Notes under the pieces: generated by a model | Told to the model about the DNA's origin: nothing | The model's input: only the letters and a program-made list of their open reading frames with translations | Database searches by the model: none | From: a virus | Strand: one strand, 5' to 3' | Virus record (IMG/VR): IMGVR_UViG_2754412344_000002 | Location: 1,647 to 65,646 of that record | Length of the DNA stretch: 64,000 bases | Shown here: piece after piece, positions 1 to 64,000 of the stretch | Numbering within the stretch: position 1 is the first letter of the stretch | Layout of the letters: the number at the start of each line of letters is the position of its first letter | Position numbers and translations under genes: made by a program

Positions 1-136
1 GATCAGTCAGGTCGCCCCAGCGGTCCGCGTTGACGAGCGACACCGCGACGGTCATCCAGAACTGGACGAGCGAGTCGGGGTACGTCGTCGTGTCCTTGAA
101 CTCGGGGAACGACTGTCTGAACTGGGAAACGTCCAC
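1..136 (-). CDS. DUF4054-like head-tail adaptor protein (runs off window)
   Basis: GTG at 134-136; reads MDVSQFRQSFPEFKDTTTYPDSLVQFW..., the F-R-x-x-F-P-E-F motif typical of genes two downstream of DUF2184 capsids. Confidence 0.7.
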   Translation of the reverse strand, partial: MDVSQFRQSFPEFKDTTTYPDSLVQFWMTVAVSLVNADRWGDLTD

Positions 137-144
137 GGGTCACC

Positions 145-417
145 TTACTTGTTGCCGGCCTTGGCAGCCGTCTTTGCCGGTGCCGCGTCGGGCACGGCAT
201 CCTTCCCAGCGTCGGCCTGCGGCGGATCCGCGTCGGCTCCCTTCGCAGGCGCAGCCGCGACGCCGTCCGGCAGCGGGCCAGTGTGCGCCTGCGTGTACCA
301 GTGGTCGGCGATGTAATCCTCGACCTCCTGCACGCCGGCGACGACGCGGCGCTCGATCGACTCGCCCTCGTGGACGAGCCGCACGGTGAATGCCTTCAGC
401 ACGTTGATGAGCTGCAT
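145..417 (-). CDS. Small phage head-associated protein (STY1053-like)
   Basis: 90 aa, DHWY motif, Ala/Pro-rich tail, directly downstream of the capsid gene. Confidence 0.65.
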   Translation of the reverse strand: MQLINVLKAFTVRLVHEGESIERRVVAGVQEVEDYIADHWYTQAHTGPLPDGVAAAPAKGADADPPQADAGKDAVPDAAPAKTAAKAGNK

Positions 418-418
418 G

Positions 419-1310
419 TTACACCCCGTCCCGGTAGCCGATCGTTTCCGGATACACGACTTCGACCACGCCGAGGCGGCCGAAATACGTCACCAGCTGG
501 CGCAGGTCGCGATACTCGAGCGGCGTGCGCTGCAGCGGCACCAGCGGGAAGCGAACGCGGCCCTTGTCCTTCGTGTATGCGACCATGCGGTTCTTGCCGG
601 CAGCACCGCGGCCGGTGAGCCACTTCGACGGGAAGATCTCCAGCGGCCGGCCGTTGAGCTGGTTCGCGAGGCTGTTGTCCTGCAGATAGCGCAGCACGCT
701 GATGTTGCCGGCGTCGCTGACTTTGCGCTGCACGAGCAGCGAAAAGCTCTTCGGGTCGAGCAACAGGCGGCCCGGGCACACCGCGTAGCCGGCTGCCGCC
801 CACGCGCTGTTCAGCAGCTCGTTCACATCGTCGAGCATCTGGTCCGGCGTCGCCGTCTGCCAGCTGCCCGTCTGCGCATTCGAGACGTTCTCGACCGCCG
901 TGCTGTTCACGAGGCCCGTCACGCCGATCACGGTGTCGCCGATGTAGACCTGCTCATCGACGTCCATGTTGTGCTTGAGCTGCATGCCCTCGAACTTCTG
1001 CTGGTCGACCGGGCGGCCGAGCTTCTGCGCGGATTCGAGTTCCGGGATCGTCCAGCCGATTTGCATGCCCCAGAGCGTCAGCGGGTTCGGCGTCTTGCCG
1101 ATATCCAGGCCGAGGCTCTGGATCGCGTTCGCGTCCTTGCCGACCCACGACTTGCCGGCCGGCGACGGGCCGCCCGCAGCAGCGAACATCGAGTTCGTGA
1201 ACGAGGACACCTCGTCGGCGATCGACACGTCCTCGCGGAGGTCGATGTCGCGCGACCACGTCACCGACGCGAGCGGCATGTGCAGCGTCTGGTCGAGGCG
1301 TTCGAGTTCC
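419..1310 (-). pseudogene. DUF2184-family major capsid protein, 5'-truncated
   Basis: Capsid-like sequence (ELERLDQTLHMPLASVTWSRDIDLRED...YFGRLGVVEVVYPET) continues upstream of the Met at 1279 to ~1310, then turns into unrelated sequence with no in-frame start before a stop at ~1383. Confidence 0.8.
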
Positions 1311-1311
1311 C

Positions 1312-1494
1312 GAGCGCGACCGGTTGCTCTACTGGCTCGACGACCTCGCTTACACCGAGCAGATCGACACGGCGCTCGTCTTCATGAGCCTGAAGACCGC
1401 GCCCGCAGGCCTGCCGGAGGGCATCGAGGCATTCTGGGTCGAGGATGGACAGGTCGCGGCGGCAGCGCCGCGTGCCGTACGGGAGGCAGCATGA
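1312..1494 (+). pseudogene. C-terminal fragment of a phage AAA/SMC-like ATPase gene
   Basis: Reads ERDRLLYWLDDLAYTEQIDTALVFMSLKTAPAGLPEGIEAFWVEDG...REAA*; stop overlaps next ATG (ATGA); no start codon; family assignment from memory of similar C-termini. Confidence 0.5.
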
Positions 1495-2114
1495 GAGAGG
1501 ACATCGAACGGTACCTGGCCGCGACGTCGGAGGCCACTGCGAAGGCGGTCGCCGCAGGAACCGGGCTCCCGCAGCTCGACGTGACGAAAGAGCTGAACCG
1601 CATGCTCGGCGACGGGCTGGTAGAGCGCGAAAAGCGCGCGGGTGGCGGCAACGAGTATGTGTACTGGCTCACGCGCACAGCGCGGCCGGCGGCGGTCGTC
1701 GGCGACGCACCGCAGCCTGATGCGGCGCCGATGCTGGTATCGATTGGCCTGGTCGAGAAGTCGGTGGATCCGAATGCCAGCGTCGTCGATGTCGCGCAGA
1801 TCATCGCCAGCCTGCGCGCCGACGTCGAGCGCGTCACCGCCGAGCGAGACGCCGCGCTGCAAAAGGCGGACACTTGGCGCTCGACCGCCGCGACGCTCGA
1901 GGCGCGCATCGACGAACTGACGCTCGGCCCGGTCGGCGCACGTGCGCCGCTATTCGTGACTGTCGGCCGCAACTGCAAGCCGCAGCGCCACGAATCACTG
2001 GAGAAGGCACAGCGTCGTGGCCGCGCGCTCGTGCGCAGCGAGAAGGAATCCGAGGTACTCGTGCTCGAACCGGTCGGCCGGATTGTGCGCGGCACGGAGT
2101 GGATGCCCCGCTGA
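1491..2114 (+). CDS. Phage protein with N-terminal winged-HTH-like region and coiled coil
   Basis: ATG 1491 after GGAGG; 207 aa; LERE..GGGNEYVYW wHTH-like end. Confidence 0.7.
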   Translation: MREDIERYLAATSEATAKAVAAGTGLPQLDVTKELNRMLGDGLVEREKRAGGGNEYVYWLTRTARPAAVVGDAPQPDAAPMLVSIGLVEKSVDPNASVVDVAQIIASLRADVERVTAERDAALQKADTWRSTAATLEARIDELTLGPVGARAPLFVTVGRNCKPQRHESLEKAQRRGRALVRSEKESEVLVLEPVGRIVRGTEWMPR

Positions 2115-2163
2115 TCTCATAGAGCTTACCCCGCGCGGTGTGCCTCGGTCCGCGCGGTATTTG

Positions 2164-2198
2164 AAGGGCGCCGAACTTTTTCGGCGCCCTTTCTTTTT
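2164..2198 (+). terminator. Intrinsic terminator
   Basis: 12-bp stem AAGGGCGCCGAA/TTCGGCGCCCTT followed by T-rich tract. Confidence 0.7.
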
Positions 2199-2346
2199 CC
2201 ACCGGCTTCAACGGTGGGTGCTCGGAGTGACGGGTGGGCGCCGTCACAAAGCCAACACGATGCAGCGCAGCCGGCTCTCATGCTACCCGCTGCCATATGC
2301 GAGCCGAGCACCCGCCATTGAGGCTTTATCTGTAGAGGAAGCGACC

Positions 2347-2970
2347 ATGACCACCCAAAATGAAAATAGCCCGCTCACGCAGAACGCGGGCGGGCAAGGC
2401 ACTGGATCAGCATTCGAGGCACGACGGCTGTCCAGGGAAGATAACGGCAGCGTCGCGCGAAACCTTAGCGAGAAAAGGTGCCCCGCTCCCGAACTGGCGA
2501 GCGAGGCGACAGCTCAGCGACCGAGTACGGAGAACCCGACCGCTGAGTGCATTTTCGGTGCGAAAACAGCCGGCGGCAATGAGACGAATCTGAAAATGAG
2601 CGCAGGTCCCATGCTCCAGAAGATCCCCGTCGTGCGCGACGAGAACGGATATTTCATCCACCCGGACCTGCGCCACTTCTGGACGGTCACCATGGACGGC
2701 GCGGAGGGCTGCACTGATGAGCAGTGGGCCGCTCTTGAAGCGCAGGCCGGCATCAAGATGGCGATCTACCACCTCGAAAATGAGAGCGTGGATCACGCGG
2801 CATACGTCTCGTACTTCGACAACGGGAACCTCGACATCACCGCATGGGATCCGTCGCCCGAACCGGGATGGTGGCTGATCGAGATCGGCGACAGCGAAGA
2901 CGGGCCATATGCCGTGTATGCAACCCACGCTGATGAAACGGCCTGTGCCGTCAAACAATCGAGCAAATGA
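2347..2970 (+). CDS. Phage hypothetical protein; C-terminal ~110 aa homologous to 15273-15611
   Basis: IPVVRDENGYFIHPDL...EPGWWLIEIGDSEDGPYAVYATHA shared with the prophage 2 gene; ATG after GAGGAAG. Confidence 0.65.
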   Translation: MTTQNENSPLTQNAGGQGTGSAFEARRLSREDNGSVARNLSEKRCPAPELASEATAQRPSTENPTAECIFGAKTAGGNETNLKMSAGPMLQKIPVVRDENGYFIHPDLRHFWTVTMDGAEGCTDEQWAALEAQAGIKMAIYHLENESVDHAAYVSYFDNGNLDITAWDPSPEPGWWLIEIGDSEDGPYAVYATHADETACAVKQSSK

Positions 2971-3006
2971 GCACGCCAAGCGTTCCGATGCGGGCGGACG
3001 GACGGC

Positions 3007-3264
3007 TCATTCCGACGGGTCGCGCGACTCGAAATAGTCGTCAATTGTCCGTTTCACCTTGACGATCTCTTGTTCGATATCAGCTGCCGCTCGATTCGGA
3101 CGCCACGCATTGGCACCGAGAAAAACCGAGGTGCGCAGTGCAGCAATAAGCTCAATGTCCGTTGCAATCACGCTCGTGCTGAGCGTTACCGGGCCGCCAA
3201 TCAGTGGGGTAAGAGCCACGGTGATTTGAAAGCCACGGTAATTGGTGATTTGCGCATCTGACAT
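3007..3264 (-). CDS. Small hypothetical protein, counter-oriented moron-like insert
   Basis: 85 aa MSDAQITNYRGFQITVAL...; lower GC than neighbours; opposite strand to operon. Confidence 0.5.
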   Translation of the reverse strand: MSDAQITNYRGFQITVALTPLIGGPVTLSTSVIATDIELIAALRTSVFLGANAWRPNRAAADIEQEIVKVKRTIDDYFESRDPSE

Positions 3265-3300
3265 TTGCAACTCCATAAGCGTTGGGAAGGAAATCCTAGC

Positions 3301-4350
3301 ATGAGCGAGAACACCAAAATCGAGTGGTGCGACCACACATTCAACCCGTGGGAAGGCTGCCAGAAGGTCGGGCCGGGGTGCGATCACTGCTACGCCGAGA
3401 TGCGCAATGCCCGCTTCGGCGGAGGCACCCCCGTGAACTGGGGGCCCGGCGCGCCGCGCCGCCGCACGTCGGCCGCGAACTGGCGGAAGCCGCTGCAGTG
3501 GAACCGCGACGGCACGTTCTACGCGATCCACGGGCGGCGCCAGCGCGTGTTCTGCGCGTCGCTCGCCGACGTGTTCGACAACGCCGTTCCGGACGCCTGG
3601 CGCGCGGACCTGTTCGACCTGATCTGGAATACGCCGAACCTCGACTGGCTGCTGCTGACGAAACGAATCGGTAATGCCGGGCCGATGATCACCCGCGCGC
3701 TCGAGCTCGCCGGGCGCGGTGTAAACACACCGTGGCCATGGTCAAACGTCTGGCTCGGCGCGACGATCGTTGACCAGGTCGAGGCTGATCGCGACATCGA
3801 AAAGCTGCTCATGACACCCGCGCACCGCCGGTTTCTATCCATGGAGCCGCTGCTTGGTCCCGTCGATCTTCGAGCATGGTTCGATCCGACTGGCATCTGC
3901 TGTATGCGGGAAATGCAGTCCTGCGCCGACTGCCCTGCCGACGCGCCGTGGATTCACGGACCGACGACCGAGTACGCGGAGGACGGGACGGGTTACAGCT
4001 CGCCCGAAATCGACTGGGTAATCGTAGGTGGAGAAAGCGGCGCCGGCGCGCGACCGATGCATTCGGCATGGGCGCGCGATCTCCGCGACCAGTGCGCCGC
4101 CTACGGCGTGCCCTTCCTGTTCAAGCAATGGGGAGAGTGGCGCGAGCCGCTGGACCGGGAACGCTACGACACCACGATGGGCCGCGCCCAGCGCGTGCCC
4201 GCGTTCATCGTCTCGACGGCTGGCACCGTCCATTGCTTCGAGAACGAGCAGACGCGCGATGGCGGCCAAACGATGCTGCGGGTTGGCAAGCGCGCCGCCG
4301 GCCGGCTGCTCGACGGCCGCACGCACGACGAATTCCCGGAGGCACGATGA
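3301..4350 (+). CDS. Phage Gp37/Gp68 (DUF5131) family protein
   Basis: IEWCDHTFNPWEGC.KV.PGCDHCYAE, RVFCASLADVF, WLLLTKR, RFLSMEPLLG, IDWVIVGGESG motifs. Confidence 0.9.
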   Translation: MSENTKIEWCDHTFNPWEGCQKVGPGCDHCYAEMRNARFGGGTPVNWGPGAPRRRTSAANWRKPLQWNRDGTFYAIHGRRQRVFCASLADVFDNAVPDAWRADLFDLIWNTPNLDWLLLTKRIGNAGPMITRALELAGRGVNTPWPWSNVWLGATIVDQVEADRDIEKLLMTPAHRRFLSMEPLLGPVDLRAWFDPTGICCMREMQSCADCPADAPWIHGPTTEYAEDGTGYSSPEIDWVIVGGESGAGARPMHSAWARDLRDQCAAYGVPFLFKQWGEWREPLDRERYDTTMGRAQRVPAFIVSTAGTVHCFENEQTRDGGQTMLRVGKRAAGRLLDGRTHDEFPEAR

Positions 4351-5042
4351 AAGAACGCTCGATCCTTTTCAGCGGCCCGATGGTGCGCGCCATCCTCGAA
4401 GGCCGGAAGACGCAGACGCGCCGGCTCGCGATCCCGAAGCGCAGCTGCATCGATTTCATCGGCGGCGGCCCGAAGGATGGCCCGGACTGGAACGACCCGG
4501 CATGCTGGGGGTTCGAGGACGCAAACACCGGCGTCTGGTGGGCGCTGCGCGGCGACGATCAGTGCCGCCAGTTGCCATGTCCGCATGGCGAGCCCGGCGA
4601 CCGGCGGTGGGTGCGCGAGACGTGCAGCGCGGACGAGCTCGACAGCGGCCTCGACGGCGTGCGCTATCCCGCCGATGATGCGTTCCGTGCGATCGAAGAC
4701 TCGAGCGAGGCAGCCGGCCGATGGGTCGAGCTGTACGGGTACCGCGGCCAGACTGGTGCGACGGTTCCAGCGATCCACATGCCGCGTTGGGCATCGCGCA
4801 TCACGCTCGAGATCACTGGCGTGCGCGCCGAGCGCCTGCAGTCGATCAGCGAATCGGATGCTCGCGCCGAAGGTGTAACGATCGAGGACCACCACATGCG
4901 CGGATACTGCGCCGGCTCCTACCGGCCGCCGAGCATCCGCGCCTTCCACGACCTGTGGGACGGCCTGAACGCCGCGCGCGGGCACGGCTGGGACGTGAAC
5001 CCGTGGGTGTGGGTTGTCGAATTCAGGAGGATTGAGACGTGA
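4347..5042 (+). CDS. Phage ASCH/PUA-like protein
   Basis: MKERSILFSGPMVRAILEGRKTQTRR ... IHMPRWASRITLEITGVRAERLQ ... W..NPWVWVVEF. Confidence 0.8.
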   Translation: MKERSILFSGPMVRAILEGRKTQTRRLAIPKRSCIDFIGGGPKDGPDWNDPACWGFEDANTGVWWALRGDDQCRQLPCPHGEPGDRRWVRETCSADELDSGLDGVRYPADDAFRAIEDSSEAAGRWVELYGYRGQTGATVPAIHMPRWASRITLEITGVRAERLQSISESDARAEGVTIEDHHMRGYCAGSYRPPSIRAFHDLWDGLNAARGHGWDVNPWVWVVEFRRIET

Positions 5043-5284
5043 GCCTCTACCTGTCTACGGTCGAACTGGCCGAGCTCGTCGGCTGCCGGCCGCGCAGCCT
5101 GGCGTGCATGAAACGTTGGTTGGAGCGGAACCACTGGCCGTATGCGGTGAACATCGCGGGTGTCCCGCTCGTCGCCCGGGCCTACTACGAGTCCCGCATG
5201 AACGGAACCGCACCGCCCGCCCCCGCGCGCCGGCCCCGCGCCGCCGCATCAGATGAACCGAATTTCGCCGCACTCACAGCATGA
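5039..5284 (+). CDS. DUF4224-like excisionase/recombination directionality factor
   Basis: 81 aa, YLS..ELAELVG HTH start, overlaps integrase start. Confidence 0.7.
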   Translation: MSLYLSTVELAELVGCRPRSLACMKRWLERNHWPYAVNIAGVPLVARAYYESRMNGTAPPAPARRPRAAASDEPNFAALTA

Positions 5285-6402
5285 TCGGACGACGCAAACG
5301 GCCGGACGGATTGCCCTTCCGGCTCTACGCCCACTACGGGAAGCACAAGGTCAGCTTCGGCTACAAGCTGCCGACTGGTCGCTGGGCGTTCCGCCTCTCG
5401 GCGCCCGCACGCCACAAGGATGCGATCGCGGAGATCCGCAAACAGGCGATCGAACGCGCGGAAGCGCTCAACGGAGACGCTGTCGAGCCGGGCACGTTCG
5501 AGGCACTCGCCGACGCATATTTCGACTGGCAAGAGGGTCTGCCGCATACCGACGAACGCCGGAAGGCGCAGATCACCCTCGACGAAAACCGAAACGAGCT
5601 GAAACGCCTCGTCGCCGTCTTCGGCAAGATGTCGCCGGCCGCCATCAAGCCGAAGCACGTCTACGGGTACCTCGACAAGCGCGCGCAGATGGGCGCGCCG
5701 GCGAAGGCGAACAAGGAAGTCGCCCTATTGTCCGCCATACTCGAATTCGGCCGGCGCCGCGGCGAGGTCGAAACGAACCCGTGCCGCGGCATTGAATACA
5801 ACCCGACGCGGCCGCGCCAACGCTATGTGCGGCAGGACGAAATCGATCTTGCGGTGGAAGTCGCGCGGTCGCGCCGGAGCGTCGGCGACCAGCACCCGAG
5901 TTCCGCGTACTTGATTCTCGCGCTTTGCGTGAAGGCAGCCTATCTGACCGTCAGCCGGCCGACCGAGATGCGGGAACTGCATCGTCAGAGTATCCGGCCC
6001 GAAGGCGTCGAGGTGCCGATCGGAAAGCGAAAGGCCGGCGAGCAGCAGCGCGTGAAACTCGTCCTGTGGTCACCGGAGTTGAAGGCGGTGATCGATGAAG
6101 CGCTGGCCCTGCAGCGCACGTCGAGCGTGCACGTGTTCGGGAACACGGCCGGCCAGGTGTACACGCGCAGCGGATGGAACACGAACTGGTCGCGGCTGAT
6201 GGGCTACTGCGAGAAGGAGGCGCAGGCGCGCGGCGTGCCGTTCGAGCGCTTCGCACTGCGCGACATGCGGCCGGCCGCCGTGACCGATCGCCAAGAGGAA
6301 GGCGACGATCGCATCATCGACGCGACCGGCCATGCAGACGAACGTATGGTGCGGAAGACATACGACCGACGCCGACAGAGGAAAGTGCGAGCGACGCGCT
6401 AA
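5281..6402 (+). CDS. int: Tyrosine recombinase (phage integrase)
   Basis: RPTEMR, LRDMR, TGH and terminal TYDRR catalytic-type motifs; adjacent to tRNA-His. Confidence 0.9.
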   Translation: MIGRRKRPDGLPFRLYAHYGKHKVSFGYKLPTGRWAFRLSAPARHKDAIAEIRKQAIERAEALNGDAVEPGTFEALADAYFDWQEGLPHTDERRKAQITLDENRNELKRLVAVFGKMSPAAIKPKHVYGYLDKRAQMGAPAKANKEVALLSAILEFGRRRGEVETNPCRGIEYNPTRPRQRYVRQDEIDLAVEVARSRRSVGDQHPSSAYLILALCVKAAYLTVSRPTEMRELHRQSIRPEGVEVPIGKRKAGEQQRVKLVLWSPELKAVIDEALALQRTSSVHVFGNTAGQVYTRSGWNTNWSRLMGYCEKEAQARGVPFERFALRDMRPAAVTDRQEEGDDRIIDATGHADERMVRKTYDRRRQRKVRATR

Positions 6403-6914
6403 GCGGCGCCTCGTTCATCGGTACGAGGAAGCTGCGCAGCGTGTAGGCGCTCTGACATATTAGCGCATCGGACTATCGTCACCGTCGCCGACGCAATACA
6501 CAAAATAGACAAGAGCCCGGAAAAGATACCAAATACTTGCACCGCAACAAGCGCGAAAGCGCTAACGTCCCCCATCAATCCATGCTTTGCGGCGTAATGC
6601 GTCGCAATTGAGAAAAGCATTATTAAGAGGCCTGACACTGCCTGGATCGTGGCCAGCGTGGCGCGATGACGCCCTCTCATTTCAGCTTGGAAACACAGGT
6701 CACGCAACCCAGGGTCCGTCTGGAGCAGTGCGACTTGCGCCTCGAATGACTCGCGCGCAGCTTTGCTTCGCAGCGTCCATTTCCCCCAAGCCCTTTTAGC
6801 GAGCTTATCGAGGCCGTCCTTAATGTACATCCCGAAGAGCCCGAGAATCACTACACCGACTGCAGATGAGACCCACCATGCTGAAGAGAGGATGGTCGAC
6901 TGTACGAAAGACAT
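6399..6914 (-). CDS. Membrane protein (about 3 TM) between integrase and att
   Basis: 171 aa from MSFVQ; hydrophobic stretches at N-terminus and ~aa 88-150; GGGGAG RBS; lower GC. Confidence 0.65.
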   Translation of the reverse strand: MSFVQSTILSSAWWVSSAVGVVILGLFGMYIKDGLDKLAKRAWGKWTLRSKAARESFEAQVALLQTDPGLRDLCFQAEMRGRHRATLATIQAVSGLLIMLFSIATHYAAKHGLMGDVSAFALVAVQVFGIFSGLLSILCIASATVTIVRCANMSERLHAAQLPRTDERGAA

Positions 6915-6936
6915 CTTTTTGCTGCTCCCCGGATGC

Positions 6937-6964
6937 AAAAAAGCCCGCTCATCGGCGGGCTTTT
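6937..6964. terminator. Bidirectional intrinsic terminator downstream of tRNA-His
   Basis: AAAAAAGCCCGC-TCATCG-GCGGGCTTTT. Confidence 0.75.
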
Positions 6965-6970
6965 GTTTCA

Positions 6971-7004
6971 TCATCTTCCAAATTTTGGAATCTCATCTTC
7001 CAAA
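6971..7004. repeat. Direct repeat TCATCTTCCAAA x2, candidate integrase arm-type sites
   Basis: Copies at 6971-6982 and 6993-7004 (22-bp period) just inside the att end. Confidence 0.5.
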
Positions 7005-7050
7005 ACTTGTAACACGTCAGCTTGTTTTTGCTGCAAGTGCTTGAATTCGT

Positions 7051-7127
7051 TGGGGTGGCTGATGGGACTCGAACCCACGACAACAGGAATCACAATCCTG
7101 GACTCTACCAACTGAGCTACAGCCACC
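7051..7127 (-). tRNA. tRNA-His (GTG), host; att site of prophage 1
   Basis: GGTGGCTGTAGCTCAGTTGGTAGAGTCCAGGATTGTGATTCCTGTTGTCGTGGGTTCGAGTCCCATCAGCCACCCCA, 77 nt with G-1 and CCA. Confidence 0.97.
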
Positions 7128-7185
7128 ACTGATACCGCTTTGTTTCTTCGCTGTTTCGTTTCGTGTTCAGCAGCGAAGAACAAGA

Positions 7186-8220
7186 TTATACGAAGACTTT
7201 TCCATCTTGCAAAGCATTTTTTTCAAAATTTTCGAGAGCGTCGTTCAGATGCGTACGCGCCTCGTCGAACACGGCCAGATCGCCGCGCGCGAGCTTCTTG
7301 TTGTCCGACAGCACGCGACGCCAGCCGCGCGCCCCCGCGACGCCGCGATACAGCCCGAGTGCGTGCCGGACGATCGCGCCGAGATACGTGCCGCGCTTCA
7401 GCTCCGCCGCGCAGTATTCGATCAGTTTCGCCTCGGCCTCTTCGCGCGTCGGCGCGGCGGCGGTCGCTCCATAGAAGCGCGCATCGACTTCGGCGAGCAC
7501 GTACGGGTTGTGATACGCCTCACGGCCGAGCATCACGCCGTCCACATGCTCGAGATGCTGCGCGACTTCATCCAGCGTCTTGATGCCGCCGTTGATCACG
7601 ATCTCCAGCGACGGGAAATCGCGCTTCAGCCGGTACGCATAGTCGTACTTGAGCGGCGGAATCTCACGATTCTCCTTCGGCGAAAGCCCCTTCAGGATCG
7701 CATTGCGCGCGTGCACGACGAACGTCTGGCAGCCCGCCTCGGCTACCGTGCCGACGAAGTCCCGCACGAACGCGTAGTCCTCGACCGCATCGACCCCGAT
7801 CCGATGCTTGACCGTGACCGGCACCGACACCGCATCGCGCATCGCCTTCACGCAATCGGCGACGAGCTGCGGCTCGTTCATCAGGCACGCGCCGAACGCA
7901 CCGCGCTGCACGCGTTCGGACGGACAGCCGCAATTCAGGTTGATCTCGTCATAGCCCCATTGCTCGCCGAGTTTCGCGGCGCGTGCGAGATCGTCCGGTT
8001 CGCTGCCGCCCAGCTGAAGCGCGATCGGCGATTCGTTCGGCGTGAACGCGAGATGTCGCTGGGCGTCGCCGAACAACAGCGCGCCCGTCGTGATCATTTC
8101 CGTATACAGCCACGTGTCGCGCGTCAGCGTGCGATGGAACGACCGGCAATGACGGTCGGTCCAGTCGAGCATGGGGGCTACAGCTACCTTGCGACCTTTG
8201 AATTTTCGAGAAACTTCCAT
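7186..8220 (-). CDS. dusA: tRNA-dihydrouridine(20/20a) synthase DusA with phage-supplied N-terminus
   Basis: APMLDWTDRHCR, NLNCGCPSERVQ, VTVKHRIG, VHARNAIL, GVMLGREAY motifs; first ~15 codons AT-rich. Confidence 0.95.
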   Translation of the reverse strand: MEVSRKFKGRKVAVAPMLDWTDRHCRSFHRTLTRDTWLYTEMITTGALLFGDAQRHLAFTPNESPIALQLGGSEPDDLARAAKLGEQWGYDEINLNCGCPSERVQRGAFGACLMNEPQLVADCVKAMRDAVSVPVTVKHRIGVDAVEDYAFVRDFVGTVAEAGCQTFVVHARNAILKGLSPKENREIPPLKYDYAYRLKRDFPSLEIVINGGIKTLDEVAQHLEHVDGVMLGREAYHNPYVLAEVDARFYGATAAAPTREEAEAKLIEYCAAELKRGTYLGAIVRHALGLYRGVAGARGWRRVLSDNKKLARGDLAVFDEARTHLNDALENFEKNALQDGKVFV

Positions 8221-8346
8221 AAAATCAATGCCATGAGGCCAAATTTGCTACGTGGCAATTTACCGACACTACCCTCGATTTACTGCCATTTCACCTTTCT
8301 GTGCTACAGAATTGCTACAATCGCCTCGCTCACAAGCGAGGTGGCG

Positions 8347-9363
8347 ATGGCATCCATCCTGAAGATCGGCGAAAAGTGGCGTGCACAAGTCAGACGAAAA
8401 GGGCATCCGCCGCTCACGCGGACCTTCGACAGGCGCAAGCATGCCGAGGACTGGGCCCGCAGCGTCGAAGAAGAGATGCGCGCCGGCAAGTTCGCCGATG
8501 AGCGAAAACTGGCCGATATTACCATCCCCAAGCTCATCGAAAGATATGAGGAAGAAGTCGGCAAACACAAGCCGATTGGTCGGTCCAAGCTCGGGGCGCT
8601 CAATTTCCTGAAGGCGGGACTGGCCGATAAGACGCTGGCTAGTCTCGACGCGCACGCGGTCATTGATTACGCCAAGAAACGCAGAGCGGCCGGCGCGGGC
8701 GGCGTAACCATTGGACTCGAGATGACATATCTCGGGAACGTCCTACGCATTGCCCGCACCGTCCTGAAAATCCCGATCACGGCGACTCCCGTCGAAGAAG
8801 CGCGCCCCTCCCTTAAATTTCTGACGCTTGTCTCGAAATCTCAGGAGCGCGACCGGCGTCCGACGGATGAGGAAATCATCGCGCTTTGCAAACATTTTGA
8901 TAGCAAGGCTCGGCAGCGCGTTCCCATGTCTGACATCATCCGATTTGCCATTGCCACGGCCATGCGGGCCAGCGAGATCACCGCCATCCGTTGGGATGAC
9001 CTCAATGAACAGGACCGCACCATTATCATCCGCGACCGCAAGCATCCGAACGAGAAGATAGGCAACAATCAAACGGTCCCGCTACTCGGTGAAGCCTTCG
9101 AGATTGTCAAGCGCCAGCCAAAATCCGCCGATGGCCGCATCTTCCCCTATAACGAGAAGACATTTTCGACGATCTTTCCGCGGGCTTGCGCCGAGTTGAA
9201 GATCGTCGATCTGCGGTTCCATGATCTGCGACACGAAGGCATCTCAAGGTTGTTCGAACAGGGCTATCGTATAGAGCAGGTTGCTTTGGTCAGCGGGCAC
9301 CGAGAATGGAAGATGTTGAGACGCTACACGCAGGTCAAGGCGAAAGACCTGCATCGCAGCTAG
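8347..9363 (+). CDS. int: DusA-associated integrase (tyrosine recombinase)
   Basis: MASILKIGEKWRAQVRRKG start; TAMRASEI, FHDLRHEGISRLFE, SGH, LRRY motifs; divergent from dusA. Confidence 0.93.
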   Translation: MASILKIGEKWRAQVRRKGHPPLTRTFDRRKHAEDWARSVEEEMRAGKFADERKLADITIPKLIERYEEEVGKHKPIGRSKLGALNFLKAGLADKTLASLDAHAVIDYAKKRRAAGAGGVTIGLEMTYLGNVLRIARTVLKIPITATPVEEARPSLKFLTLVSKSQERDRRPTDEEIIALCKHFDSKARQRVPMSDIIRFAIATAMRASEITAIRWDDLNEQDRTIIIRDRKHPNEKIGNNQTVPLLGEAFEIVKRQPKSADGRIFPYNEKTFSTIFPRACAELKIVDLRFHDLRHEGISRLFEQGYRIEQVALVSGHREWKMLRRYTQVKAKDLHRS

Positions 9364-9611
9364 GCGGCGATATGGTTCAGCCTGGCGTGACGCTCCTTCG
9401 CGATTTCCCGTTCACGATCCAAGTATTCGGCCACATCGCGGATATCGGCGACCCACTTGTTGGCGCACTTTTGCATCGGGATCGGGAATTGCCCGAGACT
9501 GAGTTCGTTATAAGCAGTCTGCTTGGCATATCCGATGGCCTCGCAAACCTCGTCGAGCGACAGACGCAACTTGGAATCAAACTGCGCCATCAGGATAAAT
9601 AGGGACTTCAT
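9360..9611 (-). CDS. PrtN/excisionase-like DNA-binding protein
   Basis: LMAQF...LSLDEVC...AYN..S.GQFPIP...W..DIRDVAEYLD; convergent with integrase. Confidence 0.8.
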   Translation of the reverse strand: MKSLFILMAQFDSKLRLSLDEVCEAIGYAKQTAYNELSLGQFPIPMQKCANKWVADIRDVAEYLDREREIAKERHARLNHIAA

Positions 9612-9645
9612 ATTTCCTCGCTATAGACTTCCCCCGATATTCATA

Positions 9646-9813
9646 TCATGCGGTCTTTGCCGCTTCCCATCCCTTCTCCTGTTCCCGCTCAATCACCTTC
9701 CGCGCCTCATCGACTTCCCGCCCGTGACGCACCTCCGTTTCAAGCGCAAGCAGAAATTCGCATTTAGCGCAGTAGCATTTCCACGGGACGCCGTGTTTGC
9801 AGTGGCCTTCCAT
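9646..9813 (-). CDS. Small Cys-rich hypothetical protein (55 aa)
   Basis: MEGHCKHGVPWKCYCAKC...; below ORF-track size cutoff, read manually. Confidence 0.55.
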   Translation of the reverse strand: MEGHCKHGVPWKCYCAKCEFLLALETEVRHGREVDEARKVIEREQEKGWEAAKTA

Positions 9814-9815
9814 AT

Positions 9816-9986
9816 CTAATCCTTCATGGTAAAGTGAAGAATCGCATGCAATTGTTCGGAAGTAAAACGACCGTCGAGCGTGACATATTCTCCCGCCCAG
9901 TTTGGAGAATCTTTCTCCTTATCCCAAGAAATCCACCCATCGCAATCGTCGGCCTTCAAAATACTGCGAGCTTCGTCGTCAGTCAT
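9816..9986 (-). CDS. Phage hypothetical protein
   Basis: MTDDEARSIL...; stop/start coupling with neighbours. Confidence 0.6.
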   Translation of the reverse strand: MTDDEARSILKADDCDGWISWDKEKDSPNWAGEYVTLDGRFTSEQLHAILHFTMKD

Positions 9987-10225
9987 TTTTCCATTCCTTC
10001 CCACGCAAAATCCCATTCCTCGCACATATACTGCACTGCGCGCATATCTTTCTCGGTCGGCACATAACCCTTTCGCGCTCGAATCATACCTCCGGGCCAG
10101 CGGAAATTTCCGGCTAGCCATTCCAGCGCTGTGGTATCCGTCCATTCTTCGCGCAATTCTTCGGTAGCTTGTGGCATGAACTCCCTCCAGCTAATCTCTA
10201 GTATCCGGTTCAGTGCTGCTTGCAT
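9983..10225 (-). CDS. Phage hypothetical protein
   Basis: 80 aa, in early leftward operon. Confidence 0.6.
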   Translation of the reverse strand: MQAALNRILEISWREFMPQATEELREEWTDTTALEWLAGNFRWPGGMIRARKGYVPTEKDMRAVQYMCEEWDFAWEGMEK

Positions 10226-10414
10226 TCAGGCTCCGTCACATCTCGACCATGGGCCTTTGCCGCCCCAGTTTTGCCAAGCGACTGACTTCAGCATCAGCCA
10301 GTTGTACGGGGTGTAGAGATGGCCGGCCCAGTCCCACCATAGCATCGGCCTTGATACCCAATCGCCGAGCCAGAAGAAGGACCACGACGCGATGAATCCG
10401 ATGGCGGCCTTCAT
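10226..10414 (-). CDS. Trp-rich small protein, possibly membrane-associated
   Basis: 62 aa with 9 Trp. Confidence 0.55.
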   Translation of the reverse strand: MKAAIGFIASWSFFWLGDWVSRPMLWWDWAGHLYTPYNWLMLKSVAWQNWGGKGPWSRCDGA

Positions 10415-10761
10415 TTCTGTTCTCCGCGCTTACCGATTTCTGCCGCTGCGCGAACGATGGCGCAGCGGGTCGCCGCACAATGATCGTCGCCGTAATTCTC
10501 CACGGCATATGGGCGCCCCGGAGCTTTGAAGTTTGTGGCTACCACTCCGAGGTCTAACAGCTGAATATCGAGCCGGAGCTTCACCGCCAGCCGCAGCGCG
10601 TCGCCGTCGTCGGTGAGAGGATTCCAGTATTCTTCGACATCCTTGAGCCAGAGCGCCGCCTTGATCCCGTAACGGATCTCGAACCAGTCGGCATCCTCGT
10701 AATGACCCGGATCGTATCCCGCCGCCCTTGCGGCGAGTTCGAGCAGTTCTCGGTCGGTCAT
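10411..10761 (-). CDS. Phage hypothetical protein
   Basis: MTDRELLELAARAAG...WNPLTDDGDALRLAVKL...ATRCAIVRAAAEIG, a common phage motif set. Confidence 0.8.
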   Translation of the reverse strand: MTDRELLELAARAAGYDPGHYEDADWFEIRYGIKAALWLKDVEEYWNPLTDDGDALRLAVKLRLDIQLLDLGVVATNFKAPGRPYAVENYGDDHCAATRCAIVRAAAEIGKRGEQK

Positions 10762-10886
10762 TTCACTTCCCTCGCCCGATTTGCTCGGGATACTTGTCGC
10801 GGATATTGCGCTCCCATGCCTTGCCGATTCCGCAAAGGCAGGCGATCATGATAAAAAACAAGACTCCGAGTCCGATCAAACCCATT

Positions 10887-11102
10887 TCACTGTTCTCCCT
10901 CACTAGCAGGGGTGCGGCGATTCTTCGGATAAACGGTCGTCAAAGGCGCTCCATCAGGACCGTCTTCCCACCACTCGACACGCCCAACGTCCTTGCGCTG
11001 TAGCGCACATTCGATCTCCATGTCGCGTGAATGCTCACCCTTATTCCACGTTTGAAGGAGAAATTCCCCGCTCGAAGAGTAAATTCTGACGTGGTAGGTC
11101 AC
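10887..11102 (-). CDS. Phage hypothetical protein
   Basis: 71 aa, coupled to upstream gene. Confidence 0.6.
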   Translation of the reverse strand: MTYHVRIYSSSGEFLLQTWNKGEHSRDMEIECALQRKDVGRVEWWEDGPDGAPLTTVYPKNRRTPASEGEQ

Positions 11103-11611
11103 GATCCTTCTCCCTGTCGTTGCGCGAGGGCGGCGTCGATCGCTTGATCCAGAACCTGACCTTCGTATGCGTCGCCAATCTCACCGATCGCGCGGAGGTC
11201 TAGTTCAGGCCCATCGTCTGGAAGCGCGACGAAGCGCGTATAGTGCGCGCGCAGCCACCGATACCGCTCCGCATCTTTCTCCGCTGCTTCCAGTTTGGCC
11301 CGCAGTTCGCTAACGGTTTGGCCGACGAATGCCGGCACTTCGTCAGGACTTCCGACCGCTGCGCCTAGCAGCGAGTCAGCATAACCCTCGATAAACGCCT
11401 TCTCACGACACTCAGCAACGGTCGCCAGCAGCGCGTCGATCTGCTGCTTACCGGCTTCCATTTCTGCCAGCAGGAGGTCGATTGCGTTCGCTGCCTGTAA
11501 CGGTACTTTAGAGACAGCATCTCGGTATCGCGACGACGTAATGCTGATTATCGCCTCGTATTCGTCGCGCAGCTTCACCGCCAGCGTCCGCATCTTTTCG
11601 TGGTCGATCAT
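11099..11611 (-). CDS. Ead/Ea22-like protein
   Basis: MIDHEKMR.LA...coiled coil...KDAERYRWLR...LDQAIDAALA. Confidence 0.7.
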   Translation of the reverse strand: MIDHEKMRTLAVKLRDEYEAIISITSSRYRDAVSKVPLQAANAIDLLLAEMEAGKQQIDALLATVAECREKAFIEGYADSLLGAAVGSPDEVPAFVGQTVSELRAKLEAAEKDAERYRWLRAHYTRFVALPDDGPELDLRAIGEIGDAYEGQVLDQAIDAALAQRQGEGS

Positions 11612-11735
11612 CGGTTAGTATCCCTCAGTGGATATTGAGACTTCCACATTTTGCATTTCTGGCATTGCTGAGGCCCAAGCCTGATGGGGTTCCAGCCACA
11701 TTTGCAGCGCCAGTAATCGGCGGTGTGATACACCA

Positions 11736-12242
11736 TCACGCACCTCCCTTATCACTAATGGCCTGAAGAGCCAAGTACAGCGCGTGCATATGAAGAGGCA
11801 GGCGCCGAGCTTTTACATCGCCATCGTGTTGGTCGCATGGGTGAACAACCACGTCATCGAGCGCTTCGCGAACGACTTTCCATGCGGAGGCGATGATCGC
11901 GTCCCTGTCGGGAGTGGTGCGGCGGCCGAGGCTTCTAAGCCATCTTTCGATGTCTTCCTTGAATTCGGCACACGCATTCTGATCATCCAGAGCCGCAGAT
12001 AACCATCTGCCCAGATTCCATTCTTCAGCGCTCCATGATTCAGGTTTGTCCTCGTTATCGAATCCATCCTCTCGCAAGGGGGTCGGTCCTTTGGCTTCGG
12101 CCCACGCTTCATCCCAAACGATTTCTAAGGCAGTCCAAGTAGGATCGCTTTTGCTGATGCCCATTTTTCTCATCAAAGCGGCAAACTTCATCTCGCGCTC
12201 ATCCATGGCGCCATCCGGTTTGATATGCACTCCGTAGTTCAT
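11736..12242 (-). CDS. Phage hypothetical protein
   Basis: 168 aa; AGGAG RBS at 12252-12256 (minus). Confidence 0.7.
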   Translation of the reverse strand: MNYGVHIKPDGAMDEREMKFAALMRKMGISKSDPTWTALEIVWDEAWAEAKGPTPLREDGFDNEDKPESWSAEEWNLGRWLSAALDDQNACAEFKEDIERWLRSLGRRTTPDRDAIIASAWKVVREALDDVVVHPCDQHDGDVKARRLPLHMHALYLALQAISDKGGA

Positions 12243-12256
12243 GTTAAAATTCTCCT

Positions 12257-13306
12257 ATGATTTCCGTCTATCGTTACCGCGTTAAATCATTGAATGGGTT
12301 GCTGAATCAGCAAGCCCGCGCGGTGAACTACGTCTGGAATTTCTGTAACGACACGCAGAAGCACGCGCTCAAGTGGGGCAAGAAGTGGCCGACGGGTTTT
12401 GATCTGAACGTGCTGACGGCCGGCAGCAGCAAGGAACTTGGTGTTCATTCCGGCACTATCAACGCAACGTGCGAGCAATACGCGAAGTCGCGCAGCCAGC
12501 ACCGGCGCCCTTACCTGCGCTATCGCGGAAGAAAATCGCTCGGCTGGGTTCCGCTGAAGGGGCGCGACCTGAAGCGTGAAGGCGATGCGTTTCGCTTTGC
12601 TGGCAGCACCTTTCGCGTATTTAATAGTCGGCCGCTTCCCGAAGGCAAGATCAAGGACGGAACCAACTTTTCGCAAGATGCTCGCGGCAACTGGTTTCTC
12701 AACATCGTGATCGAGATGCCCGATGTTCAGGCACGTCCGATCCGTTCCGGCGTCGGCATCGATCTTGGCCTGAAAGACTTCGCCACACTTTCGACCGGCG
12801 AGAAGCTGCCCAATGATCGGTTCGGTCGACGAGCGGCGGAAAAGCTGGCGAAAGCGCAGCGAGCACGAAAGCACAAACGGCATATCGCGAAGTTGCACGC
12901 CAAGGTCGCGAACGCTCGCGCCGACTTCCAGCACAAGCTCGCGCTCGATCTGGTGCAACGCTTCGACTACATCGCGGTCGGCAACGTGTCGGCCGCGAAG
13001 CTCGCCAAGACCAAGATGGCGAAAAGCGTCTATGACGTATCCTGGTCGTCCTTCCGGAACAAGCTCCGTTACAAAGCGATTGCGCACGGAGCTATGTTCG
13101 AGGAAGTGAACGAATCGCTTTCTACCGTAACCTGTTCTGCGTGCGGTTCGCGCAGCGGCCCAAAAGGTATCGCAGGTTTGCGAATAAGGGAATGGACGTG
13201 CGGTGATTGCGGAACGGTTCATGATCGTGACATAAATGCTGCTTTGAACATTCTCCGATGCGGACGTGCATCGCTTGCAGAAGGAATCTCGCGTTTGCCA
13301 GCGTGA
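12257..13306 (+). CDS. tnpB: RNA-guided endonuclease TnpB, rearranged-RuvC type
   Basis: VGIDLG (RuvC-I D), IAVGNV (Gly at canonical Glu), VNE 44 aa later, CSACG/WTCGDCG zinc finger, DRDINAALNI (RuvC-III D). Confidence 0.93.
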   Translation: MISVYRYRVKSLNGLLNQQARAVNYVWNFCNDTQKHALKWGKKWPTGFDLNVLTAGSSKELGVHSGTINATCEQYAKSRSQHRRPYLRYRGRKSLGWVPLKGRDLKREGDAFRFAGSTFRVFNSRPLPEGKIKDGTNFSQDARGNWFLNIVIEMPDVQARPIRSGVGIDLGLKDFATLSTGEKLPNDRFGRRAAEKLAKAQRARKHKRHIAKLHAKVANARADFQHKLALDLVQRFDYIAVGNVSAAKLAKTKMAKSVYDVSWSSFRNKLRYKAIAHGAMFEEVNESLSTVTCSACGSRSGPKGIAGLRIREWTCGDCGTVHDRDINAALNILRCGRASLAEGISRLPA

Positions 13307-13337
13307 GAGGACGTCAAGATTGGCCCTTGAGGGTGTA
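13150..13337 (+). ncRNA. Predicted omega/reRNA: IS200/IS605 right end plus flank-derived guide
   Basis: GGAATC-CTCGCGTT(TGCC)AGCGTGAG hairpin-AGGACGTCAA ending 13317; guide would start GATTGGCCCTTGAGGG; 5' boundary is a guess. Confidence 0.55.
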
Positions 13338-13613
13338 GAGGGGAGTTTTGCGTGCGCCGTCATTTCGTTCGGCGATCGAATTGTTGGCTTGCAACTCGCC
13401 AATAAACACCTTGTCTCGGAACGTTCGACCTTCCTCGACAAGCCACGCCACCGGCTCTCCGCGCAGTTTCTCCAGCAATGCAGATTCGAGGGCCGCGACT
13501 CCCTTGTAAAAATCCTCAGCGTCACCTTCTACTTGGCCGCTGCTGTAGAAATCGACACCCGCGCTAGCAAAAATGTCTTCAACTTCCTCGCGCGACAGAA
13601 TCGGCTCACTCAT
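13314..13613 (-). CDS. Phage hypothetical protein (stop codon now supplied by the IS end)
   Basis: 99 aa ending LYTLKGQS; TGA is the complement of the IS TCA at 13314-13316. Confidence 0.7.
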   Translation of the reverse strand: MSEPILSREEVEDIFASAGVDFYSSGQVEGDAEDFYKGVAALESALLEKLRGEPVAWLVEEGRTFRDKVFIGELQANNSIAERNDGARKTPLYTLKGQS

Positions 13614-13816
13614 GACGGTTTCCTCTCGCCGGTTTCGAATTTTTCCCGCCCATCAAAAGCGTTGTGCACAATGACATTCGGATCATCTTCGTCTTCTTCC
13701 GGATGACATTGACAGAGCATCGGTAAATGTCGATCAACCTCGTCCACCGGGACAACATGGAATTCGCTGCCGTATTCGATGATCCGCCAACCTCTTTCAA
13801 TCATCGGCTCACTCAT
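13610..13816 (-). CDS. Phage hypothetical protein
   Basis: H.VP..D...H...CQCHP...IVHNAFDGRE..E motif. Confidence 0.7.
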   Translation of the reverse strand: MSEPMIERGWRIIEYGSEFHVVPVDEVDRHLPMLCQCHPEEDEDDPNVIVHNAFDGREKFETGERKPS

Positions 13817-14288
13817 GGGAGTCTCCTTGGGCGCGGGCGGCGATCGCCGGGGAAGCGGGCATCGGCAGCCAGTGCGTCGGCTTCCAGCTGGACACCCAAT
13901 GATTCAACGGTTCTTCCCAATACCAGTTACCGGACTCGCCTTTCCCTGCGTCGAATTCTGCTTTGGCGATAGAGCCTTCGCCATAGAAGTGCCAGTGCGT
14001 TTGTCTCGCGCCATAATTGCTGCACCATCCAAGGATTTGCCTCCCATCCTTCGGCGCCGTCTCGATCGGCTGCCACCCCGTCACCTCGCCGCTCGGCTGC
14101 TGCGTGGGGGCGCGCCGGTTCCAGGCAGCGAACGCTGCTTCCTTCGTGTCAAAAATCTTGCCCGACGTGCCGCAGGTGACACAATCGATGAAGTGGGAGT
14201 CGTCGAGTGGCTCAAAACCTTGGATGTGCTTGACGGCGCCACCGCAGAACGGGCATGGCAAGAGCTTGTCAGTCATGGTCGGCTCCAT
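13809..14288 (-). CDS. Lar-family restriction-alleviation domain fused to DUF551-like domain
   Basis: LLPCPFCGG...C..CG...AAWNRRA then WQPIETAPKDG...PTHWLPMP. Confidence 0.8.
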   Translation of the reverse strand: MEPTMTDKLLPCPFCGGAVKHIQGFEPLDDSHFIDCVTCGTSGKIFDTKEAAFAAWNRRAPTQQPSGEVTGWQPIETAPKDGRQILGWCSNYGARQTHWHFYGEGSIAKAEFDAGKGESGNWYWEEPLNHWVSSWKPTHWLPMPASPAIAARAQGDSHE

Positions 14289-15264
14289 TGAGAAGGCGCT
14301 GAATTGCAGCGCGCGTACGCGGGCCGATGTTTCCTTCAGCGAGGCACCATTCGAACTCGGTGCGAAGGTCGTCCGTCAGGCGCGCCTCTCCCGCATCGGC
14401 GGGGGCGCGATAGTTGGCATCCCGATAGACAGGCATGAATTGCATGTCGGAAGCATGTTGGTAGCGCTCGACAGTGCTCTTCCCGCAAGATTTCCATTCC
14501 GTCCACTGGCCGTTCACACGTACCCGGTAATGCCACCCGACCGGCTCGCGCGCCTCTGCCTGTGCGTCGGCCTGCGCGGGTTGCGGGGCGGCGGCGCACA
14601 TGGCGAGAAACACGGCGTCCACCGTATCCCCTCGCGTGTGGTGGAATTCGGCAAGGGCGCGCAGCCCAGCTTGATTCATAGCGTCAGTCGGCCATACGCC
14701 GGGCGATGCCGCCGGGACCGACGCAGCGGGCGTTGCTGCCGCGCGGGACGCTCCGAGGCGATCTACGGCAGCGTGGATCACGTTCGCCCTGCGATCCCAC
14801 AACGGCTTGTCTGCCGACGCGGGTGCAGTGGCCGCGATCCGCTTTTTCCCGCTCCACGCGTTGTACTGCGCCTCGGTTGCGGCGAACCATTCACCGCCAG
14901 CCGACACCTCGAAACGCGGCGCCGCTGCCGCCATAGCGGGTACGAACCAGCCTTCGACGATCCGCTCGCCTTCTTGCGGGAGATATTCGTTGTGCCAGTT
15001 CGCGTGATAGAAGAACTCCTGCCCACCGTTCTCATCGGGACGCGTGCGAAACACGCCGTATGCACGCACAGCCCCTTCCGCACCTGTCTCATTGGCAGAG
15101 GTGGCGAGAACGCCGAGCACGTCTTCGAGCGCCGTGTTGTACCCGAAACGATATTTAGATTCCGGCTCGTCGGTCGGCCCGAGTTCGTCCGCCGGGTTCG
15201 GCACGAACATCGCCTTGATTCGGTCGGTCAGCGCATCAGCGCGGCTCTGTTGTTGGTCGTTCAT
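14269..15264 (-). CDS. Mosaic phage early protein
   Basis: MNDQQQSRADALTD start, Ala-rich linkers between small domains. Confidence 0.7.
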   Translation of the reverse strand: MNDQQQSRADALTDRIKAMFVPNPADELGPTDEPESKYRFGYNTALEDVLGVLATSANETGAEGAVRAYGVFRTRPDENGGQEFFYHANWHNEYLPQEGERIVEGWFVPAMAAAAPRFEVSAGGEWFAATEAQYNAWSGKKRIAATAPASADKPLWDRRANVIHAAVDRLGASRAAATPAASVPAASPGVWPTDAMNQAGLRALAEFHHTRGDTVDAVFLAMCAAAPQPAQADAQAEAREPVGWHYRVRVNGQWTEWKSCGKSTVERYQHASDMQFMPVYRDANYRAPADAGEARLTDDLRTEFEWCLAEGNIGPRTRAAIQRLLNGADHD

Positions 15265-15272
15265 GGTTCGCC

Positions 15273-15611
15273 TCACGCGTGAGTTGCATACACGGCGTAC
15301 GGGCCGTCTTCGCTGTCGCCGATTTCGAGCAGCCACCATCCGGGTTCGGGCGACACGTCCCACACGCTGATGTCGAGGTTCCCGTTGTCGAAGTACGAGA
15401 CGTATGCCGGGTGATCGATGTTCTCGCTTTCGAGGTGGTAGATCGACGTCTTGATGCCGGCACGCGTTTCAAGGTCTTCCCACTGCTGCGGCGTGCAGTT
15501 CTCGGCGCCGTCCATCGTGACCGTCCAGAAATGGAGCAGGTCCGGGTGGATGAAATAGCCGTTCTCGTCGCGCACGACGGGGATCTGCTGGAGAATCGGT
15601 TGGTCGTTCAT
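15273..15611 (-). CDS. Phage hypothetical protein, homolog of 2347-2970 C-terminus
   Basis: IPVVRDENGYFIHPDL...DGPYAVYATHA. Confidence 0.75.
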   Translation of the reverse strand: MNDQPILQQIPVVRDENGYFIHPDLLHFWTVTMDGAENCTPQQWEDLETRAGIKTSIYHLESENIDHPAYVSYFDNGNLDISVWDVSPEPGWWLLEIGDSEDGPYAVYATHA

Positions 15612-15698
15612 GGTCGCTTCCTCTACAGATAAAGCCTCAATGGCGGGAAAAGAGCGGAGCGCCATACTGGCCGCTCCTAAACACACCACCGGGGTCGA

Positions 15699-16085
15699 CT
15701 AAATCGATGCGAATTCGACGCCGAGTTCCTGAACTGCGTGGCACTCAATGCGCGTCACAAAATTGGCGAACTGTTCTTTCGTCATCTGGCTGGATCCGAC
15801 CGGCACCAGACCACGCGGGCCTTCCTGCTTGGGCGCGTAAAGGTCGAGGTAGTGGGCGTACCAAGCTTCCTTGGTGAACTTCTTTCCTTCGAGTTCCACT
15901 TGCTCTGCGATCTCGGTCAGAAGCGCCCACAGAAGCCGATTCTGCTCGCTGCTGCGCTTGGCTTGGTATTCGCCGACCTCGACCACAATGGGCTTACCAG
16001 CTGCCGCAGCGGGCCCAGCAACAGCCTTGATGTAATCCACCATCCGCTGTGCGATGTCTTTGTTTCGGAGGATGTAGGTCGGCAT
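15699..16085 (-). CDS. ninB: NinB-family recombination protein
   Basis: KRSSEQNRLLWALLTEIAEQV...SSQMTKEQFANFVTRIE. Confidence 0.85.
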   Translation of the reverse strand: MPTYILRNKDIAQRMVDYIKAVAGPAAAAGKPIVVEVGEYQAKRSSEQNRLLWALLTEIAEQVELEGKKFTKEAWYAHYLDLYAPKQEGPRGLVPVGSSQMTKEQFANFVTRIECHAVQELGVEFASI

Positions 16086-16093
16086 GGCTTACC

Positions 16094-16747
16094 TCACGCT
16101 ACTTTCTTGCTGAGAAGGGCGACTGCTTCGTTCACGCGTGCGTCGAATGCGAGTAACTTTTCGACCATCTGATCGATGAATATTTCGTCTCGCTCAATTC
16201 GTTTGACGAACAGGTGATTTCCGCCGTTTTCAAGAGCGGGGACGTACTGGATGAAATCGCACCACTTACGGCCAGAAATCCACAGACCGCCCTGTATCTG
16301 GTGGTAGTACTCCGACACATCGCCCGTGCGCAGCATGTCGATGATCTTGACGCTATCGACCGGGCACTTGATCTCGATGAGCCCATCGTCTTCCACCAGA
16401 CCATCTGAGCTGTAGCCGAACCGGCGATCGTCAGTCAGAATCACGCCAGACTCAGACGCAAGATAGCCTGTCTGCGCCTCGTATTCGATACGCGCCTCAA
16501 CTTCCAGCGCATGTCCTCGGTCTAGTGTCCATGCCTTCACTGGCTCGCCATACGGACGCCCGCTGACTCGCTCAATTGCGAGGTCATAACAGTACTTGTC
16601 AGACGCTCCAGTCGGATCGCCAGCGTCCTTGTTGCCCGACTTGCGGGTGAGAACAGAAATAGCATCAGCAAAGCATGAAGCAGTGACTGCTCCGCATCGA
16701 GCGGCGAGCCATTCAGGCGTTCCTTGCTGGCAGGTGACGATGATCAT
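16094..16747 (-). CDS. YqaJ/lambda-exonuclease-family nuclease
   Basis: QGTPEWL..R.G.VTAS, GHALE..AR, GYSSDGLV, IEIKCP, YYHQIQG.LW. Confidence 0.9.
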   Translation of the reverse strand: MIIVTCQQGTPEWLAARCGAVTASCFADAISVLTRKSGNKDAGDPTGASDKYCYDLAIERVSGRPYGEPVKAWTLDRGHALEVEARIEYEAQTGYLASESGVILTDDRRFGYSSDGLVEDDGLIEIKCPVDSVKIIDMLRTGDVSEYYHQIQGGLWISGRKWCDFIQYVPALENGGNHLFVKRIERDEIFIDQMVEKLLAFDARVNEAVALLSKKVA

Positions 16748-17544
16748 TTCGCCTCCGCTGCAGATTGAAAATCGACGATCTTGCTTTCCACCAGCTTTTT
16801 GACTTCCTTGTGTCCCTCGGTTGCTTTGACTGCGCGGAGTGCTGCCGCAGCAACCGCCCAAATCTGGCGAACTTCGCCTTCAGATTTGGCATCGCGAACC
16901 TGAGCAAGGAACTGATCGACCAGTACTCGCTGATCAACTCCGGACGGTGGATTGCCGTCTTTATCGTCGTCTTGCTCAGACAGGCCGGTGATAGCCTTCA
17001 GCGTGTAACGTTCGAGGTATGTCTTAGTGCTGGCTCGCGCCTGGATCACGTTCTTTGCGCCTCCAGTGTCAGGAGGGCCACCCATTGATACGCTTTCCTC
17101 GTGACCGTTCACATGACGCAGATAGCAGGTAACTTCCATCCAATCTTTTTCATCGCGCGTCAGCTTCCAAGACGATGACAGGCCGTGCTTCGAGAGGGCT
17201 GGTGTAACGGCGTTCACAACATCATGGAGTTCCGCGTACTTCTTGCCCTTTAGCGGCCCATCCGTCACGTCCTTGCCCTTCGGGATTACGACGGCCTCGG
17301 CCTTGAACGCGGCGAACGCGATGTCGTAAGCCTGCTTGGCTTGTTTCGCTTCCCAGCGATCCTGAAGCGACATGAGACGCTCCAGCCGATCCAGATCAGC
17401 GCCGCTTTCTACGGCGATGCGCAGCAGGTCGGCAGGCGTCGTCGTGGCAATTGTCATTCCGGTGGGCTGCGCGACAGCCACCGACAGCTCCGGCTGAGCA
17501 CCCGTTTCCATGTCAATGACAGCTTGTTCTGCAACGCGATTCAT
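16744..17544 (-). CDS. erf: ERF-family ssDNA annealing protein
   Basis: KYAELHDVV.AV.PAL.KHGLS...Q...ST.TY..RY...AI.G..EQDDDKDG; alternative in-frame start at 17610. Confidence 0.85.
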   Translation of the reverse strand: MNRVAEQAVIDMETGAQPELSVAVAQPTGMTIATTTPADLLRIAVESGADLDRLERLMSLQDRWEAKQAKQAYDIAFAAFKAEAVVIPKGKDVTDGPLKGKKYAELHDVVNAVTPALSKHGLSSSWKLTRDEKDWMEVTCYLRHVNGHEESVSMGGPPDTGGAKNVIQARASTKTYLERYTLKAITGLSEQDDDKDGNPPSGVDQRVLVDQFLAQVRDAKSEGEVRQIWAVAAAALRAVKATEGHKEVKKLVESKIVDFQSAAEAK

Positions 17545-17606
17545 CGCTTGTTCCTCATATGCTTGTAGCGTGTCAGCCGCGAGCCAGTCGGGGCCTTCAT
17601 CAGTGT

Positions 17607-17738
17607 TCACGTCTTGCTCCGATGCGCGACAGCCTGATCCACATACGGCGGATCAACAGGCAGCACCATCCAGAACAAGAACAGAAGAATCCAGCCTGCT
17701 AAGACCCTAGTAAGATCGTGGGTGAGGATGCGGCGCAT
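17607..17738 (-). CDS. Small single-TM protein
   Basis: 43 aa with VLAGWILLFLFWMVL. Confidence 0.55.
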   Translation of the reverse strand: MRRILTHDLTRVLAGWILLFLFWMVLPVDPPYVDQAVAHRSKT

Positions 17739-17739
17739 A

Positions 17740-17997
17740 TCAGGCTCCCGTGGCTTTGGCGATAGCGGCGTATGCCTTCGACATGGGCGTACCCACGACA
17801 GGATCGAGCTTTCCGAAATGGCGTTCGAGTGCACCCATGACGGCAATAAGCGCTTCGAGCAATTCCGGGGCAGCAGCGACAAGGTGTGCATGCTTTTCGT
17901 TTCTGACAAAACAGATTTGTCGCCCGTCGGCGGTTTCGATGCTCATGGCGCCATGTCCGTCGTGGGAAGCGCTCCAATGTTCAATTTCGTCACTCAT
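17740..17997 (-). CDS. Phage hypothetical protein
   Basis: AHLVAAAPELLEAL...AIAKATG motif. Confidence 0.75.
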   Translation of the reverse strand: MSDEIEHWSASHDGHGAMSIETADGRQICFVRNEKHAHLVAAAPELLEALIAVMGALERHFGKLDPVVGTPMSKAYAAIAKATGA

Positions 17998-18527
17998 ACC
18001 ATCACCTTCGCAAGAACGTCACCAAACTGATCGCCGCAGTACATACAGACGAGACGCTGCGGGAACGTGAAAATTTCCTTCGTTTCGCGGTTACGAACTA
18101 GGCCAGCCAAGATATGAGGATCGTCAGGCCGGGTAATTTCCACATGGCGCCCATTTGCGCATCCGTGCGCACTGGACATCTTGTCCATTCCCTTACGCCC
18201 TGCCATATAGTTTGGATGGCTCCCGCGGCCCCAATCACCACCCCATGCTGTTTCGCCGTCGCGAAGTGCGTAATGCCATGCATTTCCTCCGGGGTGACGA
18301 TGCTCAATCGATGTCCAATGTCCATCAAGCCATCCTGCGATGATGTTGCGCTGGTATCCATGCTCAACGTACAGACATACGGGAGCCAAGCATTGGCCGA
18401 TGAACGCAATGTCATATTCGCCATCGTCTTCGAGCCACTTGCCATCTGCATAACGGCGCACCGCGCCTTTGAAGAAGCCATCCAGTGGACGGAACTCATA
18501 CACTGGGCGCTCGATGATATTTTTCAT
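17994..18527 (-). CDS. Hypothetical protein
   Basis: 177 aa ORF coupled to downstream gene. Confidence 0.6.
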   Translation of the reverse strand: MKNIIERPVYEFRPLDGFFKGAVRRYADGKWLEDDGEYDIAFIGQCLAPVCLYVEHGYQRNIIAGWLDGHWTSIEHRHPGGNAWHYALRDGETAWGGDWGRGSHPNYMAGRKGMDKMSSAHGCANGRHVEITRPDDPHILAGLVRNRETKEIFTFPQRLVCMYCGDQFGDVLAKVMV

Positions 18528-18698
18528 GCCAAGCTCCTTGCCAATGTGTCACCAAATTGAATCGTGACCGCAGCCACAATCAGCACACAGCACATCGATG
18601 CAAGACCTGCATACGATCTGGCGCAGGCTTTCAGAAGCTCGTTGTCGTTTTCGGTTCGCATGGTCGTCCTCTCAATTCTCGTCGTAGATCAGCCGCCC

Positions 18699-19013
18699 TT
18701 ACATCAGGAATCCGCAGGTGAAAACCTTATCAATGGGACCGCATTCGGGTAAGGATTCTTGCGGGATCGCCTTGGAGCGCCACACGCCGATCCACGAGCG
18801 CGCTTGGCCTTGTAGGTAGTCGCAGTGCTCTGATACCGATAGGGCGGCGCCGATAAGCTCTAGAGCGGCCTCAGCAACCGGGCTGGTTCCAACGGCATTA
18901 GCGAAACTCCCGTGCGCTGAATTCAAAACAGAAAGCTCGTCAGGCGATGGGTTTTCGATCACATACCAGTCGGTGCTTTCCGGAACATTTTGGTACACAA
19001 GCAAAACCTTCAT
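18699..19013 (-). CDS. Hypothetical protein
   Basis: 104 aa with GGAG RBS. Confidence 0.65.
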   Translation of the reverse strand: MKVLLVYQNVPESTDWYVIENPSPDELSVLNSAHGSFANAVGTSPVAEAALELIGAALSVSEHCDYLQGQARSWIGVWRSKAIPQESLPECGPIDKVFTCGFLM

Positions 19014-19290
19014 TTGAATCTCCTAGTTACCGTCGTATATCCGCTTCGCCCACCGGCACGCTCCTTCGAACGTCCTGAATGGCAGCGCCAGATCATCCTC
19101 AAGCCGCGCTACCCACAGACCGCAGCGCATGTAGATATGGGCTCTCATTGCCAAACCATCCTTGCATCCTGCCAATCCACCTGATCAGTACGCACGTGGA
19201 TACGATGCCCATCCCGGCATACGTACTCAGTCAGCATTAGGACTGCATATTGCAGGTAGAAGAATGAGGTCACGTATCCGGTGCGCATGA

Positions 19291-19497
19291 TTACTTCTCG
19301 TCAGCGTCGATGGCTTCGAGCAGATCCAAATCGCTCGCAGTCATGCAGTAGGTATCGCGCTCGCTGTACACCGTGCGTTGCTCGCGCTTGATCGACATCG
19401 CTTCGAGGGCGGCTTCGTGCGACGAAAACGAGCCGAGCCAGCGCGATCCGGCGTACATGGTGCCGTTGGTGATCGTCAGTTCTTGGTACCAGTTCAT
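19291..19497 (-). CDS. Phage hypothetical protein
   Basis: 68 aa, operon context. Confidence 0.65.
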   Translation of the reverse strand: MNWYQELTITNGTMYAGSRWLGSFSSHEAALEAMSIKREQRTVYSERDTYCMTASDLDLLEAIDADEK

Positions 19498-19498
19498 T

Positions 19499-19825
19499 TC
19501 AGTCTCCGTTACGCTCCGGCGTTTCCTTGCGCCCGGCCTTGATGAGGGCGGCGTCGAGCGTCATGCGAACGCCGGACGTGAGCAGGGGCGTGCCGTTGTG
19601 CCGCGCTGCGTCGTCCTCGGCGGCGATCATTTCGAGGGCGAGAATCGCGTCGTAGGACGCGGCGATTACTCGCGCGTTGTGCTCCTGCGGCTTGTCGTTG
19701 TCGCAGAGGACGACTGCGATGCAAAGGTCGCCGGCCATGATGCACAGGCCATTGGCCGGCGCGCGATAGCCAGAGTCGTCAACTTCCCACGGCCCCGGCG
19801 TGTGCTTGATCTCGTTCATGGTCAT
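19499..19825 (-). CDS. Phage hypothetical protein
   Basis: KHTPGPW...NARVIAAS motif. Confidence 0.75.
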   Translation of the reverse strand: MTMNEIKHTPGPWEVDDSGYRAPANGLCIMAGDLCIAVVLCDNDKPQEHNARVIAASYDAILALEMIAAEDDAARHNGTPLLTSGVRMTLDAALIKAGRKETPERNGD

Positions 19826-19867
19826 CCCTCGGTGTGGTGTGATTGCCCGCAGGGCGGGTGCGGTTGG

Positions 19868-20074
19868 TCAGGCTTTGGTGGGGCAAATGCCCACCCAGCG
19901 ACCGCCTTGTTTGATCAAAGCTGCGCAAACCGGATGACCGTTTGCCACAAGGCTGTCGGCTCTCTGAATCGCAATCTTTTTTGCGTCGCTTTCGCAGTCC
20001 GCAATCACTTCCATATGAAACTCAGCCCCGTCGTCACGTCCTGCAACGCGTGCTGCAATCTCGAACTTTTCCAT
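19868..20074 (-). CDS. Phage hypothetical protein
   Basis: MEKFEIAARV..., AGGAG RBS within repeat. Confidence 0.65.
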   Translation of the reverse strand: MEKFEIAARVAGRDDGAEFHMEVIADCESDAKKIAIQRADSLVANGHPVCAALIKQGGRWVGICPTKA

Positions 20075-20075
20075 C

Positions 20076-20372
20076 GTCGTTCTCCTGTAGCGGGCGGGGT
20101 TACTCTTCGTCTTCGTACCAGAAGCGCTCAAACGTCGCCAAACGCGCGTTTTCAGCCGGGCACTTACGTGCGAAATAGCCATTCCGCCAAGCTTCGAAGA
20201 TCTTTTGCTTATTGCCGCCAGTGAGCCAATCGATCATCAGCCACATTTCCTCGATTGCTTCGATGCAGTCTTTGCGGTTCTCTACGAGTCCGAAACCACG
20301 AAACGTTCCGTCCGCATTCGTTACATGTCGGTAGCTGCCAGCCATGTCGTTCTCCTGTAGCGGGCGCGGTTA
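20076..20372. repeat. 27-bp direct repeat (1 mismatch) flanking one gene
   Basis: GTCGTTCTCCTGTAGCGGGCG(G/C)GGTTA at 20076-20102 and 20346-20372. Confidence 0.85.
20100..20345 (-). CDS. Phage hypothetical protein
   Basis: 81 aa between the repeats. Confidence 0.7.
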   Translation of the reverse strand: MAGSYRHVTNADGTFRGFGLVENRKDCIEAIEEMWLMIDWLTGGNKQKIFEAWRNGYFARKCPAENARLATFERFWYEDEE

Positions 20373-20693
20373 AGCAGCCCGGTCGCGAACCGATTCGGCC
20401 GCGATCTGCTCGTCTTGAAACAAACCGACAGCATTAGCGATTGCCTTCGACAACTCGTCGTAACAGCAGTCGCAGCGCCCGATGAACTCGGCGACAAACC
20501 GGCGGCAGCGCTCGTCGGTCGATTCGGATGGATCGGCAACGAACCGTTTAGCGAAGCCAACGAGGTCGTGCTCTGCCTCTGCCATGCCCGTCTCATAGCC
20601 TGCGTCGAAGTGACGATCGTCGCGTTCGGTTTGAGCCTGCATCCGTGCGTCCCGATACTCGACGCCACTCATGGTTTTGGAAAGCGTGGACAT
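20370..20693 (-). CDS. Phage hypothetical protein
   Basis: 107 aa, GAGG RBS. Confidence 0.65.
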   Translation of the reverse strand: MSTLSKTMSGVEYRDARMQAQTERDDRHFDAGYETGMAEAEHDLVGFAKRFVADPSESTDERCRRFVAEFIGRCDCCYDELSKAIANAVGLFQDEQIAAESVRDRAA

Positions 20694-20876
20694 GGTTACC
20701 TCTTAACGGCGGTCCATGCCGCCAGATAAAGGACAATCACTGCCCTATCACATGCAATTGAACAAATCGGATAGCCTGATACATGCAGAACGATCCGATA
20801 ATCACGTTTGCACTCACAGCTGCGTAGAAGCGTAGCCAGAATCCGTTCATGCCGTTCTCCACAACGCGCGGACGCA

Positions 20877-21026
20877 TTACAGCGGTTGCTGAATTTTCTC
20901 CATGAACGCACGGAATGCAGCGTCGTCGCGCTTGCGCTGTTCTCCGCGAATCCAGTCTTTGAAATCGACCATGATTCGACGAGCTTCATCGGCGCGCTCC
21001 CAGATTCTTTGGTGATCTTCATTCAT
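20877..21026 (-). CDS. Small hypothetical protein
   Basis: MNEDHQRIWERADEARR..., 49 aa. Confidence 0.5.
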   Translation of the reverse strand: MNEDHQRIWERADEARRIMVDFKDWIRGEQRKRDDAAFRAFMEKIQQPL

Positions 21027-21477
21027 GGCATCACCAGTGTTTCGAGATGAAGTGAAAAACAACGTAGATCAACCCACCCCAAAACGTCAGAGCGACCATC
21101 GCCCAAACAAGAGCCACTGCGATGATTCCTTTCATGTTGCCTCCTTGACATACTGGTTGTATGCCGGCCACGCGTATTCCACATAACCGGACACTGCGTA
21201 TGAAATGGCTGCGGCGATTTCGTCCATGGCTTTCTTGTCGCCAGCGTCTCGTGCTGCTTCATACGCTCGGCGAAGCTTGCTTATGTCCATGGCGTTACCT
21301 CGCGCTTTTCTGGCCGACGCCGTGACTTACGGGCGCGGAATGTGACGAAATTTTCTGAACTCGCGATACACGGCCCAACCGTACAAACCGAGCGATGCAA
21401 GCAATGCTGATAGCGCGACGTACATTTGCAGTCCTAAATCAGTGACGGATAGATCGGTCGCATCAACACCGCTTCAG

Positions 21478-22857
21478 TTACTGCTCTGCTTCGAGCGTCT
21501 GGATGAACTTGACAACCGCTTCGCTGAAGCCGTCAATCTTCGTCCACGATCCATACCCGACGCCATTTTGGTGCGAGGCGACATTTATCATGTAGCCCCG
21601 CGCTGTGGGGTTGCCCACGGGATCATAAGACTGCTCATCGGTGATAACGATCAGGCGGTCTGCCGGAATCGTGTTGGCCGCACGAACCGCAGCACCAAGA
21701 TAGGTTCCGCCGTGAGGTTGTGACAGAACGATTGCATCGATGAGGCCCATGCCATATCGCGGGGGGACTTCAACAATTTGGCCGGAGAATGTGAACACCC
21801 GTGTCTCCGGGCAAATTCCGCGAACCAGAACGGCCAATGCCGCCGCCGCATCCAGTCGACTGAGATCTGATTTCAACGAAAGTGGCGCGTCCATCGATCC
21901 AGATACGTCAACCAAGACGTTCGTGCGCCCACCCATCGGAGCGAAGGAGCGCATCGCCTCCATCATTGCCGCATCGATCATTGGTTCCCACTGCTTTACC
22001 GCTCGTGCTGCCGCGACAAATCGAAAAGGCAGCGCATTGGAACGCGGAGCACCTTCGGTCAAACGCTGCTTGACCAACTCCACGTTGACACCGGAATCGG
22101 CCATGTTCCGCAGATTTCGAAGGAGCGCCAGATAGCCGAGCTTGTTTTCGCCCAGCAGTCGCTCAAAAGTTTCGCGTTTTTCAGCGCCGCCCGAAAGAGC
22201 GACCTCCCAAGTATCCGGCGTATCCAATGTCCGATCTGCGATCTGTCGATACAGGCGTTCATCGCGAGACAATTTGGGCGTTGCGTTCAATCGCCGCTCT
22301 TCTGCCCGCTCCGCTTTCGTGTAGTGACGCTCCGAATCTTTCGGCCGCGCATGGCTCAAGAACAGCGCATCGCGAAGTTTTACAGTGGTCCCGCGATCAT
22401 ACTTCGCGAACTGATAAGCATCGAACTTGCGAAACGCTCCAGCCAACCCCAGCTTAACCTGCTTGCTCACGGGGCATTTCCCATCTTGCCAGTAGATCGC
22501 CAAGAACTCGGCGATTTCGTCTGCTCGTTGGATAACACGAGTAAGCGTCTTCCCGACGATAGCGCCAGTGTTTTTGCGTCGTGCCATTTCTCGGACAAGA
22601 AGCAGCGGCGCATGGCGGAGTTTCATGTCCTCACGCGCTTCGACTGCCAATTTTGCGACATCTTCAAGATCACATTGCGCCACAAGCGTTTTGATTCGCT
22701 CCGCAATGCTCTCCCCGCTCTCATAGAAATTGCTCTCCCACAAGAGGCAGGCCATAACCGTGCGACGTAGTTGCTGAATTGGCTTTACATGAAGCGACGC
22801 TGGCGCCCCTTCGTGCGTATAGACCTTCGGGGTAGATGCGTTCGAATTGATTTTCAC
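21478..22857 (-). CDS. rsr: Ro60-like RNA-binding protein (TROVE + vWA)
   Basis: THEGAPA, LRR..MACLLWE..FYESG, FDAYQFAKY, LDTPDTWE, LGYLALLRNLRNM, vWA MIDAS DVSGSM and VITDEQ; AAGGAG RBS, GTG start. Confidence 0.93.
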   Translation of the reverse strand: MKINSNASTPKVYTHEGAPASLHVKPIQQLRRTVMACLLWESNFYESGESIAERIKTLVAQCDLEDVAKLAVEAREDMKLRHAPLLLVREMARRKNTGAIVGKTLTRVIQRADEIAEFLAIYWQDGKCPVSKQVKLGLAGAFRKFDAYQFAKYDRGTTVKLRDALFLSHARPKDSERHYTKAERAEERRLNATPKLSRDERLYRQIADRTLDTPDTWEVALSGGAEKRETFERLLGENKLGYLALLRNLRNMADSGVNVELVKQRLTEGAPRSNALPFRFVAAARAVKQWEPMIDAAMMEAMRSFAPMGGRTNVLVDVSGSMDAPLSLKSDLSRLDAAAALAVLVRGICPETRVFTFSGQIVEVPPRYGMGLIDAIVLSQPHGGTYLGAAVRAANTIPADRLIVITDEQSYDPVGNPTARGYMINVASHQNGVGYGSWTKIDGFSEAVVKFIQTLEAEQ

Positions 22858-22869
22858 TACTTCTCCTTA

Positions 22870-22930
22870 GCGGGAACAAGCAGCAACGGGTAGATTTCAT
22901 AGCAAGAAGTAACCGTTACCTTCACCACGC
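22870..22930 (-). ncRNA. Y-RNA-like gene 1 (short, YrlB-like)
   Basis: GCGTGGTGAAGGTAACGGTTACTTC...CCGTTGCTGCTTGTTCCCGC; terminal stem shared with units 2 and 3; abuts rsr. Confidence 0.75.
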
Positions 22931-22945
22931 AAACTTAAATTCATG

Positions 22946-23067
22946 GGGCAACAAGCGAAGCGAGTACGTTTAGCGCTCTACCAACTGAGCTACGGCCTTT
23001 CAGCCGGCTGGACTCGAACCAGCGACCTCTCGATTAGCAGTCGAAGGAACTCGCTTCTACGGCACCC
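22946..23067 (-). ncRNA. yrlA: YrlA-like Y RNA with circularly permuted tRNA module
   Basis: Terminal stem GAAGCGAGT/ACTCGCTTC enclosing anticodon hairpin, AGGTC, T arm GCTGG-TTCGAGT-CCAGC, loop-closed acceptor CGGC-TGAAAG-GCCG and D arm GCTC-AGTTGGTA-GAGC. Confidence 0.88.
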
Positions 23068-23079
23068 AAACAAAATCCT

Positions 23080-23169
23080 GCGGGAACAGACCAGAGCGGA
23101 ACATGAGCGCGCAGATCGAAATCCCGCCTTCTCGCTCCCATAGCGAAGTAACCGCGCTGTACGCCACGC
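23080..23169 (-). ncRNA. Y-RNA-like gene 3
   Basis: GCGTGGCGTACAGCGCGGTTACTTC...CCGCTCTGGTCTGTTCCCGC; same end motifs as units 1 and 2. Confidence 0.75.
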
Positions 23170-23173
23170 AATC

Positions 23174-23559
23174 GCAAGATTTCAGAGAATGCACTGCATA
23201 CAATGCACTCCCTGCAATCTTGCCCACATCAGCGCCGGCTACACCCTGCTATGCAGGCTCCGGCTGCCGATGTGAGTCTTCAACTACCGTCATCGTTCTT
23301 TAGCGCCTCTGGACGCCAGGCGATGGGGTAGTAGCCGCTGATCTTCGGTTCTTCTCAGGAGTAGCGGATTGAGCCCTGTGCCTATCCGCCCTTTCGGGCC
23401 ATTGGCATGTTCTATCTCTTGTGTTGTGGATCGAATGTCGTCAGGGCTGGCGGCTGCCTGTGCAGTCCCAAGGCCGGCCAGCTTCCCCGCCGCGTGTCGC
23501 AGCAGGCTTGGCTTGCAATGTCAGCGCTCAGCCACCAGCCCTGACTAACATTCGTCCAC
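23174..23559 (-). ncRNA. Highly structured non-coding leader of the leftward early transcript
   Basis: Consecutive long hairpins 23174-23223, 23225-23274, 23426-23559 and a GCCC-GAAA-GGGC hairpin at 23388-23399. Confidence 0.55.
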
Positions 23560-23563
23560 GTCG

Positions 23564-23573
23564 GTTAAAGAAC
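23564..23573 (-). promoter_or_regulatory. boxA-like antitermination element
   Basis: GTTCTTTAAC on minus strand vs boxA consensus GCTCTTTAAC, immediately 5' of the structured region. Confidence 0.55.
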
Positions 23574-23676
23574 TCGCCCTACTTCGGCGCGCGCCCGTTG
23601 GCGCTTGATCTCATCAGTACGGGCCTAACCCGTAGATCACCCGGCTCTAACTGCCTCCGGGGATTTCGATCTGCAA

Positions 23677-23871
23677 TCAGATGAGCAGTGGTCCGGTCAC
23701 ATTCCTAATCACACCAGACGCGGCATTCGCAGAGAAAGTGCAATCTGGAAGAACTGACGCATAAAACCCTTTCCGAACCTCTTCAATTGCTTGCTCGCGA
23801 GCATCTTCGAAGCGCTCTGCTTCGGCGAAGGCAATTTCGGCGTCTTGGTAGAGGATCGTAAAGGTGTACAT
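23677..23871 (-). CDS. First gene of leftward early operon, hypothetical
   Basis: 64 aa, GGAG RBS, just after pL. Confidence 0.7.
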   Translation of the reverse strand: MYTFTILYQDAEIAFAEAERFEDAREQAIEEVRKGFYASVLPDCTFSANAASGVIRNVTGPLLI

Positions 23872-23908
23872 GGGTAGCTCCGGTGTGTTGTCTGCTTCCT
23901 TGGATTGA

Positions 23909-23950
23909 ATAATAGGCGTCCCTATCGGCTAGGTCAATAGGGATTTCGAT
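23909..23950 (-). promoter_or_regulatory. pL promoter with two operator sites
   Basis: -35 TTGACC (23932-23937), 17 bp, -10 TATTAT (23909-23914); ATAG-N6-CTAT at 23912-23925 and ATAG-N6-CGAT at 23937-23950. Confidence 0.75.
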
Positions 23951-23980
23951 CATCGATTGAGGAAATTTGTAACAGGCAAC

Positions 23981-24001
23981 AAAAACCCCGCATGTGCGGG
24001 G
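23981..24001 (-). terminator. Intrinsic terminator closing the cI transcript
   Basis: CCCCGC-ATGT-GCGGGG hairpin with A5 on plus (U5 on minus). Confidence 0.65.
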
Positions 24002-24024
24002 CTGTCGGAGACGAGAGGCGGGAA

Positions 24025-24213
24025 TTACAGATGGGAGCGCGGAGGCTCTTCTATGATGGGTGCTACGTCAAGCAGTTTTGCGGCAGCACGAAGACAGACG
24101 TGGGCTTGTTCTAATCGCGACTTCAAAATGCATGTGGAACACTTGTCTTCCTCGTCGGCCTGGTTCTGCGGGCGCTTTACAGGCCATACAACGCCTTCTA
24201 TGAGTGTGCCCAT
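24025..24213 (-). CDS. Small protein downstream of cI
   Basis: 62 aa with GGAGG RBS; inside immunity transcript. Confidence 0.5.
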   Translation of the reverse strand: MGTLIEGVVWPVKRPQNQADEEDKCSTCILKSRLEQAHVCLRAAAKLLDVAPIIEEPPRSHL

Positions 24214-24290
24214 GGCACCTCCACATGTACCCAGCCCAGCGCAATGGGCTTACGCTGGACTGTCATACGAAAACACCAAGGGAGTTCGGC

Positions 24291-24794
24291 CTAGCCTTTC
24301 CAGTTACTGGCGCGCTCGATCGGCACCTCGTCCTGAGCTGGTTCGGTCGTTGCGATGATTGCCCCGATTGACGCAATAAGTATCCCCCGGCGCCGCCCCT
24401 GGATGCGGTCGATTCTTGCAAGTTCTTTGATAATCACCTGCATTTCTTCGGAAATACCATCCAGCGAAAGCATCTTATCACTTTCTTTCGACTGGTTTTC
24501 GGGGGCAGAAATTGGGGGTTTCTCTAACGTCAGATCGTAGTTTGATTGATCTTTGTCAACATCTGGCTCACCTTCCCCGCGCGCCAGCCATCGAGGATTC
24601 ACATTGAGCGCAGTCGCGAGATCCACGATACGCGCCGTCTCTCCCTCCCCGTTTTCAAGCGCCCATAGCGTCGGCTGCGACATGCCCGCCATCTTGGCTA
24701 GGGCTCGCTGTGAGAGGCGTTTGGGTTTGGCGAGCTTCTCGCGGGCGTAGCGCACCCGGCCGCCAACCGTCATCAAATCGTAGGGCTTATCCAT
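24291..24794 (-). CDS. cI: CI-like HTH repressor without S24 peptidase domain
   Basis: RVRYARE...LSQRALAKMAGMSQPTLWALENG...LATALNVNPRWLARGEG; 167 aa; divergent from cro. Confidence 0.85.
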   Translation of the reverse strand: MDKPYDLMTVGGRVRYAREKLAKPKRLSQRALAKMAGMSQPTLWALENGEGETARIVDLATALNVNPRWLARGEGEPDVDKDQSNYDLTLEKPPISAPENQSKESDKMLSLDGISEEMQVIIKELARIDRIQGRRRGILIASIGAIIATTEPAQDEVPIERASNWKG

Positions 24795-24860
24795 ATAGGA
24801 ATTCTTATCTATCTGCTGACCGGAATTCCTATTGACTTGCCCAATAGTCGTGACTATCAT
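24795..24860 (+). promoter_or_regulatory. OR operators and pR promoter
   Basis: ATAG-N6-CTAT-type sites at 24795-24808, 24819-24832, 24844-24857; -35 TTGACT (24832-24837), 17 bp, -10 TATCAT (24855-24860). Confidence 0.8.
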
Positions 24861-24866
24861 TTGGTC

Positions 24867-25079
24867 ATGGAAATCGATCTTCAAAGCTTGGTTCGCACCC
24901 TCGTCGAGGCCGGATGCTCTCAGCGTCAGATCGCTCGCCGAGTTGGATGCAGTCAGCCAACCATCTCGAACATCCTTAGCGGAAACATCGGTAAGGTTCG
25001 GCCCTCCTATACGGTCGTGACGGGCATCAAGGATATGGTTGCTGAGGTCCAAGCACGAAAGGATTCGGTCGGAGCTTGA
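24867..25079 (+). CDS. cro: Cro-like HTH protein
   Basis: SQRQIARRVGCSQPTISNILSG HTH; 70 aa. Confidence 0.85.
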   Translation: MEIDLQSLVRTLVEAGCSQRQIARRVGCSQPTISNILSGNIGKVRPSYTVVTGIKDMVAEVQARKDSVGA

Positions 25080-25297
25080 TGCTCCGGTCAAACGGTGGTC
25101 TCCGCACACGATCCCCCGACGTGTGACGGTTTGGGCGATGTTCGCATCGCTCTTTTTTACAGCAAGCTGGCTGGCGTAACGCGGGTCGGCAACGTGGTTC
25201 ATAAATAAGGCGTCCTTAGTGACGCCTCAATATTTGACCAAGATCAACCGGTGATTCAACTGATTAACCGATTGATTTTTCTAAAAAGGTGAAAGAA

Positions 25298-25642
25298 ATG
25301 AGCAACTTGGGGCTGATGGGCGGGATGGTGAACGGCCCGGCGTTTTTGCCGGCTGACATCGTGGCGAAGTGCAAGAGCTATCGGGAGATCGTCCGTGTGT
25401 CGTGGGCGAACCGGCGCTCCAAAGGGATGACGCAGCGAACGTTGGCTGAGTGCATTGGCTGCTACGCATCCCACGTTTCGGACTATCTCCAGGCAGATGA
25501 CAAGCCGACTCGGCGTGATCTGCCCGCAGAGCGCCTGAACGATTGGGCGGCAACAGTCGGCAACTGGGGCATCCAACAGTGGATCGCTCAACAAGCCAAG
25601 TTGACCATCATGGAAGAAGTCATTGCTCAGAGGGCTGCGTAA
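25298..25642 (+). CDS. CII-like HTH regulator
   Basis: MTQRTLAECIGCYASHVSDYL HTH; position after cro. Confidence 0.65.
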   Translation: MSNLGLMGGMVNGPAFLPADIVAKCKSYREIVRVSWANRRSKGMTQRTLAECIGCYASHVSDYLQADDKPTRRDLPAERLNDWAATVGNWGIQQWIAQQAKLTIMEEVIAQRAA

Positions 25643-25706
25643 TGGATGCGCTAATTGATCTTTGGGTACGGATTTTCATTTCAGCCATCTATGGGTGGAG
25701 GTGGAT

Positions 25707-25883
25707 GTGAGCGCCGATACCGACAAAGAGCGTGAGGCCCGGATTGATCGTCTGGGGGCCGAGATGGTTATGGCTAATTCGCCGGCAGAGCGACAGCGGA
25801 TTTGGCTTGATCTGAAAAGGGAGATTTCGGGCCGCTCGCAGGCCCAGGTACAGCGGATGGAGCGCCAGAAGGGGCTGAGATGA
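25707..25883 (+). CDS. Small hypothetical protein
   Basis: GTG start after GGAGG; 58 aa. Confidence 0.55.
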   Translation: MSADTDKEREARIDRLGAEMVMANSPAERQRIWLDLKREISGRSQAQVQRMERQKGLR

Positions 25884-25996
25884 ACGCGTGCAAAACCTGC
25901 CTGAAACAGACCCTCATGTGGCTCGTGAATCATCACCTTGTCGGCGAATCTCTCATCGACTGGGCGTTCAAGAAATTCGATCTGAAGGGGCATTGA

Positions 25997-26662
25997 GTGG
26001 ACTGGTTCCGCTTGTACCACGAGTTCGCCACCGACCCGAAAGTGCAAAGCATGTCGGAGGCAATGCAACGTCGGCTGATCATGCTGATGTGCCTCCGTTG
26101 CAGTAACACCCTTGAAACGTTACAGGAACAGGACATCTGTTTCGCACTGCGAATCGATGAAACGGAGCTTGCTGCAACGAAGGCTCTTTTTATGCAGAAA
26201 AAGTTCATCGATGAGCGCTGGGAGATCCTTCAATGGGATAAGCGCCAAAAGCCGTCAGACTCAAGCACGGAGCGGGTTCGCAGGCATCGTGAGATGCAGA
26301 AACAGTTACAGGAACAGGAATGTAACGTTACAGAAACGGCCCAGATAAGAGAAGAGAAGAAGAGAATAGATAAGAAAGACAAGATCGTATCGTCGTCTAC
26401 CGACGACTCGTTCGAGAGATTTTGGCAGGCGTGGCCCAGGACGGATCGCAAACAAGGTAAGGCGAAGTGTGCCGAGAGATGGGCGAAGGCCGATCTTGGC
26501 GCGAAGGCAAACGAAATCATCGCGCATGTGCAGGCCATGAAATCGACCAACCAGCAGTGGCGTACCGGATATGAACCTGCACCACTCACGTACCTGAATC
26601 AGAGGCGCTGGGAAGACGGGAACGAAGCCGGAAACAACGACGACGCGCGTTTCGAGAACTGA
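25997..26662 (+). CDS. Phage replication initiator (O-like)
   Basis: MDWFRLYHEFATDPKVQ, STERVRRHRE, FERFWQAWPR...K.K, P.P.TYLNQRRWED. Confidence 0.8.
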   Translation: MDWFRLYHEFATDPKVQSMSEAMQRRLIMLMCLRCSNTLETLQEQDICFALRIDETELAATKALFMQKKFIDERWEILQWDKRQKPSDSSTERVRRHREMQKQLQEQECNVTETAQIREEKKRIDKKDKIVSSSTDDSFERFWQAWPRTDRKQGKAKCAERWAKADLGAKANEIIAHVQAMKSTNQQWRTGYEPAPLTYLNQRRWEDGNEAGNNDDARFEN

Positions 26663-26664
26663 AC

Positions 26665-28446
26665 ATGAGCAACTGGAACGAAGTAAGCGAACGACTTGCG
26701 CAGGAGGCGGAGGCCATCGCCGGGATGCTGCTCCCGAACGGCAAGCGCGCCGGCCCGGAATGGGTCGCAGGCAGTGTCAACGGTGAGGCTGGCGATTCGC
26801 TTAAGGTGCGCCTGACGGGCAACAAGGCTGGCGTGTGGAAGGACTTTGCCGCAGGAAACGGCGGCGATCTCATCGATCTTTGGGCGGCAACGCGCGGCTT
26901 ATCGCTCAAGCAGGCATTCGAGGCCGCACGCGAATACCTTGGCATCAGCGAGCCGAAATTCGCCAATGATCTTCGGCGCACCTATTCCAAGCCCGCGAAG
27001 CCGCCCGTGACGAAGCCGGTTGGTAAGGTGCTGTCGTATCTGACAGAAGTTCGCAAGCTGTCGATCGAAACGATTCAGGCATTCAAGGTCGGCGCATCGA
27101 AGGAAGACGACGCGATAATTTTCCCGTTCCTGCGCGATGATGGCCTGGTAAATGTCAAACATCTGGCGCTTGAGCGCGATGCGAATGGAAAGAAAAAGAC
27201 TTGGCAGGCGTCTGGCGCAGAGCCCTGTCTATTTGGCTGGCATCTGATTCCGGACGACGTGAAGGCAGTTCTGATCGTTGAAGGCGAACTCGACGCAATG
27301 AGTCTTCATCAGTACGGATTCGACGCCCTGTCAATTAATCAAGGCGCCGGCAATCATCAGTGGATCGATCAAGATTTCGAGCGTCTTGAGCGATTCCAAG
27401 AGATCTTCCTCTGGTTCGACAACGATGAGGCAGGCAAGAAGGGCGTCGCAGAAGTCGCCGCTCGGCTCGGCCTTGATCGTTGCCGGATCGTATCATTCCG
27501 TTTGAAGGACGCGAACGAGGCGTTGCAGCGAGGTGTAGATCAAGAAGAGATTATTGAGGCAATCGCCGCAGCACAACGCATTGAGCCGTCCGACCTGAAG
27601 ACACCGGCATCGTATCTCGATGGTGTCATGGAGATGTTCAACGGGACACCGCTGGGCCACACCGGTGCTCCGCTGCCGTGGCCGGCATGGTCGGAACGTG
27701 TACGCCTGCGCCCTTCTGAGCTGTCGATCTGGACTGGTATTAATGGTCATGGCAAAAGCGATTTGCTCGGCAACGTTCTGATCAACTTGGTACAGAACAA
27801 GCAAAGGATTTGCATCTTCTCCGGAGAAATCAAGCCGACGATGCTGCTGTACCGGATGACCGTGCAAGCGTGCGCCACGAACAAGGCGACGCGTCCATTC
27901 ATCAAAGCAGCCAACGAATGGATGACGGGCTCTATTTGGATTTATGACCATGTGGGCAGTATCGACCAAACAAAATTGCTGGATGCATTCAAGTACGCCG
28001 CCAAGCGTTATCGCGTCACTCACTTCGTCATCGACTCTTTGATGAAGTGCGGAATCGCCGAAGATGACTACAAAGGGCAGAAGCAATTTATCGATGCGCT
28101 TTGCGATTTCAAGAATGATTTCAACGTTCATGTGCATTTGATCGCTCACGCTCGCAAGGGGGAGTCCGAGGAAAAGGCCCCCGGTAAATTGGACATTAAG
28201 GGTACCGGCGCGATTTCCGACCTTGCCGACAACGTGTTCACGGTCTGGCGTAACAAGCGAAAGGAGATGGATAAGGAGCCGAACAAAGACGACGAAGACG
28301 CGCGACTTTATTGTCACAAGCAACGCGCGACTGGCTACGAAGGCGCTCTTCGGCTCTGGTTCCACAAGGACTCGCTGATCTTCACGCAGAGCAATGAATG
28401 GCATCCTAGGCCTGCGTTTCAATTCACGACCAGAGAGGCTGCATGA
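26665..28446 (+). CDS. Toprim primase-SF4 helicase fusion
   Basis: LIVEGELDAMS and WFDNDEAG toprim; Walker A GINGHGKS; FVIDSLMK; HLIAHARK. Confidence 0.9.
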   Translation: MSNWNEVSERLAQEAEAIAGMLLPNGKRAGPEWVAGSVNGEAGDSLKVRLTGNKAGVWKDFAAGNGGDLIDLWAATRGLSLKQAFEAAREYLGISEPKFANDLRRTYSKPAKPPVTKPVGKVLSYLTEVRKLSIETIQAFKVGASKEDDAIIFPFLRDDGLVNVKHLALERDANGKKKTWQASGAEPCLFGWHLIPDDVKAVLIVEGELDAMSLHQYGFDALSINQGAGNHQWIDQDFERLERFQEIFLWFDNDEAGKKGVAEVAARLGLDRCRIVSFRLKDANEALQRGVDQEEIIEAIAAAQRIEPSDLKTPASYLDGVMEMFNGTPLGHTGAPLPWPAWSERVRLRPSELSIWTGINGHGKSDLLGNVLINLVQNKQRICIFSGEIKPTMLLYRMTVQACATNKATRPFIKAANEWMTGSIWIYDHVGSIDQTKLLDAFKYAAKRYRVTHFVIDSLMKCGIAEDDYKGQKQFIDALCDFKNDFNVHVHLIAHARKGESEEKAPGKLDIKGTGAISDLADNVFTVWRNKRKEMDKEPNKDDEDARLYCHKQRATGYEGALRLWFHKDSLIFTQSNEWHPRPAFQFTTREAA

Positions 28447-28657
28447 CTGAGCGCCAATGCCGCACATGTCGACACGCGACCAAAGATCCCGGCAACGAAT
28501 CGCACTATCGGGTCGGCTTGAGGAACTGCAAGCGTCGCCCAGTCTGGATGTTTGTCGTTGGCGGCCAGACATGCGATAGATGGGCGGCGAAGTAATGAGG
28601 GTTGACTTTTTGCAGCGGTCCACGCGACTAACTAAGCAGTACTTATGGAGTGAGAGA

Positions 28658-28972
28658 TTGAGACGAGCCGCACGCGCAGACGGAAACCAAGCCGATATTG
28701 TTGTCGGCCTTCGCCAGATCGGTGCCAGCGTCACGCCGCTTCACATGGTCGGCAGCGGGTGTCCTGACCTAGCGGTCGGATACAAAGGGCGAACCGTGTT
28801 ATTCGAGGTGAAAGACCCGAAGCAGCCGCCTAGCAAGCGCCGCCTTACAGATGACGAGGCGATCTGGTTTGGAAATTGGCGCGGCGAGGCATACGTAATC
28901 GAGACGCTAGAGCAAGCGATTGAGTACTTGATGAAGAAGGAGGTGTGTGATGGCAGCAAGCAAGAAGCGTAA
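28658..28972 (+). CDS. VRR-NUC-like PD-(D/E)XK nuclease
   Basis: ARADGNQADIV..LR..GASV, GCPDLAVG, FEVKD; start uncertain (ORF track 28580). Confidence 0.8.
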   Translation: MRRAARADGNQADIVVGLRQIGASVTPLHMVGSGCPDLAVGYKGRTVLFEVKDPKQPPSKRRLTDDEAIWFGNWRGEAYVIETLEQAIEYLMKKEVCDGSKQEA

Positions 28973-29447
28973 GGGAGCGAAAAAGTACGACGCAGGCCGC
29001 TGGCTTGCTCGCACCGTATCACGCGCAGAGTGCCGGCGTGACGCACATCCTCTTAAGGACGACCAGCAGCGCGACCTCGCCCTCTGCTACCACATCTCCT
29101 TCGAGAACATGCTTAAGCGCGGCAACGAGGAAGATTGGTATGTGCTCGCGAGCGCAATGAACGTCACACTCGTTCTCGCAGAGCAAGGATATGGCGAGGA
29201 ATACATCCCCGATATCAAGCGCGCGATGGAGTCGCTGATGGATGTGAAGTACCGCGCTGATCGCACGGGGCATTGGGCCTTCGATGGTCCCGGCATCCAG
29301 CGTATGCGTATCGCCATCGAGTTGCACGACCAGCAGTGCGCACTTGCCAATCGCGGGGAGATCAAGAAAGCGCTCAAGGTGATTGTGGAACGCGCGAACG
29401 CGGGGCATATGTATGCCGCTGAGCAATGTCAATTGGAGGCAGCATGA
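28950..29447 (+). CDS. Conserved phage hypothetical protein
   Basis: 165 aa, GGAGG RBS. Confidence 0.75.
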   Translation: MAASKKRKGAKKYDAGRWLARTVSRAECRRDAHPLKDDQQRDLALCYHISFENMLKRGNEEDWYVLASAMNVTLVLAEQGYGEEYIPDIKRAMESLMDVKYRADRTGHWAFDGPGIQRMRIAIELHDQQCALANRGEIKKALKVIVERANAGHMYAAEQCQLEAA

Positions 29448-30016
29448 AATCGACCTTTACTCCGGAACAAAGTGCGCTTGTTGCAAAGATCTGGGTCTCA
29501 GGAGGCAGCATCAAGCCTTATCTAACCCAACTTGGAAATCGTCCTTACTCGACGGTCGTAAGTCATGCGCTGTATGCGCTCAATCTCGGACCGCGGCCCA
29601 AGTCGGATCGCGGACTTAAGGAATATGCATGGGGCGAGATCGAGAAAGAGTTGAAGCGCGGCCCCGGCACTGTTCCAGAGATTGCCGCTCGAATCGGCTT
29701 CACATGGTCCACCGTCAACAAACGGTTATGTCCCGCCAATGCTGGCGAATCTGGGATCGTGCACATCATCGATTGGCGTCGTCGTTCCAACGGCGGCAAG
29801 CCGGTTCCAGTCTATGCGATTGGGCCGGGGACGAATGCACCGATTCCCGCACCTCTCACCGCTTCAGAGAAATGTCGCCGCGCACGCGCTATCAAGAAGT
29901 CGAAGCAAAACCCATGGGCGGCCGCAATTGGGCAGATCAAGGCTCCCGAGGGTGCGAAAGGGACAGTTTATAAGCACCTTGTCGATTACGAACAAGATGA
30001 ACTGGAGGAAGCATGA
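29444..30016 (+). CDS. Phage protein with wHTH-like region
   Basis: PGTVPEIAARIGFTWSTVNKRL; ATGA coupling. Confidence 0.7.
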   Translation: MKSTFTPEQSALVAKIWVSGGSIKPYLTQLGNRPYSTVVSHALYALNLGPRPKSDRGLKEYAWGEIEKELKRGPGTVPEIAARIGFTWSTVNKRLCPANAGESGIVHIIDWRRRSNGGKPVPVYAIGPGTNAPIPAPLTASEKCRRARAIKKSKQNPWAAAIGQIKAPEGAKGTVYKHLVDYEQDELEEA

Positions 30017-30387
30017 AGAAAGTTCTATTTGTGGCCGCATGTCTTTCGGCATTAGCTGGATGTAACGATGCCGACGTAGCATCGCGCAATCTGTCCCAAG
30101 CTGCCGATAACTTCCAAGTCAATTGCCGCATCGTGTTTTACAACGGGATCACCGGAGACTACATGCTGTCGATCGAGGGCCTCTGCTCTCTCGGTAACAA
30201 CGACAAAGCACGCGAGCTATCGGTGACGTGCAAGACTGGCCCGAGCAGCTATAAGAAGCACTTTCTCGGTCTGTCGGACAACGTGACGTACTTTGTGGAA
30301 CAGGTAGATGGCGCAGATGTGAGCACGTATCACTACAAGGTCGTGTTCAAGCCGTCTGTCATCGTGCCGGATATCCAGATCAAATAA
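30013..30387 (+). CDS. Phage lipoprotein
   Basis: Lipobox LAGC; DADVASRNLS.AADNF...IVFYNGITGDYML. Confidence 0.85.
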   Translation: MKKVLFVAACLSALAGCNDADVASRNLSQAADNFQVNCRIVFYNGITGDYMLSIEGLCSLGNNDKARELSVTCKTGPSSYKKHFLGLSDNVTYFVEQVDGADVSTYHYKVVFKPSVIVPDIQIK

Positions 30388-30398
30388 AGGAGGAAGCG

Positions 30399-30617
30399 AT
30401 GGCAATGGATTGGTATAACCCTGGTACCGACCAATACTGGTCAATCCAACAAATGCAACAGCGTGAGATTGAGTGGCAGAAACAGGAGGAACAGATCCGC
30501 CATCAATTCGCAATACTTCAGGCGCAACAGCAATACCGATCAAGCATTAAAGCGCCCAAAGTAATCGTCTCTATCCCTACTAATGAGCATTTGCTCGTAC
30601 TTCTTTGCGAGGAGTAA
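30399..30617 (+). CDS. Gln-rich hypothetical protein
   Basis: 72 aa, GGAGG RBS. Confidence 0.65.
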   Translation: MAMDWYNPGTDQYWSIQQMQQREIEWQKQEEQIRHQFAILQAQQQYRSSIKAPKVIVSIPTNEHLLVLLCEE

Positions 30618-30619
30618 CC

Positions 30620-30907
30620 ATGAAACTCAAGCCCTATAAGGAACTGATCGCTTTGTCCAAAGAAAAGCTTGATGCCGCGCTGGCTCCCGTCCGCGCACGT
30701 CAGGTCAAGACTCAGGCCGAGCTTGAGGTGGCGAAGATCGATGAACAACTGATCTCGACAGAGGCAAAGATTCAGGAACTCTGCGCGCAGAAGTCGATTG
30801 ATTTTCCTGCCCTGCTAAAACTGATGGATGAGCATGCGCTCGCGGAACGCCGCAAGAAGCAATACGACCAGATCCTGCGCGAACTGTTTCCCTCTTCCGA
30901 CGACTGA
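30620..30907 (+). CDS. Coiled-coil hypothetical protein
   Basis: MKLKPYKEL..., GAGGAG RBS. Confidence 0.7.
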   Translation: MKLKPYKELIALSKEKLDAALAPVRARQVKTQAELEVAKIDEQLISTEAKIQELCAQKSIDFPALLKLMDEHALAERRKKQYDQILRELFPSSDD

Positions 30908-30977
30908 GTATGCAATCCCGTCGAGTGTCGATGATCGAGGCCAAAACTAGTGCCGGTATAAATATGGAGAATTCTAT

Positions 30978-31658
30978 ATGAATCAACCATGCAAAATATC
31001 GTCGAAAGATAGGAGTCGGAAGGTTATTGATATAGCGGGGAAGAAATTCGGTCGACTGCTGGTTGTATCAATGGCCGGAATGAATTCGCAGCGCACTATG
31101 CTTTGGAATTGCGTTTGCGATTGTGGAAATAATGCCATGGTAGCGGGAACTAAGTTGCGCTCGGGTCATACTGTGAGTTGCGGTTGTGCCCAACGGGACG
31201 CTACACGTTTATCCAATACCACGCATGGAATGCGCCGCATGCCCGAATACAACGCCTGGAGGTCAATGAAAAGCAGGTGCTACAAAAAAACAAATTCCGC
31301 ATATCATAACTACGGTGGCCGCGGAATAGAAGTATGTGAAAGGTGGCGTGAATCATTCGAAAATTTCATAAGCGACATGGGCAGGCGACCGTCAGCCTTT
31401 CATTCCATTGACCGAATAAATAATAATGGGAATTACGAGCCCGGAAATTGCCATTGGTCTACCGGGGTAGCTCAAGGAAATAATAAGCGCAACAACCGTC
31501 GATTAGAGGTCGACGGGAGAAACATGACGATCGCGGAATGGGCGAGAGAGAGGTCGATTCCATATATCACGCTTATCCAGCGCGTTTCACGGTACGGATG
31601 GAGCGCGCAGCAGGCTTTAGGATTTGAGCCGCCTCCGAGCAGAAAAATTCCGAGATGA
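30978..31658 (+). CDS. HNH-type homing-endonuclease-like protein
   Basis: GKKFGRL, WNCVCDCG, SCGC, YGGRGIEVCERW, SIDRINNNGNYEPGNC.W...Q.NN; AT-rich. Confidence 0.85.
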   Translation: MNQPCKISSKDRSRKVIDIAGKKFGRLLVVSMAGMNSQRTMLWNCVCDCGNNAMVAGTKLRSGHTVSCGCAQRDATRLSNTTHGMRRMPEYNAWRSMKSRCYKKTNSAYHNYGGRGIEVCERWRESFENFISDMGRRPSAFHSIDRINNNGNYEPGNCHWSTGVAQGNNKRNNRRLEVDGRNMTIAEWARERSIPYITLIQRVSRYGWSAQQALGFEPPPSRKIPR

Positions 31659-31761
31659 ATCTTGCTTACCGATTTATCTCCCGCATGACTTGGCGGCTTG
31701 GGCACGTGAAAGGCATGAAAGAGCCATCGGAGACCGCATGACACCCCTTATCGGAGCAAAC

Positions 31762-31941
31762 ATGAACACAGCCGAACTGGTAGTCCGTATCAGCAATGCC
31801 ACGCACGAAGTAGCCGAAGCATCTGCCAAGGGCTTTCTCAATAATCCGAAGGCCGTAGCCATGGTAACGGAGTTGACGGACATGGCAGAGAAGCTGGAAG
31901 AAATGGCACTGGCCGAATGTGTTGGCCGGAAGATTGCATAG
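31762..31941 (+). CDS. Small hypothetical protein
   Basis: MNTAELVVRI..., GGAG RBS. Confidence 0.5.
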   Translation: MNTAELVVRISNATHEVAEASAKGFLNNPKAVAMVTELTDMAEKLEEMALAECVGRKIA

Positions 31942-32044
31942 CACGGGACTCTGAAATGAAAACTGTCTTCGCCTACTTCTGTCTTGCGGTGATATCGCTG
32001 CTCTGGCTGTCTACCGGTTGCGCGTTGATTGAACGGTTAATGCG

Positions 32045-32356
32045 ATGACTGCGCGAGTGATCGGGTTCCCGAAGCAAAAGACGTTTCGCAGCGAGAAGTT
32101 GCGGCGCGCTGTTGCCGCCCTTCCCTGTATGGACTGCGGACGCGAGGGGCAGACGCAAGCGGCACATTCCAACCAAGGTAAAGGTCTAGCAATCAAGGCA
32201 AGCGACGCGCGGCTGATGGCACTTTGCGTAACGTGTCACTCGAAGCTAGACCAAGGCGGCGTCTTCACGAAAGACGAACGACGCCGATACGAAGATGAGA
32301 TGGTCGCGCGAACTCTTGTCGCGCTGATCGAGAACGGGAAATTGGAGGTGGCATGA
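32045..32356 (+). CDS. DUF968/DUF1364-like Zn-binding nuclease-fold protein
   Basis: VAALPCMDCG...AAH...GKG...KASD...ALC..CH. Confidence 0.75.
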   Translation: MTARVIGFPKQKTFRSEKLRRAVAALPCMDCGREGQTQAAHSNQGKGLAIKASDARLMALCVTCHSKLDQGGVFTKDERRRYEDEMVARTLVALIENGKLEVA

Positions 32357-33078
32357 AGAACTTCTTCGTGCGGCGTTACGCCAAAAACGAAGCCGGTCGG
32401 GACTTCTGTGTGGGCGATATTCACGGCTGCTTTTCGAGACTTGAAGCCGCACTCGCAGCGCTCGGCTTTGACGAATCGCGCGACCGGTTGTTCTCGGTCG
32501 GCGATCTTGTTGATCGCGGGCCCGAGTCTGAGCGGGTACTCGAATGGCTCGACAAGCCGTGGTTTCACCCGGTGCAAGGCAATCATGAGGACATGGCGAT
32601 TCAGTTCACGCACGGGACTCGTGATCCGGACCACTATCTGATGAACGGCGGATCGTGGCTGATCTGCAAGTTGCCACAGGAACAGTTCCCATTCGCGGAT
32701 GCACTTGTCGCGCTGCCCTATGCGATCGAGGTGGAAACGGATGGCGGCCTCGTCGGCATCGTGCATGCAGATGTATCGGGCGGCGCTTGGGGCGGCATGG
32801 TCGAAAGTTTCGCGCAAGTGACGAGCAAGAACAAGCTGCGTACCATCACGGACACTTGTCTTTGGAAGCGCGATCGCATCGAAAGCGAAGATCGTTCTGG
32901 CGTCCCCGATGTGCGCGCCGTCATCGTCGGTCATACACCGATCAAGCGTCCTGTCGTACTCGGAAACGTCTATCACATCGACACTGCCGGCTGGACAGGC
33001 ACTGGACATTTCACGTTCATCGAACTCGCAACGCTGGAAATGTATCCGGCCGCGCCTGAGAAACTGGAGTGGGCATGA
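32353..33078 (+). CDS. NinI/PphA-like metallophosphoesterase (Ser/Thr phosphatase)
   Basis: VGDIHG, VGDLVDRGP, QGNHE, IVHAD, VGHTP, IDT motifs. Confidence 0.92.
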   Translation: MKNFFVRRYAKNEAGRDFCVGDIHGCFSRLEAALAALGFDESRDRLFSVGDLVDRGPESERVLEWLDKPWFHPVQGNHEDMAIQFTHGTRDPDHYLMNGGSWLICKLPQEQFPFADALVALPYAIEVETDGGLVGIVHADVSGGAWGGMVESFAQVTSKNKLRTITDTCLWKRDRIESEDRSGVPDVRAVIVGHTPIKRPVVLGNVYHIDTAGWTGTGHFTFIELATLEMYPAAPEKLEWA

Positions 33079-33229
33079 CGAACACCATCGAATTCCGCCG
33101 CTGGAACAGCCGCAGGAAGATCGTATTCTGCTTCTGGGAAGATGGCGAGCTGAAGATGTTCAAAGATCCTGAGACGGCAACGAAATGGGCCGAGCGTCAG
33201 GGGTTCAAGGCTACATTTGTGGAGGGGTG

Positions 33230-33667
33230 ATGAGCGGAGTGATGAACACGATTAGGCAGCTTACGGGGCGGCTTGCCCTTCTCCGTTCAGAGCGCGAGCG
33301 CTACCAAGCATTATGCGCTGCCGCATACCAGCTTGCCGGTGCCGTGAACGCGCCGGTTCGCTTCCTTGACGCGTTCGCGGATGCTGCAAACGGAGAGATC
33401 GAAGCGCGACAAAAGACGGACGACTTGTTGCCGGTCGATCCGGCGGAGGCGGGAGCGTTTCCGGCGTGGTCGGATACGGAGATGGGAAAATGGAAACGCA
33501 ATTCTGAGCGCCTTGAATATCTATGCAGAGAAGGCGCTTATGTGGAAAAAACCGGTTATGGGTGGTATGTCGTCAAGCGCCACAATGGGGAAGACGACTT
33601 TGAAAGCCTTTCGGCCGTTTGTGAGACCGCGCAAGATGCGATTGATGACGCGATGGAGAGGAAATGA
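33230..33667 (+). CDS. Phage hypothetical protein
   Basis: 145 aa, GGAGG RBS. Confidence 0.65.
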   Translation: MSGVMNTIRQLTGRLALLRSERERYQALCAAAYQLAGAVNAPVRFLDAFADAANGEIEARQKTDDLLPVDPAEAGAFPAWSDTEMGKWKRNSERLEYLCREGAYVEKTGYGWYVVKRHNGEDDFESLSAVCETAQDAIDDAMERK

Positions 33668-33873
33668 AATTCTGCAAAGACTGCATCTACTACACGCCAG
33701 CGTTTGTGGGGAGCAAAGTCTATGTACCTTCCCAATGCAGAGCAAACTTTGGTGAAAAGCAATTCGATCCAGTAACAGGGAACGAGATTCACTTCCAAGG
33801 CGATCCATACGAATTGCGTAAAAATGAAGAGAAATGCGGCATAATTGCTAATTGGTTCGAACCCAAAGAATAA
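33664..33873 (+). CDS. Cys-rich hypothetical protein
   Basis: CKDC...C...CG..ANWFE. Confidence 0.7.
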   Translation: MKFCKDCIYYTPAFVGSKVYVPSQCRANFGEKQFDPVTGNEIHFQGDPYELRKNEEKCGIIANWFEPKE

Positions 33874-33912
33874 GACTCAAAGCTCGGGGTAACGCAATGC
33901 ATGAGGTAAGGC

Positions 33913-34161
33913 ATGCGCTACGCATCCGAAGTCATCGATCTTTTGTCGGCTCATCCGGGCCGACCATTCAAGAAGCAACTCATCGTCAACCACGTAGCCG
34001 AACATCACCGCAAGGATAAGCGCATCCTTCGCGTTGGCGTTTGGCGCGTTCTCAAGATGCTCGAAGCATCCCAGCAGATCGAAGTGATGGACAAGGGGCA
34101 GTCGCATCACTACGTCTGGATCGCGAAAACTATAACATTATGTTCTGGACAATATCGCTAA
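33913..34161 (+). CDS. Small wHTH-like protein
   Basis: MRYASEVIDLLSAHPGRPF...VWRVL..L..S. Confidence 0.6.
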   Translation: MRYASEVIDLLSAHPGRPFKKQLIVNHVAEHHRKDKRILRVGVWRVLKMLEASQQIEVMDKGQSHHYVWIAKTITLCSGQYR

Positions 34162-34200
34162 GCTTGGTACGCTTATATAAATTGTGTAGGCGTACTGATC

Positions 34201-34416
34201 ATGGCGACAAGACGGACAAAGAAGGTAGTTGAAGAACCGACGAACACATGCAAGTTCTGTCGGCATTGTCACGTCTTGCCGGAAGGGTTCGCACTCTGTC
34301 GTCGCTTTCCGCCAGTCGTCGTCTACGACATTGACGATCACGACATCTTCAGCACTTTTCCTGTAACACCACTGGATTCTTCTTGCGGGGAGTTTTCGGT
34401 GATTCTGAATTCCTAG
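34201..34416 (+). CDS. Cys-rich hypothetical protein
   Basis: CKFCRHC...CRRFPP...FP......CGEF. Confidence 0.7.
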   Translation: MATRRTKKVVEEPTNTCKFCRHCHVLPEGFALCRRFPPVVVYDIDDHDIFSTFPVTPLDSSCGEFSVILNS

Positions 34417-34419
34417 GCC

Positions 34420-35583
34420 ATGGACGACAAACTGAAGGAATTCGCTACTGATCGCCAAAGAGAAATCCTAGAGGCGATTGAACGATGCGGCTCGCAACGG
34501 GCTGCTGCCGAAGCGCTCGGCATCTCGCCCGGCACCGTGTCAAACACGGTCGCCGTTGTCGAGAGGAAGGCTGCGCGGTCTGGATACAGTCCGGTTCACG
34601 ATTTCACGCACATTGTGCCGCCGGGATTCCTCGCGGATGGAATTTCCACATACTACAACGAGGAAGGTAAGCCGACTGCGCAATGGGTGAAGGCTCGCGC
34701 GGATAAGTCGCAACAAGAGGAATTGATCCGCGAGATTGTTCGCACAATGACAGAAAGCGTTCGAGGCATGTCGACGCTAGTCGATCCGCCCTGCTTTGCG
34801 AATGCTGACTTGCTCGCCGTCTATCCGTTTGGCGACCCGCACGTAGGGCTGTATGTATGGGCCAAAGAGTGCGGGGACGACTTTGATTTGGAGATTGGCC
34901 GCAAGCTAACGATGGGCGCCGTCGATCGCGTTGTGGCTAGTGCCCCAGCCGCTGAGACGGCAATCCTATTGCTGCTCGGCGACGTATTCCACGCAGATGA
35001 CAGCACTAACAGGACGCCACTGCACCAGCACCCGCTTGATGTGGACTCGCGCTATGTGAAGGTCTTGCAGGTCGGCATCGAGACGTATCGATACGCAATC
35101 ATTCGCGCCCTCGAAAAGCATCAAACGGTGGTAGTCAAGGCCATTCCGGGAAATCACGATCCGCACGCCATTTGGGCGCTCGCGTTCACCTTGTCGGCGT
35201 ACTTTGCAAACAATCCGCGCGTCGAGGTAGATCTGAGCCCTGCGAAACACTGGTACTTCCGCTTCGGGAACGTGCTGATCGGCGCAACCCATGGGGATAC
35301 GGTAAAGCATGAAAAGCTCGGCGGCATGATGGCATGCGATCGCGCGCAGGACTGGGGTGAAACGCAATACCGCTACTGGTACACGGGCCATATCCACTCC
35401 AAGATGGTGACGGAACTCCCCGGGGTCGTCTGCGAATCGTTTCGCACGCTTGCTGCTCAGGATGCATATGCGGCGGGGCATGGCTACCGCGCAGGCCGAG
35501 ACATGATGTGCATCGTCCATCACCGCAAATTCGGCGAGATCGAGCGTCACCGTGCCGACATTGGGATGCTGGAGGCAGCATGA
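34420..35583 (+). CDS. HTH + calcineurin-like phosphoesterase
   Basis: N-terminal SQRAAAEALGISPGTVS; GDPH, GDVFH, PGNHD, HGD, GHIH motifs. Confidence 0.85.
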   Translation: MDDKLKEFATDRQREILEAIERCGSQRAAAEALGISPGTVSNTVAVVERKAARSGYSPVHDFTHIVPPGFLADGISTYYNEEGKPTAQWVKARADKSQQEELIREIVRTMTESVRGMSTLVDPPCFANADLLAVYPFGDPHVGLYVWAKECGDDFDLEIGRKLTMGAVDRVVASAPAAETAILLLLGDVFHADDSTNRTPLHQHPLDVDSRYVKVLQVGIETYRYAIIRALEKHQTVVVKAIPGNHDPHAIWALAFTLSAYFANNPRVEVDLSPAKHWYFRFGNVLIGATHGDTVKHEKLGGMMACDRAQDWGETQYRYWYTGHIHSKMVTELPGVVCESFRTLAAQDAYAAGHGYRAGRDMMCIVHHRKFGEIERHRADIGMLEAA

Positions 35584-35906
35584 CTCCCCGCAAGCACAAA
35601 CTCACCCCGTCGCCCGAGGCGCTGCGCGATTTCCTCAAGACGCGCCGTCCTTACACCCTCCCCGAGCTGATGATGACGTTCGCTGGTGGCGAGGAAGAAG
35701 TTCAGTTCGCGCTATTCACGGCGCAGCAGTTGGGATGGATCAGCTACTTCCCGCCTGGTCGGAAGCGCTGCGCTCGCTGGGCGTACAACGATCAGTCGGA
35801 TAACTCAGTTGCTGGTCCGCGCATCTCCCCTCTTTCGACGAGCACGGATTTCAAGTACGACCTGTATTCACACGCCAATCTCACAAAGGGGTTCCGGAGG
35901 CAGTAG
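35580..35906 (+). CDS. Hypothetical protein, possible wHTH
   Basis: 108 aa coupled to upstream stop. Confidence 0.6.
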   Translation: MTPRKHKLTPSPEALRDFLKTRRPYTLPELMMTFAGGEEEVQFALFTAQQLGWISYFPPGRKRCARWAYNDQSDNSVAGPRISPLSTSTDFKYDLYSHANLTKGFRRQ

Positions 35907-35930
35907 TTGCGCGATTTCACTATGGGCCTA
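35906..35930 (+). promoter_or_regulatory. Shared upstream motif, copy 1 (candidate late promoter/activator site)
   Basis: GTTGC-N4-TTTCACTATGGGCCTA, also at 42892-42916. Confidence 0.55.
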
Positions 35931-35983
35931 CGATAGACGTAGAAACCGCCATTCTGGCGGCGCTCACTCATTTGGAGTACAGA

Positions 35984-36151
35984 ATGGCGATCAAGGATGG
36001 CGGCAACATGAAGGAAGCGACCGAGTGCGTGCACCACGCACGTACCGGTAAGGCTGGCACGTACAAGGCCGAGCCGCCGAAGGGGCCGAAGCCCGAGCCG
36101 GTTCGCACGAACGGCATCAAAGCTCCGAAAGAGCGCGGCGTGAGCAAGTAA
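35984..36151 (+). CDS. Small basic protein (55 aa)
   Basis: MAIKDGGNMKE..., GGAG RBS, stop overlaps next ATG. Confidence 0.6.
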   Translation: MAIKDGGNMKEATECVHHARTGKAGTYKAEPPKGPKPEPVRTNGIKAPKERGVSK

Positions 36152-36339
36152 TGGCCGAGAAGAAGTGGATCGCAGGCGCGATCAACCCGAAGCATAAGGG
36201 CGCCCTTCGCAAAGAACTGGGCGTCAAGAAAGGCGAGAAAATCCCCGAGAAAAAGCTTGAGGCGGCTGCGAAGAAGCCCGGCAAGGAAGGTCAACGTGCT
36301 CGGCTCGCTGAAACCCTGAAAGGGATGAAAAAGAAATGA
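36151..36339 (+). CDS. Small Lys-rich phage protein
   Basis: KWI.GAI..K.GAL...LGV..GEKIP..KL..AA...G..G.RARLA.TL. Confidence 0.8.
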   Translation: MAEKKWIAGAINPKHKGALRKELGVKKGEKIPEKKLEAAAKKPGKEGQRARLAETLKGMKKK

Positions 36340-36572
36340 GCGACGTACAAGCGCAAGATACCCCGAGTGTGGTCGATCAGGTCGTCGCGACGATGGCCGA
36401 TGTTGGCGAAGTCGTGGCTGCTGTTGTTGGCCCGACCGCGCCGTTTGCTGCGGAAGTGACGGCTGCAACACTTCTGCTTCGTGCGGTCAACGAGATCAAG
36501 AAAGTCGGCCGTGGGCTGTCGCCGGAGATGGAATCGGTACTGGCTGACGCACAGAAGTTTCTCGGGCTGTAA
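36336..36572 (+). CDS. Hypothetical protein
   Basis: 78 aa coupled to upstream gene. Confidence 0.65.
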   Translation: MSDVQAQDTPSVVDQVVATMADVGEVVAAVVGPTAPFAAEVTAATLLLRAVNEIKKVGRGLSPEMESVLADAQKFLGL

Positions 36573-36809
36573 TCGTATTTGAGCGGGAACGTGGCGACAC
36601 TGCAATAGGCGAATTACGCTGTTTCGTTGCCGAGCAGTTACCAATCCGGATGGCGACAGAGGCATGGGCGGTGTCCCTCTCTGTTTGCCTGCCGGGCTCA
36701 CATGTAGACGCTTTGGATGCTGCTGGGCGTGACCAGTGGCTTCAGTCGGACGACACTAGAGCGTCTTCACGTGGGCGTGGAAATCGCATCCCGCGAAAGT
36801 ACTTCCGCC

Positions 36810-36895
36810 CGAATCTTGGGTGCGCGATGTTTGCGCCGTATGCCACACGAAACGTGGCGCTTTCAAGTGTGCAGTTCGAATCTGCTGGCTCGCCG
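36810..36895 (+). ncRNA. Degenerate tRNA-like element
   Basis: D arm GCGC-GATGTTT-GCGC, hairpin GCCAC-ACGAAAC-GTGGC, T arm GCAG-TTCGAAT-CTGC; acceptor poorly paired, no CCA. Confidence 0.45.
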
Positions 36896-36964
36896 ACCCT
36901 AGGAGGCGCATGGGAGATGGAATTCCCTGGCGTGGCGAGTGAGTGGGCTACGGCCCGCACACTT

Positions 36965-37050
36965 GAGAGCGAATGCGCAGGCTGATGCGCTCCCAGGGGT
37001 ATATTTCTTGGGTCTCCTATGCCAGAGATCAGCACTGGCCGCTCTCACCA
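36965..37050 (+). ncRNA. Non-canonical tRNA-like cloverleaf with encoded CCA
   Basis: Acceptor GAGAGCG/CGCTCTC + ACCA; D GCGC-AGGCTGAT-GCGC; CCCAGG/CTTGGG arm; GCCAG-AGATCAGCA-CTGGC in place of T arm. Confidence 0.7.
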
Positions 37051-37055
37051 AACAC

Positions 37056-37134
37056 CTGAGTGTAATGTCAGTCCGGTTAGACGGCCTGCTTTGGAAGCAG
37101 GAGGCCGAAGGTTCAAATCCTTCCACTCAGACCA
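37056..37134 (+). tRNA. tRNA-Pro (TGG)
   Basis: CTGAGTG/CACTCAG acceptor, CCTGC-TTTGGAA-GCAGG, GTTCAAATC T loop, ACCA. Confidence 0.9.
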
Positions 37135-37138
37135 TATT

Positions 37139-37212
37139 GCGGGCTTGGCCGATCGGTTAGGCCGTGGCCTTCCAAGCCATTCAGGCGAGTTCAATTCTCG
37201 CAGCCCGCTCCA
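37139..37212 (+). tRNA. tRNA-Gly (TCC)
   Basis: GCGGGCT/AGCCCGC acceptor, TGGC-CTTCCAA-GCCA, GTTCAATTC, TCCA end. Confidence 0.92.
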
Positions 37213-37268
37213 CGTACACCTGTACACATTCTATGTACAGGGAATAAAAAATGAACGCCGGAGATTAA

Positions 37269-37493
37269 GTGAAACGCAACGGCATTGAATACCGCATCCG
37301 CCGTAAAGCCGAATTGAGCGACTTTATGGGCGCTGATATCGACGCATTGGTGGAAGAAGAAGCGCGTCAAGCTCGCGCCCGGGTGGCGGCTGAGGTGATT
37401 GGATCATATGTAGCGCGATGCCGCGTATCCGCTGGGAATCTTGGCGAGATGGCGATTCAGGCGCGGGCGTTTGAGATTCGCAATCGCAGTTAA
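37269..37493 (+). CDS. Hypothetical protein
   Basis: 74 aa, GGAG RBS, GTG start. Confidence 0.55.
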   Translation: MKRNGIEYRIRRKAELSDFMGADIDALVEEEARQARARVAAEVIGSYVARCRVSAGNLGEMAIQARAFEIRNRS

Positions 37494-37508
37494 TAACCCA
37501 CGATAGAA

Positions 37509-37976
37509 ATGGCACGCGGTCGCATTTCCACCTACACCGAAAAGGCAGCAGAGGAGATTTGCCAGCGCATTGCTGACGGCGAACCGCTGCGCGTTATTTG
37601 CCGCGACGAGCATATGCCTGCATGGCGAACGGTCTATCAATGGATCGAGGATCACGCAGATTTTGCCGCACGCATCGCGCGCGCGAGAATTATGGGGCGC
37701 GAAGCGATTTTTGAGGACACGTTGATCATTGCTGACACGCCAGTTGACGGTGTGCGGCGTGAGATCAGCGAAACTGGCAAGAAAGAGGTGCACGAGGACA
37801 TGCTTGGGCACCGGAAGCTTCAGATCGAAACGCGGCTGAAATTGCTGGCTAAGTGGGATCCGAAGAAATACGGCGAAAAGCTTCACTCTGAAGTGACCGG
37901 CGCAGATGGCGCGCCGTTCGTGGTGCAGATTGTGCGGTTCGGAGATTCTGGTGGCGACAATACAGATTCCGAATAA
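37509..37976 (+). CDS. terS: Terminase small subunit
   Basis: EEICQRIADGEPLR.IC....MP..RTVY.W...RKLQIETR.KLLAKW.PKKYG. Confidence 0.85.
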   Translation: MARGRISTYTEKAAEEICQRIADGEPLRVICRDEHMPAWRTVYQWIEDHADFAARIARARIMGREAIFEDTLIIADTPVDGVRREISETGKKEVHEDMLGHRKLQIETRLKLLAKWDPKKYGEKLHSEVTGADGAPFVVQIVRFGDSGGDNTDSE

Positions 37977-39288
37977 CTGGCGCCCACGAGATTACCAGCG
38001 CGAGGCGTGGAGCTACTTGGAGCGCGGCGGCAAACACGCAGAAATCGTATGGCATCGCCGTTCGGGCAAGGATGAAGTCGGATTGCATTGGACGGCTGTA
38101 GCGTCGTTCCAGCGAGTCGGAACTTACTGGTACATGCTGCCGCTAGCCAACCAGGCGAAGAAAGCTATCTGGAATGCTGTCAATCCCCATACCGGCAAGA
38201 AGCGCATTGACGAGGCATTCCCGCCAGAGATCCGGCGTCGCAAGAACGATCAGGAAATGTACATCGAGTTCATCAACGGCTCGACGTGGCAGGTGGTTGG
38301 TTCCGACAACTTCAACGCGCTGGTTGGATCGCCCCCAATTGGTCTGGTGTATTCGGAATGGGCGCTTTCAAATCCGGCCGCAAAAGCATATCTGCGGCCG
38401 ATACTTGCGGAAAACGGCGGCTGGCAAATCTTCAACACCACCCCGCGTGGCAAGAACCATGCATACCGCACTTTGATGGCGGCGAAAGAAGATCCGAATG
38501 CGTTCGCTCAAGTGCTGACTGCCAAACAAACTGGTGTCATCACGGCCGAACAGTTGGACAAACTCTTGGCCGATTACATCAAGGATTACGGAGAAGCCCT
38601 TGGCACCGCCTACTTCGAGCAGGAATTCTTGTGCTCATTCGAGACGCCGATTATGGGCGCTGTATATGCAAAGGAACTCCGTGAAGCAGCAGACCGCATC
38701 CGGCCGGTTCCATACGATCCCAGCAAGCCGGTCCATATCTTCTGGGACTTGGGCCGCGCAGACAAAACGGCGATCTGGTTCGCACAGCTTGGTCCATTCG
38801 AATACCGGATCATTGATTATCACGAGGGTGTTGGGAAGCACATCGGCGAATACATCGTCGATTTGCAGGCAAAGAAATATGTCTACGGGGATTGCTGGCT
38901 GCCTCATGACGCGAACAACGAGCTTCTAGCCGCAGAGCGCACGGTGGCCCAGCAACTTCGGGCTGCCGGATTCAAGACTCGTACCGTCGCAAAGACTTCT
39001 ATCGATACACGCATCGAAGCAGCGCGACTAATGTTGCCGCTTACCTATTTCGATGAGCGTAAATGCGAGACTGGTTTAGACGCGCTTCGCAACTATCGCT
39101 ACCGAGTAGACGAAGAAACGAAGCAATTCAGCAAAGAGCCACTCCATGACTGGGCTTCCCATGCCGCGGACGCATTCGGGTACATGGCGATCGCCTTTAA
39201 GGAAGAAAAGCCGAAGAAGCGCGACTTTCAGACTATCCCGAAACGACAGTTCAACACTGGCCGCAATCTCGGCGGCAATTGGATGTGA
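37951..39288 (+). CDS. terL: Terminase large subunit
   Basis: HRRSGKD Walker A, LVYSEW Walker B, WDLGRAD and HDWASHAADAFGY nuclease motifs; GTG start. Confidence 0.92.
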   Translation: MATIQIPNNWRPRDYQREAWSYLERGGKHAEIVWHRRSGKDEVGLHWTAVASFQRVGTYWYMLPLANQAKKAIWNAVNPHTGKKRIDEAFPPEIRRRKNDQEMYIEFINGSTWQVVGSDNFNALVGSPPIGLVYSEWALSNPAAKAYLRPILAENGGWQIFNTTPRGKNHAYRTLMAAKEDPNAFAQVLTAKQTGVITAEQLDKLLADYIKDYGEALGTAYFEQEFLCSFETPIMGAVYAKELREAADRIRPVPYDPSKPVHIFWDLGRADKTAIWFAQLGPFEYRIIDYHEGVGKHIGEYIVDLQAKKYVYGDCWLPHDANNELLAAERTVAQQLRAAGFKTRTVAKTSIDTRIEAARLMLPLTYFDERKCETGLDALRNYRYRVDEETKQFSKEPLHDWASHAADAFGYMAIAFKEEKPKKRDFQTIPKRQFNTGRNLGGNWM

Positions 39289-39290
39289 GC

Positions 39291-39578
39291 ATGCGAATCG
39301 CTATTGATTACGACAATACCTACACCGCCGACGAATTCTTGTGGTACCACTTCATCACAATGGCGCAGATTGGCGGCCATTCCGTAGAGCTGGTGACTAT
39401 GCGCTATAAAACGCCGGTCGAGGAAATTCCGGAACACATTTGCCGACTCTTTGACAACGTTGAATATACCGAACGTAAATCAAAAAAGTCTCACATGGAT
39501 TCAATCGGACGGCCTGTCGATATCTGGATTGACGACATGCCTAACTTCATTATGCAAGACGCATGGGCGGGCGACTAA
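39291..39578 (+). CDS. Minimal HAD-superfamily phosphatase-like protein
   Basis: IAIDYDNT (DxDxT), VT.R, K, IWIDD. Confidence 0.75.
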   Translation: MRIAIDYDNTYTADEFLWYHFITMAQIGGHSVELVTMRYKTPVEEIPEHICRLFDNVEYTERKSKKSHMDSIGRPVDIWIDDMPNFIMQDAWAGD

Positions 39579-39850
39579 TGATTGACTGGAAACCAATTGG
39601 AACCATTCCACTCGCTCCAACCCGTAATGGACTAGACATGCGATCCCAAGATGTATTGCTGTGGGTTAAATCTGACTTTGGCTATTCAGGCCCTGTTGTC
39701 GGATATTTCTCAGTCAACGTATCAGTCGATGGCACGGTGTTTGAAAGTGTCTCGGTCAGCGGCGTAGGTGGTTGGGAATGTGAAGAAGATTTCGGTGCTT
39801 CCGATGTAACACATTGGGCCGAACTGCCAAAAGGCCCGGGTGAAGAATAA
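39578..39850 (+). CDS. DUF551-like protein
   Basis: WKPI.T.P...VLLW...VTHWAELP. Confidence 0.65.
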   Translation: MIDWKPIGTIPLAPTRNGLDMRSQDVLLWVKSDFGYSGPVVGYFSVNVSVDGTVFESVSVSGVGGWECEEDFGASDVTHWAELPKGPGEE

Positions 39851-42111
39851 TGGCTGAGCGCAAACAGGACATCATTAAGCGGGCCCACGATCGGTTTCGC
39901 TCGTGCATCGAATGGGAAGGCGACGCGCGGCAGCGGTTCAAGGACGACATTCGGTTCCTCTATGCTGATCCCGACAATCAAGAACAATGGAATGCGGCCG
40001 TTCGTGCTCAGCGTCAGCTAGCCGGTCAGCCGATGGTGACGATCAACAAAGTGCACACGCACTGGCTGCACGTCGTTAACCAAGGCAAAGAGAACAAGCC
40101 GCAGATCCGGATCAGCCCGACCGGCGACGAAGCTACCTACGAATCGGCGCAGATTTTCGAGCAGATTATCCGGCGCATCGAGTACATCTCGGACGCTCAG
40201 ACGGCCTATGACAAGGCCAGCGAGTTCCAGGTGGGCGGAGGGATCGGCTACTGGCGCATTGTCAGTCGTTACACCGACGACAACACGTTTGACCAAGAGC
40301 TGTACATCGACCAGATCCCCGACCCGCTGTCGGTCTACATGGACCCGAACATCAAGAAGCAGGACGGATCGGACGCGCGGTTTGCATTCATCTACGACGA
40401 CATGCCTCGGGATGAGGCACAGAAGAAGTACCCGAACATCGTCAAGCGCCAGAACCACGGCGATGACGCGCTGGAATGGTCGCGGCGGGATACGGTGCGT
40501 GTGGCTGAGTATTACGAGCGCTCCGAGTCGAAGGATTGGCTGTATGCGATCCCGCGTGACGATGGCGGCGTCATGTTGGTGCGCGAATCGAGCATGCCGG
40601 ACGACGCGCGAGACATGCTCAAGCAGGCACTAGATAACGGTTCGAACGTCCAGCGTCGCCGCATCCCCCGTTTTTCGGTCGACTGGTATCTCATCGTAGG
40701 CGACGAGATCGCCGAGAAGTCGGAATGGCTCGGCAAGTACATCCCGATCATTCGCGTTCCCGGTGAGGAGGTCATCATCGAGGGCCGTCTCGATCGTAAG
40801 GGAATGGTGCGTTATCTGAAGGACGCCCAGCGCGCCTTCAACTACAACGCATCGGCCGCGCTTGAATACGGCGCGCTGCAAAGCAAATCGCCCTACATCG
40901 CTCCGGTTGAGGCTATTGAAGGGCTGGAAAACTACTGGGCGACGGCGAACACGCAGAACCACGCGTATCTCCCGTACAACAATGCGGACGAGAGCGGCAA
41001 TCCTATTCCCCCGCCTACTCGCCAGCCTGCGCCTGGTTCGGCTCCCGTGTTCATGGATGGCATGCAAGCCGCGGAACACGAGATGATGATGGCGTCGGGT
41101 CAGTACGAGGCTACGTTCAGTGCTCAGGGTAACGAGGTCAGCGGCATCTCGATCGAGCAACGCCAAAAACAGGGCGAGCGCGTCACGTTCCACTTCCAGG
41201 ACAACCTCGCCAAGGCCATCAAGTTCACCGGCAAGCAGCTTATCGACCTGATCCCGAAGTATTACGACACGCGTCGTGTAATTCGGATCATGTCGGAATC
41301 CGGGGAGGAACAGCAGATCCAGATCGATCCGCAGGCCAAGCAAGCGCTGCAACAGCAGCAGGATGAGGGTGAATCCAAGGTCGCGGCGATCTTCAACCCG
41401 AATGTCGGGACGTACGAAGTCATGGCGTCGGTTGGGCCGAACTTCGAGACGCGCCGCAAGCAGGCTTTCGACGCGATGACGCAACTGCTGATGAACAACC
41501 CAGCACTGCCGAACGTCATTGGCGATCTGTACATGGGTTCGGCTGATTTCCCGACCGCCGACAAGCTGCAAGAGCGCATGCGCAACTGGATCAAGGCCAG
41601 CAATCCGGCCGTCCTCGGTGAAGTCGATCCGCAGGTTCAGCAGATGGAGCAGCAACTTCAGGCAGCGGCTCAGTTCATCAAAGAATTGCAGCAGCAGCTT
41701 CACGACAAGAGTGTCGAGCAACAGCTCCAGGCCAAGCGCGTCGATATTGACGCCCTGAACCATCTCGCCCTGCGCATGGAGAACGACAACGAGGCTATCC
41801 GCAAGGCGTTTGAGGCAGAGACGAACCGGCTCAAGGTCATGTGGCCTGCGATGGCGGCCGAAGCCATGGAGCCGCTCGTCCGCAAGATGCTGGCCGAGAT
41901 CATTCGCGCGCCGGCACCTGATGGCGGTGTGCAGCCTGATCCGGTCGATCCGGCAAACGCCTATGCCGCGGGCATTACCCAAGTCCTTCAACCCGTTCCG
42001 CAGATCGAGCAAGAGAAGTCACAGGGCGAACAGCAAGCCCATCAGCAGAGCATGAATCAAGCAGCGCAGCAGTTGGCGCAATCACAACAGCCCGCGACGA
42101 CGGGCCAGTAA
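39850..42111 (+). CDS. P22-like portal protein
   Basis: 753 aa; QW...R, TINKV, GGIGYW, IPIIRVPG, KDAQR.FNY, SGISI..RQ, Gln-rich barrel tail. Confidence 0.92.
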   Translation: MAERKQDIIKRAHDRFRSCIEWEGDARQRFKDDIRFLYADPDNQEQWNAAVRAQRQLAGQPMVTINKVHTHWLHVVNQGKENKPQIRISPTGDEATYESAQIFEQIIRRIEYISDAQTAYDKASEFQVGGGIGYWRIVSRYTDDNTFDQELYIDQIPDPLSVYMDPNIKKQDGSDARFAFIYDDMPRDEAQKKYPNIVKRQNHGDDALEWSRRDTVRVAEYYERSESKDWLYAIPRDDGGVMLVRESSMPDDARDMLKQALDNGSNVQRRRIPRFSVDWYLIVGDEIAEKSEWLGKYIPIIRVPGEEVIIEGRLDRKGMVRYLKDAQRAFNYNASAALEYGALQSKSPYIAPVEAIEGLENYWATANTQNHAYLPYNNADESGNPIPPPTRQPAPGSAPVFMDGMQAAEHEMMMASGQYEATFSAQGNEVSGISIEQRQKQGERVTFHFQDNLAKAIKFTGKQLIDLIPKYYDTRRVIRIMSESGEEQQIQIDPQAKQALQQQQDEGESKVAAIFNPNVGTYEVMASVGPNFETRRKQAFDAMTQLLMNNPALPNVIGDLYMGSADFPTADKLQERMRNWIKASNPAVLGEVDPQVQQMEQQLQAAAQFIKELQQQLHDKSVEQQLQAKRVDIDALNHLALRMENDNEAIRKAFEAETNRLKVMWPAMAAEAMEPLVRKMLAEIIRAPAPDGGVQPDPVDPANAYAAGITQVLQPVPQIEQEKSQGEQQAHQQSMNQAAQQLAQSQQPATTGQ

Positions 42112-42122
42112 CCGGAGCAACC

Positions 42123-42851
42123 ATGAGCGAAATCCAAGATCCGCTAGTCACCGATCCCGCAAACCTTGATACGCCGCCGACTGATCCGGCTCCGTCGGAT
42201 CCTCCGGCCGATGACCCGCCCCAGCAGCACGACACAAGCTGGGTGCCGAAGCGCATCAGCGAAATCACGGCAGCTCGTCGTAAGGCAGAGGAAGAGCGTG
42301 ATGCACTGAAGGCCGAAATCGAACGCCTGCGCGCAGCTACGGCAGCAGAACCGGCTCAACCGACAGCCGCAGCGGTTCCCCAGCCTGACATCGAGAAGCT
42401 CGCCGACGCACTGGCGGAACGCAAGCTCAACGACCGCGAGATGAGCCGCAAGATTGCCGCGATCAACGAAGCTGGTGCCAAGGAATTCGGCGATGACTTC
42501 GAAAAGTCGGTGCAGAACCTGAACATGGCTGGTATCGGCGGCCCGGATTTCCTGAAGGTACTTACCAGCATCGACGGCGCAGAAAAGGTCGTGACGTATC
42601 TCGGCAAGCCCGAGCACCTGAACGAAGCGCTGCGCATTGGCTCGCTTGACCCGGTGCAGATGGGTATCGAGATGGTCAAGCTGTCCGAGAAGGCCAGCAA
42701 AGCGTTTGCCAAGCAGGTCAGCAAAGCCCCTCCTCCCATCGAGACTGTGACGAGCCGAGGCAATGCTGGCGGGGATGGTCCCGAACCGGACCCGAGCGAT
42801 CAGAAAGCGTGGATCGCGTGGCGCAACAAGAACGCGCGGAAGAAGCGCTAA
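42123..42851 (+). CDS. Scaffolding protein
   Basis: Acidic/Pro N-terminus, KRISEITAARR..E coiled coil, KAPPPI, basic C-terminal helix. Confidence 0.8.
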   Translation: MSEIQDPLVTDPANLDTPPTDPAPSDPPADDPPQQHDTSWVPKRISEITAARRKAEEERDALKAEIERLRAATAAEPAQPTAAAVPQPDIEKLADALAERKLNDREMSRKIAAINEAGAKEFGDDFEKSVQNLNMAGIGGPDFLKVLTSIDGAEKVVTYLGKPEHLNEALRIGSLDPVQMGIEMVKLSEKASKAFAKQVSKAPPPIETVTSRGNAGGDGPEPDPSDQKAWIAWRNKNARKKR

Positions 42852-42891
42852 CAAGCATTCGACTGTATCGGGGGAATACAAGCAGCAGCCT

Positions 42892-42916
42892 GTTGCATAG
42901 TTTCACTATGGGCCTA
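42892..42916 (+). promoter_or_regulatory. Shared upstream motif, copy 2
   Basis: GTTGC-ATAG-TTTCACTATGGGCCTA. Confidence 0.55.
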
Positions 42917-42954
42917 AAGTCGGAGATGTTAGAAGAACATTCGACACGGAACGC

Positions 42955-43629
42955 ATGAAGAAATGCTGCAAATGCGGGAATTTCCTTCCGCTATCTGAGT
43001 TCACAAAGGACAAACAAAAAAAGGACGGCCTGAACACCTATTGCAAATCATGCAGAAAAGAGATGGCCGCCAAGAAATACTCAGCTCACAAAGACGAGAT
43101 CTTGGCTCGTAACAAGGCATGGGCTCAGAACAATCCCGAAAAGGTCAAAGCACAACGATCAGCCTATCGTAAAGAAAATTTAGAGGCTAGCCGAGAATAT
43201 CAGCGCGAGTGGAGAAAGAAGAACCCTGGACGCGCTGCTCAATACGTTGAAAAATGGCGCCAAAAGATTGGTAACGAGAAGGTGCTGGAGGCAGCCAAGG
43301 AATACCGTGAAGCCAATCGAGAAAAGACCAGAGAAGCTGCGTCTCGGTGGCAGAAGAACAATCGCGCCAAAGCCACGGCCGCACAAAATCGCCGAGAAGC
43401 AGAAAAACTCCGCGCCACGCCCAAATGGGCTAACCAAGACAAAATTGAGGAGTTCTACAAAGAGGCGGAACGTTTGTCAAAAATTCACTATCGGCATTAT
43501 CATGTGGACCATGTTGTTCCGCTGCGCAGCAAGATTGTTTGCGGCCTCCATTGGGAGGGTAATTTGCAAGTGATCCCGGCAGAAGAGAACATCAGGAAAG
43601 GCAACCGGCATTGGCCTGATATGCCGTAG
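42955..43629 (+). CDS. HNH endonuclease inserted between scaffold and coat genes
   Basis: N-terminal CxxC...CxxC, helical repeats, YHVDHVVPL...CGLH...NLQVI...EN..K.N; AT-rich. Confidence 0.88.
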   Translation: MKKCCKCGNFLPLSEFTKDKQKKDGLNTYCKSCRKEMAAKKYSAHKDEILARNKAWAQNNPEKVKAQRSAYRKENLEASREYQREWRKKNPGRAAQYVEKWRQKIGNEKVLEAAKEYREANREKTREAASRWQKNNRAKATAAQNRREAEKLRATPKWANQDKIEEFYKEAERLSKIHYRHYHVDHVVPLRSKIVCGLHWEGNLQVIPAEENIRKGNRHWPDMP

Positions 43630-43634
43630 CCACT

Positions 43635-43717
43635 AGGTCCGTCGGAACCGTCAATCTGACCTGTATCGCCAGTCAGCGAGGGTTAGCCCGTTAAGTCAGT
43701 TCCAGCAGGGCAGGAAC
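43635..43717 (+). ncRNA. Pseudoknot RNA motif, copy 1 (upstream of coat gene)
   Basis: AGGTCC-hairpin-...GCCCGTTAA...A GTTCC AGCA GGGC A GGAAC. Confidence 0.7.
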
Positions 43718-43765
43718 GAAAGTTCGCCGCAAGGCGCGTTTTCCCTGTCCTTTTGGAGATGACAA

Positions 43766-44965
43766 ATGGCCGGCAACTCCTTGTTGACCATCAACCAAAT
43801 CACGAACGAGGCAGTCCGCCTCTTCACGCAGTCCAACGCTTTCCTTCGCACGGTTTCGCGCCAGTACGACGATCAGTTCGCCCGCTCGGGTGCCAAGATC
43901 GGTAACACGCTGCGCATCCGCCTGCCGAACGATTACGTCGTCAACACCGGCCCGGCGATCACGCCGCAAGGCACCAACGAACAGAACACGACGCTGACGG
44001 TTGCGACCCAAGCGAACGTGCCGGTTTCGTTTGGTACGGCCGAAAAAACGATGTCGTTGGACGACTACAGCGAGCGCATCCTCGCACCTGCTATCAACCG
44101 TCTCGCCGCTCACATGGCGGACGACCTGATGTCGGTGGCGCAGCAGTCGTGCAACCTGGTGTACAAGAATTCGTCGGGCCTCGTCTCGCCGGATGCAAGC
44201 ACCTGGCTTACCGCTGGTGCCACGCTGTCGCAGAACCTTGCGCCGGAAATGGATCGCAAGATCATCATGGATCCGCTGACGCAAGCTCGCTCGGTCTCGT
44301 CGCTTGCTGGTCTCTTCAACCCGCAACGCAAGATCAGCGACCAGTACGAAACCGGGATGATCACGACCGATACCCTCGGCTTCGACTGGATGATGGATCA
44401 GACGACCCGCGTTCACACGGTCGGTTCGTTCTCGGCTGGCACGGTCAACGGCGCAGGCCAAACGGGCAACACGCTTACCGTCAACGCAATCACCGGCACT
44501 CTGAACGCTGGCGATGTCATCACGATTGCTGGCGTCAATGCGATCAACCGCCTGACTGGCCAAGACCAGGGCGCTCTGCGTCAGTTCGTGGTTACGCAAA
44601 ACGTCGCTTCGGGCGCTACGTCGATTCCGATCTACCCGGCAATCGTCCCGGCTCCCGCAGCGTTCAACACGGTCACGGCATCGCCTGCCAACAGCGCAGC
44701 AATCAGCCTCGTGCTCCCGGCCAGCTCGCAGTATCGCCAGAACCTCGCGTATTACCCCGAGGCATTCACGCTGGCAACGGCCGACCTCGAAATGCCGACG
44801 ACCGGTGTTGTCGAAGCGGCCCGAGCTGAGTTTGATGGCGTGTCGCTGCGTCTTCTGACCGCGTATGACGTGATGAGCGACAGTTTGGTGACAAGAATTG
44901 ACTGCTTGTACGGATATGCAGCAATTCGCCCCGAATGGGCCTGTATCGTCGCCGATCAGGTGTAA
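43766..44965 (+). CDS. P22-like major capsid (coat) protein
   Basis: MAGNSLLTINQITNEA, F..SGAKIG.TLRIRLP, RIDCLYG...RPEWA. Confidence 0.93.
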   Translation: MAGNSLLTINQITNEAVRLFTQSNAFLRTVSRQYDDQFARSGAKIGNTLRIRLPNDYVVNTGPAITPQGTNEQNTTLTVATQANVPVSFGTAEKTMSLDDYSERILAPAINRLAAHMADDLMSVAQQSCNLVYKNSSGLVSPDASTWLTAGATLSQNLAPEMDRKIIMDPLTQARSVSSLAGLFNPQRKISDQYETGMITTDTLGFDWMMDQTTRVHTVGSFSAGTVNGAGQTGNTLTVNAITGTLNAGDVITIAGVNAINRLTGQDQGALRQFVVTQNVASGATSIPIYPAIVPAPAAFNTVTASPANSAAISLVLPASSQYRQNLAYYPEAFTLATADLEMPTTGVVEAARAEFDGVSLRLLTAYDVMSDSLVTRIDCLYGYAAIRPEWACIVADQV

Positions 44966-44985
44966 GCCTTTCTCCGGTGCGGTTT

Positions 44986-45016
44986 GGAGCCGGGGGAATA
45001 CCTCGGCTCCTTTTTT
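44986..45016 (+). terminator. Intrinsic terminator after coat gene
   Basis: GGAGCCGGGG-GAATA-CCTCGGCTCC-TTTTTT. Confidence 0.8.
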
Positions 45017-45025
45017 GGACTGCTA

Positions 45026-45310
45026 ATGGGTCACATCAACATCTCCAATGGCCGCAATTTCACGGCCCCCTACACGTTCTCCGAATATCCCAAGTGGGTG
45101 ACGCTGGCCGATGGATCGCAGGTCATCGTGCATGACGAGGACGAAGAAGCGTCTGCAATGGGCGCTGATGCTGCGGACGCCCAGTCCGTGCGCGAAGAAA
45201 TCTCCGAGCGTGAACGCTTGTTCGCAGAGGCGCGAGCACTCGGGCTGAAGCCACATCACAAGATGCGATCGGAACGGCTTCGAGAAATGATCGACGCTGC
45301 GAAATCCTGA
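45026..45310 (+). CDS. Head-associated hypothetical protein
   Basis: EYPKWV...VHDEDEE; C-terminal GLKPHHKM..E.L HeH-like motif. Confidence 0.7.
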   Translation: MGHINISNGRNFTAPYTFSEYPKWVTLADGSQVIVHDEDEEASAMGADAADAQSVREEISERERLFAEARALGLKPHHKMRSERLREMIDAAKS

Positions 45311-45327
45311 CCTTTCGAGGAAATCTC

Positions 45328-45750
45328 ATGAAGAAGCTTTTCGGTTTTATCGCTACTGCGGTTGCTGTTGCATTTGCTGCCCTTTCGGCTCCTGCATATG
45401 CTCAGTTCAACGCGAACAATGGCTTTTCGACCATCAACACCCAGTGTGGCACGTACTTCCTCCAAGGCAGTACCTACTACAACTGGCAAGGCGTTTCGGT
45501 TGGCTCGTCGCTCCCCTTTTGCGCCGGTTCGATGAGTTCGCAAAACGCAAACTCGGCGCTCGTGATCCCGGCGAAGTACACGAACGCAACGCTTCCGACC
45601 TGCAACGCATCGAGCGCTGGTCTGGTCGCGATCGAGACGGACGGCGCTGCTAGCCCGGTCTATGCGGCTACTGCAACGGGTGGCGGCACGCTGTACGTGG
45701 AAGTGCTCTGCACGAACAGCAACGGCTCGTATAGCTGGACGAACCACTAA
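45328..45750 (+). CDS. Protein with Sec signal peptide and beta-rich body
   Basis: MKKLFGFIATAVAVAFAALSAPAYA|Q; C-terminal ATLPTCNAS..G...TDG fibre-like module. Confidence 0.75.
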   Translation: MKKLFGFIATAVAVAFAALSAPAYAQFNANNGFSTINTQCGTYFLQGSTYYNWQGVSVGSSLPFCAGSMSSQNANSALVIPAKYTNATLPTCNASSAGLVAIETDGAASPVYAATATGGGTLYVEVLCTNSNGSYSWTNH

Positions 45751-45753
45751 GCC

Positions 45754-48417
45754 ATGCGCAAGTATTGGGACGTCGTTTTCTTCACCAACAGCATCCCTGC
45801 TGCTGGGGCAAAAGTATTTGTGACGGATTCCACGTCCGGGAACCTCGTCACGCTCTATTCTGACAACGGCGTTACCCAAATCACGAACCCGGTCACGTGT
45901 GATCAGACCGGGTTCTACTCATTCTATGTCGCTGATGGTACTTACAACCTTCAGTACATGATTGGCCCGGTCACTCTGCGCACGCTAACTAATGTGCAGA
46001 TCTATGACCAAAGCAATATCCCGGAAATTTCCGGAGCGGTCACGATCACGAACGAGATAGCGGATGGTACTGCTACTGATGCGGCGACGCTGACGGGTGC
46101 AGAAACGATTCCGATGTCGCGTGGCGTTGGCCTTCTGCAAACTTCGCTTACCAAGATTGGTCAATGGGTTCTACAGACCTATCAGGGATTCACGCAAGGA
46201 GCGACTGGGTCTGTCAATCGCACGGTCAAGTCGAAGTTAAGCGATGTGGTCTCTGTGGCTGATTTCGGCGCTGTAGGTGATGGAGTGACGGACGATACGA
46301 TAGCAATCACTAACGCCATCACGTATGCCGCAACAAACGACGTTCCGCTGTATTGGCCTGCCGGAAAAATTTACGGTGTGACTAACGTCAACGTCAGTGT
46401 TGGCGGAGGCGTCTTTGATTGGACTGGGTTTGCTCGTATCAAACAGCTTGCAACCGGCAATCCTGCTTTACCCGTACTGCTCATAGGCGGCGTTGTAGTA
46501 GGCAATACTACCGCAACCGCAACTTCGCTTTCGCAAAGTCAAACGCTTACGCTAGCGAGCGTGGCAGGTATCCAGCCAGGATATTTGCTTAGAGCCATGA
46601 CAGATCGCCTTGCATATGGAGCGCATCAGTTCGATCCCAATAATGCTTTCGGTCAATTATGCAAGGTTCAATCAATTGCTGGGAATACCGTCACACTTAC
46701 TGACAATCTTGTTTTTGATATGCCTGTCGGCACTATCACTAGCGGGACCGCGCAAGCCGGAACTAGTGGCACCATCACGCTTTCTGCGTCCGATTCATCG
46801 ACATATTACCAACTAAAGAATTACCTATTGACTATCACAGCTGGAACAGGAGCTGGGCAGTCAAAATATATTGATCTATATAATCCATCGACAAAAGTCG
46901 TGGATATCGGCACTAGTTACACCGGTATTCCTCAGGCACCGTGGGCGACGATTCCAGACAATACGTCGCAGTATTCTGTCGCCGCGACAGTTTCTGTTCG
47001 AATTATTCAACCAGCCTATATCAAGGACCTTGCAAACCTTGAGTTGCAAGGATATCGCGTCCCATCGGTCTCAACTAATGGCCTACAGTTCCAATTTTGC
47101 GACGCTCCCAATATATATGGCGTGAAAATATGGGATTGTAGCGTACAGGCGCTTATTGATTACCAGAACTATCATCCAAAGATGATTTCGTGTGATATAT
47201 CTGGTGCAAATGTAAATAACGCCGGAAACACCACGTTTGGATTCGGGCAAGTTAGTTACGGGAGTTATAGCCCGATTATTGCATACTGTACATTCAGTAA
47301 TTGCAGCCAAGCATGCGATGCCAACAACGCAACCATGTTTCTGACTCGCATCGGGAATGTTATCAATGGCGGCGGCATGAGTTGGGATGGCGTCACGCCG
47401 ATGTGGCCGGCCACAACAACTATGCAGACGTGTGGTCTTGCGACTCATACTAGCGTCTTTGGATGTGTAGACCAAGGGAACACAATCACCGATGTTTTTT
47501 TTAACAAACAACGGGGGATGTGGCAAACGTTCATTGGTAATACATTGCGCGGGCGTATGCAATATTGCGTTCAACCATCGTATGCTACCAGCGTTACGTA
47601 TCTTGATAATGTCTATGATGATGGCATGACAAATCAGCCATCGACGGGGACAAATGGAATAATTAGTGGCGATGACGGGTTGCCAATTGTGTCGTCATTC
47701 GTGAATCGGCCGCTTGCGTTCATGAATTTGCGGTTTAACACGATGGTTATCAACGCATCTATAGTTGCGAAAGGTAATGTCGTAAAAAGCCTGAATTCTA
47801 CGTTCGTGTGGGTAACGGATTGCGGTGTCGCTCCTGGTGGGGACTCCCCCAATAATATTGCCCTTACGACTACCGACAACGATATAGATATCGTTTCTTC
47901 AGGTTCTGGGTTGCTTGGCATCGTAGAAAGTGATGGATCTGGGGCGCCTAACTTCGCGCAATTTACCTCCTATCATAATGTTGTGCGTGTCGGCGGCACG
48001 TCTTATCTTGGATCGGTGCAGGCCGACAACATCAACCTGTATCCGTTTTTATCCAACATAACAGTGAGTAACCCACTGACTTTTCAGATGGGTATCAACA
48101 AATGGCTATGCATATTGCCAGCTAACACGGTCACGCCACTAACTTTCCCGGTTGGTAACAATACATTCAGACTTACAGTCTTCGAGAAAGATTCAGCAGC
48201 GTCCAATGTTTTCGATGGGATCGTAACGCGAGGCAATACGACTCCGATTGCGTCATTTGCCAATACAAACGTTAATTTTTCAACAGGAACGCCTAGCGGG
48301 TCAGCGGGCACTGCCGGGAATGTATACGTTTTTATCAGAACGGACGCTTTATATATAAGCAATAAGAACAGCACCCAATGCAATTTCGTAGTGATGCTCA
48401 GTGGAGCTTATGACTGA
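45754..48417 (+). CDS. Tailspike/receptor-binding protein 1 (beta-helix)
   Basis: RTVKSKLSDVVSVADFGAVGDGVTDDTIAI pectate-lyase-3-like entry motif; low-GC C-terminal two thirds. Confidence 0.85.
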   Translation: MRKYWDVVFFTNSIPAAGAKVFVTDSTSGNLVTLYSDNGVTQITNPVTCDQTGFYSFYVADGTYNLQYMIGPVTLRTLTNVQIYDQSNIPEISGAVTITNEIADGTATDAATLTGAETIPMSRGVGLLQTSLTKIGQWVLQTYQGFTQGATGSVNRTVKSKLSDVVSVADFGAVGDGVTDDTIAITNAITYAATNDVPLYWPAGKIYGVTNVNVSVGGGVFDWTGFARIKQLATGNPALPVLLIGGVVVGNTTATATSLSQSQTLTLASVAGIQPGYLLRAMTDRLAYGAHQFDPNNAFGQLCKVQSIAGNTVTLTDNLVFDMPVGTITSGTAQAGTSGTITLSASDSSTYYQLKNYLLTITAGTGAGQSKYIDLYNPSTKVVDIGTSYTGIPQAPWATIPDNTSQYSVAATVSVRIIQPAYIKDLANLELQGYRVPSVSTNGLQFQFCDAPNIYGVKIWDCSVQALIDYQNYHPKMISCDISGANVNNAGNTTFGFGQVSYGSYSPIIAYCTFSNCSQACDANNATMFLTRIGNVINGGGMSWDGVTPMWPATTTMQTCGLATHTSVFGCVDQGNTITDVFFNKQRGMWQTFIGNTLRGRMQYCVQPSYATSVTYLDNVYDDGMTNQPSTGTNGIISGDDGLPIVSSFVNRPLAFMNLRFNTMVINASIVAKGNVVKSLNSTFVWVTDCGVAPGGDSPNNIALTTTDNDIDIVSSGSGLLGIVESDGSGAPNFAQFTSYHNVVRVGGTSYLGSVQADNINLYPFLSNITVSNPLTFQMGINKWLCILPANTVTPLTFPVGNNTFRLTVFEKDSAASNVFDGIVTRGNTTPIASFANTNVNFSTGTPSGSAGTAGNVYVFIRTDALYISNKNSTQCNFVVMLSGAYD

Positions 48418-48461
48418 TTTTTATTTTCGCAATTGCTTTCCAAGATATTAGATCTAACGCA

Positions 48462-49223
48462 ATGACAATCGCCATTTCGACCGTTCCTCCCCAGACAACA
48501 GTTCGAGACATCATCAATCTCGCTCTGAAGACTGCGAACGTTCTCGGCGTCGGCCAAGTCGCGTCCGCTGAGGACATGACGGACTCGTTCAATCTGTTGA
48601 ACATGTTGATGGCGCAGCTCCAGCGGCGCCGCTACATGATCTACCAGCTCGTTACGCTGGCGAAACAGGCGACGGGCGCGATTTCGTACACGGTTGGGCC
48701 TGGTGGCGATTTTGATGTAGCACGTCCGGCGAAACTGGAGTCTGCATTCTTCCGTCAGAACGTGCAAACTCCCCTTCCGGTGGATTACCCGCTGGAAATT
48801 CTTCGATCGACCGAAGACTACAACCGGATCTCGATCAAGAACCTGAATGCCTTCCCGCGATATGCCTTTTACGATATGGCATACCCGATCGGCAATCTGT
48901 ACGTATGGCCCGTGCCGAACTCGATGTATGAGATTCACATCACGGTCATGCAGCAACTCCAACAGTTCCAGACCGTCAACGACACGATTGCTATGCCGCC
49001 TGAATATAGCGCGGCTTTGATGTGGAATCTTGTGCTTGAGTTGTACCCGTTTTACGGGTTGCCGGTCAGCGACGTTGTGCGAGGTAAGGCAGAGGCTTCG
49101 CTTCGGATCATCGAAGAAGCAAATACGGCGATTCCGCAGCTTCAGTTGCCGCCGTCTGTGCGGCCTCAACGGGGAGCAACTTACAACGTGTACGGGGACT
49201 TCCAGATCGGGAGCACCCCGTGA
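48462..49223 (+). CDS. Head-tail adaptor (P22 gp4-like)
   Basis: DIINLAL...VLG.GQ..SAED..D....LN.L motif; position. Confidence 0.7.
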   Translation: MTIAISTVPPQTTVRDIINLALKTANVLGVGQVASAEDMTDSFNLLNMLMAQLQRRRYMIYQLVTLAKQATGAISYTVGPGGDFDVARPAKLESAFFRQNVQTPLPVDYPLEILRSTEDYNRISIKNLNAFPRYAFYDMAYPIGNLYVWPVPNSMYEIHITVMQQLQQFQTVNDTIAMPPEYSAALMWNLVLELYPFYGLPVSDVVRGKAEASLRIIEEANTAIPQLQLPPSVRPQRGATYNVYGDFQIGSTP

Positions 49224-50644
49224 AGTTTGCACTTACCACGGGAGCTTATTCTGCAAAGTCGCTGGTCGCGAACGCGCAGCGCTGCGTGAATTTGTATGCC
49301 GAAAAGAATACGCAAGACTCTCCGTTCCCGTTTACGTACTACCAAACGCCGGGTCTTACGCAGCTAGTCATGGCAACACCGACATCTGGAAGCGGCTGGC
49401 GCGCGCTATTTGCTGCGTCTGATGGATACGGGTACGGAGTGTGTGGGTCGACCGTCTATAAGATCGATTCGTCGTGGAATCTGAAGAAGCTGGGCGACAT
49501 CGCGAGCCAAACCGGTTTCGTCTCGATGATCGACAACGGCACGACGTTGATGATCGTAGATGGCTCGACTCAAGGTTGGCTTGTTACCTTGAATAGCGGT
49601 GCATTCTCAGCAGTAATTGACCCGGGATTCTACGGTTCGGCGCGGATTGATTTCGTTGACGGGTATCTCGTATTCAACCGCCCGGGTACGTCGCAGTGGT
49701 ACATCTCGCTCGTCAACGAAACTAACTTTGATGCTACGGATTTTGCTTCGAAGTCGGGATTCTCCGATCAGCTCGTCGCGGTAGCTGTTGCCAAGCGCTA
49801 CGTCTACCTTTTTGGCGAAGCAACGACCGAAGTTTGGTTTGACGCTGGCGATACGCCCTTTCCGTTTGATCGTCTGCCCGGCGTATTCATCCAGTTTGGG
49901 TGCACGTCGGCCGCATCGATTTCGCAGATGGACGGTGACATTTACTGGCTGGCGCAGTCGCCGCAAGGTAATGCGGTCGTCTGCAAGACCGAACAGTTCA
50001 GCGCCTCGCAGATTTCGACGTTCGCTATCGACAATGAGATTGCCTCCTATCCGGATCTGAACCAAGCAATCGGGTTCACGTACCAGATCGAAGGCCATTT
50101 TTTCTACGTGCTGACGTTCCCGGTCAGCGATAAGACGTGGCAGTTTGACCTTAGCACGGGTCAATGGAACGAGCTTGCTTGGGTCGATACGAACGGCAAT
50201 TTGCATCGCCATCGCGCGAACTGCTATGCCTTTATCAATGGCGTTCCTGTCGTCGGTGATTGGCAGAACGGGAATCTGTATAAGTGGGACGTTTCAAACT
50301 ACACGGACAACGGCAATCCGATTCCACGCATTCGGTCGTTCATGCACAGCGTTGACGACAACTCGGATCGTATTCGCTATCGCGAGTTTATTGCGAATAT
50401 GGAAGTGGGTAATGGCAACAACTATGCCCCCGTTCCCGTGTTTCTTCGTTGGAGTGACACCCGTGGTAAATCGTGGGGAAACGCTATCAGCACGAGTCTG
50501 GGTCTAGAAGGCGAATACCTGACTTCATTGCAATTTCAACGGCTCGGAATGGCCCGTGACCGGGTGTTCGAGCTTTCATGGTCGGCGCCAGTCAAGACCG
50601 CGCTTCTTGGGGCATGGGTGCAGGCGCAATCGAACAACCAGTGA
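49220..50644 (+). CDS. Packaged-DNA stabilisation/tail hub protein (P22 gp10-like)
   Basis: Beta-propeller-like, FVDGYLVF, FGEATTEVW, GMARDRVFE. Confidence 0.85.
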   Translation: MKFALTTGAYSAKSLVANAQRCVNLYAEKNTQDSPFPFTYYQTPGLTQLVMATPTSGSGWRALFAASDGYGYGVCGSTVYKIDSSWNLKKLGDIASQTGFVSMIDNGTTLMIVDGSTQGWLVTLNSGAFSAVIDPGFYGSARIDFVDGYLVFNRPGTSQWYISLVNETNFDATDFASKSGFSDQLVAVAVAKRYVYLFGEATTEVWFDAGDTPFPFDRLPGVFIQFGCTSAASISQMDGDIYWLAQSPQGNAVVCKTEQFSASQISTFAIDNEIASYPDLNQAIGFTYQIEGHFFYVLTFPVSDKTWQFDLSTGQWNELAWVDTNGNLHRHRANCYAFINGVPVVGDWQNGNLYKWDVSNYTDNGNPIPRIRSFMHSVDDNSDRIRYREFIANMEVGNGNNYAPVPVFLRWSDTRGKSWGNAISTSLGLEGEYLTSLQFQRLGMARDRVFELSWSAPVKTALLGAWVQAQSNNQ

Positions 50645-50646
50645 CC

Positions 50647-51414
50647 ATGGCTAACCTGCAAGCAAACGTCCCGCTGATTGATGTGCCTCCGGTTGACCCA
50701 AAGACCGGGAAGTGGAATGAAGCATGGTTCCTTTTCCTCGTGCAGCTTTTCCGGCGCACTGGCGGAACGAACGGCGGTGACGGGCAATTGACGATTGAAG
50801 ACGTGCTGGGCGTCGAAGAAACGTTCGCACTTCCTCCGATTGATACGTCATCCCCGCTCAGCGAAATGACGCTGGCTCAGCCGAGCAGCGACACGTTGAT
50901 CGACATGCTGTTTGCGTCGCCCGTGAACACTGATTACGCGCAAGCTGCGGCCACTGTAACGCTCGGGGCATCGCCCGCAACCTATACGGCCACGTCTCGC
51001 CAAGGATTCCATATCACAGGAGGCGCAGTAACGGCTCTAACGCTTCAGCGCGGGCCGACAGTGCTCCCGGTCGGTAATTCGGCGTCAGACATCGTGGACA
51101 AGACGTTTGTATCTGGGACTGATTTCACGCCGGGTACAACCACAACGCTGACTTTGCCGAACTCGTTTGGTGCGATCTCGCGGCTATGGCTGTTCTTCGA
51201 TGCGACGTTCCAAGGCGATGACCAGATCCTGTCTCTGGTCGGAACGACGCTCACACTCACAAGCGCCATTCCTGTAGGAACTAGCCGTGTGTATGTGAAG
51301 GGTCTGCTGCAAGGCGCTGTAGGTATCGGCTCGACGCTGATTGAGTTGAACGCTGGCGACAAGGTGAACGTCACCTATTCGAGCGCACCGACTGTAACGA
51401 TTTTGCCGAGGTAG
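50647..51414 (+). CDS. Tail protein sharing a ~72-aa domain with RBP2
   Basis: P.ID..TG.W..AWF.FL N-terminus; GTDFTPG.TT.LTLP...FFDA domain. Confidence 0.7.
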   Translation: MANLQANVPLIDVPPVDPKTGKWNEAWFLFLVQLFRRTGGTNGGDGQLTIEDVLGVEETFALPPIDTSSPLSEMTLAQPSSDTLIDMLFASPVNTDYAQAAATVTLGASPATYTATSRQGFHITGGAVTALTLQRGPTVLPVGNSASDIVDKTFVSGTDFTPGTTTTLTLPNSFGAISRLWLFFDATFQGDDQILSLVGTTLTLTSAIPVGTSRVYVKGLLQGAVGIGSTLIELNAGDKVNVTYSSAPTVTILPR

Positions 51415-51416
51415 TA

Positions 51417-51758
51417 ATGAAGCGCGTCCCCGTAGCAATCGCACCTGTTCAGCTCACTACGAGCAATCAAATCGTCTATACGGTTCCGGCAGGTACGACT
51501 ACGACCATTGGGAATTTGTCGATCACGAATACATCGGCCGCAGTGGTATCGGTGAATCTCTACAACGTGCCGTCGGGCGGAACCCCTTCGGCGGCCAACC
51601 AATTCGCTCCCACGTTTTCCCTGTCTCCTGGACAACCGTGGGTCCCTCCCCCTGCTATCGGCCTGAGCATGGGAGCTGGTGCAACTTTGCAGGCTAGTGC
51701 GTCCGCAGGCGCGTCTTTGACGCTGATGGGCGGTGTTTACGAAACCAGCGGCTCTTAG
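51417..51758 (+). CDS. Virion structural protein (putative)
   Basis: 113 aa beta-rich, structural operon. Confidence 0.7.
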   Translation: MKRVPVAIAPVQLTTSNQIVYTVPAGTTTTIGNLSITNTSAAVVSVNLYNVPSGGTPSAANQFAPTFSLSPGQPWVPPPAIGLSMGAGATLQASASAGASLTLMGGVYETSGS

Positions 51759-51790
51759 CCTGCATGGGTCATTATTTAGGGAGTTAGCAG

Positions 51791-52132
51791 ATGAGCAATT
51801 ACACGCAAGGCGTCATGACGAGTGATGCACAACTTGACTCGGTCACGATGACCAGCAAGGGCGCAACCAAGATCACGCGGATGTACAACATCAAACAAAC
51901 GCTGACGCCAACGTCTGTCGGCGCAAACACGACCGCGATCCAGACGTTCACCGTCAACGGTCTTGCTGTTGGCGACAGCATCGATGTGAACAAGCCGTCC
52001 CATCAAGCAGGTCTGTCGATCGGCAACGTGTTTGTTAGTGCTGCGAATACGCTGCAAATCCAGTTCGTCAATACGACGGGATCTCCGATCACGCCCGCAT
52101 CCGAACAGTACATCATCGGCGGAATGGCCTGA
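51791..52132 (+). CDS. Virion structural protein (putative)
   Basis: 113 aa, VNGLAVGD...GLSIGNVFVSAANTLQI.F.N. Confidence 0.7.
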   Translation: MSNYTQGVMTSDAQLDSVTMTSKGATKITRMYNIKQTLTPTSVGANTTAIQTFTVNGLAVGDSIDVNKPSHQAGLSIGNVFVSAANTLQIQFVNTTGSPITPASEQYIIGGMA

Positions 52133-52707
52133 TGCGGAATTTCCAAAAAATCGCAGAGGGCGTCAATGTAACGCCCTTGCTCAATGCACTGTACCGAAAG
52201 CCGGACCTCTGGAAGGCGGACGATTTCTTGCGGAAGTACCCGCAAGGCCCGTTCGGTGATACCGACACGATCTATCTGCGATTTCAAGATCATGTCCACG
52301 TCAATTCGGCTGAGGAGGAAGAGCTTTACAAGCAGAACAAGCTCGCCGGTCATGATCTGCATGAGTGCCCGTGGCGCCCAGAGGTCAATGAGTTGCCCGA
52401 AGCTCGCAATCACATTATGGCGCTGATGACTGCTCTTGGCGGGACGCGGCTCGGTCGGTGCATGGTGAATCGCCTTAAGCCGGGGGGGCGCATTTTCCCG
52501 CACGCTGATTCGCCGTGGCATGCGGAATACTGGGATCGATATCACCTTGTTCTGCAATCGGAGCCAGGCAATACGTTCCGATGTGGTGATGAGCAAGTAT
52601 GGATGCGTCCTGGCGAGATTTGGTGGTTTCAGAACGCGCTCGAGCATGAAGTTGTGAACAACAGCGCCGATGATCGTATCCACCTTGTAATTGATGTGAG
52701 GTTCTAG
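52132..52707 (+). CDS. Asp/Asn beta-hydroxylase-like 2OG-Fe(II) oxygenase
   Basis: L.PGG.I.PHAD, RYHLVL, GE.WWF.N..EHEV.N....RIHLVID. Confidence 0.88.
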   Translation: MRNFQKIAEGVNVTPLLNALYRKPDLWKADDFLRKYPQGPFGDTDTIYLRFQDHVHVNSAEEEELYKQNKLAGHDLHECPWRPEVNELPEARNHIMALMTALGGTRLGRCMVNRLKPGGRIFPHADSPWHAEYWDRYHLVLQSEPGNTFRCGDEQVWMRPGEIWWFQNALEHEVVNNSADDRIHLVIDVRF

Positions 52708-53159
52708 TGATTACGTTTGCGATCGAACGGTTCAGCGATGTGTATGGCGAGCTTAAGCCGTTGCTGGAAGAGCACTACGGTGAAATTTCGACGCATATCC
52801 ATCATGGCATCGCATTGGAGCCTCAAGAGGAAGTGTATCGAGCGCGTGAAGCGGATGGCTCACTGATGATGGTGATCGGTCGCGAAGCTGGAGAAATCGT
52901 CGCCTACTTCGTGTGCTTTATCGCACCGGGTCTTCATTACCGCTCATGCCTCACCTGCTCGCCCGACATTTTTTATGTGGCTCCCGAGCGACGCACCGAG
53001 CTTGCTGGCATTCGCATGTTCCGGTTCGTGGAGAAAGAACTGAAGCGACGCGGCGTGAAGCGATGGGCTGTTGGAAGCAAGGTTCAACACGATGCATCGG
53101 CGCTGTTCAAGTTTCTCAAGTTTGAACCGGTCGAAACGACTTACGAAAAGTGGCTGTAA
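52707..53159 (+). CDS. GNAT-family acetyltransferase-like protein
   Basis: DIFYVAPERR....G..M..F.E..L..RGV..W; precedes ejection proteins. Confidence 0.8.
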   Translation: MITFAIERFSDVYGELKPLLEEHYGEISTHIHHGIALEPQEEVYRAREADGSLMMVIGREAGEIVAYFVCFIAPGLHYRSCLTCSPDIFYVAPERRTELAGIRMFRFVEKELKRRGVKRWAVGSKVQHDASALFKFLKFEPVETTYEKWL

Positions 53160-53171
53160 CAGGGAGTTGAC

Positions 53172-53966
53172 ATGGTAGCAGCAGCAATCGGTGGTGCAGC
53201 GGTAGCAGGCTTGGCGGGTTCCGCCATGCAGGCCGGGGCGGCCTCGGACGCTGCTAGCGCACAAGCAGACGCCGCAAATAATGCAGCTGGTCTGCAATGG
53301 CAGCAGTTCCAGCAGATGCAGAAGAACTTGCAGCCGTACATGAACCTTGGTACTAACAATATCCAAGGTATGCAGGATCAGCTCGCGAAACTTGGAGGGA
53401 TGCAGTTCAGCTTCAACCCGACTGAAGCGCAGCTCGAACAGACGCCCGGTTACCAGTTCACTCTCCAGCAAGGCTTGAAGAATACGAACAACGCACTGGC
53501 CGCCAAGGGCCTGAATTTGTCCGGTGCGCAGGCCAAAGGGCTATCGCAATATACAACAGGACTCGCGGATCAAACGTTCCAGCAACAGTATCAAAACGCG
53601 TTGCAACAGTTTGCGACAAACTACGGTGTCAACACGGACCAGTTCAACCGTCTTTCCGGCCTCGTTGGTCTCGGTGAAAATGCTGCCGCTGGCGTTGGTA
53701 ACGCCGGTCTTCAAACCGCATCGAATGCGGGCAACATTCTCATGTCAGGCGCGAACGCTCGCGCGGCTGGAACGGTTGGATCGGCTAATGCTATCAGCAA
53801 CGGCTTGTCGTCACTTGGGGGCAATGGATTGCTGTATTCGCTCATGAACAACAATGCTGGCGGCGCAGGCGGATTTTACGGTGGCAACTTCAGCACTGGT
53901 ATTAGCCCTGCCGACTACGCAACAAGCTCAATGTCGGGCCTCGGCGGCCTTGGATACGGGTACTAG
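53172..53966 (+). CDS. DNA ejection (pilot) protein, P22 gp7-like
   Basis: Gly/Ala/Gln-rich, TPGYQF.LQQG, SGAQAKGL. Confidence 0.8.
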   Translation: MVAAAIGGAAVAGLAGSAMQAGAASDAASAQADAANNAAGLQWQQFQQMQKNLQPYMNLGTNNIQGMQDQLAKLGGMQFSFNPTEAQLEQTPGYQFTLQQGLKNTNNALAAKGLNLSGAQAKGLSQYTTGLADQTFQQQYQNALQQFATNYGVNTDQFNRLSGLVGLGENAAAGVGNAGLQTASNAGNILMSGANARAAGTVGSANAISNGLSSLGGNGLLYSLMNNNAGGAGGFYGGNFSTGISPADYATSSMSGLGGLGYGY

Positions 53967-53974
53967 GAGACACG

Positions 53975-55456
53975 ATGCCGCTCGATCCCTCGATCCCCCT
54001 GCAAATCCAGACGCAGCAGAATCCGTTTCAGGCCATTCAGCAGCCGATCCAGACTGCGGCCGGGCTGCTTGCGCTCAAACAGAATTCCATGCGCCTGAAC
54101 GCGAATCAGGCCATTTCTGATGCCTATTCGCAGTCGTTAAATCCCGATGGATCTGTGGATTTCAATAAGCTTCAGACGTTGGCAAGCCAGAACGGCGCTG
54201 GCGCATTTTTGCCCGAATTCATGGGGCAAATTGCACAACAGCGAAACAGCCAACTCCAGTACGACACCGGCAAGCTTGATCTCGCACTGAAGCAACAACA
54301 GGACATCCGCAACCGCATTGGGTCGCTCGCGCTTGATCCGAATCTCGGCAAAGCGGACATGTCTAGTTCTATCGTGCAGCAGATCACCCAAGCGGTCCAG
54401 AACGGGACACTGCCGCTTGATCAAGGTGTGCGTGAGATTCAGTCGATTCCGTCAGACCCGAGCGCTCAAGCTGGGTGGGTGCGCAACCACCTAATGAACT
54501 CGCTGTCTGGCGAAGCGAAGATTCAGGCACTGATGCCGAAGGTTCAAACGATCGATAGCGGTGGTCAAGTCAATATCGTCCCGCTCAACACGATGACTGG
54601 CGCTCCGCAGGGGCAAGTCACGACTATCAACAAGACTCTTACTCCCGGTGAGGCGGCACAGCGCATCGCTGCGGTTGGGCCTGACGGCACTCCTGGGACA
54701 ATCCCCCTCGGGTCGACTGTTCCGGGGGCTCAGGGCGGATATACGGGACGTTACGGCGACCAGGGCGGCAACGGAGCGCCCGCTGGTTTCGTGGCGACTG
54801 GGATGAGTCCGGCCGCGCAGTCGGCGTCTGCCTCACAAGGTGCAACGTCTAACACCGCAGCACAGACGCTTCACGATGCCGCGGCCGATGCGCCGATGCG
54901 CCTCAATCTGCTCTCGCAAGCGCGAGATGCTCTCGCCGGAATCAACACGGGTCCCGGTTCTGACTGGCGCAATCAGGCGAAGTCGTTCTTCAATGCGTTG
55001 GCACCTGAGACCGCTAAAGCAATCGGATTCACCGGAGAAGTCAAGGATTACGACGAGTTCAAGAAGATCCTGACGAACTACGCGTCGTCGGTTTCTGGAT
55101 CGCTTGGGACGGGCACAGATGCGCGTTTGAATGCGGCTGTTACCGGGAATGCAAACCCGGGTATTTCGAAAATGGCGAACGAGGATATTCTCGCCAAGAC
55201 GATAGCCGCCGAGAAGATGCGCGCAGCGCAAGACTATGCATTCCAAAACTCTGGCTTGACGACCGACAAGTTCAACCAGTGGCAATCGCAGTGGAACAAG
55301 GCCGTCGATCCGCAGGCATTCGTCTACGACTCGATGAGTCCGAAGCAACGGCGCGCAATGCTTGAGCGCATGTCGCCTCAGCAGGTTCAGCAACTCCGAA
55401 GCAACTATAACGCGCTTGTGAACCAAGGGATTATCCAACCCGGGAGCGGCCAGTAA
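53975..55456 (+). CDS. DNA ejection protein, gp20-like
   Basis: MPLDPSIPL start, Gln-rich, position. Confidence 0.7.
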   Translation: MPLDPSIPLQIQTQQNPFQAIQQPIQTAAGLLALKQNSMRLNANQAISDAYSQSLNPDGSVDFNKLQTLASQNGAGAFLPEFMGQIAQQRNSQLQYDTGKLDLALKQQQDIRNRIGSLALDPNLGKADMSSSIVQQITQAVQNGTLPLDQGVREIQSIPSDPSAQAGWVRNHLMNSLSGEAKIQALMPKVQTIDSGGQVNIVPLNTMTGAPQGQVTTINKTLTPGEAAQRIAAVGPDGTPGTIPLGSTVPGAQGGYTGRYGDQGGNGAPAGFVATGMSPAAQSASASQGATSNTAAQTLHDAAADAPMRLNLLSQARDALAGINTGPGSDWRNQAKSFFNALAPETAKAIGFTGEVKDYDEFKKILTNYASSVSGSLGTGTDARLNAAVTGNANPGISKMANEDILAKTIAAEKMRAAQDYAFQNSGLTTDKFNQWQSQWNKAVDPQAFVYDSMSPKQRRAMLERMSPQQVQQLRSNYNALVNQGIIQPGSGQ

Positions 55457-57705
55457 TGGATCTCAGCGCGATCATCCTTGCATCTGGTCGCAAGCACAAC
55501 CTTGACCCGAACTTGATTAACGCTGTCGTACAGCAGGAATCAGGTGGGAACCCGTCTGCCTGGAACAAAGCAGGTGGGGGACAAGGAGCTGCCGGTCCAA
55601 TGCAAGTGCGCGCGCCTGCCCTGTCTGACTACAACGCCGCAAATGGTACCAAGTACACGATGCAGGACCTCACCAATCCGCAGGTTGGCGTTGAAGTTGG
55701 ATCGTGGTACCTCGGACAGCAGCTTGATCGATTCAACGATCCACGAAAGGCCGTAGCAGCATACAAAGACGGTGCGGGATCCCAGCAAGCGCAAACGGGG
55801 AATAGCCCGTATGCGCAGCAAGTTTTTGGACGGCTCAATATGCCTCAGAAACAACAACCGTCGTCGCTCCCGGGAATTCCCGTGATGCAGCCGGCATCCG
55901 CGCAAGGCTCTGATCCGTTCTCAAGCTTGGCTGTTGACGGACAGAATAAGCCGACTGCTCCTGCTGCGGGCGGCAATGATCCGTTCTCGTCTCTGCCTGT
56001 GGAACCGAAACAAGGCGCCCAGCAGGCTGCACAGCCAGCCCCTCAATCGCCGGCTGCACTGGGTCAACAACAGGGAAGCCTCGAATCTTTTGCAGCTGGT
56101 TTGGGTAAAGGTTTCGGCTCTACCGTTCTCGGCGCCCAACAACTGTTGGGCCACGGACTGCAATCACTCGGCTCGAATTCGCAAGGCATGACGCAAGGCG
56201 GCAGCGATCTTATGGGTATGATCGGCCGCGCAGGCAATTGGCTTGTGAATGATGCAAATACGGGCCTGAAGAATCTGAATCAGCAATACTCGCCCTATTC
56301 TCAAGCGCATCCAATTGCTGCGGGCGCTGGCAATATTGGTGGATCCCTTGTCGCAACCGCCCCGCTTGCTGCCGCTGCTCCAGTAGCGCGCGGCTATTTC
56401 GGGGCCGCTGGAATCGGCGCGGGACTTGGCGCCGCCACGGGAGCGCTCACGCCGGTTGAAAATGACCATCCAGCGAATCTGACTTCACTTGTCACGGGAC
56501 AGCAACCGACGGATTTCTGGAAGGAAAAGCTCAATCAGATCGGCCTTGGGGCTGCCACAGGCGGCGCAATGTCACCGCTTGCTATGCTAGCTGGCCGCGT
56601 AATTTCGCCGCAAGTTTCAGATGACGTGAAGACCCTGATCGAATCGGGCGTCACGCCCACTCCCGGCCAGATCCTTGGCGGCGGTTTTGCAAAAACAGAA
56701 GACAAACTTACTAGCATTCCTGTCCTTGGCGACATGATCAAGAATGCTCAGCAGCGGGCAGTTGGGCAGTTCAATGCTGCTACATACAACAATGCTCTTG
56801 CACCGATTGGCAAGACATTTAATGGGAAAATCGGCCAAGAAGGGATCGAACAAGTAGGCAATTCAATTAGTGATGTATATGATTCCGTTTTGCCTAAAAT
56901 GCAGTTTAAGGTTGACCCACAATTCCAAGCTGATATCACAAATCTTGGTTCCCTTGCTCAGGGTTTGCCAGACGCTCAAGCAAAAACGTTTATGAGCGTT
57001 TTGAAGAATCAAATTTTTAGCAAAATGTCTCCGCAAGGTTCCATGGATGGCGAAACGCTTAAAGGCGTGCAAAGTGAACTCGCGCGAAAGGCAAACGGGT
57101 ACCTCGGCGATGCTTCTTTTGATAATCGCGAACTGGGAGCGGCAATCAGCGAAATTCGAAATGCTGTTGATGACAATCTTTCTCGCGTTAATCCCCCTGA
57201 TCTAGCCCAGCAATTAGCCAATGCCAATTCTGCGTGGGCTAGATTCACGCGCTTACGCACTGCCGCAGCATCGCAAGGCGCAATGAACAATGAGGGCGTT
57301 TTCACGGCAGCAATGCTTAACAGAGCTGTGCGATCAGCGGATCAAAGCGTAGGCAAGGGCGCGACCGCCACAGGAAATGCATTAATGCAGGATTTGGCCG
57401 GGGCGGGCCAAAGAGTTCTTGGTGCAAAATATCCAGACTCCGGAACCATTGGGCGTGGATTAATGACGCTGTTGGCGCCCACAGGAATTGCGGCAGGCTT
57501 TGCTACCCAACCGGTGGCAACCGCAGCAACTTTAGGCGGCATCGGGCTGGGGTCCCTGCCTTATACCCAACTTGGGCAGCGAGCCACCTCCGCATTACTT
57601 ACGTCGCGCCCACAGTTTGCCCAACCGGTAGCCAACGCGGTATCGAAGCTCGGCCCGAAAGTCGTAGCCGGGAGCTTGCCGGCGCTGCTTTCGCTCGGCC
57701 AGTGA
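55456..57705 (+). CDS. Ejection protein with N-terminal lytic transglycosylase domain, gp16-like
   Basis: AVVQQESGG, A.GPMQV, YL...LDRF.....AVAAY..G. Confidence 0.85.
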   Translation: MDLSAIILASGRKHNLDPNLINAVVQQESGGNPSAWNKAGGGQGAAGPMQVRAPALSDYNAANGTKYTMQDLTNPQVGVEVGSWYLGQQLDRFNDPRKAVAAYKDGAGSQQAQTGNSPYAQQVFGRLNMPQKQQPSSLPGIPVMQPASAQGSDPFSSLAVDGQNKPTAPAAGGNDPFSSLPVEPKQGAQQAAQPAPQSPAALGQQQGSLESFAAGLGKGFGSTVLGAQQLLGHGLQSLGSNSQGMTQGGSDLMGMIGRAGNWLVNDANTGLKNLNQQYSPYSQAHPIAAGAGNIGGSLVATAPLAAAAPVARGYFGAAGIGAGLGAATGALTPVENDHPANLTSLVTGQQPTDFWKEKLNQIGLGAATGGAMSPLAMLAGRVISPQVSDDVKTLIESGVTPTPGQILGGGFAKTEDKLTSIPVLGDMIKNAQQRAVGQFNAATYNNALAPIGKTFNGKIGQEGIEQVGNSISDVYDSVLPKMQFKVDPQFQADITNLGSLAQGLPDAQAKTFMSVLKNQIFSKMSPQGSMDGETLKGVQSELARKANGYLGDASFDNRELGAAISEIRNAVDDNLSRVNPPDLAQQLANANSAWARFTRLRTAAASQGAMNNEGVFTAAMLNRAVRSADQSVGKGATATGNALMQDLAGAGQRVLGAKYPDSGTIGRGLMTLLAPTGIAAGFATQPVATAATLGGIGLGSLPYTQLGQRATSALLTSRPQFAQPVANAVSKLGPKVVAGSLPALLSLGQ

Positions 57706-57774
57706 GCATTTGATACCGTAAATGACAGCTGTACCAACTGCCATTCCGATGGCATGAAATTCTGATTCGGTCAT
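57595..57774 (-). CDS. Small counter-oriented protein with N-terminal hydrophobic helix (59 aa)
   Basis: MTESEFHAIGMAVGTAVIYGIK...YRLGKLWARRK*; overlaps 3' end of ejection gene; read manually. Confidence 0.45.
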   Translation of the reverse strand: MTESEFHAIGMAVGTAVIYGIKCSLAERKQRRQAPGYDFRAELRYRVGYRLGKLWARRK

Positions 57775-57835
57775 AGGTCTAGTCGAGCCTCAAATCGACG
57801 GGCGGCCCGTCAAAAAGTCTCCAGAGGGCAGAGAC
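57775..57835 (+). ncRNA. Pseudoknot RNA motif, copy 2 (upstream of lysis cassette)
   Basis: AGGTCT-A-GTCGA/TCGAC hairpin-...GCCCGTCAA AAA GTCTC CAGA GGGC A GAGAC. Confidence 0.7.
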
Positions 57836-57891
57836 AGGTAGGCGAACTGCTGTTCGCTTACGTGATTCTACCTCTCTGCTTCGAGATTTAC

Positions 57892-58089
57892 ATGAAAGAT
57901 CCGGCCGCAATCAGCACGGCAGCATCGACGCCCGCAGTGGCGGTAACGGCGGCCCATTGGTTCGGGGCACATATCCCCGAATACGTGATGGTCGCTACGG
58001 CCGTCCTTACGACTATCAATCTTGCGGCGTGGGTTTATAAATTCCTGCGCTGGGCCGTCGGCAAAGAGGCTCCGCATGGCAACGATTGA
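57892..58089 (+). CDS. Holin-like membrane protein
   Basis: 65 aa with TM segment YVMVATAVLTTINLAAWVY; overlaps endolysin start. Confidence 0.65.
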   Translation: MKDPAAISTAASTPAVAVTAAHWFGAHIPEYVMVATAVLTTINLAAWVYKFLRWAVGKEAPHGND

Positions 58090-58576
58090 CGCCCAAACTG
58101 CGGGCGGTAAAAACCGCGTCGCACTGCTTGATGTGATCGCTAATAGCGAGATCGGCCCAGCGCTTCTCGCCATTCCAGAGACGGACAACGGGTATCTGGT
58201 TTTGGTTGGAGCTACGCCGCAAAACCCGCTGACATTCAGCAATTTCGCGAAGCACCCGAACATTTATAACGCGCAATGCGGGTCTACAGCAGCCGGACGA
58301 TATCAGATCCTGTATCGCTGGTGGGTGATCTACCAAAAGCGACTCAATTTGCCCGATTTCTCGCCGTTGTCTCAAGACAAGTACGCCCTTCAACAGTTCA
58401 AAGAACGTGGCGCACTTCCACTAATTGACGCCGGGAATCTCCAGGGAGCGCTGGCAAAACTCAACAACATTTGGGCGAGTTTGCCTGGATCTCCGTACGG
58501 ACAACATACCAATTCATATGCGCCGCTTGAGGCTGCGTATCTGGCCGCAGGGGGAACCCTTTCACAAGGTAGTTGA
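58076..58576 (+). CDS. Endolysin, lambda R-like (GH104)
   Basis: LD.IA.SE, STAAGRYQIL, DFSPLSQD, WASLPGSPYGQ. Confidence 0.92.
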   Translation: MATIDAQTAGGKNRVALLDVIANSEIGPALLAIPETDNGYLVLVGATPQNPLTFSNFAKHPNIYNAQCGSTAAGRYQILYRWWVIYQKRLNLPDFSPLSQDKYALQQFKERGALPLIDAGNLQGALAKLNNIWASLPGSPYGQHTNSYAPLEAAYLAAGGTLSQGS

Positions 58577-58577
58577 T

Positions 58578-58805
58578 ATGGATAAAACCTCCAGCTTCGT
58601 AACCGGCGGCGTCACGTTAAGCGCTGCAACTATCGAGCCTCTCGTCGCATGGGGAATGGGTGGGTTTCACGCTCCTGTCCCGGCTTCAGTTCCGCTTGTA
58701 GTGGCATCCCTCGCGATTACTGGACTCCACGCCGCGTACAACCTTTTGCGCGCCCGCTTTGCTGCTAAGGCAGCAGCGAAGGTCGCTCCCGCAGTTCAAC
58801 AGTAA
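58578..58805 (+). CDS. Small membrane protein in lysis cassette
   Basis: 75 aa, hydrophobic segments. Confidence 0.65.
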   Translation: MDKTSSFVTGGVTLSAATIEPLVAWGMGGFHAPVPASVPLVVASLAITGLHAAYNLLRARFAAKAAAKVAPAVQQ

Positions 58806-58814
58806 GGAATGGAA

Positions 58815-59234
58815 ATGAAGAAGCTTATCGCAATTGCTGCCCTCATCGCTCTCACCGCATGTACTGCGGCCCAGCAACAGAACGCCGCCACTCTGGCTGC
58901 CAATGCTCAAAAACAAGTTGGTAACGCGTGTTTGGTGGTGCAGCCGACTCTTGCCGATCTGAGCGCCTCCATGCCGGCAGATGAAAATCTGGCGAAACTG
59001 ACTGCTGCGAACGCCAAAATTTGCACTGCCGTTGCGTCGCTCAATGTCGCGAATGCGCAAAGCCTGATCGATACCGTGATCCCGCAAGCGATCGGTCTCG
59101 TGTCGCTGCTTCCGATTGATCCCGCGACCCAAACGACGATCAAAATTGCGTTGGGTGCGGCATCGCTCGCCCTCTCGAATTGGCTGATGGTCTACGGTCA
59201 GCCCGCGGCAACTGTCGCCCCCGCATCGGCATGA
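58815..59234 (+). CDS. Lipoprotein with hydrophobic C-terminal helix (spanin candidate)
   Basis: Lipobox LTAC; C-terminal IKIALGAASLALSNWLMVYG. Confidence 0.7.
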   Translation: MKKLIAIAALIALTACTAAQQQNAATLAANAQKQVGNACLVVQPTLADLSASMPADENLAKLTAANAKICTAVASLNVANAQSLIDTVIPQAIGLVSLLPIDPATQTTIKIALGAASLALSNWLMVYGQPAATVAPASA

Positions 59235-59953
59235 TCGACTTCGATCAAATCCTTGCGGCGGCAGAACGTGCCAACGCTGCGTATTTGGACACGACGGATA
59301 AGGCGCGCGCCGCGTTCGTCACTCTCGGCCTAGAATTTCTGGGTCAGTACCAAAACGCATCGCATCAAGCATGTTTGTCTCGCGATGCTGATAACGTCTA
59401 TCTGTCCATCTCTGGTACCCGGTTCAGCCAGAGAAAAATCGGCGATCTGTTCAGCGATATCGACCTTGATCCGATAGATGTTGGCGGCGGAGCAAAGGTC
59501 ACAGCGGGTGCCTACGAGGGCATGTCGGATATGTGGGAATGGGCGCGCGACATCGTGAATGATGATGTCGTGTGGAACGTCGAAGGACATAGTCTCGGCG
59601 CTTGGCGAACGCGCTATACCCCTCTGTTCGTGAAGCCGGAGAAGATTGGAAAGCTCCATAGTTTCGAATCCCCCAAGGGCGCGAATCGCGAGTACTGGCA
59701 GAAATACGAAGGTGAGTTGGCTTCGATGGTTTCTGTTGTGAATGGGCGTGATTGCTGGGTCAGTTGGCCGTTCAAAATTATCAACGACTGGGCGGTTCAT
59801 CCCGACCGAGATTTCATCTGGCTGAGCGCTAATTCATTTTCGATTGCCACGCCAGATACATGGCCCGGGGGTTTTTCCGCTCGTGACCATGATATGGACT
59901 TGGTAGAGCAACGAATCCGCGTCCTCGCGCAAAGCGGTAAGGAAGCGGCTTAA
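59231..59953 (+). CDS. Lipase class 3-like alpha/beta hydrolase
   Basis: ISGTR...D...D, V..GAY, VEGHSLGA nucleophile elbow, C-terminal DHDM. Confidence 0.85.
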   Translation: MIDFDQILAAAERANAAYLDTTDKARAAFVTLGLEFLGQYQNASHQACLSRDADNVYLSISGTRFSQRKIGDLFSDIDLDPIDVGGGAKVTAGAYEGMSDMWEWARDIVNDDVVWNVEGHSLGAWRTRYTPLFVKPEKIGKLHSFESPKGANREYWQKYEGELASMVSVVNGRDCWVSWPFKIINDWAVHPDRDFIWLSANSFSIATPDTWPGGFSARDHDMDLVEQRIRVLAQSGKEAA

Positions 59954-59958
59954 GCAAC

Positions 59959-60015
59959 AGGTCTAGCCGACCTAATCGGCGGAAGCCCGTTAAGCAGTCT
60001 CCCTAGGGCAGAGAC
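59959..60015 (+). ncRNA. Pseudoknot RNA motif, copy 3 (upstream of RBP2)
   Basis: AGGTCT-A-GCCGA/TCGGC hairpin-GGAA-GCCCGTTAA GCA GTCTC CCTA GGGC A GAGAC. Confidence 0.7.
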
Positions 60016-60070
60016 AACCGGCACAACCGGCATGAGGCGCCACGCGCTTGTTTCTGATCTAGGTATAAAA

Positions 60071-62458
60071 ATGTCAGCTTCCTTGCTGCCTAACGCCAAA
60101 ACACAATTTCTCGACGGGAATGGGAAGCCATTGGCTGGAGGTCAGGTCTTCTTCTACATTCCCAACACCAGCACCAAAAAAGACACGTATCAGGATCCGG
60201 CGCAAACGATTCTGAATACCAACCCTGTCATTCTTGACGCGAGTGGTGAAGCGCTCATTTGGGGCAGCGGCACATATCGGCAAGTCGTCTACGATCAGAA
60301 TAACAACCTGATCTGGGATCAAATTACCCAAGATGCAAATGCGTCTCTGACTGGCAATCTTGTCGACAAGGTGTACGTCGCAGGCACGGATTTTACGCCG
60401 GGTGTCACGACTCAGCTTACTTTGCCTGCCGCGCCTGGTTCCGTAACGAACACATGGGTATTCTTCGACGCTGCCTATCAGGACGATACGCAGATTCAGT
60501 CGATCGTCGGCACGACTCTCACCTTCAATTCTGCGATTCCGATCGGCATTACCAAAGTCACGGTCAAGATCGGGACAACAGTTGCGATCGGAATTCCTGG
60601 GAATGGCACTATCACCGATTCGATGGTAGCCACTGGTTCGAAACTCTCGAACCGGCTGAAGTACATCGTCTATGCTCAAGACTTCGGCGCAGTTGGCAAC
60701 TGGAACGGCGTTACTGGCACGAACGACACCGCAGCGATTCAAAGCGCTCTGAACAGTTTCACCATTGCGGGGGGTACGCTTCATCTCGGCAACCTCTCCT
60801 ATCTCGTGGATTCGCTCACGATCCCGCAAAACGTTAGTATCGTGGGCGACATGGAGAATCCAGAGCAGACAATCGAATCGGCGAGTCAGAACTATTACTC
60901 GTGGGGATCTCAGCTCTGTTTGACAAGCGGATCGACTATTACGATGAACCAAGGATCCGCCATGCGAGGCGTCCTTGTGATCCGTCAAGGTCTTTCGCTA
61001 CCCGTCACGACTGATGCTCAGGCGACTACTGTTATTGGGCAATTCTCTGGTACCGGCCTGACGGTTGCTGGCACGGGCGTAAAGCTGGAAGATGTAATGC
61101 TGCTTGGCCACACTCAAGCAGTAACGGTCACGACGAATAACACTACGCAGGGCCGGTTTTACATGACCAATGTTCACATCGATTCGACGAACGGTGTGAG
61201 CATCAGTGGTGCATATGACCTCTGCCGACTGTTTGCGGTGCATTGCTGGCCTTTTCTGACTGTCGATGTTCCGGGGATCTCTAACGCAAATCTGGCACGC
61301 AGCGGCGTAGCGTTTTCGCTTGATACGATCGATGATTGGACGCAACTGATCTCGTGCTTTGGATATGGATACAGCACCACCTACAAGGTATTGAGTGCCA
61401 ATAATATCGGGTTCATTGGCTGCCAAAGCGATACATCGGGGTCTGCATACACGACGTACGGATGGGACATTCAAGGCTCGTCTATCTACACGCATCTCGA
61501 AGGGTGCATGCAGAATGGCGCCGCAACATGTCTTCACATCAATACAACCGGAACTTGGCCTGAAGTTCGGACGGTCAACTGTAACTGGAATGCAGGAACA
61601 ACCTGTATTGACGTGACTGCGGGGCGCCTCCAGTCTTGCAACGATGTTTTCCATTCTGGTAATCAAGGCATTGGATTCGCACCGGCTACCGTCGCGGGTT
61701 GCTCGGTTATTTCGCCTTACTTTATCAATGTGGCGACGCCGTGGAACTTTGCGAGCAGCGCCATCTCGCAGACCGTTTCTATTGTCGCGCCATCGTTCGG
61801 GAATAATGTATCCCCTAACCCCAGTACGATTCTCAGTAATCTCGCGCTCATCAGTCAGCAATCAGCGACCGCAGGTAATGGCCCGCAGCTGATGTTCAAT
61901 GGGAACTACGGAACATACACCGGTATTTGGGGCCAATGGCAACCACGACTTGTTAGCGGCACCGTTGGTGCTGAAGCAACTGATACGGTCTATTCGTCGT
62001 ATCGCAGTGGCGCATTGATCGATCGTTTGATGATCCATCATGACGGTCACTTGTATCCGGCTCAGGACAATGCCTATACATGCGGTGGGCCGTCCAATCG
62101 CTGGACTATTGTCTATGCGGTCAATGGAACCATTCAGACCTCGGATGAGAATGAAAAGGAAGATTTTCGGGCGATCGATGATGTATTGCTTGATGCTTTC
62201 GCATCGCTCACTCCCGTTCAATTCCGGTGGAAAGAGTCTGGTGATCGCCGCTGGCGGATCGGCTACAAAGCTCAGGACTTGGAACGGGCCTTGATCGAGC
62301 GTGGCGCTAATCCCGCAGATTATTCGGTATGGTCTAACGAGGAAATTATCGAAGACGGCAAGCCAACCGGGAAATTCCGCCAAGGGCTTGACTATAACCA
62401 GATCGCTGTCTTGCGCGATGCTCTCTCGCGCCGCAACGAATCAAATGGAGTTCACTAA
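60071..62458 (+). CDS. Tailspike/receptor-binding protein 2 with C-terminal Peptidase_S74 chaperone
   Basis: QFLDGNGKPLAGGQVFFYIPNT head-binding-like N-terminus; DFGAVG beta-helix entry; SDENEKEDF...FRWK...IGYKAQDL. Confidence 0.88.
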   Translation: MSASLLPNAKTQFLDGNGKPLAGGQVFFYIPNTSTKKDTYQDPAQTILNTNPVILDASGEALIWGSGTYRQVVYDQNNNLIWDQITQDANASLTGNLVDKVYVAGTDFTPGVTTQLTLPAAPGSVTNTWVFFDAAYQDDTQIQSIVGTTLTFNSAIPIGITKVTVKIGTTVAIGIPGNGTITDSMVATGSKLSNRLKYIVYAQDFGAVGNWNGVTGTNDTAAIQSALNSFTIAGGTLHLGNLSYLVDSLTIPQNVSIVGDMENPEQTIESASQNYYSWGSQLCLTSGSTITMNQGSAMRGVLVIRQGLSLPVTTDAQATTVIGQFSGTGLTVAGTGVKLEDVMLLGHTQAVTVTTNNTTQGRFYMTNVHIDSTNGVSISGAYDLCRLFAVHCWPFLTVDVPGISNANLARSGVAFSLDTIDDWTQLISCFGYGYSTTYKVLSANNIGFIGCQSDTSGSAYTTYGWDIQGSSIYTHLEGCMQNGAATCLHINTTGTWPEVRTVNCNWNAGTTCIDVTAGRLQSCNDVFHSGNQGIGFAPATVAGCSVISPYFINVATPWNFASSAISQTVSIVAPSFGNNVSPNPSTILSNLALISQQSATAGNGPQLMFNGNYGTYTGIWGQWQPRLVSGTVGAEATDTVYSSYRSGALIDRLMIHHDGHLYPAQDNAYTCGGPSNRWTIVYAVNGTIQTSDENEKEDFRAIDDVLLDAFASLTPVQFRWKESGDRRWRIGYKAQDLERALIERGANPADYSVWSNEEIIEDGKPTGKFRQGLDYNQIAVLRDALSRRNESNGVH

Positions 62459-63462
62459 TGAAGAAAATTCTTGCTTTTGTGGCACTCACATATTCGGCAT
62501 TTGCGCTGAGTGCGACGCAAGTCCCGGTTCAACTGCTGAACCCCGCGGGATCGACGGCTGGTCAAACCATCGTATCGACAGGTCCCGCGACTGCTCCCGG
62601 ATGGGCGACCGTTCCTCTTTCTGGCCTATCCTCGATCGCATCAAATACGGTTCTTGCTAACGCAACGGCTTCTGCTGCTGCGCCCTCAGCCTTCTCAATG
62701 CCGAGCTGTAGTTCGACCGGCAACGCGCTGAACTGGACGACCAATACGGGCTTTACTTGCCAAACTGGACTTGCGCCGCTGGCGTCGCCAACTTTCACGG
62801 GAACGGCGACGGTTGCCAATATCACTGCAACTGGGACTATCACGGGATTCCCCGGGCGGCTTCTTGCCGTTCAGGTATTTTCTGCCAGCGGAACATATAC
62901 GCCGACAACTGGCACCGGCCGCGCAATCATCCGCGTGCAAGCGCCGGGTGGTGGTGGTGGTGGCTCAACGACGACCGGATCGGGCCAAGTCTCGATCGCG
63001 CAAGGTGGCTCAGCCGGATCTTATGCTGAGGTGTATTGGACGAGCCCTAGTTCGCAGACCGTGACGATTGGTGCAGTAGGCGCAGCGGGAGCTGCTGGTG
63101 GCTCTGGGGGTACTGGTGGAACAACGAGCGTTGGCGCAATCGTATCGTGCCCGGGTGGAATTGGGGGGGCGACTCAAGCCGCAAGTACGCCACCTCTCGC
63201 AAATGGTGGTGCAGCGGCACCTTCTGCTTGTACGGTTAGTGGTGCAACGCTGACGCTTTCGCGTCAGGGGTCTGCTGGTCAGGTTGGTGCTGCGCTTAGC
63301 GCTACTCAATACTGGCCCGTTCAGGGCGGCATTTCATCGTGGGGTGCTTATACGACCGGCTACGGATTCGGCGGCTTTGGTAGTGCGATCGGTCAAAGTA
63401 CGAGCGGAGCAGCCGGTTCGGCTGGCGGCGCTGGATTCATCATTGTGTACGACTACCAATGA
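62458..63462 (+). CDS. Gly-rich tail-fibre-like protein with Sec signal peptide
   Basis: MKKILAFVALTYSAFALS|A; LAPLASPTFTG; GRLLAVQVFSASGTYTP...GGGGGGS...GAGG.GFIIVYDY. Confidence 0.8.
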   Translation: MKKILAFVALTYSAFALSATQVPVQLLNPAGSTAGQTIVSTGPATAPGWATVPLSGLSSIASNTVLANATASAAAPSAFSMPSCSSTGNALNWTTNTGFTCQTGLAPLASPTFTGTATVANITATGTITGFPGRLLAVQVFSASGTYTPTTGTGRAIIRVQAPGGGGGGSTTTGSGQVSIAQGGSAGSYAEVYWTSPSSQTVTIGAVGAAGAAGGSGGTGGTTSVGAIVSCPGGIGGATQAASTPPLANGGAAAPSACTVSGATLTLSRQGSAGQVGAALSATQYWPVQGGISSWGAYTTGYGFGGFGSAIGQSTSGAAGSAGGAGFIIVYDYQ

Positions 63463-64000
63463 TTGTCGATTCAGGCGATCAATGAACTTCCTGCCGAATT
63501 TCTGCCCCGGCCGCTCGACGTAGCGTTCCGTCAGTGTGCCGGCGATCCCCACCAGCACGAACGTCACTACGATCAAGAACAGCAGTCCGGCCAACGGCGA
63601 GAGAGACATGCTCGGTAGAACGTGGTGCGACAGCAGCAGCACGATCGGCAGATGCAGCAGGTACACACTAAAGCTGATTTTCCCGAACCACTCCGTCACC
63701 GGGTTCACGAGCAGCACGTTCGAGTGCACGCCGAGCGACAGGATGATCGTTACAAACGAGAATTCATAGAGCAGCTGGTGCGGCAGGAATCGAACCGCCC
63801 CGCCGCCGATGTATAGCGCCGTCATGAACGCGAGGCCGCTCACCATCAGCATGCGCGCACCGGCTCGCGAGATCGGCAGGCGACTCAGGAAGAAGCCGGC
63901 GATGCCGAACGCAAACGCCGACATCTGGTTCGGAAACCAGAAGTAGGCGTAGGGTGGAAAGGCCTTCGTCAGTTCTGGGTGCCCAACAAGCCAGAGCGTC
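63334..64000 (-). CDS. Acyltransferase family 3 (OafA-like O-antigen/polysaccharide O-acyltransferase), runs off window
   Basis: Polytopic membrane protein with W.GKISFSVYLLH and TERYVERP motifs; counter-oriented at prophage end. Confidence 0.85.
   Translation of the reverse strand, partial: TLWLVGHPELTKAFPPYAYFWFPNQMSAFAFGIAGFFLSRLPISRAGARMLMVSGLAFMTALYIGGGAVRFLPHQLLYEFSFVTIILSLGVHSNVLLVNPVTEWFGKISFSVYLLHLPIVLLLSHHVLPSMSLSPLAGLLFLIVVTFVLVGIAGTLTERYVERPGQKFGRKFIDRLNRQSLVVVHNDESSAASRTGCSARTLTDRTTKAAESVAGRISTPR

Follow-up and report, generated by a model that had tools for sequence, protein, structure and literature searches.

A tRNA-shaped, non-decoding RNA beside the tRNA genes of a provirus is a minimal member of a widespread and apparently undescribed family of phage RNAs

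The window analysed here is a stretch of 64,000 nucleotides from an IMG/VR provirus (positions 1,647 to 65,646 of record IMGVR_UViG_2754412344_000002). Within it lies an element of 86 bases (36965–37050, plus strand) that ends in an encoded CCA, has the outline of a tRNA and stands immediately upstream of two real tRNA genes, which raises the question of what such an RNA is: a tRNA in decay, a tRNA that decodes in an unusual way, or the product of a different kind of gene. The initial annotation, which proposed a selected tRNA-like RNA rather than random decay, had described a perfect acceptor stem, a discriminator A, a CCA end, a D-like arm and two odd 9-nt loops, and each of these features is confirmed base for base by the sequence.

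The acceptor-like stem (P1) pairs GAGAGCG (36965–36971) with CGCTCTC (37040–37046) and can be extended by an optional eighth pair, T36964-A37047. A three-base junction, J1/2 (AAU, 36972–36974), whose DNA form AAT is found in 144 of 199 scan candidates, some of these false, leads into a D-like hairpin, H1 (GCGC-AGGCUGAU-GCGC, 36975–36990), in which the GCGC strands at 36975–36978 and 36987–36990 enclose the loop AGGCTGAT. The position of the anticodon arm is taken by CCCAGG-GGUAUAUUU-CUUGGG (36992–37012), a minimal, lineage-specific insert that we call the cargo arm; its stem (CCCAGG/CTTGGG) contains one G·U pair, and its loop is the 9-nt GGTATATTT. An 8-nt linker, UCUCCUAU (37013–37020), occupies the position of the variable loop. 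It is followed by a T-like hairpin, H3 (GCCAG-AGAUCAGCA-CUGGC, 37021–37039), in which GCCAG (37021–37025) and CTGGC (37035–37039) close the 9-nt loop AGATCAGCA (37026–37034), and which joins the 3′ strand of P1 with no spacer. A discriminator-like A and the encoded CCA (37047–37050, with CCA at 37048–37050) complete the element. Upstream, a hairpin (AGUGA-GUGGGC-UACG-GCCCGC-A-CACUU, 36937–36964, plus strand) abuts the first base of P1; the minimum free energy (MFE) of 36920–36964 is −18.4 kcal/mol.

The stems of this cloverleaf are those of a canonical tRNA (7-bp acceptor, 4-bp D stem, 5-bp T stem), and the loops are not. The T position carries the 9-nt AGAUCAGCA where a tRNA has the 7-nt UUCRANY loop and its elbow contacts with the GG of the D loop, and the anticodon position carries the 9-nt GGUAUAUUU where a tRNA has a 7-nt loop with U33 and a purine at position 37. 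Consistent with these non-canonical loops, ARAGORN, run on the window, called the element neither tRNA nor tmRNA, and a search of 36600–37300 against Rfam 15, including the tRNA family (RF00005), matched the element to no family even at E ≤ 10. The predicted MFE fold of 36964–37050 is a cloverleaf (−36.8 kcal/mol, z −2.5) that 4 of 200 shuffled sequences equal in stability, and the stability of this fold, taken alone, would be weak evidence for a functional RNA. It is homology that speaks decisively against chance: R1, a covariance model built for the family in this analysis, scores 80.9 bits on the element (E 1.3e-18). R1 finds no second copy in the window, where the next-best score is 13.7 bits.

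The element heads a cassette that it shares with tRNA-Pro(UGG) (37056–37134, plus strand; Rfam 58.2 bits) and tRNA-Gly(UCC) (37139–37212, plus strand; Rfam 53.6 bits), both called by ARAGORN and both with an encoded CCA; the cassette lies between small early ORFs and the terS/terL/portal genes. The gap of 5 nt to tRNA-Pro that had been noted from the sequence is correct, and the spacer reads AACAC. Upstream of the cassette lies an ORF-poor, lineage-specific leader (36573–36936, plus strand; ~360–390 nt) that has no blastn similarity to ~330 family-bearing loci and no Rfam match at E ≤ 10 over 36600–37300; a T-arm-like string, GCAG-TTCGAAT-CTGC, is present in it near 36872–36890. Three viral contigs (L340, L341 and L342) whose terS is 69–76% identical lack the element and both tRNAs upstream of terS, so the cassette is an accessory module. 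Directly past tRNA-Gly is a perfect hairpin, CCTGTACA-N9-TGTACAGG (37219–37243, plus strand); an A-rich, not T-rich, run follows it, and it is no terminator in the plus orientation. Elsewhere in the window, a tRNA-His (7051–7126, minus strand) coincides with a drop in G+C from ~67% to ~55% and probably marks the prophage integration site and left boundary, and a weak Rfam tRNA match (23003–23063, minus strand; 32.2 bits, model positions 4–67), on which ARAGORN makes no call, may represent a tRNA in decay or the remnant of an att site within the prophage.

Relatives of the element were first revealed by distant BLAST matches to a shared core, which was then followed by scans anchored on a 19-mer of H1 or on the H3 hairpin. 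In the BLAST matches, which come from the Burkholderia phages phi644-2, Bups phi1, E192a and PL1 as well as from Pseudomonas phages, the core lies in an unannotated gap every time. The exact 19-mer, AATGCGCAGGCTGATGCGC, occurs in more than 120 IMG/VR viral contigs among the matches listed and in the genomes of more than 120 species of gamma-, beta- and alphaproteobacteria, together with a few records or metagenome-assembled genomes (MAGs) of Desulfobacterota, Bdellovibrionota and Bacteroidota; the scan anchored on the H3 hairpin (GCCGGAGATCAGCRCCGGCC) yielded copies with a variant H1 among the matches listed. Family members are also found in Klebsiella phages and in the textbook phages P1 and HK620, and the copy of an enterobacterial relative matches 181 phage records and 1,056 of 5,426 complete E. 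coli genomes, or about one in five.

Every copy is built in the same order: P1, AAU, H1, a variable insert, H3 and the 3′ strand of P1. The length between the 7-bp P1 stems ranges from 70 to 227 nt (median 129), and the 82 nt of the window element is near the minimum, so that, by these comparisons, it is an ordinary minimal member, with cargo of the shortest form, of a family that is very widespread and unannotated. Rfam searches of the window and 16 loci, at gathering and E-value thresholds, returned only tRNAs, one Proteo-phage-1 RNA and an unrelated RT-15 RNA. The Proteo-phage-1 RNA (RF03044, 76.8 bits; locus L045, 3205–3282, minus strand) precedes a family member on its own strand by ~120 nt, an arrangement seen in one of 12 loci checked. 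No description of the family was found in full-text literature searches, which were also made with the conserved sequences, and a survey of 10,006 phage RNA candidates may include it (PMC10690425). With neither annotation nor an Rfam entry, the family is apparently undescribed.

Covariation supports the structure. In an alignment of 34 sequences (A1), two-sided changes occur in eight of nine P1 pairs and in six of the seven pairs equivalent to those of the window; the changed cells number 105, compared with 34.6 ± 4.2 in shuffled alignments, and 95% of P1 cells are paired, compared with 33–47% after sliding of the 3′ partners. Of the 34 sequences, 33 have G-C as the innermost pair of P1. H1 and H3 are nearly fixed in sequence, with compensatory forms of the H1 stem (GAGC/GCUC, GCGU/ACGC, GCGA/UCGC and GCAC/GUGC) and of the H3 stem (GCCAG/CUGGC; consensus GCCRG-AGAUCAGCA-CYGGC), and RNAalifold, run unguided, recovers P1, H1 and H3. 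The scaffold recognised by R1 consists of a 7-bp P1, a spacerless 5-bp H3 and a 4–5-bp H1, and the window element has each of the family's marks: a covarying P1 of at least 7 bp, the invariant closing G-C followed by AAU, an H1 of the form GCGC-AGGCUGAU-GCGC, and an H3 joined directly to the 3′ strand of P1.

The two conserved loops are complementary to each other over six bases. In the window, GCUGAU of loop 1 (AG-GCUGAU; segment 36981–36986) can pair with AUCAGC of loop 3 (AG-AUCAGC-A; segment 37028–37033). Because each scan was anchored on one of these loops, the pairing was assessed in extra copies from the same contigs that neither scan pattern had selected. Three of these carry compensatory loop 1/loop 3 changes, GGUGAU/AUCACC (L079), UGGUG/CACCA (L147) and UGAUGA/UCAUCA (L304), and a fourth, GCGA/UCGC (L201), has lost the middle pair on both sides by co-deletion; all four retain the P1, junction and H3 of the family. 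Frequent single changes in the loops (AUCAGU, AUUAGC) produce G·U pairs, and non-family candidates from the same scan have at most 2–4 complementary loop bases. Four independent compensatory variants indicate that loop–loop pairing is under selection, and on this comparative evidence a Watson–Crick kiss of five to six pairs stands in for the elbow that the D loop and T loop form in a tRNA.

Whether the kiss forms within one molecule is a separate matter. In two contigs (L079 and L147), the extra copies lie beside canonical ones and have orthogonal loop pairs, each matched inside its own unit, a pattern that would fit an intramolecular kiss or homo-oligomers alike; covariation cannot separate the two. 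The loops have the layout of the kissing loop of the HIV-1 dimerization initiation site (DIS), two purines, six paired bases and one A, which usually stacks its hairpins end to end. As stacking of this type, with a J1/2 of 3 nt, would be hard to close in one molecule, a tRNA-like L-shape cannot be taken for granted, and pairing may take place between molecules.

The arm in the anticodon position behaves quite differently from the scaffold. Cargo in the family runs from ~20 to more than 200 nt, and judged from the sequences this position is a hypervariable slot with unrelated inserts in different phages. In two loci the cargo includes a whole nested tRNA (L112, ~7008–7200, plus strand; L201, 522–745, plus strand, the latter a tRNA-Pro(CGG)). 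The cargo hairpin of the window has no match in any other family locus compared. Its complements within the window number five, compared with 1.96 expected, and the sole exact match is the hairpin itself; an antisense target within the window was rejected, the complements being at about chance level. Elsewhere, the cargo of locus L010 (~3700–3790, minus strand) contains a hammerhead-like string, CUGAUGA-GGCC..GGCC-GAAAC, in a locus with no Rfam match at the gathering threshold.

Taken together, these comparisons identify the element as a real conserved phage RNA gene, tRNA-shaped and, as far as its sequence can tell, unable to read codons. Invariant loops on covarying stems, the pattern that the initial annotation had named as the one to look for, are what the family presents: AGATCAGCA and GCGCAGGCTGATGCGC are nearly invariant across hundreds of phages, and the closing stem covaries. 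Its reading of a selected tRNA-like RNA rather than random decay stands, with homologues in hundreds of phages that keep the loops and vary the stems; what it overlooked is the complementarity of the two loops, the hypervariable cargo slot in the supposed anticodon arm and the size of the family.

The genomic surroundings of the family are diverse. A tRNA lies within 500 nt or nested in the element in 26 of 138 copies, none of these tRNAs being on the opposite strand, and in eight copies, the window included, a tRNA starts 4–9 nt past P1; about 80% of copies do not adjoin a tRNA. Terminator-like hairpins occur within 120 nt downstream of 26 of 137 copies (15 of these within 12 nt) and in the 120 nt upstream of 12 of 134, and the 45 nt upstream are unusually stable in 30% of copies, compared with 15% in a control region. 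Immediately 3′ of P1, NCCA is present in 28 of 186 unique members, with about three expected by chance, and CCA lies within five positions 3′ of P1 in 62 of 186, compared with 14 of 186 in a control window. CCA is thus enriched 4- to 9-fold at this site and encoded in only ~15–33% of members.

Individual placements include the region between pR′/qut and the late terminator tR′ in HK620, a late leader with terminators on both sides (L105), a position downstream of cI in an Stx2a phage and, in P1, the C1-controlled ban operon (69816–69923), after a dicF-like region and tRNA-Asn/Thr and not in immI. Tandem copies occur in the P1-like RCS47, in Klebsiella phage Magnus (two copies) and in several viral contigs. 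In P1 (NC_005856, 69472–70041; locus L338, 873–1442), plp and upl are annotated on the strand opposite one strong copy, and in RCS47 (locus L128, 2506–3326) the plp/upl ORFs face two strong copies, with a possible third; what is annotated as ORFs may be an RNA array. In phi644-2 and E192a (L002, 1160–1880; L003, 1170–1880), the element is inside a ~650-nt non-coding region, conserved in both phages, that lies behind a strong promoter-like TTGACA..TATAAT next to cI/cro-type genes; this region may be a larger structured RNA.

The neighbouring proteins also vary (exonuclease, sigma factor, holin, primase, terminase), and none travels with the element, so a partner would be host-encoded or the RNA would act alone. 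H1, H3 and the loops are almost the same in different bacterial classes and have no phage protein as partner, which likewise suggests a conserved partner in the host or a function of the RNA only, such as self-assembly.

How the element might be made is suggested by its acceptor end. RNase P of the E. coli type uses a coaxial acceptor/T stack, U(−1), a G(+1)-C pair, a discriminator A and CCA, and all of the features of such a substrate are present in the window sequence: P1 and H3 are joined without a spacer (7 + 5 bp) and give a 12-bp stack, U(−1) is U36964, G(+1) is G36965, and an A73-like A precedes the CCA to give an RCCA end. The cassette would be transcribed as a single precursor, which RNase P would cut 5′ of G36965 and 5′ of tRNA-Pro; 3′ exonucleases would remove the AACAC trailer as far as the encoded ACCA. 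The predicted product is a stable RNA of ~86 nt that would draw on the host machinery for tRNA maturation and stability and remain outside decoding. It might act through its invariant scaffold, by binding or titrating a conserved host factor or by self-association of the loops, through its cargo, or through both. Variants related to the L105 copy are present in assembled RNA-library contigs of 339 nt (depth 14) and 2,079 nt (depth 260), contigs that are uninformative on ends and processing; in the latter, an unmatched extension carries an H3-like sequence. A search of RNA data sets for 36575–37260 of the window gave no match.

We propose, with moderate confidence, that the element is a functional RNA gene whose product is a processed, stable, non-decoding mimic of tRNA. 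Homology and covariation, loop compensation, membership of tRNA arrays, tandem copies, nested tRNAs, the lack of a fixed protein neighbour, the RNase P determinants of the window element, the accessory nature of the cassette and the enrichment of CCA together make a non-decoding gene product the reading that we consider, on balance, probable. Several observations weigh against a tRNA mimic: the upstream hairpin (36937–36964) lies directly against the presumed RNase P site, an unusual arrangement in a pre-tRNA leader; CCA is missing from most copies; ~80% have no tRNA neighbour; some are followed by terminator-like hairpins or lie in operon leaders; and the DIS-like layout of the loops leaves the L-shape in doubt.

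It is also conceivable, if rather unlikely, that the element acts in cis as a leader or processing element, a form of punctuation or an insulator whose role is to direct cleavage, shield the 3′ end of the upstream RNA or modify downstream transcription. The promoter-proximal leader positions in HK620 (pR′-qut to tR′), L105, the Stx2a phage and the P1 ban operon favour this, the HK620 and Stx2a placements in particular being ones that would suit a cis-acting leader element, as do the 26 of 137 copies with a terminator-like hairpin close downstream. However, the distance to a gene or terminator is not fixed, tandem copies and membership of tRNA arrays suit a gene product better, HK620 already has Q/qut, and H1 and H3 are more nearly identical across proteobacterial classes (and in a few MAGs of other phyla) than an insulator needs. 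Nor is the element the HK022 put RNA (putL/putR), since R1 has no match in HK022 24000–40751 (best score 13.2 bits), a stretch that takes in both the early and the late regulatory regions.

Self-assembly is a comparably minor prospect. Here the complementary loops would pair head to tail to give dimers or rings, in the manner of phi29 pRNA or of the kissing-loop assemblies of ROOL and GOLLD, and the likeness to tRNA would be secondary. The loop layout shared with the HIV-1 DIS (RR, six nucleotides and A) favours coaxial intermolecular kissing, and the extra copies in L079 and L147 have orthogonal loop pairs matched per unit. The family also resembles ROOL and GOLLD in its presence in phage tRNA arrays and in the occasional nested tRNA (PMC12990946). 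Against this, the loop covariation fits intramolecular and homo-oligomeric pairing equally, and the element is far smaller than known cage-forming RNAs. Both the cis-acting and the self-assembling alternatives partly overlap with a processed, non-decoding tRNA mimic as the main reading.

Aminoacylation of a CCA-ended RNA by a host synthetase, which would make the element a decoy or a non-translational aminoacyl donor, is improbable. The window element does have a 7-bp stem, A and CCA, and CCA is enriched across the family; however, CCA is not encoded in most members, so the family as a whole cannot work by charging, and P1 has no fixed identity pair and no G3:U70 (its third pair is U-A, G-C or A-U), while the T-loop and anticodon are absent. 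A decaying tRNA pseudogene or an odd decoding tRNA, such as a frameshift suppressor with a 9-nt anticodon loop, might be suggested by the cloverleaf shape, the two adjoining tRNAs and the 9-nt loop, but this is already contradicted by the family data and is very improbable, as the "odd" loops hardly change in hundreds of homologues whose stems covary, the arm in the anticodon position varies without limit in length and sequence, and no tRNA model scores the element.

Several consequences follow for the annotation of phage genomes and for the view of tRNA-like folds. The family is conserved nearly base for base across phages of alpha-, beta- and gammaproteobacteria, yet it is unannotated and has no Rfam family; plp and upl of P1 may be mis-called genes, given the RNA on the other strand. 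A tRNA-like outline can apparently be held by a base-paired kiss instead of the D-loop/T-loop elbow, and the anticodon arm can serve as a slot for cargo.

Among known RNAs, the nearest in kind are rnaC (species 1) and rnaD (species 2) of phage T4, non-decoding small stable RNAs inside a phage tRNA cluster (NC_000866 annotation), of which rnaC has a tRNA-type arm at its end. They were rejected as homologues: the best R1 score in the T4 cluster is 7.9 bits, no match, and there is no homology of sequence or structure. Whereas rnaC keeps a canonical T arm (CCGGGUUCGAAUCCCGG), the family has a Watson–Crick kiss in place of the T- and D-loop contacts. The tRNA-like domain of tmRNA shares the topology of the element (5′ acceptor, D analogue, large insert, T arm, 3′ acceptor and NCCA); in contrast, the element lacks G3:U70, the UUCRA T-loop and a tag frame, and its cargo is a 21-nt hairpin.

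Small structured RNAs from or in phage operon leaders offer a second comparison, among them the antisense RNAs P1 c4 and P4 CI (Rfam C4) and the HK022 put RNA. Both P1 c4 and P4 CI are RNase P substrates. The element differs in having no C4 match even at E ≤ 10, and the P1 copy is in the ban operon, not in immI. R1 finds nothing in phi80, whose M3 RNA is an oop homologue, and has no match in P22, the published sRNAs P22E and P22G (PMC13397905) included, the resemblance of P22G being partial only. The pRNA of phi29 also has two mutually complementary loops, which it pairs between molecules; the element, in contrast, matches nothing in Rfam, its family is not tied to packaging genes, and it occurs in P1 and HK620, phages whose packaging is not known to need an RNA.

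The covariance models of ROOL, GOLLD, phi29 pRNA and C4 in Rfam were all rejected as matches to the element. ROOL and GOLLD are associated with phages and prophages, occur in tRNA arrays, sometimes with an embedded tRNA, and have kissing loops (PMC12990946). The family resembles them in its tRNA arrays, in its embedded tRNAs (as in some GOLLD) and in its kissing loops, and differs in size, at ~70–230 nt compared with 500–800 nt, and in having no Rfam match where they have Rfam families. In the engineered tRNA scaffold of Ponchon and Dardel, the anticodon arm is swapped for an arbitrary RNA and the tRNA body gives folding, processing and stability (PMC3753655). The element likewise has an unrelated RNA in the place of the anticodon arm; unlike the engineered scaffold, it belongs to a natural family and uses a base-paired kiss as its elbow. 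As a bolder and decidedly doubtful extension, the family might be a universal RNA chassis of proteobacterial phages, with a tRNA outline for maturation and stabilisation by the host, a programmable six-base kiss that possibly forms dimers or rings, and interchangeable cargo that includes whole tRNAs. It would then be a small proteobacterial analogue of ROOL and GOLLD, as well as a naturally occurring tRNA scaffold, and would play a part in phage–host conflict.

Follow-up and report, generated by a model that had tools for sequence, protein, structure and literature searches.

Copies of the element and their genes

The window analysed here is a stretch of 64,000 nucleotides of viral DNA (positions 1,647 to 65,646 of the IMG/VR record IMGVR_UViG_2754412344_000002). 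It carries three copies of an RNA element of about 70 nt, ahead of the coat, the holin/endolysin and the tail-fibre genes.

43635-43717, +: copy 1 of the element, before the coat gene
43766, +: start codon (ATG) of the coat gene
44986-45018, +: strong intrinsic terminator after the coat gene (10 bp with 8 G-C pairs, then T6)
57595-57774, -: small divergent gene of 59 aa, beginning with its start codon directly next to copy 2 (5' edge)
57775-57835, +: copy 2, before the holin/endolysin genes
57892, +: start codon (ATG) of the holin gene (phrog_920)
59959-60015, +: copy 3, before the tail-fibre gene
60071, +: likely start codon (ATG) of the tail-fibre gene, where the conserved N-terminus MSASLLPNAK starts

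These three copies had been claimed in a preliminary description of this DNA, and the claim held. By searching for the core GCCCGTYAA-N2-4-GTYYC-N3-6-GGGCAGRRAC, we found three matches in the window, all on the plus strand (43686-43717, 57805-57835 and 59985-60015), and none in 100 dinucleotide-preserving shuffles, the chance expectation being 0. A covariance model run on the window with filters off scored the copies at 72, 67 and 38-40 bits and its next match at only 7 bits, leaving no fourth copy; the whole 66.9-kb provirus record holds exactly three.

Among P22-like phages and prophages from Burkholderiaceae (Cupriavidus and Paraburkholderia), about 100 further copies were found. These lie on the sense strand ahead of a coat, tail-fibre or holin gene, two to three per phage, with about 30-60 nt between the P2 hairpin (see below) and the start codon. 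One copy sits within an 18.8-kb satellite-like element, at its replication/virion junction. Copies are found at the heads of late gene modules. Pseudomonas phage PAE2, the nearest phage with a name (64% identity in the coat), lacks the motif, and only 6 nt separate its scaffold and coat genes. Between the window and a related lysogen, homology begins exactly at 43634, marking a mosaic breakpoint at the motif's 5' edge, upstream of which the sequence is unconserved.

Two small genes accompany the element. The 59-aa product combines a single hydrophobic stretch with a basic tail. In relatives (32 loci), its homologues directly adjoin copies of the tail-fibre class, and variation at third codon positions shows that the gene is coding. 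An unannotated small basic ORF (35972-36151) is present in 7/7 complete motif-bearing phages and absent from PAE2 and the satellite; we take it as a lead only towards a candidate trans-factor, as shared ancestry may explain this pattern.

The preliminary description had not recognised a described riboswitch or ribozyme in it, and the element matches no catalogued RNA family, the catalogue compared being Rfam. The Rfam 15 gathering-threshold scan of the window returned tRNAs only, and scans with E up to 10 on copy 1, copies 2-3 and three relatives gave no match on the motif, including to the hammerhead, twister, twister-sister, pistol, hatchet and HDV-like families. A literature search with exact sequence words returned chance matches in tuf genes only. 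An IMG/VR-based catalogue comprises 10,006 candidate viral RNAs (PMC10690425).

Covariation in a double pseudoknot

Four helices of the element are backed by covariation: the free-varying hairpin P1, the 5' pseudoknot PK1, the hairpin P2 and the second pseudoknot PK2.

43636-43638 with 43647-43649, +: copy 1, PK1 (GGT with ACC)
43641-43646 with 43655-43660, +: copy 1, P1
43666-43669 with 43676-43679, +: copy 1, extra hairpin between the first hairpin and GCCC
43686-43689 with 43708-43711, +: copy 1, PK2 (GCCC with GGGC), GTTAA following GCCC at 43690-43694
43699-43703 with 43713-43717, +: copy 1, P2 (GTTCC with GGAAC)
57775-57778 with 57787-57790, +: copy 2, PK1 (AGGT with GCCT)
57782-57786 with 57795-57799, +: copy 2, P1
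57805-57808 with 57826-57829, +: copy 2, PK2 (GCCC with GGGC), GTCAA following GCCC at 57809-57813
57817-57821 with 57831-57835, +: copy 2, P2 (GTCTC with GAGAC)
59959-59961 with 59971-59973, +: copy 3, PK1 (AGG with CCT)
59966-59970 with 59976-59980, +: copy 3, P1
59985-59988 with 60006-60009, +: copy 3, PK2 (GCCC with GGGC), GTTAA following GCCC at 59989-59993
59997-60001 with 60011-60015, +: copy 3, P2

Across 78 distinct sequences, 95.8% of the cells were paired compared to 32-49% in slid controls, the sequences being mutually related and counts across copies not being independent events. First, all five pairs of P1 vary on both sides, and pairing is kept with more than 10 different stem sequences. 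Second, the PK1 pair types are C-G (42), U-A (12) and U-G (7). Third, a sub-family of at least 6 distinct sequences has UGUC/GGCA instead of GCCC/GGGC in PK2 and is found alongside a canonical copy in the same phages. Fourth, P2 carries U-G wobbles, with G-U tolerated on the sense strand only, which indicates a sense-strand RNA. The C-G/U-A covariation seen in PK1 and the existence of a UGUC/GGCA variant both speak against loop-loop "kissing" in place of PK1 and PK2. Usually, a hairpin capped by a GNRA loop (P3) and a U-rich tract stand 3' of the motif.

Much of the fold had been recognised in the preliminary description. In all three window copies we recovered the 5' AGGTCY with its hairpin of variable sequence, as well as the double compensatory change in the P2 stem (GTCTC/GAGAC vs GTTCC/GGAAC), and the H-type pseudoknot between GCCC and GGGC withstands covariation, including the UGUC/GGCA variant. 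However, this pseudoknot (PK2) had been counted as the only one, whereas the 5' GGY also pairs with the first bases of the P1 loop, making two. The core of the proposed consensus stood, but position three of GTYAA is unrestricted in relatives (GUNAA), and copy 1 has an extra hairpin at 43666-43679 between the variable hairpin and GCCC.

A competing fold over the Shine-Dalgarno region

A second fold, which goes beyond the preliminary description, was found when the motif was considered together with its leader. In helix Alt-1, the Shine-Dalgarno (SD) region further downstream is paired with the 5' strand of P2 together with the first bases of the loop; in Alt-2, GGGC-A-GAGA pairs with the U-rich tract.

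43718-43768, +: copy 1, expression platform (MFE -51 kcal/mol, z -3.5)
43725-43736, +: copy 1, P3 (CGCC-GCAA-GGCG, lengthened by GAAAG/TTTTC)
43744-43751, +: copy 1, Alt-2, CCTGTCCT, which can pair with AGGGCAGG at 43707-43714
43753-43758, +: copy 1, Alt-1, TTGGAG (containing the SD GGAG), which can pair with TTCCAG at 43700-43705
57836-57894, +: copy 2, expression platform (masking fold z -4.8)
57838-57861, +: copy 2, P3 (10-bp hairpin)
57871-57878 and 57883-57888, +: copy 2, masking fold, CCTCTCTG and GAGATT pairing with 57816-57829
60016-60073, +: copy 3, expression platform (z -2.1)
60018-60030 and 60035-60049, +: copy 3, two platform hairpins
60049-60056, +: copy 3, Alt-2, TGTTTCTG with CAGAGACA at 60009-60016
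60059-60063, +: copy 3, Alt-1, RBS CTAGG with CCTAG at 60002-60006

By folding motif and leader together, we obtained the SD-masking hairpin in 4/4 cases (z -3.5, -4.8, -2.1 and -4.0), with a further leader, L149, at z -4.6; in the satellite-type copies L008 and L070 the masking fold is weak (z -1.1 and -0.9). For 74 unique leaders, the nested MFE structure never kept P2 and chose the masking hairpin every time, with an average advantage of 11.3 kcal/mol over the best fold that contains P2, a gap that overstates the preference for the masked form because ViennaRNA cannot score pseudoknots. The SD was mostly paired in 71/74 of these structures, and in most leaders the paired RBS bases stop 3-8 nt ahead of the start codon.

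Both alternative helices co-vary with the motif and are mutually exclusive with P2/PK2. Loop and RBS change together: CGCA goes with CGGAGA, CCGA with UCGGG, CCUA with UAGGG or CUAGG, GUUCC-UUUA with UAAAGG (L105) and GG-UCUC with GAGACC (L146). For Alt-2, the UGUC/GGCA sub-family combines AGGCAAGAG with CUCUUGCUU, and copy 1 of the window has AGGGCAGG opposite CCUGUCCU. For the coat leaders, RNAalifold returned P2 and P3 alone, the SD columns being misaligned by differences in leader length; the alternative helices were therefore tested by duplex energies and permutation. The P2 strand paired better with its own RBS (-9.15 kcal/mol) than with those of other copies (-8.14 kcal/mol, sd 0.17; 0/5000 permutations), and shuffled strands gave -5.15 kcal/mol, the CUCC/GGAG complementarity being partly generic and the specific component only about 1 kcal/mol. 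The preference for the own RBS persisted within the coat class (8/5000), within the tail-fibre class (2/5000) and with one representative per strand type (24/5000). At the level of sequence, we could thus show that the two sets of predicted helices are conserved, co-varying and mutually exclusive complementarities.

A putative translational switch and its alternatives

The leaders display two of the features that define a riboswitch in generic terms, namely a conserved, covarying structured sensor in the 5' leader and an expression platform that excludes part of this sensor, Alt-1 and Alt-2 using strands of P2 and PK2. As for the third, direct binding of a ligand, the gene context (coat, tail fibre, holin) points to no particular small molecule. 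We propose with moderate confidence, at slightly better than an even chance, that the element forms the sensing half of a riboswitch-like translational switch that acts in cis in late-mRNA leaders. The choice of helix would control protein synthesis from the coat, tail-fibre and lysis genes. Also in favour of this reading, the spacing between P2 and the start codon stays within about 30-59 nt, and RNA-seq contigs from a related lysogen continue across the motif into the coat gene. The preliminary description had inferred a cis-acting late-transcript element, in agreement with the structured RNA found here on the sense strand of late transcripts. Among the options it listed, a translational operator survives in a broad sense, given the anti-SD strand and the co-varying RBS-masking hairpin, while a put-like antiterminator and a processing signal are less supported.

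In the "on" form, domain 1 would be a classical H-type pseudoknot, with GGY paired to the first P1-loop bases and the A-rich GUNAA strand crossing the stem. In domain 2, the putative anti-SD GUCUCC would be held in P2 (GUCUC/GRGAC), occupied by GRGAC as an SD look-alike, and the P2 loop tied by PK2 to the upstream GCCC. The real RBS and the U-rich tract would then be single-stranded and the gene translatable. In the "off" form, P2 and PK2 would open, GUCUCC and the first loop bases would pair with the real SD region and GGGC-A-GAGA with the U-rich tract, giving one long hairpin that has P3 at its tip and buries the RBS. Late in infection, binding or stabilising of the double pseudoknot would tip the balance towards "on"; the trigger could be a protein of phage or host origin, a small molecule, or simply the order in which the nascent RNA folds.

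Such a switch has partial precedents. A late-gene RBS buried in a hairpin and freed once a phage factor stabilises an upstream RNA structure is known from Com/mom of phage Mu; the release that we propose is similar, although Mu uses a simple hairpin and a zinc-finger protein for one gene, compared to a 70-nt double pseudoknot before 2-3 genes per phage here. As in translational riboswitches (SAM-II, preQ1-II/III types and the adenine "on" switch), a conserved sensor fold lies in the 5' leader and a sensor strand doubles as partner of the SD region in mutually exclusive folds, and domain 1 shares the H-type geometry with an A-rich crossing strand of pseudoknotted aptamers. In contrast to these riboswitches, which control metabolic genes, our element precedes phage structural and lysis genes, matches no Rfam model and has two tandem pseudoknots, each with a CC-GUNAA module. 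Also different is the operator of T4 gene 32, which autoregulates one gene and whose pseudoknot strands are not known to form an alternative helix. Its leader (mentioned in PMC10690425) nevertheless resembles ours in having a 5' pseudoknot, then an unstructured U/A-rich tract that runs into the RBS of a phage gene.

The weak terminator-like P3 with its U tract, the coat-gene terminator and the lack of a recognisable Q are also compatible with transcriptional control. A processive antiterminator RNA, put-like and factor-independent or nut-like with a phage protein, is an unlikely reading, according to which the nascent double pseudoknot would bind RNA polymerase and let it pass P3, the U-tract and the coat terminator into 12 kb of promoter-less head-completion and tail genes. 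HK022 putL and putR share several traits with our element (a length near 70 nt, a two-domain RNA that acts in cis, two or three copies per phage, a very conserved sequence, a narrow host range and restriction to one phage/host group; PMC9378689). For put itself, terminator read-through goes with factor-independent binding to the beta' zinc-binding domain of RNA polymerase. In addition, at least 4 U in the next 8 nt follow P3 in 51/84 unique copies, compared to 2.5% of random positions. The coat terminator is present in nearly all relatives (38/46 by a strict rule, and by eye also in 5/8 of those scored as lacking it), leaving only 10-30 nt before the next gene, too little for a promoter. As stated in the preliminary description for a Q-like antiterminator, no Pfam family of Q was found across the provirus. 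However, put sites stand behind early promoters and ahead of terminators and form two long stem-loops with a triplex (PMC9378689), whereas the motif is located in late regions, its short distance from start codons is fixed, and its competitor is a helix that masks the SD. A search of the complete HK022 genome with the motif model R1 (E up to 1) gave no match. The order expected of nut is absent as well: the GNRA hairpin P3 is present but 3' of the motif, and no boxA-like word (YGCUCUUUA, 1 mismatch allowed) occurs within 150 nt of any copy. Moreover, every copy lies downstream of the first late genes (terminase, portal, scaffold), no strong intrinsic terminator occurs in the satellite operon that follows its copy, and U tract and SD co-vary with the motif as pairing partners, which polymerase binding does not need.

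Equally improbable is a processing or stability element, in which a self-cleaving ribozyme or a host RNase site would trim the late transcript, the compact protected 5' end and the coat terminator hairpin together leaving a stable, highly translated mRNA. This would suit a compact double pseudoknot with conserved unpaired bases, conservation that stops at the 5' edge (43634) and the bracketing of the coat gene by motif and terminator; prophages reportedly often carry several intergenic self-cleaving ribozymes. RNA-seq contigs of a related lysogen (four runs, one strain) span the motif into the coat gene and begin 3, 13 and 83 nt upstream of it. The first two would fit cleavage, but the third crosses the motif, and no common 5' end appears at the motif in these contigs, which cannot reveal ends. 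Furthermore, known ribozyme families are unmatched even at E up to 10, and cleavage leaves the covariation between P2 loop and RBS unexplained.

We consider transcription attenuation, with the same two folds deciding termination at P3 and the U tract instead of or besides SD masking, less probable still. A hairpin begins within 14 nt of P2 in 68/84 unique copies, with a GNRA loop in 43 and the U-rich tail in the 51 mentioned above. Yet many P3 stems have only 4 bp, some copies (including L030, L039 and L061) lack P3, and several tail-fibre-class copies lack a U run. An intrinsic terminator would have a G+C-rich stem of at least 5 bp ahead of a U run; among the window copies, the hairpin of copy 3 alone passed the terminator scan. 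Attenuation is also contradictory in that the motif-folded state would free P3 and the U tract, stopping transcription just when the SD is open. Finally, a signal acting as DNA (a late promoter or activator site of the P2 or Mu kind, or a module-border recombination linker, the inverted repeat being a protein-binding palindrome) would fit copies heading late gene modules, the satellite-like junction and the breakpoint at the 5' edge, but is very improbable given P1 pairing kept through more than 10 stem sequences, sense-strand-only G-U wobbles, PK1 and PK2 partners co-varying within a copy while other copies of the same phage stay canonical, and the lack of a sigma-70-like promoter at a fixed upstream position (the only good match lies 130 nt upstream of copy 1, within a window-specific gene).

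Late control in tailed phages is usually ascribed to transcription, through Q, Ogr/C-type activators or sigma factors. Here, a single conserved RNA device, with both competing folds under selection, precedes the genes for capsid, receptor binding and lysis, the three late functions for which dosage and timing matter most. In a bolder and less probable reading, the double pseudoknot could serve as aptamer in an "on" riboswitch, or as binding site for a late translational activator, of a kind not described before, gating capsid, tail-fibre and lysis synthesis by a signal present in productive infection only, and the satellite could have copied the switch to time its virion genes with the helper. 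The satellite-like copy suggests that the signal is exploitable in trans, which would make the trigger experimentally accessible. If the translational switch model is true, it would add a post-transcriptional layer to the timing of phage late genes and provide a portable regulatory part of about 120 nt for Burkholderiaceae.

Occurrence and gene context of the leader motif

When the window was reread, the three stretches that the preliminary description had presented as one repeated RNA motif proved to have the sequence described. The core GCCCGTYAA-N2-4-GTYYC-N3-6-GGGCAGRRAC matched three times, always on the + strand, and had no match in 100 dinucleotide-preserving shuffles. A covariance model run with all filters off also picked out these three copies alone; they score 72, 67 and 38-40 bits, whereas the best score elsewhere in the 64 kb is 7 bits. 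The complete provirus record (66,857 bp) contains exactly three. They precede the following genes of the window:

43766-44965: coat gene, 3' of copy 1
3' of copy 2: holin gene (phrog_920), then endolysin gene
3' of copy 3: tail-fibre gene, then gene for the tail-fibre assembly protein

By scanning IMG/VR with the hairpin arms left free (G-NNN-C ... G-NNN-C), we found at least 118 loci with the motif pattern. Among the 121 matches listed, 101 showed arm pairing at all five positions, and the remaining ones, not fully paired, were chance matches within genes. In JGI metagenomes, 32 loci passed a strict scan, and their gene contexts were the same. The gene 3' of the motif codes for a P22-type coat protein in roughly two thirds of cases; in about one fifth it codes for a tail-fibre protein whose N-terminus is conserved, and in a few for a small holin-like protein. 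Of ten near-complete or complete phage records (33-57 kb) searched with the model, eight have two copies, 10-14 kb apart, and two have one. The motif is present in only two of 185,579 species-representative genomes, those of Cupriavidus basilensis KF708 and Paraburkholderia saeva LMG 31841, and among 151 sampled genomes of that family it was present only in the P. saeva genome on which the search was centred.

Several other genes of the window were noted:

35972-36151 (+): small basic ORF rich in Lys and Pro (55-59 aa), immediately 5' of the tRNAs and the gene for the small terminase
42955-43629 (+): endonuclease VII/HNH-like gene (phrog_1035), C-terminal domain unknown, located 3' of the scaffold gene (42123-42851) and 5' of the coat leader
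45023-45310 (+): conserved protein of ~85-95 aa, directly after the coat terminator
57595-57774 (-): divergent gene, 59 aa
63334-63924 (-): moron resembling an O-acetyltransferase/O-antigen acetylase, where the tail-fibre module ends, on the opposite strand

The small basic ORF, without Pfam or PHROG match, sits where a late regulator would be expected; it occurs in 7/7 complete motif-bearing phages and at 39 loci, and is absent from Pseudomonas phage PAE2, the closest named phage, and from the satellite-like element described below. The 45023-45310 protein, which matches no family, is found in all motif-bearing relatives and is likewise absent from PAE2. The phrog_1035 gene is missing from a related lysogen, in which homology begins again at 43634, precisely the 5' edge of the motif; this gene resembles an insertion of the homing-endonuclease type at the border of a module. 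The divergent gene has homologues at 32 loci (59-73 aa). Its start codon abuts motif copies of the tail-fibre class, its ribosome-binding site (RBS) lies within the complement of hairpin P1 and the 5' pseudoknot PK1, and its 3' part overlaps the end of an ejection-protein gene on the opposite strand. Since its variation falls at wobble positions, the gene codes for a protein, which has a single hydrophobic stretch and a basic tail.

Two covarying pseudoknots and the downstream leader

Pairing was evaluated on 78 distinct sequences aligned with guidance from the model. Standard pairs filled 95.8% of the cells, compared to only 32-49% when the partner was slid by 1-3 columns. Both sides change at every pair of the 5-bp P1, with more than 10 different stems. 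The 5' GGY has its partners in the three opening bases of the P1 loop (GGC/GCC, GGU/ACC, GGG/CCC or AGG/CCU; variable pair C-G 42, U-A 12, U-G 7). Thus, domain 1, made of P1 and PK1, is a classical H-type pseudoknot with GUNAA as crossing strand. The second hairpin, P2, is almost invariant (GUCUC/GAGAC), with U-G tolerated (GGGAC, GAGGC). The double compensatory change to GUUCC/GGAAC reported earlier is indeed present in copy 1, and locus L105 carries an intermediate form. On the opposite strand, each G-U wobble would read as a C-A mismatch, so the structure belongs to the sense RNA.

Because GCCC and GGGC were fixed in our search pattern, the 3' pseudoknot PK2 had to be evaluated on independently found sequences, which came from the model and from a scan excluding the canonical last base. 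A UGUC...GGCA sub-family (U-A, G-C, U-G, C-G; at least 6 distinct sequences) was recovered that replaces GCCC...GGGC on both strands, and the pseudoknot proposed in the preliminary description therefore stands. These are tail-fibre copies, the coat copy of the same phages being canonical, so that the PK2 partners co-vary within a copy. Domain 1 is duplicated in tandem in L042 (1310-1389) and L070 (4716-4830), and a covarying extra hairpin follows it in copy 1 and in L010 (4135-4225), which indicates that the sensor tolerates modular insertions between its two pseudoknots.

The downstream features were counted on 84 distinct sequences. A further hairpin, P3, begins no more than 14 nt after P2 in 68/84 (29% at random positions), carries a GNRA loop in 43/84 (0.35%) and is followed by at least four U in eight bases in 51/84 (2.5%). 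Then come the Shine-Dalgarno (SD) and the start codon, the latter about 30-59 nt from the end of P2.

A competing fold and its covariation

Folded together with its leader, each window copy gives a single long hairpin instead of P2, as does L024, a typical coat copy (z-scores against dinucleotide shuffles of -3.5, -4.8 and -2.1 for the window copies and -4.0 for L024). In this masking hairpin, a first helix pairs the 5' strand of P2 and the first loop bases with the SD region, a second pairs GGGC-A-GAGA with the U-rich tract, and P3 forms the tip. In the UGUC/GGCA sub-family, 13 nearly perfect pairs lie below P3 (z -4.6). P2 is present in the nested minimum-energy fold of 0/74 unique leaders, and the SD region is mostly paired in 71/74. 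The best P2-enforced fold is on average 11.3 kcal/mol less stable; as pseudoknots are left unscored in this calculation, the real balance is closer. Satellite-type copies have a weak masking fold.

The P2-loop bases outside PK2 vary by class, and the SD-adjacent bases vary in step with them:

CGCA with CGGAGA (coat)
CAGA with UGGAG
CCGA with UCGGG or CGGGC (tail fibre)
CCUA with UAGGG or CUAGG
GUUCC-UUUA with UAAAGG (L105)
GG-UCUC with GAGACC (L146)

The mean duplex energy of the strand with its own RBS was -9.15 kcal/mol, compared to -8.14 kcal/mol (sd 0.17) when RBSs were permuted among copies; the observed value was reached in 0/5000 permutations. Shuffled strands gave -5.15 kcal/mol. These figures have to be read with the CUCC/GGAG core being generic, the specific component ~1 kcal/mol and the sequences related. 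The excess persisted within the coat class (8/5000), within the tail-fibre class (2/5000) and with one representative per strand type (24/5000). In most leaders, the last paired RBS base lies 3-8 nt before the start codon. For the second helix, two cases are informative, the UGUC/GGCA sub-family (AGGCAAGAG with CUCUUGCUU) and copy 1 (AGGGCAGG with CCUGUCCU), and it co-varies in both. Thus, GGGC (or GGCA) has two alternative partners that both track its changes, which is the signature of a switch.

Since the SD would be free when the pseudoknots are folded and masked when they are not, we lean towards reading the motif as the sensor in a switch that acts on the translation of late genes. In the folded state, P2 would keep the anti-SD strand GUCUCC paired to the SD look-alike GRGAC and PK2 would bolt the P2 loop down, leaving the real SD and the U-rich landing tract free; upon unfolding of the double pseudoknot, the leader would collapse into the masking hairpin. 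Many unpaired bases are conserved, namely GUNAA (twice), the A preceding P1, the G following it and both A that flank GGGC; they would be suited to binding a ligand, in a pocket, or a protein. A purely kinetic mechanism, with the sensor folding first during transcription, is also possible.

Alternative explanations and a satellite-like element

Less probably, the motif could be a put-like or nut-like antiterminator. A strong G+C-rich intrinsic terminator with a U6 run (window 44986-45018, +) lies within ~25 nt 3' of the coat gene; a strict rule detects it in 38/46 relatives, and inspection by eye shows it also in 5/8 of those scored as lacking it. With the next gene beginning 10-30 nt after it, the downstream head-completion and tail genes must depend on read-through. 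This terminator argues for antitermination, as does the lack of any Q family in the provirus, in line with the preliminary description, and the motif generally resembles put in size and copy number (PMC9378689). However, the motif model has no match in HK022, no boxA lies near the copies, the earliest late genes are upstream of every copy and polymerase binding would not explain the SD covariation.

A processing site or ribozyme would fit the compact fold, the absence of conservation upstream of the motif, the mosaic breakpoint located precisely at 43634 and the start of two RNA contigs 3 and 13 nt upstream of the motif; yet a third contig passes through the motif to reach 83 nt upstream, and none of the known ribozyme classes matches. 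A DNA-level promoter or operator sits badly with stems that vary freely, wobbles that are specific to one strand and partners that co-vary inside single copies.

The motif is best placed as a cis-acting translational RNA switch, and it is outside every described family. It matched no Rfam 15 family, int-alpA included, at any threshold tried, and exact-word literature searches on its sequence returned nothing relevant; it may be listed among the 10,006 candidate viral RNAs of a 2023 catalogue derived from IMG/VR (PMC10690425). In mechanism it comes closest to translational riboswitches whose aptamers are pseudoknotted and to the Com/mom activation known from phage Mu, and in form and copy number to HK022 put.

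The record G163 (L223, C1:1-18787) is an element of 18,787 bp with terminal repeats of 127 bp. Its genes include those for an integrase, a primase, a helicase, a DNA invertase and P22-type ejection or lytic internal virion proteins, but coat, portal and terminase genes are absent. It carries a single copy of the motif:

11431-11460 (-): motif copy, exactly between the replication and virion-protein genes

G163 is probably a phage satellite of P22-like Burkholderiaceae phages, and looks like one that adopted the late-gene leader of its helper. Together, the narrow host range and the copy in this element point to a trigger factor that infected Burkholderiaceae cells produce, and less to a universal metabolite. 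If the satellite did take its helper's leader, the trigger acts in trans, which would offer a direct experimental handle.
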